From the IMG/VR virus record IMGVR_UViG_3300005663_003096: a stretch of 26,468 nucleotides of DNA; one strand, given 5' to 3'. Every line of letters starts with the position of its first letter. Position 1 is the first letter of the stretch. Of the stretch, positions 1-26,468 are shown one piece after another. The position numbers and the translations under genes were made by a program. The notes beneath the pieces were generated by a model, which was not told where the DNA came from, made no database searches, and was given only the letters and a program-made list of their open reading frames with translations. The DNA comes from a virus (taxonomy: Duplodnaviria > Heunggongvirae > Uroviricota > Caudoviricetes).

Positions 1-273
1 ATGAGCGACAAGGCGGATGACGCCAAAGCCTTTGGTGAAACTTTGGGGAAGTACCTTGATCAATACGGCAAGAGCCGCTCGGCGGTGGCCAGCGAGATGG
101 GCATCACTCGGTCCTACATCTCGCAGCTGACCACTGGCGCAAAAACCGTGAGCGCGGAGAAGGTCGACAGCCTCGCGGATACCATCGGGATCACGGAGGA
201 AGAGCGTGTCGATCTGCACCGCGCGGCCGCCAAAAGCGCTGGATTTCGGATCGATCTTCCGGAGGGATTCTGA
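1..273 (+). CDS. XRE/Cro-family helix-turn-helix transcriptional regulator (90 aa)
   Basis: FGETLGKYL...SRSAVASEMGITRSYISQLTTG...KVDSLAD matches the HTH_3/XRE pattern. The upstream RBS is outside the window. Confidence 0.85.
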   Translation: MSDKADDAKAFGETLGKYLDQYGKSRSAVASEMGITRSYISQLTTGAKTVSAEKVDSLADTIGITEEERVDLHRAAAKSAGFRIDLPEGF

Positions 274-322
274 TTCCAAGGCGGATGTCGGCGTAAAATA
301 ACGTTAACCACAAAGGAATTTC

Positions 323-1582
323 ATGCAGATCCATTATCAGACCAAGGGCTTCATTCATCCTTCCAAGCCTGGACATCCCGAGCGCCCTCATCGTCAGATG
401 GCGGCCCTTTCGGGATTGCTTCAGCTGCCGGAGGGCAAGCTTAGCTGGCATGGGGCACAGCCGGTGGAATTGGTCGAGGCGGAGATTGCACATGATCCGA
501 ACTACCTGCGGATGATTTCGGAGGCGGACTTCAGCAGAACGCGCGCTCATCAGCTCGATGGCGGTGATACGGTATTGTCGGAGACAACCTTGGAGGCGGC
601 TCTGACAGCCTTGGGCGGCGCCCGGTCGGCTACAGCTCAGATCATGTCGGGCAAGACTTCTACGGGTTTCGTTGTCGCCCGGCCGCCGGGCCATCACGCC
701 ACCAAAAACAGCGGCATGGGCTTTTGCCTTCTGGGCACAGCAGCCTGGGCCGCACTGGATGCGCGCAATCGCCACGGGGCGCGGGTTGCGCTCATTGATC
801 CCGATCTGCACCATGGTAACGGTTCGCAGAATATCCTTTGGGATGAACCAGATACTCTCTTCGCCTCCACCCATGAAAAGGGCAATTGGCCGGGCAGCGG
901 ACAGCCTGAAGAGACCGGCGGAATGGGCCAAATCATCAACGTGCCGCTGGACAAGGGAAGCGGCAGCGCCACGATGCGCGAGGCCTGGGCGGACATCTTT
1001 GACCGGGTGGCAGAGTTCGGCCCGGATCTGATCATCGTCTCTGCAGGGTTTGATGCCCATGGCGACGACCCGCTTTCGGGTCTCAACTGGACGATGGAGG
1101 ATTACAGCTGGTTCGGCAAGCGTCTGGCAGAGCTCGCAGATGAGGTCTGTCATGGCCGGGTTCTGTCGATCCTTGAAGGCGGCTACGACCTGCAAGTCCT
1201 CAAGCATGGGATCGCCGCTTTTTCAGCGGAGCTGACCGAGCTTGATGACAAGAGCACCTCACCGGGGCTGGTGCCCGACACCGATCTCATGGGATGGCGC
1301 GCGCCGCATCTTGGCGGCTACAGCAACATGCCGCATCCCGGGCAGGAGGCGCTCAAAGTTACCAAGGTGGGCGGACGGCTCTGGATCGAGGAAACGGCCA
1401 CCGGTCAGTTTCTCTACACTGTGCCGGAGTTCGTGAAGCTGATCAGCCGTGACCCTCTTACGCATTTGGTCCGGGAGGCCAATGCGCTCGGCCAGCTGCC
1501 GATCGATATGATCATTCGACTGGAAGCGGAAGCCAAACGGGTCGCGGGGTTCAACCCCGGCCGGTCGAACGATTTTTCATGA
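323..1582 (+). CDS. Zn-dependent histone-deacetylase-family (AcuC/AphA-like) amidohydrolase with a ~100-aa C-terminal extension
   Basis: Motifs HPERP, RPPGHHA, GFC, DPDLHHGNGSQ, STH..PGSG, NVPL, SAGFDAH..DPL and LEGGY are all intact. RBS AAAGGA precedes the ATG. Confidence 0.95.
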   Translation: MQIHYQTKGFIHPSKPGHPERPHRQMAALSGLLQLPEGKLSWHGAQPVELVEAEIAHDPNYLRMISEADFSRTRAHQLDGGDTVLSETTLEAALTALGGARSATAQIMSGKTSTGFVVARPPGHHATKNSGMGFCLLGTAAWAALDARNRHGARVALIDPDLHHGNGSQNILWDEPDTLFASTHEKGNWPGSGQPEETGGMGQIINVPLDKGSGSATMREAWADIFDRVAEFGPDLIIVSAGFDAHGDDPLSGLNWTMEDYSWFGKRLAELADEVCHGRVLSILEGGYDLQVLKHGIAAFSAELTELDDKSTSPGLVPDTDLMGWRAPHLGGYSNMPHPGQEALKVTKVGGRLWIEETATGQFLYTVPEFVKLISRDPLTHLVREANALGQLPIDMIIRLEAEAKRVAGFNPGRSNDFS

Positions 1583-2191
1583 TGCAATCTGCAACCTGCA
1601 ACGGGCCTCATGGAACCGCTCAGCGAGGATCGCATAGCGCTTAAATACTGGGGGGAAGGCCGTGAGATAATCACGGGCCGCCCTGCCCTGCAGTCCTGGC
1701 GTTGCGGTGAAGGTAGTCCCTTCGGGGAATTGATCCGCCGTAAGATCGAGGCCTTGGTTCCAGTAATGGTTTGCCAGTGTGCCGTCGGGGCGCCGCGCAC
1801 GTCCGCGGATCACGGGCATGGCCGTCATGTCATTCACCAGTAGCGCAGTTGCGGCCGCCTGCCCCCGCGATGGTGTGTCTTTTGTCCATTCGCTGCCATG
1901 CGCGGTATCCTCATCCCAGGCCGCGCGGATCAGATCGGCCATGTCGTCAAACGGCGTATAGCCCAGACAGTCGAGATATTCTTTCTGCGTTACCCAAACG
2001 TATGAGATCGGCTTTCCGGTCTCGGCAGCGGCGCGCTCGGCCATTGCTCCGAGCAATGCGACCCCCTTGGTGCCATGCAGCTCTTCATAGACATCCATGA
2101 CCAGATGCCCCTCTTGGAAGAGCGCCTGCTCGCAGGTGCGGCTGCGGTTGCCGATGATCATCAAGGGCGCGCTGTCTGACAGAATGCTCAT
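1577..2191 (-). CDS. Unknown N-terminal domain fused to a YunG-like domain (GQC changed to GQA)
   Basis: WTKDTPSRGQAAATALLVND...HYWN...DLTADQF resembles the YunG-type pattern W..NP.RGQC.VTALVV.D...H..N...DLT..QF (from memory). Start moved to ATG 2191 because the longer ORF overlaps the promoter-like motif at 2221-2248. Confidence 0.65.
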   Translation of the reverse strand: MSILSDSAPLMIIGNRSRTCEQALFQEGHLVMDVYEELHGTKGVALLGAMAERAAAETGKPISYVWVTQKEYLDCLGYTPFDDMADLIRAAWDEDTAHGSEWTKDTPSRGQAAATALLVNDMTAMPVIRGRARRPDGTLANHYWNQGLDLTADQFPEGTTFTATPGLQGRAARDYLTAFPPVFKRYAILAERFHEARCRLQIAS

Positions 2192-2220
2192 GGTTTTCCA
2201 ATCTAAGTTAACGCGTTGTC

Positions 2221-2248
2221 CAAATATGACAAACCTAGTTTTTCGCAA
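2221..2248 (-). promoter_or_regulatory. TTGCGA-N16-TA promoter-like motif facing the YunG-like gene
   Basis: Minus strand reads TTGCGAAAAACTAGGTTTGTCATATTTG, about 30 nt upstream of ATG 2191. Confidence 0.6.
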
Positions 2249-2332
2249 TGTTCTATCTTGCAATCCCTGAGTGCAACAGGAATATTATTCACAAAGCGGC
2301 GGGCGTTCCGCGGCAAGACAAGGATTTCATGA

Positions 2333-3061
2333 GTGCATTCGACGACCAGCTACGACGAAACGCGTGCAGCCCGGATTGATGCCGGCCTGAAGAAATACAT
2401 GAACAACGTCTATGGGATGATGTCCCTGGGTACCTTCGTGACCTTCGCGACAGCGTGGTACATCTATACGACCGAAGAACTGCTCAAAGTCTTCTTCAAT
2501 CCCGAGACATTGTCGCCAACGGGTTTGGGCTGGTTCGCCATTTTCGCGCCATTGCTGATGGTGATCCTGTTGTGGATGATCGAGCGGCCCTCCTCCCCTT
2601 TCGTGCTGAAGATGTTCTTTGCGCTCTTTGCGGCGTTGATGGGCATTTCGATGACCTCCATCTTCCTGTCCTTCGAGATCGGGTCGATCGCAAACACCTT
2701 TCTGATCACCTCGGCCGCCTTCGCCGGTCTGTCTCTCTGGGGCTATACGACAAAGAAGGATCTCACCGGTCTCGGTGCATTCTGCTTCATGGCATTGTTT
2801 GGGTTGATCGCAGCCTCGGTGCTGAGCCTGTTCATTCAGTCGACAGCATTTGAATTTGCAGTCAATCTGGCGGGCGTACTGATCTTTGCGGGCCTTACGG
2901 CCTATGACACCCAGCACATCAAGACCGAGTATGTGAACCAGATTCATTCATCCTGCGATGATGAGATCGAGAAGTCGGCCGTTATGGGGGCTCTTGAGCT
3001 CTACCTGGACTTCATCAACCTCTTTTTGCGCATTCTCGCGGCGACCGGTAAGAAGAAGTAG
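2333..3061 (+). CDS. yccA: Bax inhibitor-1/YccA-family membrane protein
   Basis: About 7 hydrophobic segments. Motifs ID.GL..YM..VYG.M, F.IT..AFAGLSL.GYTTKKDL, GLTAYDTQ.IK and GALELYLDFINLFL are present. GTG start lies 8 nt after AAGGA. Confidence 0.93.
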   Translation: MHSTTSYDETRAARIDAGLKKYMNNVYGMMSLGTFVTFATAWYIYTTEELLKVFFNPETLSPTGLGWFAIFAPLLMVILLWMIERPSSPFVLKMFFALFAALMGISMTSIFLSFEIGSIANTFLITSAAFAGLSLWGYTTKKDLTGLGAFCFMALFGLIAASVLSLFIQSTAFEFAVNLAGVLIFAGLTAYDTQHIKTEYVNQIHSSCDDEIEKSAVMGALELYLDFINLFLRILAATGKKK

Positions 3062-3088
3062 CAACCCTGTTCCGAAGGGAATGCCCTG

Positions 3089-3118
3089 AAAGGCCCGGCG
3101 GTAGCCGGGCTTTTTTAT
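3089..3118 (+). terminator. Rho-independent terminator after yccA
   Basis: GCCCGGC-GGTA-GCCGGGC hairpin (3093-3110) followed by TTTTTT. Confidence 0.85.
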
Positions 3119-3180
3119 TGATACCCCGGACTAAATGCCGGGATATCCACAACTCATCCCTCTCGTTGATCCATCGCGCG

Positions 3181-3208
3181 TTGCGAAAAATGGCATTGTG
3201 CATATCCT
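3181..3208 (+). promoter_or_regulatory. TTGCGA-N16-TA promoter-like motif facing ftsH
   Basis: TTGCGAAAAATGGCATTGTGCATATCCT, about 40 nt upstream of ATG 3250. Confidence 0.6.
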
Positions 3209-3249
3209 CTGTTTGCGGCGAATAGGCCGTCCAAACTTCAGGATATGAC

Positions 3250-5184
3250 ATGGCCATTACTCCCCCGCGCAAACCCAAAACCCTCACGCTTGTCGCCTTT
3301 GTTGTCTCGCTGATCGTAAGTTTGACATGCACATATCTGCTCTTCGCTCCCGAAGAAACGAAGGAGTGGCCCTTCACGGCAGTGGATACGGCTGACGAAG
3401 TGCCACTGTCCCGGTTCAAAGATATTCTCACTGAAGATGGCGCCGGACGCCGGGTCGCTATCCTGAAAGACAAGATCCTGATCGAGATGGTCGAAGGCGC
3501 TGGCGATGTCATTTCCGAGCAGGAGCCCTTCTTTAATTTCTCGAAGTCAGGCGACGCCGAGGAGCTTGAGGCGGAGGGGGAAGAGATCGAGGGGGATGTC
3601 CTCTCTGTCGATATTCCGCGTTACAACGACCCATTCCTCAATGATCTGATCCGCGAGGACCTGGGCAGCTCGAACTTCGAGGTGGGTGTCTTTGCTGATG
3701 ACGCAGGATTGACCGGTTTGCAAAAGTCGTCGATCGCCTTCCAGATCCTCTTTGTCGTTCTGATCGCCTTCATGGTGTTGAAAATGATGGGCGTGGGTGG
3801 CAGCAGCTTTGGCACTGAACGCGGGTATTCCATCATCCAGCACAAGGACCTTCCGGTAGGTCTGAAGGATGTTGCAGGCCTCGATTCAGCACGCGAGGGT
3901 GTCGAAGAGGTTATCGGCCTGCTGCGCGATGAAGGCGATGTAGGTATGGCCGGCGGCCGCCTGCCCCGCGGTATGCTGCTTGATGGCCCTCCGGGCACCG
4001 GCAAAACCTTGATGGCGCGTGCCATGGCCAAGGAAGCCGGGGTGAATTTCATCTCGATCGACGCTTCTTCCTTGAACCAGATGTTCGTGGGCCTTGGCGC
4101 CATGAAGATCCGCAGCATCTTCCGCAAAGCCCGCAAACTTGCGCCCTGCATCATCTTCATCGATGAGATCGACGCCATGGGCCGGGCCCGTGGGTCTTCG
4201 GACAGCTCCGGGGCACGCGAAAGCGATGCCACACTTAACGCCCTGCTCACTGAGCTTGATGGATTTGATGCGCGTGCCGGCATCTTCATCATCGCGGCCA
4301 CCAACCGCGCGGAAATCCTTGATCCCGCGCTGACCCGCCCGGGCCGGATCGACCGTAAGATCACCCTGACCCTGCCCGATATCAAAGCACGCGAAGAGAT
4401 CCTGGCCGTACACTGCCGCGACAAAACCCTGGGGGAGGACGTCAATCTCCATGCCATCGCAGCTACAGTGTTTCAGACCTCAGGTGCTGAACTTGAGAAC
4501 CTGGTCAACGAGGCGGCCCTGGCGGCCGGCCGCGAAGGGCGCAAGGATATCCTCATGGAGGATTTCACCACTGCTCGCGACAGGCTTCTCCTGCCTCAGT
4601 CCGGCGGCAGCATCAAACTTCTGGAAGACGAGCGTCAGTTGACGGCCGTACATGAAGCAGGGCACGCGGTCATTGCCTTGGGGTCTGAGCACTCCGACCC
4701 GGTCGAGAAAGTCACGATCACGCCGCAGGGCGCGGCCATGGGCTTCGTGTTGCAGTCTCCTGAACGGGACCGCGTCTTCGAGACAGTGGCGCGCCTCAAG
4801 GCCCGGTTGCGGGTGGCTGTTGCCGGGCGCGAGGCCGAGCGTCTGATCTTTGGGCCTGACATGATCACCACCGGTGCGGCCTCTGACATCCGCCAGGCCA
4901 CGCAGATCGCGCGCGCCATGGTTACGACCTATGGCATGTCCGAGCTGGGCTTCATGGTCATCGACCCGAAAGATCCGACACTCTTTGATATGAACAACCC
5001 GCCCTCCCGCGTCATCGCGAAGATCATCGATGAGGCGATCGACGATGTCCGCATGGAGCTGAAGGAGCGGCGCGAAGGGCTGGATCGTCTGACCGACGCC
5101 CTGCTGGAAACCGAGACCATTTCTGGTGTGCGGGCACGTGAGATCGTCGAGGGAAATATGAAGGGGGCGTTGTCTGCTGCCTAA
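3250..5184 (+). CDS. ftsH: ATP-dependent zinc metalloprotease FtsH (divergent copy)
   Basis: Two N-terminal TM segments, Walker A GPPGTGKT, pore loop MFVG, Walker B IIFIDEID, SRH ATNR..ILDPAL.RPGRIDR, Zn motif HEAGH and peptidase M41 motif GAASDI. Confidence 0.96.
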   Translation: MAITPPRKPKTLTLVAFVVSLIVSLTCTYLLFAPEETKEWPFTAVDTADEVPLSRFKDILTEDGAGRRVAILKDKILIEMVEGAGDVISEQEPFFNFSKSGDAEELEAEGEEIEGDVLSVDIPRYNDPFLNDLIREDLGSSNFEVGVFADDAGLTGLQKSSIAFQILFVVLIAFMVLKMMGVGGSSFGTERGYSIIQHKDLPVGLKDVAGLDSAREGVEEVIGLLRDEGDVGMAGGRLPRGMLLDGPPGTGKTLMARAMAKEAGVNFISIDASSLNQMFVGLGAMKIRSIFRKARKLAPCIIFIDEIDAMGRARGSSDSSGARESDATLNALLTELDGFDARAGIFIIAATNRAEILDPALTRPGRIDRKITLTLPDIKAREEILAVHCRDKTLGEDVNLHAIAATVFQTSGAELENLVNEAALAAGREGRKDILMEDFTTARDRLLLPQSGGSIKLLEDERQLTAVHEAGHAVIALGSEHSDPVEKVTITPQGAAMGFVLQSPERDRVFETVARLKARLRVAVAGREAERLIFGPDMITTGAASDIRQATQIARAMVTTYGMSELGFMVIDPKDPTLFDMNNPPSRVIAKIIDEAIDDVRMELKERREGLDRLTDALLETETISGVRAREIVEGNMKGALSAA

Positions 5185-5337
5185 AGCTTGAGGGGTCAGC
5201 GGCATGAGAACCGCTGGCCTCACCCATGCCAAGATCTGAACCTGCGGGTTTTCATGCGGCCCGGTTAAGATGTCATTGAACTGCACTACTTGGGCTGTAC
5301 TGCCGCAGGGGGTGTTTATGAATGAAGAGGAAATACA

Positions 5338-6207
5338 ATGGGTTATGCAAGTGAATTTGAGAGGCTCTTAATCGGTGTAGTATCTACAAGCGCGGGTCTC
5401 GCGCTTACATTTGCTGCTGCCGCCGCTGTCGGGAGCCACTTAATCAACAGTGATACCACCGGAAGTGATGTTCTGTGGAAAGCGCAGCTTCGCATGCAGA
5501 AAGTGGAAACTCTGTTTATAGATTCCCATGAGCAATATTTGGTTGGCCTGCATTCTGGTATGATCACTGCCGGGGTCGATATCTCTCAAGAGACAAATGA
5601 GCGAATGGTACCATTTATCCAGGCAGACCCTGTGTTGGCTGGGAGCCCAGATGCGGATCATCTAGCGCTTTTTGAGATCCGCGCCTTAGGTGCAATCGCA
5701 GGCACTCAAGGGCACAGCGAAGCTGATCTGGTGAACTACCTAGACTATGTAGAGGGTCTATCGGAAAATCTCGCTGAGACACGCGTCGCGCATGAGAAGA
5801 TGTTCAATGGCCTCTCAGGAATCTCGTCCGGTGACAGGCTGGCAAAGATCGCACAGTCTGTCGCCTTTCTGGCGGATGATATGTTCGAAGATGTCACAGC
5901 ACGCGAAGCTGTCGATAGCATTTTGAAGTCGGCTTTTGATGAAGGCTATGAGCCAAGCCAAGATGACCTCAACCAATTGAGGAACGCAATGGATCAGGCG
6001 ACAGCGGAATCCGCCCGGATCGCTTCAACAGAGGACATCCTGATCTCAGCCAAAGAAACCCTGGTATCGCGCAACATGGGCGCGCTTTCCGAAACAATCA
6101 AAGCGGAAGATGTGATCGTTGCCTGCCCCTTTGGTCTGGGTGACAAGACACCCACAGATGCAGAACAGCTGCTAACGTCTGACGATGCCTGTGAACCCGG
6201 GAAATAA
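5338..6207 (+). CDS. Hypothetical protein with N-terminal membrane anchor or signal (289 aa)
   Basis: Long ORF with RBS GAGGA. Hydrophobic LLIGVVSTSAGLALTFAAAAAV precedes an acidic helical body. No family recognised. Confidence 0.75.
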   Translation: MGYASEFERLLIGVVSTSAGLALTFAAAAAVGSHLINSDTTGSDVLWKAQLRMQKVETLFIDSHEQYLVGLHSGMITAGVDISQETNERMVPFIQADPVLAGSPDADHLALFEIRALGAIAGTQGHSEADLVNYLDYVEGLSENLAETRVAHEKMFNGLSGISSGDRLAKIAQSVAFLADDMFEDVTAREAVDSILKSAFDEGYEPSQDDLNQLRNAMDQATAESARIASTEDILISAKETLVSRNMGALSETIKAEDVIVACPFGLGDKTPTDAEQLLTSDDACEPGK

Positions 6208-6232
6208 AAAAACCCACCGCATAAGCGGTGGG
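6206..6232 (-). terminator. Rho-independent terminator between convergent genes (U-tract on minus strand)
   Basis: A7 followed by CCCACCGC-ATAA-GCGGTGGG. Confidence 0.8.
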
Positions 6233-6258
6233 CTCTACCCAATCAGAGACCGCGCGCG

Positions 6259-6558
6259 TTAAGGCTCGGGCGTCGCTTCTTCTTTTGCCCAGTCAGGCAT
6301 TTCATCTGACTGCCCAAGGTTCCAGGCTTCAGGGTCCTCGAGCGCCTCAGGATTGGCGTCCTTCAGACTGTCTTCCAGATCATTCAGAGAGTGGCGCCCT
6401 GCCCTGATCCAGCGATGGTCCACGCGGATATCAGCGCGAACGAGTTCCTCTTCCTCATTGTCGTAGACAAAGCGGCAATGGCGCTCGATCACGCCATCGT
6501 CTTCATCGAAAAGATGACCCCAAAGGTCATGGTTCTCATCAGCGATTGTATAGCGCAT
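6259..6558 (-). CDS. Small, very acidic hypothetical protein (99 aa)
   Basis: RBS AAAGGA upstream and a terminator downstream. 29 D/E versus 10 K/R. Confidence 0.8.
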   Translation of the reverse strand: MRYTIADENHDLWGHLFDEDDGVIERHCRFVYDNEEEELVRADIRVDHRWIRAGRHSLNDLEDSLKDANPEALEDPEAWNLGQSDEMPDWAKEEATPEP

Positions 6559-6625
6559 GTCGTTTCCTTTTCAGGGTTTGCTGTTTTCCATGACGATCTT
6601 AGAGCGTCACTGAGAAAACCTTCGC

Positions 6626-6991
6626 TCAGAAACCAAGAGCTGCGTGCATCACCAGATCCGGAATCTCGCTGGGATACTCATAGAGGCTCTCAGCCTCTTC
6701 TAGCTTATCAAAGCCAGCCTCTACGGCGTTCCTGAACGGGTCCTCGACCTCATCTGGCAACATGTGCTCCACGGCGGTCTGACTGCCGTCGCTGGCCTCA
6801 AGCGATCGAACCTCATCGTCCAATCCCGTGGAATTGACAATCTTTTTGGCAGCATCTGACCCTTCCAGAGCCGCTTGGGCGATTTCAGCTTCGAGGTCGA
6901 GCGGGCTCATATCCAGGATCATGGAGACCGCAAAGCCTTTGGCGGTAAGGATGCCTTGTATGTTAGGGTCGCTGGGGCGAATGATATTCAA
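6626..6991 (-). CDS. Small acidic hypothetical protein (121 aa, TTG start)
   Basis: GGAGG-type RBS before the TTG. 25 D/E versus 7 K/R. Confidence 0.7.
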   Translation of the reverse strand: MNIIRPSDPNIQGILTAKGFAVSMILDMSPLDLEAEIAQAALEGSDAAKKIVNSTGLDDEVRSLEASDGSQTAVEHMLPDEVEDPFRNAVEAGFDKLEEAESLYEYPSEIPDLVMHAALGF

Positions 6992-7123
6992 GATAATGTC
7001 CTCCGCCTCCAGTGTATCATATCACACCGCAAGATCAGTCCTGGTCCAAATCGACCTCAGAGCTCATCACTTCAAAAAGTCGCTCGATCTCGGCCTCGGC
7101 CTCCTATCCGGAATGGTCTGCAT

Positions 7124-7558
7124 TCAGTAAAGCATACCGCGGTGCGGATATGGGTTGGGTGTCCCGTCGACGCTGGGGTAGTCCAGTACAAAGCCCCCAT
7201 CGAGCATATACTCAAAGAACCCCACCAAAGCCGCATCGTCCATCATGCCGTTGTAGCGCGCAACAACCGGCGCCATGGCGCATTCCGTTTTAGGACCCCA
7301 GATGCCATCATCGTTGCCATCATAGAGATCGGCGTGACGCAGAACATGCTGCAGGTTTTTGCGTGTTGATTGCGGCATGCTGCGGAAAACAGCCTCTACG
7401 CGCAGCATGTTCGCCTTGGAGACCGCCATGTCGCAGACGCCTGCGGCTGTCATTGCGGGCGCATTTTTCGCAACATGGGTGTGATGCGCGCCATGCGCAT
7501 GGGCTGGCACTGTGAATGCTGCCATTGCGGCGGCGGTAAGGGCGAGGGATCTGATCAT
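7124..7558 (-). CDS. Secreted protein with a peptidoglycan-binding-like (PG_binding_1) motif
   Basis: Signal peptide MIRSLALTAAAMAAFTVPAHA followed by a His-rich stretch. LQHVLRHADLYDGNDDGIWGPKT matches LQ..L...G.Y.G..DG.WG..T. RBS AGGAG. Confidence 0.75.
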   Translation of the reverse strand: MIRSLALTAAAMAAFTVPAHAHGAHHTHVAKNAPAMTAAGVCDMAVSKANMLRVEAVFRSMPQSTRKNLQHVLRHADLYDGNDDGIWGPKTECAMAPVVARYNGMMDDAALVGFFEYMLDGGFVLDYPSVDGTPNPYPHRGMLY

Positions 7559-7672
7559 CTGTATCTCCTGAAGGCTGTCTTATACCATTTGTTTGAGTAT
7601 GCCCTGAAACTGCCTTTGAGTTCCAAGAGTTTGAGGCGTTCGCGCAGCTGAACTGTGGAAAAGGATCCTGTT

Positions 7673-9070
7673 CTAGGCGTTCAAGCCCGCCAACTCCAAA
7701 TACCGCTTTCTGACACTGCCCCGCGGCGCCGGCCAATCGAAAGCCGCGGAGGAAAGGGTTCCCCCCTGCCCCGCGGCGCGCCAACCGGAGACATGCGCTT
7801 CCACAGCCTTGCGCTTTGGGCCTTCGACAACTGCAAAGTCGCCTCCCATGACGTTTGACCAATGCGCGCTCAACGCATCATGTGCGGCAAGATACCCTTG
7901 GATGGCCTCTAGGTCTGAAGCGGATCGATGGGCCCGCGGATCCAGTGGCATACGAAATAGATCAACGGCTTCTTGAGGTCGTGCTGTGGTGGCCCGCAAG
8001 AATACGGCATCGGGAAACATTGCCTTCAACACGCCAGCGTGACGGATGTTCGTTCCCAAACCATCCACAAAGCTCGTGGCGCCGGCAATGCGGTCCCGGT
8101 TCACCTCTAGGTACCGTTGGCGAAGGCTGCTCATGTCATTCCTTGTGAGCCGCGAGAGGGCTTCCCCATAGCCCTCTTCATGGCTGGGGCCGCAGAGCCG
8201 GTGTAGATCGCGCTCAAACATGCGCGGCTCACCAACACGGCCCATGCTTTGGTCAGCTGTCGCAGCTGTGTAAAGCTCAGCAAGGCCGGATGCGGGTGAT
8301 CCGAGAATGAAGACCGGCCGCGGGCTACGGCCGATCTCAAGGCTGTTTTCCTTGATCCATTGTGCGGAAATATGGTCCTGGACGTTCTGCGCCAGCCGGC
8401 CCTCTTCATCCCCTTCCGCCATCTCGACAGCGTGATGGATCTCATTGCCTTTCTTGAATGCGTCCCAGGCCGCATCGAGATCTCCCAAGGCCTCGTGGAT
8501 CAGGCCGGCTGCGAAACACATGTGACCTTGATCGATCCCATATTCGATCGGGCTTTCCCTGATCTCCTGGATAAGTCCACTCAAGACATTCCGTGTCTCC
8601 GGGATAGGATGCAGCCAGAGCAGCCGTGCAGTGACGATCCAGGCACCTGGATTAAACGGGTTCTGAGGCATGTATTGGTTCAAAACAGTGCCAGCCCATT
8701 CAAACTCATGGGCGCGCAGCAGGCTCTCTGCCCATAGGGCCCAAAGCCCCTGATTGCCGCTGCTATGCATAAAGGCCTCAGCAGCCTCGGCAGCGCCTCG
8801 AGCATCGCCTTCGCGCAACAGGGCTTTGACACAATGTTCATGGATCTCAGCATGTGCCGGGAACTGGGCCGCCCCGCGACGCGCAAGTTTGAGCAACCTG
8901 AGGTCATCGCCCCGTTCGCCGAGCAGATTCAGCACTGACATGTATCCTTCGGGCGTGTCGATCCCCAGCGCGTCGAACATCTGTAGGGCCTCATCCTCAC
9001 GCTCTCTGGCAATCAGGGAAGTAATGATTTTCGCGGGGTTGATCTGCTGCATGGTGGCGGCTTTCGTCAT
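7673..9070 (-). CDS. TPR-repeat protein fused to a sulfotransferase-like domain with a degenerate PAPS site
   Basis: N-terminal TPR-like helices (e.g. FAAGLIHEALGDLDAAWDAFKKGN). PVFILGSPASG...MGRVGE...L..RYL...FVD...N resembles the TPR-sulfotransferase architecture PIFI.GMPRSGT...GE...DK.P.N. Confidence 0.7.
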   Translation of the reverse strand: MTKAATMQQINPAKIITSLIAREREDEALQMFDALGIDTPEGYMSVLNLLGERGDDLRLLKLARRGAAQFPAHAEIHEHCVKALLREGDARGAAEAAEAFMHSSGNQGLWALWAESLLRAHEFEWAGTVLNQYMPQNPFNPGAWIVTARLLWLHPIPETRNVLSGLIQEIRESPIEYGIDQGHMCFAAGLIHEALGDLDAAWDAFKKGNEIHHAVEMAEGDEEGRLAQNVQDHISAQWIKENSLEIGRSPRPVFILGSPASGLAELYTAATADQSMGRVGEPRMFERDLHRLCGPSHEEGYGEALSRLTRNDMSSLRQRYLEVNRDRIAGATSFVDGLGTNIRHAGVLKAMFPDAVFLRATTARPQEAVDLFRMPLDPRAHRSASDLEAIQGYLAAHDALSAHWSNVMGGDFAVVEGPKRKAVEAHVSGWRAAGQGGTLSSAAFDWPAPRGSVRKRYLELAGLNA

Positions 9071-9265
9071 AGGAGTGCGGCTATTAGGTCCGAGGGCCTG
9101 TTGACGCCACTGTAACGCGTTGCGAAAACCAAGCGAAAGCTAGGGTCGGTCTCATTCTGGGGGTTATCCACAATTAAGCCTCTTGGGCTGCATGGAAGTG
9201 AAGCTTTCGAGCGGCTAGATTTGCGAATAACGGCGCAAGAAGCGATACCTACAGATGGAGCACCC

Positions 9266-9700
9266 ATGTCGAAGCCACCTTTTGAAGATATGTTCGGCTG
9301 GAAGTCCGGTCGTCGAAACCGCAAGAGCTTTGCGCTTTTCATGCTCGCCCAGCTTGGCGTATCGCTGTCCCTCTTTGTGTTGATTGTCTCTCTGACTCAA
9401 CTTGGAAATGCTAACGATGTTGTCATTGGGATTACCGGGCTTGGCACGTTCGTTGTTGGTGTGGGTCTTATAACGTCCCAATTCTGCGTTATGGCGCAGC
9501 GTTGCCGGGATATTGGCTACAGTGGATTCTTTGTGCTACTAAACTTTGTTCCCTTTATTGCGCTCCTATTCCAGGTTCTCCTACTCATCGTTCCAGGCAG
9601 TAAGGGGCCTAATAAATATGGACCTGATCCGCGTGACCCGAATGCGCGGGCCGATGGCCTCACCTCGGCCAACACCAATGCTTCTCTTCTGAACAAATGA
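9266..9700 (+). CDS. DUF805 (YhaH/YhaI-like) inner-membrane protein
   Basis: GRRNRKSF, three TM segments, RCRDIGYSGF and G..GPNKYGPDP. ATG 9266 has RBS GGAG. Confidence 0.88.
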   Translation: MSKPPFEDMFGWKSGRRNRKSFALFMLAQLGVSLSLFVLIVSLTQLGNANDVVIGITGLGTFVVGVGLITSQFCVMAQRCRDIGYSGFFVLLNFVPFIALLFQVLLLIVPGSKGPNKYGPDPRDPNARADGLTSANTNASLLNK

Positions 9701-10035
9701 CGGCGCTCAGTGCAGCCACCGCAGAGGTCTTCGAGCGGTACAGCATGCTCATTAAGGAGCAGCAAGCCTCCGGCATGGCAGATCCTCTCGCAGAGGATCG
9801 TTACCTCTCGCTCACAAACCTCCTTTGGATGTGTGACCAGGCAGTTGCGGAGCACGACAGCTTGCCGATCGACAAGATCTCGCGCTGGTTGGGATGTGTG
9901 CAGGGCTGCCTTGCATCACGCGGCCTCATCAGCATCGAGGCCGAACGTGATTTCACAAGGACCCTCTTCCACGGCGCCTATGCACAAGACGGTATCGAGA
10001 TCCCTGGCCGGAGAGAGCGCGCGATCGAGCCCTGA
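9697..10035 (+). CDS. Hypothetical protein (112 aa) translationally coupled to DUF805
   Basis: ATGA overlap at 9697-9700. Motif LLWM...DK.SRWLG.VQG...ERD.TR.LFH.AY. Confidence 0.8.
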   Translation: MTALSAATAEVFERYSMLIKEQQASGMADPLAEDRYLSLTNLLWMCDQAVAEHDSLPIDKISRWLGCVQGCLASRGLISIEAERDFTRTLFHGAYAQDGIEIPGRRERAIEP

Positions 10036-10093
10036 TACAGGAGGGCTCAAATGCCATTTGCCAAAACCCCGGTCGAGGTCCATATTCACTGAC

Positions 10094-10510
10094 ATGGACA
10101 AACTTCGCATTCATCGTGGGCTGACGCGATATTCCTCCCCCGGCTGGGAGGTGCGATTGTTTCGATTTGCTCCAGACGTAACACCAGCACGCGAGGCCGC
10201 GCCCGAGCTCCGTCATGCCGGTCTTTTCCTTGCCTTTGGTGTTGGATTGAACAGGCCGGTTGTGCTTCCGCGGCAAATCCCCCTCTTCGGTGAAGTCGCG
10301 TCCTTTCCACAAGGTGGATGCTCTGGAGCGATATTCCTCACAACCGCTCATGATACCTTGCAGATCGATGATCTGAACGGACTCTCTGAATGTCTTTTTG
10401 GACTGGGACGCAGCAAAACAAAGATTGCTCTTAGCGCAAATGCTCAGAAGCTCGAAGAGATGTTTCGCCAGGTATTGGCGGACGCCTATCACGTACCAGC
10501 CGCGGCTTAG
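10094..10510 (+). CDS. Hypothetical protein (138 aa); 3' part of track ORF 9710..10510
   Basis: Fills the gap between 10035 and a convergent stop at 10514. The start is uncertain because the best RBS serves the out-of-frame ATG 10051. Confidence 0.5.
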   Translation: MDKLRIHRGLTRYSSPGWEVRLFRFAPDVTPAREAAPELRHAGLFLAFGVGLNRPVVLPRQIPLFGEVASFPQGGCSGAIFLTTAHDTLQIDDLNGLSECLFGLGRSKTKIALSANAQKLEEMFRQVLADAYHVPAAA

Positions 10511-10513
10511 ACC

Positions 10514-11059
10514 TCAGGGCCCATCCTGCCCGTCCAGATCGCTATCGGTATTGGCTGGCGAAGTCTGGAAGGCGATCCTATTTCTTGCTTCGAGAAGGTG
10601 ATCGGCACAATAGATAGCAAAGATACAGCCAGCCCTCAGGGTCTTCTCCGACAGGAATGCTTTAAAATGCTTCTGCGCATGGGCGTCCATTGCGACATTC
10701 ATGTGATCAGATACCTGGATGCAGACATCCCGCACAGGCACGTCCCCATCGGAAATGTCATTCAGTGAGATATGGAGGTTCAAATCGTCAGGCAGGCTGC
10801 TCAGATTTGCAAGAGCGTCAAATCTGATCCGGCGCAGCTTGTCGACCGGGCTGATCTGATAGATATGCCCATCGTTGTGGTAGGCCCACTTCTTGAAGAT
10901 GACTGAATGCCAGCCATCTTTGACCCCGACATCCTGCGCAACCCTATCAAGCGCCCTGTGGAGGGGGATGGCCTCACGACGGCTCAGATTCTTGGCATCT
11001 TCTTTAAGCTTGGGAATATGGTGAACCACACCCTCGATGCATGCGAACTCAAGCGGCAA
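10514..11059 (-). CDS. Hypothetical protein with a Glyoxalase_8/DUF5623-like N-terminal helical motif
   Basis: LKEDAKNLSRREAIPLHRALDRVAQDVG...W resembles LK..AK.L.....I....ALD.VA...G...W (from memory). GGGGAGG lies 7 nt before the TTG start. Confidence 0.65.
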   Translation of the reverse strand: MPLEFACIEGVVHHIPKLKEDAKNLSRREAIPLHRALDRVAQDVGVKDGWHSVIFKKWAYHNDGHIYQISPVDKLRRIRFDALANLSSLPDDLNLHISLNDISDGDVPVRDVCIQVSDHMNVAMDAHAQKHFKAFLSEKTLRAGCIFAIYCADHLLEARNRIAFQTSPANTDSDLDGQDGP

Positions 11060-11273
11060 TTCTTGACCTCCCCAATAACATTTCCAAAATCAGAAACCCG
11101 AGGGTCTCATCAGAAAATGCGTCAGCGCCAGGCCTTTACTTAGTGAGGGGTCCGCTGACCCTATCGTTCTCGCATCATCTAGTACGAAATATTTGTTTCA
11201 GCAACACCCAGTGACCCCGGGTGGGGTCTGGCAGGGTGCAGCCATGAAATCCACAGCTGCACCTTCATAGCAC

Positions 11274-12143
11274 CTACTTCAAAGAGCGTGTGCTTTTTTG
11301 GAGCTTCTTCATCTTGAGGACAGCGAAGGCTTCCTGCTCACGCAACCTCCGGATCTGTGTCTTATACTCATCCTGAGTGATCTCACCGCGCAGACGACGA
11401 AGCTTCAGAATGGACTCGGCATCACGATGATCTGCGATTTTGCTGCGCATGCCGTCCAATTTCTCACGGCTCTCCTGAACCTTATTGTCAAGATCGACAG
11501 TGAGGGGCGGGACAGCTACCGGCGGCAATGCGACAGGAGGGAGTGGAAGCGGTGGGACGGTTACGTCAGGCGTGTCGGAGGTGCTCTCATCGCTTGATCC
11601 GCTATTCGACTCTTTAGCTGTGTCGCCATCTTCAGTGGATCCTGTGGGGTCGCTTGTGTCAGGTGCTGTCCCATTCTGATCGGTCGAGCCGTCAGAATCA
11701 TCTTCCGGTCCCATTTCGCGGTCATCATCTTCCTCGGCGGCCTCTTCTTCCGCCTCTTCGGCTTCTTTAGCCGCTTCCTCGGCGGCCTCTTCTTCCGCCT
11801 CTTCGGCTTCTTTAGCCGCTTCCTCGGCGGCTTTCTCAGCCTCTTTAGCAGCCTTCTCGGCTTCCTTCGCCGCCTTCTCGGCTTCCTTCGCCGCCTCTTT
11901 AGCGGCCTTCTCGGCTTCCTTCTCAGCTTTTTCGGCGTCCTTAGCAGCCTTCTCGGCTTCTTTTTCAGCTTCCTTCGCAGCCTTTTTGTCCTTCTTGCCT
12001 TCTTTGCCAGACTTGGAAGCAGCAAGGGTAACGAATGAAGGCAGAGTGGTGAAACTATGTGCTGAGGTGATATTGGCGGCGAAGCTGGGTGTCGTCACCA
12101 AGCAGAATGTCATAGCAATTGCGATACGTGATACCGAGTTCAT
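11274..12143 (-). CDS. Secreted or periplasmic low-complexity protein: (K/E)EAEKAA helical repeats, acidic and Pro-rich linker, SHOCT-like C-terminus
   Basis: AAGGAG RBS before ATG 12143. Signal peptide ends ...TPSFAA. C-terminal LRRLRGEITQDEYKTQIRRL. Confidence 0.8.
   Translation of the reverse strand: MNSVSRIAIAMTFCLVTTPSFAANITSAHSFTTLPSFVTLAASKSGKEGKKDKKAAKEAEKEAEKAAKDAEKAEKEAEKAAKEAAKEAEKAAKEAEKAAKEAEKAAEEAAKEAEEAEEEAAEEAAKEAEEAEEEAAEEDDDREMGPEDDSDGSTDQNGTAPDTSDPTGSTEDGDTAKESNSGSSDESTSDTPDVTVPPLPLPPVALPPVAVPPLTVDLDNKVQESREKLDGMRSKIADHRDAESILKLRRLRGEITQDEYKTQIRRLREQEAFAVLKMKKLQKSTRSLK
11729..11831. repeat. Exact 45-bp tandem repeat (2 full copies plus a partial), intragenic
   Basis: Unit CTTCCTCGGCGGCCTCTTCTTCCGCCTCTTCGGCTTCTTTAGCCG starts at 11729, 11774 and 11819. 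It encodes a 15-aa AAEEAAKEAEEAEEE-type unit. Confidence 0.95.
11851..11895. repeat. Exact 21-bp tandem repeat (2 copies), intragenic
   Basis: GCCTTCTCGGCTTCCTTCGCC at 11851 and 11872, encoding AKEAEKA heptads. Confidence 0.9.
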
Positions 12144-12385
12144 GTGGGATCTCCTTACGAGAAGATGCATCTTTAAGGTATAACTAGAATTTTCGCAAAC
12201 GGTTCTATCTCATTTGCGTGAGAATCGACGTAACGCGAGGTTGCGGCTGCAAACCGGGCGGCGACGTGGTGGTTTGACCATATAAATAATGAAAGATTGA
12301 GCCTATTAGCGGTTTTGCGAAAAATCGGCTTGCTAGTCTGTTTCCAGTATGTCAGAAAGTTTATGAAAGCCAAAAGGAGATGTTT

Positions 12386-13600
12386 ATGGTTTCGCCTGTT
12401 TTAAGAGGCATCAGTTGTTCGGACTACCGCGCAACTTTAGCAGATCTCGAAGAAGATGGATGGTCGATCAGCAAAACCAATGGAGGCCATCTAAAGCTAG
12501 AGCACCCAAAGGCCAGCAAAGCTATTTTCGGTCCATGCTCCCCATCGGATTATCGCTCCAGGCACAATGTAGTTAGGAAATGCAATATCGCGATCGGCGA
12601 AGCAGCACGAGAAGAGAAAGTCTTCGGTCCAGCTCCCAAACAAAAGGAACTATCCGACCGCGAGTTCACCAGCATCCTGAAGAGCAGCAAGAAAATGCGA
12701 AAAACAAACCGTCAGAAGCATGTGCCGACACCGAGCCACTTCCTTACAGATGCTGCCTCACCCGCGGATCCAGCTACGCCGAAGCGCAAGCTCGGCACAC
12801 TTGCCCTGCCCGCATCCAAACAGGCCGTAAAGGCCAGTGCAGAAATCGCATCATCGCCCATGCAGGCGGTTGCGAAAAAGCTGAATATTACCAGCGCGAC
12901 AAATCAGAAAGCGCCACCTCAGAAGAATAAGTCGGCGCCTACCCTCTCCAACGACAAAGACAAGGACACCAATACCATGCTCGCTTCCGTTTCCCCTACA
13001 CCAGCCCCCGCGCAGCCTCAGGCCCCGGCTCACACATCCACACCCGCACCGCAGCCTGTCTCCAGGAAGCCCGATCCTCGTCAGGCAGGTTCCACCGCCA
13101 TTCCGTCGATCTCCGCCGACGTTCTTGCGCTTGCAATGAAAATCACATCCGGCGAGATGATGCAGGTCGAAGTGACGGCTGATATGGTTGGCCAGACGCT
13201 CTACTACGATGGTCAGATCGTCCTGTCGGGCGCGGTGACCTCGAAGCCTGCGAAGTCTCTGTCGGTGGTGCCTTCTGCGACAGCAGCAGCGCCTGCGGCG
13301 ACCCCCGCTCCTATGCCTGCCGCGGCAAGCGATACGTCGCACTCCTCTGCCGTTGCGACCAGGGGTCTCTCTCAGAATGAAGCGATCACGTCGACCATCC
13401 TCGAAGCGCTGAAGGTTCTCGGCCCCGAACTGGTGACATTCAAGGAATTGACCCATGCGACCCTGCCGGATCTGCCCTATAAAAGCTTTAATTCGGCGCG
13501 CTCCTCCCTGCCTCTTCACGTCAACCGCATGATCGCAAGCGGCATGATCGAGGAAGGGACCAAGGACAACCAGAAGGCCTACCGCGTTAAGGCGTCCTAA
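12386..13600 (+). CDS. HicA-like N-terminal domain, low-complexity linker, small central domain and C-terminal winged-helix-like domain
   Basis: LEEDGWSISKTNGGHLKLEHP...FGPCSPSDYRSRHN fits the HicA/YcfA dsRBD-like pattern GW......G.H..L.H...TPSD.R..N. ITSTILEALKVLG...TFKEL...RMIASGMIEE...YRV fits a wHTH. AAGGAG is better spaced to ATG 12386 than to 12380. Confidence 0.75.
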   Translation: MVSPVLRGISCSDYRATLADLEEDGWSISKTNGGHLKLEHPKASKAIFGPCSPSDYRSRHNVVRKCNIAIGEAAREEKVFGPAPKQKELSDREFTSILKSSKKMRKTNRQKHVPTPSHFLTDAASPADPATPKRKLGTLALPASKQAVKASAEIASSPMQAVAKKLNITSATNQKAPPQKNKSAPTLSNDKDKDTNTMLASVSPTPAPAQPQAPAHTSTPAPQPVSRKPDPRQAGSTAIPSISADVLALAMKITSGEMMQVEVTADMVGQTLYYDGQIVLSGAVTSKPAKSLSVVPSATAAAPAATPAPMPAAASDTSHSSAVATRGLSQNEAITSTILEALKVLGPELVTFKELTHATLPDLPYKSFNSARSSLPLHVNRMIASGMIEEGTKDNQKAYRVKAS

Positions 13601-13619
13601 ACTCTCAAGATATGTGGAT

Positions 13620-13651
13620 AAGGGGAGGGTGCGTGTCGCCCTCCCCTTTTT
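13620..13651 (+). terminator. Rho-independent terminator after the HicA-like fusion gene
   Basis: AAGGGGAGGGTG-CGTGT-CGCCCTCCCCTT followed by a T-tract. Confidence 0.85.
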
Positions 13652-13654
13652 ATT

Positions 13655-13682
13655 GTGCGAAAATGAAAAACCAACATATTTA
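13655..13682 (+). promoter_or_regulatory. Variant promoter-like motif GTGCGA-N16-TA
   Basis: GTGCGAAAATGAAAAACCAACATATTTA lies directly after the terminator and about 17 nt before GTG 13699. Confidence 0.55.
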
Positions 13683-13698
13683 CGCAAAGGGCGCGTCT

Positions 13699-14271
13699 GT
13701 GGGCAACTACAAGAGCAACAAATTCGACAGGAGCCTCGCTCTTCGTGTGACCATCGCCAGCCTTATCTGTCCATTCCCCATCGTTCTGCTGGTTCTCTTA
13801 GGGCCAACGCTCATGGCGCTTTTAGGGGGTCTGCCGGGGATGATCCTAACGATGATCCTTTGTTGCCTTGTTATTGCGCTGGTTGCAGAACTGCTCAAGT
13901 TGGTGCCCTTCCCCCTGGTGACAGTTATGAGGGACGACACGCCGCCTTCGGATTTGGAAATCGCGCGCACACGCCTGTGGCACACTTTCAGCGCACTGCC
14001 GCTGTCATTCGCTGCAGCTTTGCTCTGGACAGTCTCTGCCGCCTTGTCATTGGAGTATTATGCAGCGCCAATCATGCTGATCATTGTCAGCCCCATGACG
14101 ATCGCATTTCTGATCCTGCACCTCGACAGCGAAACAGCCGCTGAGGCCCTGCGAAAATCACTGCGCACATTCATCCTGATGTTGCTGGTCTCATTTATGT
14201 TTTCCCCAGAGCCCGCTGAGTTGGACAGCGTGGGGGCAGCGGATAACGCATCTGATAGCTTTCCGCGGTAG
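13699..14271 (+). CDS. Hypothetical multi-pass membrane protein (about 5 TM)
   Basis: Long hydrophobic segments. The track start at 13612 lies within the terminator and promoter. The in-frame GTG 13699 has AAAGGG upstream. Confidence 0.7.
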   Translation: MGNYKSNKFDRSLALRVTIASLICPFPIVLLVLLGPTLMALLGGLPGMILTMILCCLVIALVAELLKLVPFPLVTVMRDDTPPSDLEIARTRLWHTFSALPLSFAAALLWTVSAALSLEYYAAPIMLIIVSPMTIAFLILHLDSETAAEALRKSLRTFILMLLVSFMFSPEPAELDSVGAADNASDSFPR

Positions 14272-14277
14272 TGCTGT

Positions 14278-15171
14278 TCAGGCGCGTTCACGGTCACGGA
14301 ACAAACGACACTGGCGCGCCGCGGCTTTGAGATCTGAGGGATTGGCCGGCAGAGGCCGTCCCGCAGCCCGCGCCGCATCCAGAGCATCGGGATCTTTTGA
14401 GATCTGCGCCGCGTATTTCTGCACCCGATCTAGGGCATCGCTGACAGGATTGCTCAGCCGCGCTGCGCGCCCTGTTAGGCGCATTACCGATGTGATCTCA
14501 TCCACACCGGCCGAGCCTAATCGATCAAACCCGGAAAGCAGCCGCATCAGAGCATAGTCAATCGCAAGCTTGCGCAGTTCCTTGGCCTCGAATGAAGCCT
14601 GTGAGCCACAAAGCAGTGCCGCCTCCTCAAGAAGGATCAGCGTATTGATGTGCCGCAGGAAAGCTTTGCGATCGAGATCCAGTACAGCATCTTTGAGCAT
14701 GAGATCGACGATCTCTGTGCCGCATTTGCGGATGCGCGCCTTTACAGAGGCGCTCTCATCCTCTTCGCCCTTCGGACCAGGCTCAGGTTTCAGCGACAAG
14801 CGCCGACGCATCCCCTCATTATAGCCATAGCGCATCTCATCGACCATGACGTCGGGGTCAGGTGAGGCTTCCAAACGCTGCATGGCGGCCTCGAGCGGCG
14901 TACCCTCCGCACCAAGGCCAAGGCACATGGCCATTCGCAATCGGATCGCCTTATCCTGATGGGACAGGATGGAGCGCAGCCAGACATCATCAGCGGCATT
15001 CAGGAGATTGGGGTTCGGGCGACCTCGCCCCTCGAATTCTTTGAAGACCTGCGCTTCACGTGCTTCGATCAAACCTGCGAGACCGATTTTGGAGAAACTG
15101 CTCTCGATGCTGTCCGCTCGTTGGACATCGATCATCAGGTCCTCAATCAAGGCAGTGTAATGTTCTGGCAT
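14278..15171 (-). CDS. Hypothetical helical protein (297 aa)
   Basis: Long ORF with protein-like composition, convergent with the 13699 gene. No family recognised. Confidence 0.75.
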   Translation of the reverse strand: MPEHYTALIEDLMIDVQRADSIESSFSKIGLAGLIEAREAQVFKEFEGRGRPNPNLLNAADDVWLRSILSHQDKAIRLRMAMCLGLGAEGTPLEAAMQRLEASPDPDVMVDEMRYGYNEGMRRRLSLKPEPGPKGEEDESASVKARIRKCGTEIVDLMLKDAVLDLDRKAFLRHINTLILLEEAALLCGSQASFEAKELRKLAIDYALMRLLSGFDRLGSAGVDEITSVMRLTGRAARLSNPVSDALDRVQKYAAQISKDPDALDAARAAGRPLPANPSDLKAAARQCRLFRDRERA

Positions 15172-15266
15172 GCCGCATCCCTAGCTCTGATGCCATATAA
15201 AGCACATAGCACCGGGATTCTGAAAGCGCATACTGATAGACGCGAGGGTCGTCTCAAGTCTGTGGT

Positions 15267-15401
15267 TTAGGGGCGCTCGCCGCGCACCGGCCACTTCAGC
15301 TTTGCTTTCAGCGACCCAACCATCTTGCCGACGCTGAAGCTCGAAAATGCGACGATACATACGAAGAGAATGAGGAAGGTCAGAATAAGAAGGATCTGCA
15401 C
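15267..15401 (-). CDS. Small single-TM protein (44 aa, GTG start)
   Basis: AAGGAG-N7-GTG gives MQILLILTFLILFVCIVAFSSFSVGKMVGSLKAKLKWPVRGERP. It is preceded by the promoter-like motif at 15430-15457. Confidence 0.6.
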   Translation of the reverse strand: MQILLILTFLILFVCIVAFSSFSVGKMVGSLKAKLKWPVRGERP

Positions 15402-15429
15402 GATATGGCTCCTTGCCGGGTTTCCTCCA

Positions 15430-15457
15430 TATTTATGCAGTTTGCGATTTTTCGCAA
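15430..15457 (-). promoter_or_regulatory. TTGCGA-N16-TA motif containing a perfect TTGCGA-N4-TCGCAA inverted repeat
   Basis: Minus strand reads TTGCGAAAAATCGCAAACTGCATAAATA. Confidence 0.6.
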
Positions 15458-15557
15458 GACTACAAGCTGCGGTATTTGCCACCGATCCCTCAGTATCCCC
15501 TTGCCGAGACCGCGCTCATCCTCCAAAAAGTTATCGCCACATACTTATGGGGGTTCA

Positions 15558-16205
15558 GTGGAGCGTCAGATTCCCAACAAGGAAAAGCAGTTCAGCCTGG
15601 CGCGTGAAGCTGCAATTCTAATTCCCAGATACCCCGAGCAAGACGACCTTCCTGATGGGTCTGCGATACTGGCTCCATTGGACTCCCAAGGGCGCATGTA
15701 TCCTCAAGGCGACCACATCATCTATTGCGTGGAAGATGGGAGCGGTTATGGGATCCGTCTGTGGGACTTCCTGGACATGACGACGAACGCCGCTTTGGGG
15801 ATCAGGTACTCCGGCCGATATGGCCGGCTGGGCACCTGCCCCGGACGAGACGTTCTTATGGCCGCGATATACGATCTTGATCGCCTGGTTATCAGTCAGT
15901 TTCTGCAGCCGTCCCTTCTCGAAGATTGGGCCGAGGAAGACCGGGATGACCTCAAGCCCCCCTGCGCGCCCAGCGGAACCCGCGATGTCGGGGCGACCCG
16001 GCGCCTTATCGGCAGCGGGCGCGCTCTTCTGCATAAAAAACCGGGTATCATCCAGTTCAGGAACGGACAGGTGCTTGTACAGACCAAGAATCACACGCAA
16101 CCGGTGATCTTTGATCACGACGATGCTGCCTTGGCCGCGGAGTTAAGCGACGTTGATCTCCCCGGAGAAGTTAGGCGTAGGATATTCGGTCGGGAAGACG
16201 GGTAA
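15558..16205 (+). CDS. Hypothetical protein (about 215 aa)
   Basis: 3' part of track ORF 15405..16205. The in-frame GTG 15558 follows GGGGG. The upstream part overlaps a divergent promoter, so the start is uncertain. Confidence 0.6.
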   Translation: MERQIPNKEKQFSLAREAAILIPRYPEQDDLPDGSAILAPLDSQGRMYPQGDHIIYCVEDGSGYGIRLWDFLDMTTNAALGIRYSGRYGRLGTCPGRDVLMAAIYDLDRLVISQFLQPSLLEDWAEEDRDDLKPPCAPSGTRDVGATRRLIGSGRALLHKKPGIIQFRNGQVLVQTKNHTQPVIFDHDDAALAAELSDVDLPGEVRRRIFGREDG

Positions 16206-16279
16206 GCCCTTGGCCCTTGCAGTCATGACACAGTGCAGAAGATAAGTCCGGAAACCCAGATTAAATCTCGGTACGCCAC

Positions 16280-16307
16280 TTGCGAAAAACACGGAATGAC
16301 ATATTTT
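16280..16307 (+). promoter_or_regulatory. TTGCGA-N16-TA promoter-like motif facing the 16399 gene
   Basis: TTGCGAAAAACACGGAATGACATATTTT, about 90 nt upstream of the ATG. Confidence 0.6.
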
Positions 16308-16398
16308 ATTACCAGAGACGAAGAGAGTATTTTTGAGAGTTATGAACTTTCACAAACAAGCCGCAAGATACGTTCAAGTCAGATATTAGGAGACAGAC

Positions 16399-17661
16399 AT
16401 GCCGACAATTAACGAAGCATTCAAAACCCATGGCATCCGTGCCGAATATGAAGGCATGCCTGCGATGGTCGTGCCGGTAACGCCGGAGCTTGCAGAAACG
16501 CTCGACCAGGAAAAGGTTAAAAAGCCTGCAATTTCTGGCAATATGCTCTTGAGCTGGAACAACGGCGATGAGCGCAAAGGTTTGGTTATCAACAGCCTCG
16601 CAGCCAATGATATCAATCTCCTGATCAAACGCCAGGACGGCAGCGACAAGAAGGTCAATGCCACCAGCATGACAGATGCAGCGCTTCGGGCGCTCCGTCT
16701 GCGCAATGCGCACCGCGAAGATGTGGCTCAGGTCGAAGCAGCAAATGCCAAGGCTCAGGAAGAATATCAGGAAGCGGTCGATCGCGGCGAAAATCCCGCC
16801 GAGCCTGAAGAGCGCAAAACCGAATTCACTGATGCATCCTTCAAGGGCATCGACGGTCTGGCGACATGTCTCCGCAGCGTGATGATTGGGATCAAGGAAG
16901 ATGTGCTTTCCGATATCAAGGTCAAAGGCAAAGCAGACTCGTTCCTTGGCGAAATGCGTGAACTGACGCGCGACGAGCTGACCAGCTCTGATAAAGCCAA
17001 AGCACTTGAGGCGCGCCGCCTGAAAGCTGAAATCGCGATGCTTGCTCCCGAACATGAGAAAGCTTCCGCCACTATCATGCCGGCCGCTTATGAAGGTGAC
17101 GGTGAGGCCGCTCGCGATCTGATGGATGCTATGCCTCATGATCCGGAAGGTCTGAGTGCCGCACAGCAGTCCGTTATGGCGCAGGCAGGCAACATTGCTT
17201 TGGTTAACCGCCTCTTCTCGGTTGCGACAACCACGCCGGTCATGGCTGTCGAAAAGCGCGCCTTGTCGCATACTGGCTTTGCAACCTTCGCACAGAATCT
17301 CGCCAAGTACGAGAATAAGGATGCGAGCGAAATGGTTCTTCCCCGCATGGCAGCCGTGACCGGCGATGCTATGGAAGCCTATAAATGGCAGGGTAAGATT
17401 TATACCAAAGATGGTGCAGATATCCTTCTGATGCGCGATGAATATGCCGCCTTCGCCTACGCCTGGGACACTGAGAGCCGCGTCGGTGATATCAACATCG
17501 AAGCGTCGGTACTGACAAACCTGACCCAGGCTGATGTGCCGACTGAAGAAGAGCTGGAAGAGCTGAAGGAAATCCATGAAGCCCTGAAGTTCGACAACGG
17601 TGCCGAAGTGAACTTCGATTGGGACGATGAGCCCGAGGAAGAAGACGTCTTCGAAGCCTGA
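16399..17661 (+). CDS. Hypothetical protein (420 aa) with an acidic C-terminal tail
   Basis: Strong RBS TAGGAG, its own promoter-like motif and terminator. Tail ...FDWDDEPEEEDVFEA. Confidence 0.88.
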   Translation: MPTINEAFKTHGIRAEYEGMPAMVVPVTPELAETLDQEKVKKPAISGNMLLSWNNGDERKGLVINSLAANDINLLIKRQDGSDKKVNATSMTDAALRALRLRNAHREDVAQVEAANAKAQEEYQEAVDRGENPAEPEERKTEFTDASFKGIDGLATCLRSVMIGIKEDVLSDIKVKGKADSFLGEMRELTRDELTSSDKAKALEARRLKAEIAMLAPEHEKASATIMPAAYEGDGEAARDLMDAMPHDPEGLSAAQQSVMAQAGNIALVNRLFSVATTTPVMAVEKRALSHTGFATFAQNLAKYENKDASEMVLPRMAAVTGDAMEAYKWQGKIYTKDGADILLMRDEYAAFAYAWDTESRVGDINIEASVLTNLTQADVPTEEELEELKEIHEALKFDNGAEVNFDWDDEPEEEDVFEA

Positions 17662-17685
17662 TCGCCAAGTTGACCTGCGAATATC

Positions 17686-17714
17686 AAAAGGGGCGGTATT
17701 TACCGCCCCTTTTT
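17686..17714. terminator. Bidirectional Rho-independent terminator
   Basis: AAAA-GGGGCGGT-ATTT-ACCGCCCC-TTTTT. Confidence 0.9.
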
Positions 17715-17740
17715 CATCAGACCCGAGAGAGGATTCAGCC

Positions 17741-18478
17741 ATGAATGATACGCGTTTTCTAAAAATTCAGAAGGGCTACCACGATGCCGGTGGTCTGGTA
17801 ACGGCCTATGCCATTCAGACAAAACAGCCGATGAGGAACGCCATCAATGAACTGCGCGACGCGGGCATGGTCTATGATTTCGATAACGTCCTAAACGAAG
17901 GCCTCGCCTTCTCGAAGGTCATGACCGGAAGAGATGGTACCCTCGTCGGAATCCCTTCAGACATCGCCACCCGCGGCGGAACCGAACATGTCATGAGCCA
18001 GCCCAATGAAGTCCGAAAGGTACTCGCGGATCGCGTGATCGCTCAACAGCGTATTGATCAGAGCCCGGCTGCTAAACGCATCTTCGAGCAGGCTGCCGAC
18101 CGGGTTGATCGCAATGGCAAACCCCTCCCGATGGGACTCTTGGGGCCCGTTTATGAACGCGCGGCACGCGTCCTCGAGAATGAATGGGAAGCCAGCGGCC
18201 GGCATGACAAAGCGGCGTTCCGATCCGCGAAGGTCTTGATGACACTCGCGGTGACTCATGCGGCAAGCTATACCCAAGTTGAGAGCTACCATGCGGCAAA
18301 GCAGATGATGCCCATGGCCCTACTTAAGAATGCTGCACGCAAACTGACCGGCCGTGCGGATCCCGAGCAGGAGCGTCAGATCTTGGACCTGTCGATCTGG
18401 TCTGAGCCGGATGATCCTTTCAAGCCCGTAACTCTGGCGCCAAAAAGCCCGGAGCAGAGCTTGGGTGAGCCTGTCTGA
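17741..18478 (+). CDS. Hypothetical protein (245 aa)
   Basis: GAGAGGA RBS before ATG 17741. The track start at 17627 overlaps the previous gene and terminator. Confidence 0.78.
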   Translation: MNDTRFLKIQKGYHDAGGLVTAYAIQTKQPMRNAINELRDAGMVYDFDNVLNEGLAFSKVMTGRDGTLVGIPSDIATRGGTEHVMSQPNEVRKVLADRVIAQQRIDQSPAAKRIFEQAADRVDRNGKPLPMGLLGPVYERAARVLENEWEASGRHDKAAFRSAKVLMTLAVTHAASYTQVESYHAAKQMMPMALLKNAARKLTGRADPEQERQILDLSIWSEPDDPFKPVTLAPKSPEQSLGEPV

Positions 18479-18496
18479 TCACAACTATATCTGGGT

Positions 18497-18543
18497 TATC
18501 TGTACGCGAATCCGGTCTGAGAGACGTGGTTTGTGTACAGATA
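18497..18543. terminator. Hairpin between convergent genes, probably a terminator
   Basis: TATCTGTAC (18497-18505) pairs with GTACAGATA (18535-18543), and the stem extends inward with G:U pairs. No clear U-tract. Confidence 0.45.
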
Positions 18544-18554
18544 GGCAACAATGA

Positions 18555-19304
18555 TCAGCCGAGATGCTGTCCTGCATCCGCGCAGATGAGCTGTCCCGTA
18601 ACGCCAGGCGCGTCGAGAAAATAGCCCAGCGCGCCGGTGATGTCCTCAAGGTTTGACCCGCGTCCCAGGATCGTGCCCGTGCGCTGATCTGCATATTCCT
18701 GATCTGTCAGGTCATCGCTTTTCAGCGTGGGGCCAGGGCCAATCCCATTGACGCGGATAGTTGGTCCCAGGGCCTGGGCTGTGGTCTTTGTCATGCCCCA
18801 GAGGGCGACCTTGGCCATCGTATAGGTCATGAATTCCGGTGTAAGGTTGCGGACACGCTGATCGATCATATTGACGATCAGCCCCGCAGCACGCATTTCC
18901 CCTCTCTCATCCGTGATCCGCTCCAGACCTTGGTTGGCCATGGCTTGGGTCAACACAAAGGGTGCGCGCAGGTTGCTGCCCATCGACCGGTCCCAGCTCT
19001 CACGCGTGGCCGTGGTGATCTCATCGGGCTCAAAGATGGAGGCGTTATTCACCAGGCAGGTAATGGGCCCACCGAGCGCCTCAGCCGCGCGCGGCAGAAG
19101 GGCTTGGGTCTGATCTTCATCGAGAAGATCCGCCTGAACGGCCACAGCCTGGCGGCCCATCTCTTTGATCTCATCGACGACCGACTGCGCGTCTACTTCC
19201 GAGCTGCGATAATGCACGGCGACGTCATATCCGCGGCCAGCGAGATAGAGCGCCATTGCACGGCCGAGGCGCACGCCGGCTCCGGTAACCAGGGCATTTT
19301 TCAT
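18555..19304 (-). CDS. Short-chain dehydrogenase/reductase, pteridine-reductase (PTR1/FolM)-like
   Basis: VTGAGVRLG (TGxxxRLG), VAVHY, LVNNASIF, N..AP..L, NMIDQRV, YTMAK (YxxxK) and VNGIGPG. Confidence 0.92.
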   Translation of the reverse strand: MKNALVTGAGVRLGRAMALYLAGRGYDVAVHYRSSEVDAQSVVDEIKEMGRQAVAVQADLLDEDQTQALLPRAAEALGGPITCLVNNASIFEPDEITTATRESWDRSMGSNLRAPFVLTQAMANQGLERITDERGEMRAAGLIVNMIDQRVRNLTPEFMTYTMAKVALWGMTKTTAQALGPTIRVNGIGPGPTLKSDDLTDQEYADQRTGTILGRGSNLEDITGALGYFLDAPGVTGQLICADAGQHLG

Positions 19305-19411
19305 AACGTCGCGCCTTTCATTTGTTGGTCATACTTTGGGCCGCATGTAGAGCAGCGGCGCGGGGCAGACAAGCAGCACTGCGGAGTTTCGCCACCCCTG
19401 CCCCGGTTAGA

Positions 19412-20923
19412 TCAGATGATGAAATTGGTCTCGTCAGTCAGATCGCTTTCTTGATCGTCTCCCATTTCTACGAGAAAACGCTCACCTGTTTCTTGCAGGC
19501 TCACCGAGAACATCGCCTCATCGTCGATCGTCACCTCGCTGATGTCGAGATCCGCAAAGCTGTCTACGCTCACCCCATCACCAAACTGGATAACGTCTTC
19601 TCCATCTGTGAAATCCTTGATAATATCGAGTTGCGCGTATTTTTCTGCGTCCGTTCCTTCCAAGTCGTCCCAGACCTGCAAATCGCCGCTGTCAAAGCGG
19701 TAGGTGTCCGCCCCTGCCCCGCCATATAGCGTATCAGTGCCCGAGCCTCCGGTCAGCGTGTCATTGCCGGTGCCGCCGCGGAGAAGGTCATCGCCGGATC
19801 CGCCTACGAGTTGATCGTCTTCAGAGCCCCCGTAGAGCGTGTCATCCCCGGCGCCACCGCGGACTTCGTCCATATCCATGCCCCCGGCGAGGTGATCATC
19901 GCCATTGCCGCCATAGATCGTGTCATTGCCCTTACCGGCATCGACGACATCGTCCCCATCGCCGGCGCGGAACAAGCCATCTGCATCGGGTGTCTTCTGA
20001 ACATCCCAGATCCAATCAGCACCATCGGTGCCTGCAATCGAGTCGTCCGTGTTCTTCATGACATTGATATCTTCGTCGAAAGTGCCGTGAGGCACGTAGT
20101 TCTGCTGGTCGATATAATCGACAACCGGCAGCGCAGACAGATCTTCGGGCATTTCAGAAAAATGCGTTTCAGCGCCGGCATGGCGCGCGCCTTCGAGCGC
20201 ATAGAGCCCTTGGTCTCCGAGGCGAAGCCATTGCTGATCGAGATACTCGACCACATCGATACCCTCAGGCAGATCGTGTAGATCCAGATCTTGCCCCTCA
20301 AGGACGATCATATCGCGGGTGATATCGAAGTCCTCGATACGGCCCAGGATCGGGCTGTTGAGTTGACCAATATTGTCAAACTCCACCGTATCATTGCCGG
20401 TGCCAGTATAAACGTGATGGCCGTCATAATTACTGTCATTGGTCAGATCGAGCACGATGCGATCGTCACCCTCCCCGCCCCCGACGTGGACCTGGCCAAA
20501 ACCCGGGATCGAGGAGATCAACGTGTCATCGCCATGACCGCCCCAAAGCTCGCTGTAACCCTCTGAGCCGTCCAATACGATAATGTCATCGCCGCCCAAC
20601 CCGCTGAACCGGTCTTCGCCGCCGTTGCCGAACATGATGTCTTTTGCACCAGTGCCCGAGATCCGCTCATCTGTTTCGGTGCCCTCAATCCTTTCCCCGG
20701 GGATGTCGCTGGTGAGATCGAGCGTCTCGATGACTGAAGTACCATCATCATAGGACCTGATATCGAAGCCATCCTCTTCCGGACCAGGTTCATCGGGATC
20801 AGGCTGCGTTGGATCTACGGGATCTGGATTTGTGGGATCCGAGGGGTCCGATGATTTACTGCTGGACCCGCCACTCATACCGAAGGCGGCCCCAAGGCCC
20901 AAAAGAATTAGTAGGAATTGCAT
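19412..20923 (-). CDS. RTX-type (GGxGxD) calcium-binding protein with an N-terminal hydrophobic anchor
   Basis: Many nonapeptide repeats in two blocks (GNGGEDRF, GLGGDD, AGKGNDTIYGGNGDDHL, GGAGDDTLYGGSEDD, GGTGNDTLTGGSGTDTLYGGAGAD). N-terminus MQFLLILLGLGAAFG followed by PD repeats. Confidence 0.92.
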   Translation of the reverse strand: MQFLLILLGLGAAFGMSGGSSSKSSDPSDPTNPDPVDPTQPDPDEPGPEEDGFDIRSYDDGTSVIETLDLTSDIPGERIEGTETDERISGTGAKDIMFGNGGEDRFSGLGGDDIIVLDGSEGYSELWGGHGDDTLISSIPGFGQVHVGGGEGDDRIVLDLTNDSNYDGHHVYTGTGNDTVEFDNIGQLNSPILGRIEDFDITRDMIVLEGQDLDLHDLPEGIDVVEYLDQQWLRLGDQGLYALEGARHAGAETHFSEMPEDLSALPVVDYIDQQNYVPHGTFDEDINVMKNTDDSIAGTDGADWIWDVQKTPDADGLFRAGDGDDVVDAGKGNDTIYGGNGDDHLAGGMDMDEVRGGAGDDTLYGGSEDDQLVGGSGDDLLRGGTGNDTLTGGSGTDTLYGGAGADTYRFDSGDLQVWDDLEGTDAEKYAQLDIIKDFTDGEDVIQFGDGVSVDSFADLDISEVTIDDEAMFSVSLQETGERFLVEMGDDQESDLTDETNFII

Positions 20924-20927
20924 TCTG

Positions 20928-21152
20928 TCATTCCGTCATTTGTTTGATTTTGGTCGTTGTGGCATTGAGCCAACGGCCCAGAAGCCCGCGGAGCATCTGG
21001 GCAGCCCCTCTGGGGCGGCAGAGCGCCTCCAGGCGTGCCATACGCTCCTCATGGGTGATCTCGCCCCGCTGATAAGCCAGGCGCGCCTCACGGGCGCCCA
21101 GCATCACTGCGTGCAGCCTTTGGGGCTGAGATAGGGTCTGGTGGTCATCCAC
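20928..21152 (-). CDS. Small hypothetical protein with a SHOCT-like motif
   Basis: RLAYQRGEITHEERMARLEAL. Sits 6 nt after the 52-aa gene and ends 4 nt before the RTX ATG. Start uncertain. Confidence 0.5.
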   Translation of the reverse strand: MDDHQTLSQPQRLHAVMLGAREARLAYQRGEITHEERMARLEALCRPRGAAQMLRGLLGRWLNATTTKIKQMTE

Positions 21153-21158
21153 TTGCTG

Positions 21159-21317
21159 TCAGCGCCCCTGAGTGGGGTTTGCGTGAATGATCCAAGCGAT
21201 CACCGCGAGGAGCATCCCGCAGACCATAAGGCCGGTGCCATGACCGGTCTCTGCGTTGTAGAGCCCGCCCCCTACGGAGATCATCGAGATGGCAGCGCCG
21301 GCGAGAAGATTGCTCAT
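21159..21317 (-). CDS. Small two-TM protein (52 aa), absent from the ORF track
   Basis: ATGA overlap with the MazG-like stop. Read by hand: MSNLLAGAAISMISVGGGLYNAETGHGTGLMVCGMLLAVIAWIIHANPTQGR. Confidence 0.65.
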   Translation of the reverse strand: MSNLLAGAAISMISVGGGLYNAETGHGTGLMVCGMLLAVIAWIIHANPTQGR

Positions 21318-21931
21318 GCCACCACCTTCAGTGTCTGATGGTGGGAATAGCGCATCTTGCGCGCCATGATCTCTTCATAGGCATCAGGCACATCTTCAAA
21401 GAAATCGTCCGGCAGAAAATGAACGGCGAGCCAGAAGTCGAAAAGGTCCAGCGTCAACTGCTGCCTGTTGTCCTGCTGCGGGAAATCGGGGTGATAACTG
21501 TCATAGCCGTGGCGCAGGGTCTTGCCCACGGTCTGAACGATCTTTGCTGCCCTGTTCGACAGGATGTGCAGCTGCTCCATCTCCGCCAGATCGACGCCGT
21601 TCACAACGATTGTATTGCCCATTTGCGACATCTCGATCAAAGCTTCGGAGTATGGGCTTACATAGGAAGATTCGTTTTTCGCAAAGTAGTTCGCGAAAGC
21701 CTCGATGCTGAGGTCCGCTTCCATGAACTCTGCGACGGCCAAGAGGTCGGCGACTTCCCGGCCGAGATCGGCGATATTGTCATCCAGCGCCCCTTCGAGA
21801 TTCTCCGAGTACGGACCATCTTGCAACATCTGGGTTGCCGACTGAACCACTTCCCCTGCTTCCTCGGAAAGCATGGCCAGGCGCTCGGTTTCTGCTGCTG
21901 TCAGTTTATTGAAATTCTCGTGCTTAGACAT
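21314..21931 (-). CDS. Tandem-duplicated MazG-like NTP pyrophosphohydrolase
   Basis: Repeat 1: LAMLSEEAGEVVQ...LGREVADLLAV (EExxE...ExxD). Repeat 2: LHILSNRAAKIVQTVGKTLRHGYDSYHP...LTLDLFDFWLAV. RBS AAAGGA. Confidence 0.8.
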   Translation of the reverse strand: MSKHENFNKLTAAETERLAMLSEEAGEVVQSATQMLQDGPYSENLEGALDDNIADLGREVADLLAVAEFMEADLSIEAFANYFAKNESSYVSPYSEALIEMSQMGNTIVVNGVDLAEMEQLHILSNRAAKIVQTVGKTLRHGYDSYHPDFPQQDNRQQLTLDLFDFWLAVHFLPDDFFEDVPDAYEEIMARKMRYSHHQTLKVVA

Positions 21932-21969
21932 ATTGATATCCTTTATTAAGTTCTGTGCTGCAAAGCATT

Positions 21970-23019
21970 TTAGGTGGTTTTCTGCTGCCGAAGGGCATCA
22001 GTGAGAGCTTCCGGAGAGACACGCTCTGCGGAGATGTAGAACAGCGGTCGACCGGTAAGGTCTGTATCGCCGGGCACGTTAAGGTAGGGCGTATCAAATC
22101 CCGGCCGGATGGTTCCCAGGAATGTCATGCCAAGACTGCGGAAGGCATTATAGGCCATGTCCGCAGTGATCTCTTTGATGTCGATCTGGATCCGGAAGGC
22201 TGTAACATCCTGGGACGCGGATCCAAGGACTGTGAAGAAACTGGAAATGCCCGGATCGAGAACCTCACTCGCCACGACCTCCGCCGATTGGGAAACCACT
22301 GGCACCACCTTGGTATGGGCGCCAAGGAGACGTGCTTTGACATCGCATTCGAGGGCTGCAACGACCCGTGCGGCGGGCACCAACCATGAAACGGCCATGG
22401 CTGCGGTCAATGTGGTGTCATCCTCTTCTGCAAACACGAGAACCGTTTTCGCATGCATGACCCCTGCCCTGCGCAGATCACGCTCGGCGACCAGATCTTC
22501 GGATCTAACATAGTGCAGCTCGCTGGTATCAAAGGCCGGAACCTTGGTGGTCATGAGAATGATGTCGCGGGGCTGCAGACCGCCTGCCAGTAGATCGATG
22601 ATCACGCGTTGAGTGGCCTTTGGGTGCAACCCGATGATGACCGTTTTGCCCTTTTCGGCGCTGTAATCGCCAAATCCATCCATGCGTTTCCTCCAATAGG
22701 CAACTGAGGTCTGAGAGACCTTTGCCAGTAAAACAGTGAAAAATGTGAGTGCGCCCGGAAAAAGCCATACCGAAACAAAGACCCTGCCGAGCTCGGTCGC
22801 TGGCGACAGGTCCCCATAGCCAATCGTGCTCGCCGTCGTCGAATAGAAGTAGATAAAGGTGCTGATACCCATCAGATGCATCTCGCCTGCCAGCCGCAGG
22901 CCGAGATAGGTCACCAGCATATGCGCGGCGGTGAGCAACCAGAAGACTTTCCAGTCGAGCTGGGCCACCGCTTGATAGGCGCGCGCGCCCATAATCTCGA
23001 TGAGGCGGAAAAGGACCAT
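21970..23019 (-). CDS. Two-TM potassium channel with a C-terminal RCK (TrkA-N-like) domain
   Basis: Pore helix and selectivity filter TTASTIGYGD flanked by TMs. RCK-like TVIIG...G..DL.RAG...A..V...DD.TL. Confidence 0.9.
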   Translation of the reverse strand: MVLFRLIEIMGARAYQAVAQLDWKVFWLLTAAHMLVTYLGLRLAGEMHLMGISTFIYFYSTTASTIGYGDLSPATELGRVFVSVWLFPGALTFFTVLLAKVSQTSVAYWRKRMDGFGDYSAEKGKTVIIGLHPKATQRVIIDLLAGGLQPRDIILMTTKVPAFDTSELHYVRSEDLVAERDLRRAGVMHAKTVLVFAEEDDTTLTAAMAVSWLVPAARVVAALECDVKARLLGAHTKVVPVVSQSAEVVASEVLDPGISSFFTVLGSASQDVTAFRIQIDIKEITADMAYNAFRSLGMTFLGTIRPGFDTPYLNVPGDTDLTGRPLFYISAERVSPEALTDALRQQKTT

Positions 23020-23020
23020 G

Positions 23021-23296
23021 TCAGGCGTTGATCACGATCAGCAGGCTGCGCATGAGAAGCTTACCAATAAGAATGGCTGAAATGGTGACAGAGGCTGTCA
23101 GAACTGCGCTATAGGACGTCATCTGGAAGAGAATGTCCTGATTGGGCAGCATCGCACGACCATAGTCTTGAAGAATTAAAACCCAGCTCTGGGCACCCTT
23201 ATCACCCAAGGCTTTGAGGACCATTACAGCGGCAGCGACATTCACCATTAGAAAGACGGCTGGCGATTTGAACGCAACGGGGTCCTTGATGGTCAT
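23021..23296 (-). CDS. Small two-TM membrane protein (91 aa), probably co-transcribed with the K+ channel
   Basis: Two hydrophobic segments and RBS AAAGGA. The stop is 1 nt before the channel ATG. Confidence 0.72.
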   Translation of the reverse strand: MTIKDPVAFKSPAVFLMVNVAAAVMVLKALGDKGAQSWVLILQDYGRAMLPNQDILFQMTSYSAVLTASVTISAILIGKLLMRSLLIVINA

Positions 23297-23326
23297 GTGC
23301 TGTCCTTTTGAGTGTATCGCGAGCGT

Positions 23327-23475
23327 TTGCGAAAAAGCTACAGTTGAGCAATACCCAAGACTGATCTGGGCTGCAAGGCATTTGCGAAAAATGTACTAAT
23401 TTATCGTAATCCAGATTATACCCTAAGATATGTGGACAACCACCAAGCTGATCTTGCGATGATGGTTTGCGAAAA
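23327..23475 (+). promoter_or_regulatory. Three tandem TTGCGAAAA copies upstream of the CAP lipoprotein gene
   Basis: Copies start at 23327, 23382 and 23467 in a divergent intergenic region. Confidence 0.55.
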
Positions 23476-23511
23476 ATAGACGTTAAGCAGACATCAATAG
23501 AGGCTGAATTT

Positions 23512-23985
23512 ATGAAATTGACCGGATTTGCCCTGGCCTGCGCTGCAGTCCTTTCAGCATGTACCGCTGCACCTGTGCCGGAATATACGAATGACGTGCC
23601 GCATAGCATTCCGTTGAACGGACATGTTCGCCTTCTTGAGGAAGTCAGTGAAATCCGCCGCGCCCAGGGCCTCTCGATTGTTGCATCAAGTGCGGGAGCG
23701 GATCAGGCTGCCCATCGCGCCGCCGCGGATATGGCCCGCCACGGGACCTTCAGCCATACGGGCTCAGATGGCTCCTCTGCCGCAGAGCGCCTGCGGGATG
23801 CGGGCTGTTCGCACGGTCTGGCCGAAAACATTGCCAAGGGCAATGCATTGAACAGCGGCAACATCATACAGACCTGGATGGACTCACCTGGGCACCGCGA
23901 AAACATCCTCAGATCGGAGATGCTCTGGATGGGCATTGCGAAGGTCGATGATGTTTGGGTCATGACCCTCGCGGAACGTTGCTGA
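23512..23985 (+). CDS. CAP (SCP/PR-1/YkwD-like) domain lipoprotein
   Basis: Lipobox VLSAC. Motifs AADMARHGTFSHTGSDGS, AENIA and WMDSPGHRENIL. ATG 23512 follows GAGG. Confidence 0.92.
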   Translation: MKLTGFALACAAVLSACTAAPVPEYTNDVPHSIPLNGHVRLLEEVSEIRRAQGLSIVASSAGADQAAHRAAADMARHGTFSHTGSDGSSAAERLRDAGCSHGLAENIAKGNALNSGNIIQTWMDSPGHRENILRSEMLWMGIAKVDDVWVMTLAERC

Positions 23986-23991
23986 TCAAGT

Positions 23992-24906
23992 TTAGTTAGG
24001 TTGGTCAGGATCGTCGTTGGACATGTCTTGTTCTGCTGTCAATTCAACAGCAAAAGGATCTTGTACATGCTCGCCAAGTGGGGCGAGAGCGATCTCGATC
24101 CGGGGAAACTTGGGATCTAAGGCCCTCTTTTCGCGGCCCATCTCGACCTCGACCCTCTCGGTTGGATTGACCGCCAGGCGCTCAACCGGCACGCGCGCGT
24201 CGACAACCTCCAGCTCACCATGGGCCAACAAGGCGTTGGGCTCATTGGGGCCGCTGGTCATGAAGCCCATAACCTGAGCTGCCTGATACACCGGCGCCTG
24301 CATTTCACTGATGCTTCGTGCCTCACTGTATGGCTTATCCCCAAACGCGATCTCTACCGAAGCAACAGATGTATGGATCATGCCTTCAAGGCCTTCGCGG
24401 AAATGCTTGCCAACATCATCCCACCGCGCCCCATAATCAGCTTCGATCTTGGCATTCAGAGCCTCAGGATTGATCTTCTCATCCCCCTCAAGCGTGGCTT
24501 GATTCAGCCGGTAGATGTCGCTCTTGGGCATTTCGACAACCTCGAGATAACCGCTGAGCGCAGCCTCATCCCACTGTCCGGAAATGCCTTGCGCGTAGGC
24601 CTGATCATAGACCTGTGCCATCTGGTCACGGATCGTCTCCTGCGTCGCAGCCTTCACGACGGCCAGACGCTCTTCGATGCCAAAATTCGACCAGCCGTTT
24701 GCTTTCATTCCATCTGAGGCGCCAAGCAGGACTTCGGCCGCATAGTGCTTTGCGGGAAGATCCAGCATGCCGTTGAAACTATGTTCGACATTAGAATTCG
24801 CAGCGAGATTCGAAAGTGCGGCGGCTCCGACGAGGCCTACAACCTGTGCGACTGCTGCTGCTATCACGTAGGGTTTTAATTTATCAAGAGTGCGATCATC
24901 GAGCAT
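23992..24906 (-). CDS. Hypothetical protein with an N-terminal membrane anchor (304 aa)
   Basis: AGGA RBS before ATG 24906. TM segment YVIAAAVAQVVGLVGAAAL and an acidic tail. Confidence 0.78.
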   Translation of the reverse strand: MLDDRTLDKLKPYVIAAAVAQVVGLVGAAALSNLAANSNVEHSFNGMLDLPAKHYAAEVLLGASDGMKANGWSNFGIEERLAVVKAATQETIRDQMAQVYDQAYAQGISGQWDEAALSGYLEVVEMPKSDIYRLNQATLEGDEKINPEALNAKIEADYGARWDDVGKHFREGLEGMIHTSVASVEIAFGDKPYSEARSISEMQAPVYQAAQVMGFMTSGPNEPNALLAHGELEVVDARVPVERLAVNPTERVEVEMGREKRALDPKFPRIEIALAPLGEHVQDPFAVELTAEQDMSNDDPDQPN

Positions 24907-24987
24907 GTGAGTATCCTGTAGGTTCTTGCTTGTGTGCAAGTCTCCGGCAGGATTGCGAAAATTCCAAACACATGAGTCTCTTTGCGT

Positions 24988-25332
24988 TCAGGCTTCCTCG
25001 AAAGCAGGTTGGTTGAAAAGCGCGCCAAGCGTGACCTCATGAAAATCAAAGCACGATCCCATCTCATCTTTGACAAGGACCACCACACCGTCATCAGAAT
25101 CCTCCGCCATAATCTCGAGCGCGCGGCCGCGTCCAGCGTAGATTTGGAGAGGCAGCGTCCCTGCCGCCTTAAGGGTCGCGAAGGCCGCACTGTCAAAGAG
25201 TGAGGCCAGGCTGTTGGCCTCAGAAACCTTGGCACCATAGGCGAGATCTCTGTATTGCCCGGGCCCTGGCCCTTCGGCCGCCAATGGATCCGCCCTCAAA
25301 AGACAGGTATCGCCCATATAGATCGTGTGCAT
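24988..25332 (-). CDS. Hypothetical protein (114 aa)
   Basis: AGGAG RBS 30 nt after the PcfJ-like stop. No family recognised. Confidence 0.7.
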   Translation of the reverse strand: MHTIYMGDTCLLRADPLAAEGPGPGQYRDLAYGAKVSEANSLASLFDSAAFATLKAAGTLPLQIYAGRGRALEIMAEDSDDGVVVLVKDEMGSCFDFHEVTLGALFNQPAFEEA

Positions 25333-25362
25333 TTCTGCGCTCCTATTGTTTTCGCAAACGCA

Positions 25363-26468
25363 TCACTGCGCGGCCCACATGATATCTTGCTCGGTTTCCT
25401 CAATCGCGGCATCGATCTCTGCGTCAAAGGGGTCATCAACCTGATCCCCATGCACATCTTCAATCTCAAGTTCGGCGGCCTTTTCCTCTGCAAGGCGAAC
25501 CCAGATATTTCGGGGAGCACTGCCCTCGACGAACTTGAACTCCTCCCCTTTGATATCTGACCCGGCGATGAACTTATCAAGGCCAGACTTGCGAATTTTG
25601 CGCGGCAGTAAAGAACTTAGCTCGTCCCAGGCATCCTGAAGGTGCTCTCTGTCCCAGGGATTGTAGCCGGCCGAGCGCACTGACAATGGCAAAAGCCTCA
25701 TCATATCCTGTTCGTGTCGCGTCTCCGCAAGCCCATCCGCATAGCGCTCAAGATCATGGACCTCTAGGCTTTGGATATGCTTGGCGAGCCGTTTCGCGGC
25801 CTCCTCAGCTGCATCACAGGGCTCCGCATTGTCATAGGCATAGTTCTGGCGGACCTTGCACTGTAGGCTGGGCACTTCACGTTCACTGCCATCTTCGTTC
25901 TTTATCGTCCGGGATATGACCACCACATCCAGTTCCACTGTGCTCGAAATACCCTCTTCGGTTTCGAGCGAGAAGATGAGCCGCGCTTCTTTGTTGCGCC
26001 CTTTGAGAACCGTGTTGAGGTAGCCGCCCACACAGTGGTTTTCCTCTCGCCCTTGCTTGGTCAGAGCCTTTGCGCTGTTCAGCTCACGTGCGCGCAGGCC
26101 ATTGCCGAGATCAACTTCGCCGACGAGCGGCTCCCATACTTCTTCCGTGCTGATCTTCTGGATCTTATCGGCATAGCGATGGATGTTGCGGTGATACCGG
26201 GTTGAAAGCTCCAGCAATTCAGTGACCTTGAAGTCTTCCAGTACAGCATCGACGGCCTTTTGGCGGGGCGAAACATAGTCGTCGTTGTTCGAGGCATATC
26301 CGCGTTCGGAATTCGTCTCGTTCCACTCAAGGCCGCGCTCTTCGGCAACTTCGCGGACCTTGTTCATGGTCGCGGGCACATAGAGTGTGTTGGCCAGGTA
26401 GCTCACCGCATCCTTTACCTGCTCGGCCGGGGTGGCGAGGATTTTGTCCATCATCTTATAAGGATCGC
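25363..26468 (-). CDS. PcfJ-like domain protein, probably 5'-truncated by the window edge
   Basis: RELNSAKALTKQGREENHCVGGY matches the PcfJ L..EG..M.HCV..Y motif. The frame stays open from 26454 to the window end (GAT CCT TAT AAG ATG) and there is no RBS before the ATG. Confidence 0.75.
   Translation of the reverse strand, partial: DPYKMMDKILATPAEQVKDAVSYLANTLYVPATMNKVREVAEERGLEWNETNSERGYASNNDDYVSPRQKAVDAVLEDFKVTELLELSTRYHRNIHRYADKIQKISTEEVWEPLVGEVDLGNGLRARELNSAKALTKQGREENHCVGGYLNTVLKGRNKEARLIFSLETEEGISSTVELDVVVISRTIKNEDGSEREVPSLQCKVRQNYAYDNAEPCDAAEEAAKRLAKHIQSLEVHDLERYADGLAETRHEQDMMRLLPLSVRSAGYNPWDREHLQDAWDELSSLLPRKIRKSGLDKFIAGSDIKGEEFKFVEGSAPRNIWVRLAEEKAAELEIEDVHGDQVDDPFDAEIDAAIEETEQDIMWAAQ

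Follow-up and report, generated by a model that had tools for sequence, protein, structure and literature searches.

The 10-mer TTGCGAAAAA, which recurs throughout a giant element of marine Rhodobacteraceae, is probably the site through which a single element-encoded DNA-binding factor controls much of that element, since the word is kept in distant relatives and stands at control level in host-like genomes. We tentatively read it as the operator of an element-encoded global regulator, similar to the operators/stoperators of mycobacteriophage L5, with TTGCGA doubling as a -35 hexamer in some promoters; this particular reading has rather less than an even chance of being correct. To our knowledge, nearly all genes of the giant extrachromosomal elements of marine Rhodobacteraceae are of unknown function, and the control of these elements is not understood.

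In the following, the window is the whole stretch of DNA that was analysed (26,468 nt), and the word is TTGCGAAAAA, whose positions 2-9 form the core TGCGAAAA; TTGCGAAAA is its 9-mer form, and the full form is the core preceded by T>G,A and followed by A. The window contains 15 exact copies of TTGCGAAAA, whereas dinucleotide shuffles average 0.36 and never exceed 2. The first-pass annotation, which had counted at least 15 copies, gave the coordinate and strand of each correctly, and its i.i.d. expectation of 0.1 is of the same order as the shuffled mean. Gene calls, taken from identical metagenome contigs, place 11 copies between genes, and a further copy (15449, minus strand) lies upstream of a 44-codon ORF, in agreement with the 12 intergenic copies counted originally. 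The other three (7465-, 12870+ and 21676-) are within genes, all on the sense strand. The exact copies and variants in the window are as follows.

2240..2248, minus strand: exact copy, 57 nt 5' of the ATG of a YunG-like gene (1577-2191, minus), with CATATT/TATTTG at +20/+22; of the class in which TTGCGA can act as -35
3181..3189, plus strand: exact copy, 69 nt 5' of an FtsH-like gene (3250-5184), with TATCCT at +22
7465..7473, minus strand: intragenic copy, sense in gene 7124-7558 (minus), with no -10-like hexamer after it
9120..9128, plus strand: exact copy in the divergent gap 9071-9265, 146 nt 5' of a DUF805 gene, with TTGACG 13 nt upstream of the copy
9221..9229, plus strand: variant TTGCGAATA (A8->T), 45 nt 5' of the ATG of the DUF805 gene (9266)
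12190..12198, minus strand: exact copy, 55 nt 5' of gene 11274-12143 (minus), forming a back-to-back pair with the next copy in a divergent gap
12315..12323, plus strand: exact copy, 71 nt 5' of gene 12386-13600 (plus)
12695: variant ATGCGAAAA, in the same gene (12386-13600) as the copy at 12870
12870..12878, plus strand: intragenic copy, sense in gene 12386-13600
13655..13663, plus strand: variant GTGCGAAAA, directly 3' of a strong intrinsic terminator (13620-13648 and T-run), with CATATT at +20
15449..15457, minus strand: exact copy, 56 nt 5' of the 44-codon ORF (15267-15401, minus), with TAAATA at +22
16280..16288, plus strand: exact copy, 119 nt 5' of gene 16399-17661, with TATTTT at +22
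21676..21684, minus strand: intragenic copy, sense in gene 21314-21931 (minus)
22446-22454, minus strand: variant ATGCGAAAA, sense, in the gene next to 21314-21931
23327..23475, plus strand: three tandem exact copies (starts 23327, 23382 and 23467; spacing 55 and 85 nt), 185, 130 and 45 nt 5' of a CAP-domain gene (23512-23985)
24953..24961, plus strand: exact copy between two minus-strand genes, against both, with no -10-like hexamer after it; the data set has 8 such antisense copies between genes, this one included
25349..25357, minus strand: exact copy in a 30-nt intra-operon gap; the Shine-Dalgarno sequence AGGAG follows it after 3 nt, and the ATG at 25332 is only 25 nt away, hence too near for a -35

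Marine metagenome contigs of the giant element, in whose family contigs of 426-656 kb occur, match the window identically, and the word continues beyond the window at ~0.9 per kb. A contiguous 52 kb contains 30 copies, 24 of them in the non-coding 12.5%; position 10 is A in 23 of the 30 copies of this composite around the window, and positions 2-9 are invariant. Single-mismatch variants in intergenic DNA show changes at the first base, at the last base and A8->T only, and the core behaves as all-or-none, A8->T alone being enriched among single-base variants at positions 2-9. Four relatives together provide 101 copies of TGCGAAAA in 111 kb, an effective sample of fewer than 101 because orthologous sites in the relatives are not independent. 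The word is non-palindromic, and outside it the sole positional signal consists of a pyrimidine (+10) followed by a purine (+11). The word is the top 8-mer in three relatives with sigma factors (described below) 71%, 55% and 54% identical to that of the element (69%, 50% and 52% in the A1 alignment).

Five Rhodobacteraceae genomes (2.9-4.8 Mb; host-type, not the host itself) hold 8-26 copies of the 10-mer each, equal to the counts of the reversed control word, and cellular loci hold 19 copies in 1.5 Mb. The density in the element is ~50-90x that in Rhodobacteraceae genomes. The earlier proposal of an element-specific signal shared by unrelated genes is thus borne out by a word that is dense in the element, at control level in Rhodobacteraceae and kept in distant relatives; where equal density on the host chromosome had been named as counter-evidence, the five genomes lie at the level of the control word. 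A host-wide Rhodobacteraceae promoter or regulon motif is not supported, as these five host-type genomes have no comparable density. The element carries plasmid-type genes (KfrA_N and ParB_N-like). Plasmid and phage collections gave no megablast match to the window, the literature returned the word only within primers, and nothing relevant was found there on jumbo phages of Sulfitobacter. A scan of IMG/VR for tandem copies gave 34 stretches, none of which shares a protein with the element, and the denser stretches that were checked (L300, L272 and L294) are regularly spaced repeats.

The word is ~17x denser between than within genes, and its strand tracks the local gene direction. By gap type, 43 copies fall in 7.6 kb of divergent and 26 in 5.7 kb of co-directional gaps; none falls in the 1.4 kb between convergent genes, and operon-internal gaps also carry the word. 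Where orientation is informative, 45 copies are sense and 13 antisense (27:5 within genes and 18:8 in co-directional gaps). Compared with codon shuffles, the intragenic sense copies are 16-fold enriched (27 vs 1.7 expected), while 5 antisense copies are found where 2.1 are expected; intragenic copies fall in all three reading frames. Eleven of the 61 co-oriented intergenic sites are 11-33 nt from the ATG, nine of them at 23-29 nt, and ten of these eleven, those at 23-33 nt, stand 1-12 nt before a Shine-Dalgarno sequence, also where the divergent gap is wide. At such places the word cannot work as a -35. In addition, a -10-like hexamer (four TAnnnT and one CAGCAT) ends 7-9 nt 5' of the word at five of the near-ATG sites. 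Word starts 30-43 nt before the ATG are nearly absent, and -10-like hexamers themselves peak in this same zone, at -44 to -23 from the start codon with a mode at -36.

Downstream of the word, TAnnnT occurs within +10..+26 at 29 of 50 upstream sites, compared with 6-10 of 50 in three control windows, and this association is orientation-specific. The hexamers begin 0 to 16 nt past the word without a favoured register; the word therefore occupies anywhere from -38 to -13. The first-pass annotation had described a -35/-10 arrangement with a fixed 16-nt spacer, which applies to a minority of sites, as hexamers occur at all offsets from +10 to +26. All five sites for which it was claimed do carry the longer form TTGCGAAAAA-N10-CATA, and C(A/G)ATACC does follow 9221 and 23327 as described, but the form is not general: over the 101 sites, CAT at +20 and TAnnnT at +22 are each found six times, neighbouring offsets are similar, and TAnnnT at +22 does not exceed that at +10, +13 or +18. 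The L106 ortholog of the 2240-2248 site retains ATA at an unchanged offset (TATACT). Scanned for a strict sigma-70 consensus, the window gave fewer matches than shuffles and none at the word. All four relatives retain the host-type promoter TTGACA-N17-CAG(G/A)T(T/A) 5' of the 254aa/HTH_3/deacetylase operon. One relative has the word within the spacer of this promoter, another has it 15 nt upstream of the promoter, and the remaining two have it ~60 nt upstream. The conserved promoter thus stays put while the word shifts around it.

From how the word is distributed, from its invariance, conservation and restriction to the element, and from its placement with respect to start codons and -10-like hexamers, we infer that a protein binds the word and represses. 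As an operator, TTGCGAAAAA (core TGCGAAAA) would be the asymmetric binding site of one protein of the giant element, and its copies would overlie the core promoter of ~60% of the transcription units, a majority, and would do so in two registers flanking the -10 hexamer, the registers being assigned from -10-like hexamers, which are weak evidence in Alphaproteobacteria. In the first register, the -35/spacer zone, TTGCGA may double as -35, for example at the five sites mentioned above. In the second, the word would follow closely on the -10, covering the transcription start and immediately preceding the ribosome-binding site. Additional copies are found on the sense strand within genes and between genes of an operon. 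The likeliest action would be repression, with RNA polymerase occluded at promoters and elongation blocked in a polar manner at internal copies, and one protein would keep most of the element silent or jointly controlled, as the L5 repressor does. As to which protein this may be, proximity alone makes a candidate of a conserved Xre-type HTH protein (90 aa, window 1-273); Pfam and PHROGs scans of ~40 nearby proteins gave this generic HTH protein and no gp71-like repressor, and PHROGs gave no other repressor candidate among 20 nearby unknown proteins. Several observations count against the operator reading. The strand bias in co-directional gaps is only 18:8, TA at +22 in about one-fifth of the upstream sites fits TTGCGA as a -35, and at 8 sites a TTG hexamer 12-13 nt 5' of the word would put GAAAAA in the -10 position. 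A simple occluding repressor needs no fixed orientation relative to the -10, so the orientation-specific association also counts against it.

The first-pass annotation had named a sigma factor or a regulator as the reader of the motif. The element does encode a sigma factor, and a regulator fits the sites better than sigma recognition. This divergent RpoH-like protein (317 aa, 8 kb upstream of the window) has sigma-70 regions 2 and 4, scores below the RpoH cut-offs (NF005693, 224.8 bits vs 315; TIGR02392, 170.5 vs 323) and forms its own clade, with 50-78% identity within the clade and 38-40% to cellular RpoH in the A1 alignment, and up to 44% to cellular RpoH among 120 hits. No close relative was found in plasmid or phage collections or in 401 Rhodobacteraceae species genomes, the best identity in IMG/VR was 36%, and two genome-contig scans and one metagenome scan returned mainly cellular RpoH genes. 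The main rival explanation is that the word is the -35, or -35-replacing, part of an element promoter read by this sigma factor or by a polymerase-recruiting activator, which we consider unlikely but worth serious weight. In Rhodobacter RpoH promoters, TTG is the key -35 determinant, and A-12 and T-9 are those of the -10 (PMC3441632). Six sites match TTGCGAAAAA-N12-TATnT within one base, TA is found most often at +22 (9/50), every ortholog of the sigma gene carries the word 44-79 nt 5' of its ATG, and the lack of copies in convergent gaps is as expected of a promoter. The word also directly follows terminator hairpins at three or four places, where nothing 5' of it can belong to the promoter. 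On the other hand, the spacing to -10-like hexamers has no favoured value, and the word lies inside the spacer of the conserved TTGACA promoter in one relative. A start ~35 nt past the word fits the class at 50-63 nt; it would fall at or past the ribosome-binding site, and within the gene for the closest sites, at 11 of 61 sites as well as at the sigma genes of two relatives, where the word is 44-46 nt from the ATG and the ribosome-binding site is at +31. In addition, the 27 intragenic sense copies stand without -10s (a -10-like hexamer follows only 4 of all 32 intragenic copies), and the word has nine to ten invariant bases, where sigma region 4 reads about six and tolerates mismatches.

It is improbable that the word acts after initiation, in the non-template strand or in RNA, either as an ops-like loading or pause site for an element-specific elongation factor or as a 5'-leader motif UGCGAAAAA, which would serve an RNA-binding protein, a nuclease or a small RNA. 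Such a role would suit the 16-fold enrichment on the intragenic sense strand without antisense enrichment, the ten sites between the likely start and the ribosome-binding site, and an all-or-none 8-base core that resembles base pairing or single-strand recognition; in one relative the word is ~50 nt into the leader of a gene, and the orthologs of that gene have it at the start. However, a -10-like hexamer lies 3' of the word at 29 of 50 sites, some hexamers being conserved between orthologs, and from such a promoter the word is not transcribed. The eight antisense intergenic copies are also far over chance, and the ~110 kb examined contains no NusG-like or obvious RNA-binding gene. Equally improbable is that the word is a self-mark read during transcription, in the exposed non-template strand or nascent RNA, and not a classical operator. 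An element factor would then handle the element's transcripts differently from those of the host (anti-termination, protection or selective decay), which would account for the sense-only intragenic copies and for those just before ribosome-binding sites.

Still less credible is that the word is itself a start-proximal, single-element promoter, in which TGC-GAAAAA serves as an extended -10-like box, or as the initiator of a non-canonical polymerase, and the start lies 1-7 nt after the word. TG-n-hexamer is the extended -10 layout, the 8 sites with an upstream TTG hexamer (three sigma-gene orthologs and the tRNA-Glu operon included) have a 17-nt spacer to GAAAAA, the sole positional signal outside the word is the +10 pyrimidine with the +11 purine, and the ribosome-binding site never begins before +11. 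Against this, GAAAAA is without the -7 T required by sigma-70-family factors, and a start at about +16 would lose the ribosome-binding site at three close sites. Moreover, leader lengths would fall into two modes and skip 14-27 nt, the range most frequent in bacteria, and the TAnnnT enrichment at +10..+26 would be left without a role. Finally, a sigma-54 reading with TTGC as the -12 element is ruled out because nothing is conserved 10 nt upstream, a terminator-linked role because hairpins flank 10-11% of sites, which is the background, and a DNA uptake sequence, Chi or KOPS-type motif because of the missing host-type enrichment, the ~17x intergenic bias and a strand that follows local genes.

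One invariant word before most transcription units offers an experimental handle on the element's putative master regulator, and it can be used as a marker for fragments of this element family in metagenomes. If the L5-like reading is true, genome-wide silencing by polar asymmetric sites would not be peculiar to actinobacteriophages; if the sigma reading is true, the element would have an orthogonal transcription system.

Among known systems, RpoH (sigma-32) promoters of R. sphaeroides and E. coli have TTG at -36 to -34 and a TATnT-like -10 (PMC3441632). The six word copies that match within one base and the RpoH-like sigma factor of the element are points of likeness; unlike these promoters, in which only TTG is strongly conserved in the -35, the word has seven further invariant bases, most of its copies have no in-register -10, and many are at places where a promoter could not function. 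A short exact word that replaces or supplements the -35 also precedes many genes in phage T4, as the MotA box of middle promoters, and in Mimivirus, as the early-gene octamer AAAATTGA. These words keep a fixed distance to their -10 or transcription start, the MotA box standing 12 +/- 1 bp from the -10; for the present word, the distance to the hexamer varies by at least 16 bp, and there is a second register past the -10. In IncP-1 (RK2) plasmids, a few plasmid regulators, KorA and KorB, act on perfectly conserved operators before most backbone operons at varied promoter distances, and the plasmid-type genes of the element recall this system. Unlike the word, Kor operators are palindromes bound by dimers, number about a dozen per plasmid and have no strand bias or intragenic enrichment. 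L5, a Cluster A mycobacteriophage with the repressor gp71, has about 30 sites in 52 kb, or ~0.5 per kb, and here one asymmetric word likewise covers the whole element, at ~0.9 per kb. The word differs from the L5 sites in being 10 bp with an A-tract, not 13 bp, in belonging to an element of 426-656 kb in a proteobacterial host, in having most copies in divergent promoter gaps and not in short gaps between co-directional genes, and in that the ~40 nearby proteins gave no gp71-like two-domain repressor with Pfam or PHROGs. The more than 20 operators/stoperators of L5 are asymmetric, follow the direction of transcription and occur both at promoters and inside transcription units (PMC9283540). Similarly, copies of the word, which includes a -35-like hexamer, are found at inferred promoters (29 of 50 upstream sites with a -10-like hexamer) and inside transcription units, and their orientation correlates with the direction of transcription, although less strictly (18:8 in co-directional gaps).

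The window of 26.5 kb contains 15 copies of the word TTGCGAAAA, compared with 0.36 on average and never more than 2 in dinucleotide-preserving shuffles, and the coordinates and strands of all 15 copies agree with those in the first-pass annotation. A one-mismatch search of the window found only 8 more sites, where about 7 are expected by chance, and the exceptions to this chance level are changes of the first base and the variant TTGCGAATA. The word is in fact a 10-mer: A follows the 9-mer in 23 of 30 aligned copies, and no other position from 30 nt upstream to 60 nt downstream exceeds about 0.4 bit. Across four relatives (the window's element and three syntenic ones) the core TGCGAAAA is all-or-none, and the intergenic single-base variants affect only the first base, the tenth base, or A8, which becomes T. 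These site statistics cover 101 sites in the ~110 kb read, of elements spanning 426-656 kb, and orthologous sites are counted though they are not independent. Pairs of copies recur with their starts 53-56 nt apart, a distance of about five helical turns, and also 114-115 nt apart, which hints at cooperative binding or looping. The pairs are as follows, L001 and L018 being loci on contigs of the same element or its variants:

window 23327/23382, word pair
L001:1270/1323, word pair
L018:1621/1676, word pair
L018:5977/6033, inverted word pair

Two window proteins, looked up by exact sequence, are present on many metagenome contigs. Over the stretches compared, the window is matched at 100% identity by one contig of 88.6 kb from marine sediment and by one of 95.9 kb from a different run. 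Neighbouring genes are carried by contigs of up to 426 kb in an NCBI assembly, by a 529-kb contig in a Pseudosulfitobacter pseudonitzschiae assembly (GCA_048984855.1, from an isolate) and by the largest such contig, of 656 kb, in a JGI metagenome. The word is also present on the 529-kb contig. The majority of the element's genes have no family assignment; the recognisable ones encode KfrA_N, ParB_N-like, ATP-dependent DNA ligase, T5orf172, FtsH-like protease, deacetylase, RTX and GluRS-like proteins, and the nearest cellular homologs of the element proteins are from Rhodobacteraceae. We regard the window as part of a giant extrachromosomal element from the Roseobacter group. One of its variants, that on the 426-kb contig (JBIFFS010000004.1, NCBI assembly), has an insertion that is absent from the window's own:

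L016:13867-15630, IS605-type insertion (Y1 transposase and OrfB) separating the DsbA-like gene from the DNA ligase gene

A 52.2-kb composite joins the window to 19.2 kb of upstream and 6.6 kb of downstream sequence. Its outermost 9.5 kb on the upstream side derives from L018, the contig of a close variant with 99.8% identity where the two overlap, and the remainder from identical contigs. The composite contains 30 exact 9-mers, 24 of them in the 12.5% of bases that are non-coding. In the three syntenic relatives, whose sigma factors show 71%, 55% and 54% identity to that of the window's element (BLASTP), TGCGAAAA is the top 8-mer, with 12-23 copies per 17-21 kb. Five Rhodobacteraceae genomes (2.9-4.8 Mb; three labelled Sulfitobacter) contain 8-26 10-mers each, equal to the reversed control word, and 80 cellular loci of 1.5 Mb in total contain 19 copies. 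Host-type genomes, which may not include that of the true host, thus stand at the control level instead of at equal density, and the word is therefore specific to the element, as had been proposed from the first reading. In addition, three IMG/VR contigs found by scanning for tandem copies (L300, L272 and L294) carry the word within regularly spaced repeats with a period of 66 or 73-77 nt; these are viral contigs with no proteins in common with the element, and their copies look like repeat arrays containing the word by chance.

The intergenic copies are distributed by gap type as follows:

divergent gaps, 7.6 kb: 43 copies
co-directional gaps, 5.7 kb: 18 sense and 8 antisense copies, a modest strand bias
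convergent gaps, 1.4 kb: 0 copies

A copy is found in 35 of 60 divergent directions, and the word therefore goes with promoter-bearing DNA. Among co-oriented sites at least 44 nt from the start codon, TAnnnT follows within +10 to +26 in 29 of 50 cases, compared with 6, 7 and 10 of 50 in three control windows of the same width, with the reservation that -10-like hexamers are weak evidence in Alphaproteobacteria and that registers relative to -10 are predicted. The hexamers are spread evenly across this interval; if the -10 is taken to span -12 to -7, the word would thus lie anywhere from -38 to -13, in the -35 and spacer zone. The distance from the word start to the next co-oriented start codon is bimodal, with tight groups at 23-29 nt and 44-63 nt, a single site within 30-43 nt and a tail that extends to some 200 nt. 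In the close group (11 sites, 11-33 nt from ATG) the word stands 1-12 nt before a clear Shine-Dalgarno sequence in 10 of 11 cases, and this adjacency is also seen in divergent gaps of 160-420 bp, where room is ample, for example at the DsbA-like gene, whose start codon is fixed by a twin-arginine-type N-terminus. Five of the 11 close sites instead have the -10-like hexamer on the upstream side, ending 7-9 nt before the word (TAnnnT in four cases and CAGCAT in one); one of these hexamers is kept between two orthologs (TAAGTT/TAACTT). This places the word at about +1 to +10. When the word is disregarded, TAnnnT upstream of all genes peaks 44-23 nt before ATG (mode -36), and this peak coincides with a 14-nt void in word positions, whose width is that expected if a 10-bp word must not overlap a 6-bp box. 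Therefore, the word can lie to either side of the -10 hexamer but keeps clear of it, a placement that is operator-like and not that of a core promoter element.

The first-pass annotation had read the word as a -35 with a fixed 16-nt spacer. The five sites it named do read TTGCGAAAAA-N10-CATA and match a sigma-70 or RpoH-type promoter within one base, but the arrangement mostly does not hold over the 101 sites: TAnnnT stands at +22 in 6 of 101, and +10, +13 and +18 are no lower. A strict sigma-70 consensus scan returned fewer sites than in shuffles. In RpoH promoters of Rhodobacter sphaeroides, the key determinants are TTG at -36 to -34, A-12 and T-9 (PMC3441632). That the word serves as a promoter element, recognised by an activator or by the RpoH-like sigma factor of the element, is unlikely, though worth serious weight: it accounts for the sites in -35 register and for the copies directly after terminators, and the element has a private sigma factor, but the close class, the spacer site and one third of all copies would have to be discarded. 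A -35 at the place of the close group would set the transcription start inside the gene, and this group therefore argues against a -35. Equally incompatible are the sigma genes of two relatives, where the word lies 44-46 nt from ATG with the ribosome-binding site at +31.

The sigma locus contains the following features:

L001:1332-2285, minus strand, sigma factor of 317 aa containing regions 2 and 4, some 8 kb upstream of window position 1
L001:2386-2790, upstream of the sigma gene, 790-bp gap with an AT-rich core of 31-36% GC (56% overall)

The top match of the protein is RpoH, at 225 bits compared with a family cut-off of 315, and it belongs to a clade of its own (50-78% identity inside, 38-40% to cellular RpoH, in an alignment of the element sigma factors with cellular RpoH), whose members sit on contigs of 100-656 kb. 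The word lies upstream of the gene in the orthologs examined; all four sigma genes examined also contain the word internally, once or twice, the codons concerned being different in the distant relatives, and in three of four the word is right at or after the stop codon, where the L108 locus has the variant TTGCGAATTT. In the gap, clustered GTAAC/GTTAC repeats (9 of the 42 in the 52-kb composite) flank the AT-rich core, a layout preserved in two relatives; the gap is a candidate replication origin with iterons.

The relation of the word to recognisable promoters also varies. One such promoter and two other features of the element are located as follows:

L001:8780-8917, promoter of the 254aa/HTH_3/deacetylase operon, which extends into window 1-1582
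window 13612-13760, strong intrinsic terminator (13620-13648) and T-run overlapping the next gene's called start (13633)
window 9164-9174, the L001:260-330 region, L105, L106 and L108 (other element loci), second recurrent word T(T/A)ATCCACAAT

The operon promoter reads TTGACA (TTGACT in L108)-N17-CAG(G/A)T(T/A) in all four relatives with diverged flanks; it is host-type, the clearest sigma-70-like promoter seen in the element. The word starts at the last base of this -35 in one relative and occupies the spacer; a second relative has it further upstream, ending 15 nt before the -35, and the distance is about 60 nt upstream in both the window's element and the relative closest to it. Upstream of a 115-aa gene, the word sits between TTGG(C/A)G and a conserved CTATAT. 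A TTG is found 7-8 nt upstream of the word at 12 of 69 intergenic sites, 11 of which are among the 50 upstream ones, and 18-19 nt upstream at 8 intergenic sites, and therefore several registers relative to -35-like hexamers coexist. For a single gene in the four relatives, the word is 52, 51, 115 and 24 nt from ATG: its presence is conserved and its position is not. At the terminator, two overlapping ORFs in different frames compete (13612-14271 and 13614-14144), and the GTGCGAAAA copy at 13655 probably precedes the true start of the gene called at 13633. The second recurrent word resembles a DnaA box and may be the site of a different regulator; in front of a 132-aa gene the palindrome CGGAC-N4-GTCCG comes after it, and three relatives keep this palindrome.

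Within 96 kb of coding DNA there are 27 sense and 5 antisense copies, compared with 1.7 and 2.1 in codon shuffles. The sense copies occur in all three reading frames and anywhere along genes, and a -10-like hexamer follows only 4 of the 32. Promoter models leave these copies unexplained, and they are explained by a polar elongation block or a transcript-read signal. We reserve a small share of belief for some other explanation of the word. Slightly less credible still is a signal recognised in RNA or on the non-template strand: sense-only internal copies and leader copies speak for it, but it is at odds with the many copies that have a -10 hexamer downstream of them. An initiator or extended -10-like promoter is highly improbable: the TG-n-hexamer form and TTG hexamers 12-13 nt upstream fit it, but leader lengths would then show an odd gap, and the TAnnnT enrichment downstream would have no explanation.

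Because it covers all site classes, we prefer, tentatively and at somewhat less than even confidence, to regard the word as an asymmetric operator for one element-encoded DNA-binding protein. From the distribution, invariance, conservation and geometry of the word, which are observed, we infer the binding, the repression and the identity of the protein. Candidate readers of the word are a 90-aa HTH protein and the RpoH-like sigma factor. At promoters, the bound protein and RNA polymerase would compete for the start or for the -35 and spacer, and within transcription units it would act in an orientation-dependent manner. TTGCGA resembles a -35 hexamer, so the operator could double as a -35, as it may do in about a fifth of promoters, and this is what the first-pass annotation saw. 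The pattern matches the defining pattern of the L5 repressor operators and stoperators, in which more than 20 asymmetric 13-mers are located at promoters and in intergenic spaces, oriented with transcription, and inversion abolishes function (PMC9283540).

Follow-up and report, generated by a model that had tools for sequence, protein, structure and literature searches.

HicB is the known neutraliser of HicA. What, then, would restrain the HicA domain of a 404-aa protein encoded in the window (the whole 26,468-nt stretch of DNA analysed here) by a gene with no HicB beside it? An initial annotation of this DNA had reported that no HicB gene lies on either side, and our searches bear this out, since neither the divergent gene upstream nor the membrane-protein gene downstream has a HicB match. 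The gene and the signals that frame it are as follows.

12374 to 12379, plus strand: Shine-Dalgarno sequence AAGGAG of the full-length product
12386 to 13600, plus strand: full-length coding sequence (long product), 404 aa, its frame kept in 37 aligned members of the family
13613 to 13621, minus strand: perfect DnaA-box 9-mer (TTATCCACA) directly 3' of the stop codon, invariant in the four close homologues that cover the site
13620 to 13655, plus strand: intrinsic terminator hairpin with T tail

The ORF starts at the conserved ATG 12386, an alternative ATG at 12380 being missing from three of four homologues, and an identical 404-aa protein is known from Sulfitobacter sp. 1A13353, on contigs of up to 426 kb, where it is annotated as hypothetical. 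The non-HicB neighbours, together with a hairpin of 12 pairs and a T tail 3' of the stop, make the gene look monocistronic; hairpins with differing stems also follow the gene in most homologous loci (L004, L007, L027, L028, L016 and L025). Short contigs of the gene occur in three RNA libraries, one of them spanning 12747-13041 and deeper than an upstream piece, though such contigs cannot reveal starts, strand or level. The divergent gene (11274-12143, minus strand) probably encodes a signal peptide, and its product has repeats of EAEKAAK type as well as an acidic tract; it is variable in length among homologues and missing in L004. A second perfect DnaA-box 9-mer lies at 9164-9172 (plus strand), making two in the window against 0.1 expected, each near a copy of the motif TGCGAAAA, and a DnaA-box-like AGATATGTGGACAA sits within a three-motif cluster at 23327-23475.

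We used a profile of the C-terminal half, run against 50%-identity representatives, to collect the family. This found 52 proteins, four of them spurious repeats; most of the others are 300-440 aa long with the same N-terminal HicA, and the family comprises at least 35 sequence clusters, mostly 20-35% identical. The common architecture is a HicA domain, a basic helix, a linker, a small central domain and a winged helix, with G25, W26, H35, G256, T264, M267 and G269 invariant in the 37 aligned members. Named hosts are Roseivivax halodurans, Gemmobacter caeni (a 446-kb contig) and Paracoccus sp. ME4 (a complete 535-kb plasmid), and the gene is single-copy in each genome, carried by Rhodobacteraceae replicons of roughly 450-650 kb. 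Neighbouring genes are common only to close relatives and none persists across distant loci, so the fusion gene has no partner that moves with it; searches of the complete Paracoccus ME4 genome, which carries the fusion, gave no match for either HicB family. On the G. caeni replicon there is a HicB match at L052:17480-18063 (G002:C2, about 377.5-378.1 kb), with a small HicA-like ORF upstream and a recombinase-like gene adjoining, about 225 kb from the fusion gene.

Searches of PLSDB with the whole gene or a neighbour gave no match, the plasmid family being missing there, and IMG/VR gave none for the gene; among 401 family genomes (five candidates scored per genome) the gene was found only in the seed genome. 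A 420-aa protein of no known family (16399-17661, plus strand), conserved on the G. caeni and Paracoccus replicons at 30-35%, is a usable marker of the plasmid family. Cargo in the window (323-5184 and 18555-23019) includes a histone-deacetylase-family gene, YunG, a Bax inhibitor-1 family gene, an FtsH-like AAA protease, an SDR, an RTX calcium-binding-repeat protein and a potassium-channel-like gene.

The fusion protein is built from four parts that could be placed on the DNA.

12395 to 12610, plus strand: HicA (dsRBD-like) domain, residues about 4-75, from profile, alignment and model, with the His35 codon at 12488-12490
12656 to 12718, plus strand: basic Lys/Arg-rich helix, residues 91-111, modelled as a helix with pLDDT 78-89
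13097 to 13237, plus strand: central domain, residues 238-284, of no known family (helix then strands; T-x-x-M-x-G invariant; mildly acidic)
13367 to 13597, plus strand: winged helix-turn-helix domain, residues 328-404, pLDDT above 90, Z about 10

The HicA-type signature noticed at the N-terminus proved to be real. The PADLOC HicA-like profile matches the 404-aa protein at E=7e-8 and 34 of the 37 members, while the Pfam HicA_toxin match (PF07927, residues 19-53; E=0.004) falls below the curated cut-off at 17.7 bits against 27, the best family member reaching E=6e-5. Residues G33-G34-H35 align without gaps to G22-S23-H24 of Burkholderia pseudomallei HicA, the toxicity of which depends on two residues, Gly22 and His24 (PMC3969222). 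The AlphaFold2 model, made with 37 homologues, predicts a dsRBD-like alpha-beta-beta-beta-alpha fold (pLDDT above 90 for residues 11-70), and Foldseek matches it to HicA 6g26 with probability 1.0 and an rmsd of 2.3 A over 57 residues (E=0.017); the initial annotation had staked its reading on the N-terminus having a HicA/dsRBD fold, and the model does match one. A PD-(D/E)XK nuclease match in Pfam was found in none of the 37 members. The position of the catalytic His is His in 37/37, G25 and W26 are likewise invariant, and pN in the HicA domain is far below pS; the Gly33 position, equivalent to Gly22, is Gly in the window's protein and in only 23/37 members. Such retention of the catalytic His suggests an active nuclease that would need control.

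After HicA comes the linker, put at 170 aa by the initial annotation; it is indeed present, at about 160 aa, and opens with the conserved basic helix (the best 15-residue window after HicA has a median charge of +7 across the family). Apart from this helix, the model is disordered outside residues 11-70, 331-400 (also above 90) and 241-280 (about 80). The last of these falls in the central domain. No HicB match in Pfam was found in 44 members at E up to 1, and hhalign of the central domain against one HicB gave a probability of 0.3%, with a modelled topology that is helix-first, though the domain was modelled within the whole protein, so that a remote HicB relation is less firmly excluded. An atlas search with the domain gave no match. 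Its I-T-x-x-M-V-G-x-T stretch (within 13097-13237) resembles a twice-repeated motif of ribosomal protein uS19, a likeness confined to 13-residue stretches (best E=0.006, summed over two of them) that may be convergence. The wHTH-like C-terminus was also recognised correctly, residues 326-404 resembling many winged-helix domains at Z about 10, with linker histones and Fur among the closest folds.

Mean identity within the family is 41% for HicA, 41% for the central domain, 21% for the winged helix and 17% for the linker, the winged helix thus being the least conserved domain (24% in its recognition helix); median charges are +5 for HicA and -3 for the central domain. Some members depart from the common pattern: P0035 has two tandem central domains, and the divergent P0045 and P0046 retain the His but have neither the TPSD motif nor the internal Met trace. 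P0003 has a TAG stop early in the winged helix (L012:3150-3152), at a sense codon in its relatives and with the frame running on beyond, which is either a sequencing error or a genuine truncation.

Another way to view this gene is as two coding sequences sharing one frame, since the linker contains what appears to be a second ribosome entry site.

12962 to 12966, plus strand: internal Shine-Dalgarno sequence AAGGA, in an A-rich, weakly folding context
12977 to 13600, plus strand: predicted internally initiated short product of 207 aa (Met198 onward), with a conserved start and stand-alone counterparts of 180-197 aa

The AAGGA, the 10-nt spacing, the in-frame ATG and the 207-aa length are all as first described; the methionine then called Met200 is the right residue, counted from ATG 12380, and is Met198 from the real start. 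Whether this Met and its ribosome-binding site are conserved was a point on which the initial annotation could have failed, and we find them conserved far beyond chance. Among five close homologues neither AGGAC nor ATGCTCG at the internal start varies, in an indel-rich stretch and with four-fold codon sites invariant only 6% of the time, and AGGA is retained despite a Lys-to-Gln change. Across 14 full-length loci with DNA, 13 have an in-frame ATG with AAGGA, AGGA or GGAG placed 51-88 codons before the central motif, giving predicted short products of 170-220 aa; the fourteenth (Roseivivax) has the ATG in the same place and an A-rich leader, with no clear Shine-Dalgarno sequence.

When each linker's own codons were shuffled, the internal Shine-Dalgarno plus ATG was expected in 0.5 of 10 lineages, against nine observed, and none of 300,000 simulations reached nine. 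Likewise, the peptide trace [KRQE][ED]-x(2-4)-M is present in 20/39 proteins against 5.0 expected from residue shuffles. On the G. caeni replicon the combination of a Shine-Dalgarno sequence and weakly folding context is found at 0.3% of 1,887 ordinary internal ATGs, compared with 18% of called starts. Thresholds for these controls were chosen after the data had been seen and the lineages are partly dependent, but the excess of observed over expected is wide enough to withstand both cautions. Thus, comparison of homologues indicates that the internal ribosome-binding site and ATG are under selection. Folding is weaker around the internal start than around the first (-3.8 versus -11.2 kcal/mol, neither departing from shuffles), the internal Shine-Dalgarno sequence is also the weaker one (-3.6 versus -6.2), and GC drops before the internal ATG in most homologues. 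An internal promoter was sought as a sigma-70 consensus site or a conserved -10 after the internal motif copy, and neither was found.

Consistent with a separate short product, its counterpart exists elsewhere as a gene. The initial annotation had proposed looking for homologues split at the linker, and the C-terminal part does occur in this form: two stand-alone genes (L029 and L030, of 180 and 190-197 aa) encode the central domain and winged helix only and sit inside longer contigs. L030 has a divergent gene upstream and L029 an unrelated 255-aa one; neither locus has a HicA match. This count leaves out P0040, P0064, P0067 and P0073, for which no DNA check was possible. Two further candidates were rejected as stand-alone short forms, P0024 (206 aa, beginning at the internal Met) being a contig-end artefact and P0071 (L033) a full fusion for which the gene caller had picked the internal ATG as start. 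A word-limited, and therefore weak, search for stand-alone N-terminal halves (57-207 aa) gave none at E of 1e-8 or better. The unit predicted to be released from the internal start thus matches naturally occurring genes in both size and domain content, and stand-alone units with no HicA nearby show that the C-terminal unit has a job of its own. The long form is likewise under selection, as the upstream linker keeps its frame in aligned members and has pN below pS. In view of this in-frame linker under purifying selection, alongside the conserved internal start and the stand-alone counterparts, we consider it probable that both the long product and the short 207-aa product are made.

What the two products might do is best approached through Rpn, in which the full-length form is toxic and is blocked by a C-terminal protein made from an internal start (PMC10400941). 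By analogy, we tentatively favour a self-contained, plasmid-borne gene-within-gene toxin-antitoxin, in which the short product would neutralise the long one. The antitoxin or repressor role that the initial annotation suggested for the short product is plausible, as is toxicity of the HicA domain. The sequence shows three components of such a system: a single transcription unit that has two ribosome entry sites, both conserved; a HicA fold that keeps the catalytic His; and a C-terminal unit able to stand as its own gene. The long product (HicA, basic helix and C-terminal unit) would be a latent RNase, and the short product (C-terminal unit only) would be made in excess from the open internal start. 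The short product would co-assemble with the long one via the shared central domain and so keep HicA off, either by dilution of HicA in mixed oligomers or by covering of the basic HicA face with the short product's acidic surface, and the winged helices would bind DNA, probably the gene's own promoter. If synthesis stopped, on plasmid loss or phage take-over, the short product would be lost first, and the freed HicA would give plasmid maintenance or abortive infection.

This toxin-antitoxin reading is favoured by the invariance of His35 (37/37) and the low pN of HicA; by the missing HicB and conserved neighbour, the lack of HicB in Paracoccus ME4 and the terminator after the stop; by the internal start in 9/10 lineages, the trace in 20/39 proteins and the rarity of a Shine-Dalgarno sequence with open context at ordinary ATGs; by the equal conservation (41% each) and opposite charge (+5, -3) of HicA and the central domain; by C-terminal units found without HicA (L029, L030); and by the Rpn precedent and the more weakly folded internal start region. 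It is weakened by the lack of similarity between the central domain and HicB, by stand-alone C-terminal units having their own job, by the non-toxicity of the orphan phage protein LeBron gp82, by Gly at the Gly22 position in only 23/37 members, and by the lack of a conserved internal promoter and the weaker internal Shine-Dalgarno sequence. A complex prediction for HicA (1-82) with two C-terminal units scored 0.00, which is no answer and evidence in neither direction.

An alternative role for the short product is suggested by the cis-motif of these replicons, of which the gene and its leader have three copies.

12314 to 12324, plus strand: TTTGCGAAAAA motif upstream of the gene, with a conserved TTGC after 5 nt, invariant in five close homologues
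12695 to 12704, plus strand: in-gene motif copy ATGCGAAAAA, one of only two invariant runs of at least 8 nt in the coding sequence (five homologues)
12870 to 12880, plus strand: in-gene motif copy TTGCGAAAAAG, 107 nt before the internal ATG, invariant in five homologues even across a Val-to-Ile change

Both copies within the linker had been noted initially and are present. In the form TTGCGAAAA the motif has 15 copies in the window, where 0.36 would be expected, and TGCGAAAA marks the replicon family across genera (window-wide; G002:C2, L034-L056; G003:C2). It is concentrated on the gene-bearing replicon, with 82 copies on the 446-kb G. caeni contig and 27 on the Paracoccus plasmid; copies are mostly intergenic, are rare between convergent genes, and in a minority of cases lie 4-6 nt upstream of a TTG(A/C/T) -35-like hexamer. 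Among the other genomes of the 401, the one richest in the motif has its copies scattered, with many close to the start of a contig; neither the gene nor a plasmid marker has a match there. Within genes, sense-strand copies are about 20-fold enriched plasmid-wide (34 against 1.7 expected; antisense 3 against 0.6), a chromosome control having no in-gene sense-strand copies, and several lie near gene midpoints. As the two in-gene copies are the only invariant runs of at least 8 nt in the coding sequence, they are under selection at the DNA or RNA level. The suggestion that intergenic DNA became the linker finds no support in them: the sense-strand enrichment is plasmid-wide, so the copies were dropped as evidence of such relics, and the tree gives no direction. 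Three distant homologues retain the internal ATG without in-gene motif copies. Literature searches on this architecture or motif found nothing relevant.

The main rival reading, which we think less likely, makes the gene a two-isoform plasmid regulator and no toxin-antitoxin. The short product would then be a DNA-binding regulator or nucleoid-type protein, perhaps recognising TGCGAAAA, and the long product would add HicA and the basic helix as a non-toxic arm that binds RNA or acts as a mild, locally tethered RNase, and so links DNA sites with transcript turnover. The motif lies at most 300 nt upstream of the gene in 9/10 lineages, and in stand-alone L030 it immediately precedes a TTGACC-17-TAGGAT promoter; each motif-rich replicon has one copy of the gene, stand-alone C-terminal units do without HicA, the nearest winged-helix folds include linker histones and Fur, and an orphan HicA-like protein is non-toxic. 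However, the winged helix is only 21% identical and its recognition helix 24%, yet the motif is identical across genera, and a catalytic His in 37/37 suggests an active nuclease requiring control. Both functions could be combined, the short winged-helix product being at once the first intragenic, non-HicB antitoxin for HicA and a plasmid-wide regulator binding TGCGAAAA; this is a long shot, which if true would link a toxin switch with the master regulator of a Rhodobacteraceae megaplasmid family not yet described.

Rather improbable, too, is a single self-inhibited fusion (CapRel- or EzeT-like, or like Gerdes class 11), in which the long product alone counts, its HicA being blocked in cis by the central domain, and the internal start is left over from a gene fusion. 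All near-length homologues are indeed fusions; the linker is long enough for fold-back, HicA-HicB-DNA-binding fusions have been described (PMC10865869), and the Met trace is missing in divergent P0045 and P0046 and several others. The tree is mostly unresolved and unrooted, with the two stand-alone genes ungrouped and a single clade not rejected (p-AU 0.079). Against a relic, a Shine-Dalgarno sequence and ATG without function would not last at 20-35% protein identity in an indel-rich linker with four-fold sites 6% invariant. The remaining idea, that the composition of a Lys/Asp-rich linker produced the internal start by accident, in an ordinary multidomain plasmid protein, draws on AAG-GAx codons spelling AAGGA in a Lys-rich, A-rich stretch but is very improbable and largely refuted, as shuffles of the linker's own codons and residues give 0.5/10 and 5/39 against 9/10 and 20/39, AGGA survives a Lys-to-Gln change, and in L033 the gene caller itself began the gene at the internal ATG.

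Proof of gene-within-gene antitoxins comes from one family (Rpn), and a second, unrelated case based on HicA would show a recurring design; HicA, if this is true, would gain a neutraliser other than HicB. The internal start was detectable from conservation alone, and the gene marks a poorly described family of Rhodobacteraceae replicons (roughly 450-650 kb) with its own cis-motif.

A 2024 survey lists 14 HicA contexts, none of which has this layout; its fused classes contain HicB or SMC domains and include none with an internal start (PMC10865869). Fused HicAB of Gerdes class 11 consists of HicA, a partial RNase H HicB and an RHH or Xre-HTH domain (PMC10865869), whereas here the middle domain lacks HicB similarity (helix-first, no profile match), a winged helix takes the place of the RHH or Xre-HTH domain, the linkers are long and disordered, and an internal start is conserved, a feature that PMC10865869 does not describe. 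Bicistronic HicAB (B. pseudomallei 6g26/4c26, E. coli) shares the dsRBD-like fold and the equivalents of Gly22 and His24 (G33, H35) but differs in having a hicB gene, the HicA here being one domain of a 404-aa protein and of the GGH...TPSD-R subtype. The nearest stand-alone HicA relatives found were Rhodobacter phage RcXuper gp155 and other phage proteins (30-45% over about 55-65 aa). Unlike the fusion, phage HicA-like proteins such as RcXuper gp155 and mycobacteriophage Amelie gp73 and LeBron gp82 (the latter two likened by published description, not alignment) are small and stand-alone; orphan LeBron gp82 is non-toxic (PMC13148394) and Amelie gp73 toxic, so toxicity differs among them. CapRel and EzeT likewise place a toxin domain and a candidate inhibitor within one chain, but their toxin chemistry differs and they act in cis as a single product (summarised in PMC10865869).

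The closest parallel is with Rpn (RpnL/RpnS; Zhong et al. 2023, PMC10400941). Both have an N-terminal nuclease-type toxin domain, an in-frame internal ribosome-binding site and ATG giving the C-terminal part as a separate (here predicted) protein, a mobile-element location, and a K-E/D-x-x-(x)-M peptide trace, which in RpnA is K-E-x-x-M (K240, E241, M244; PMC10400941). They differ in that the toxin domain is HicA (RNase fold) here and a PD-(D/E)XK DNase in Rpn, and that the short product here is 170-220 aa with a winged helix; in Rpn there is proof of neutralisation, of an internal promoter and of phage defence, while the present family is known from sequence. We conclude that the family falls outside class 11, classical HicAB and Rpn proper, but that it probably works like Rpn.
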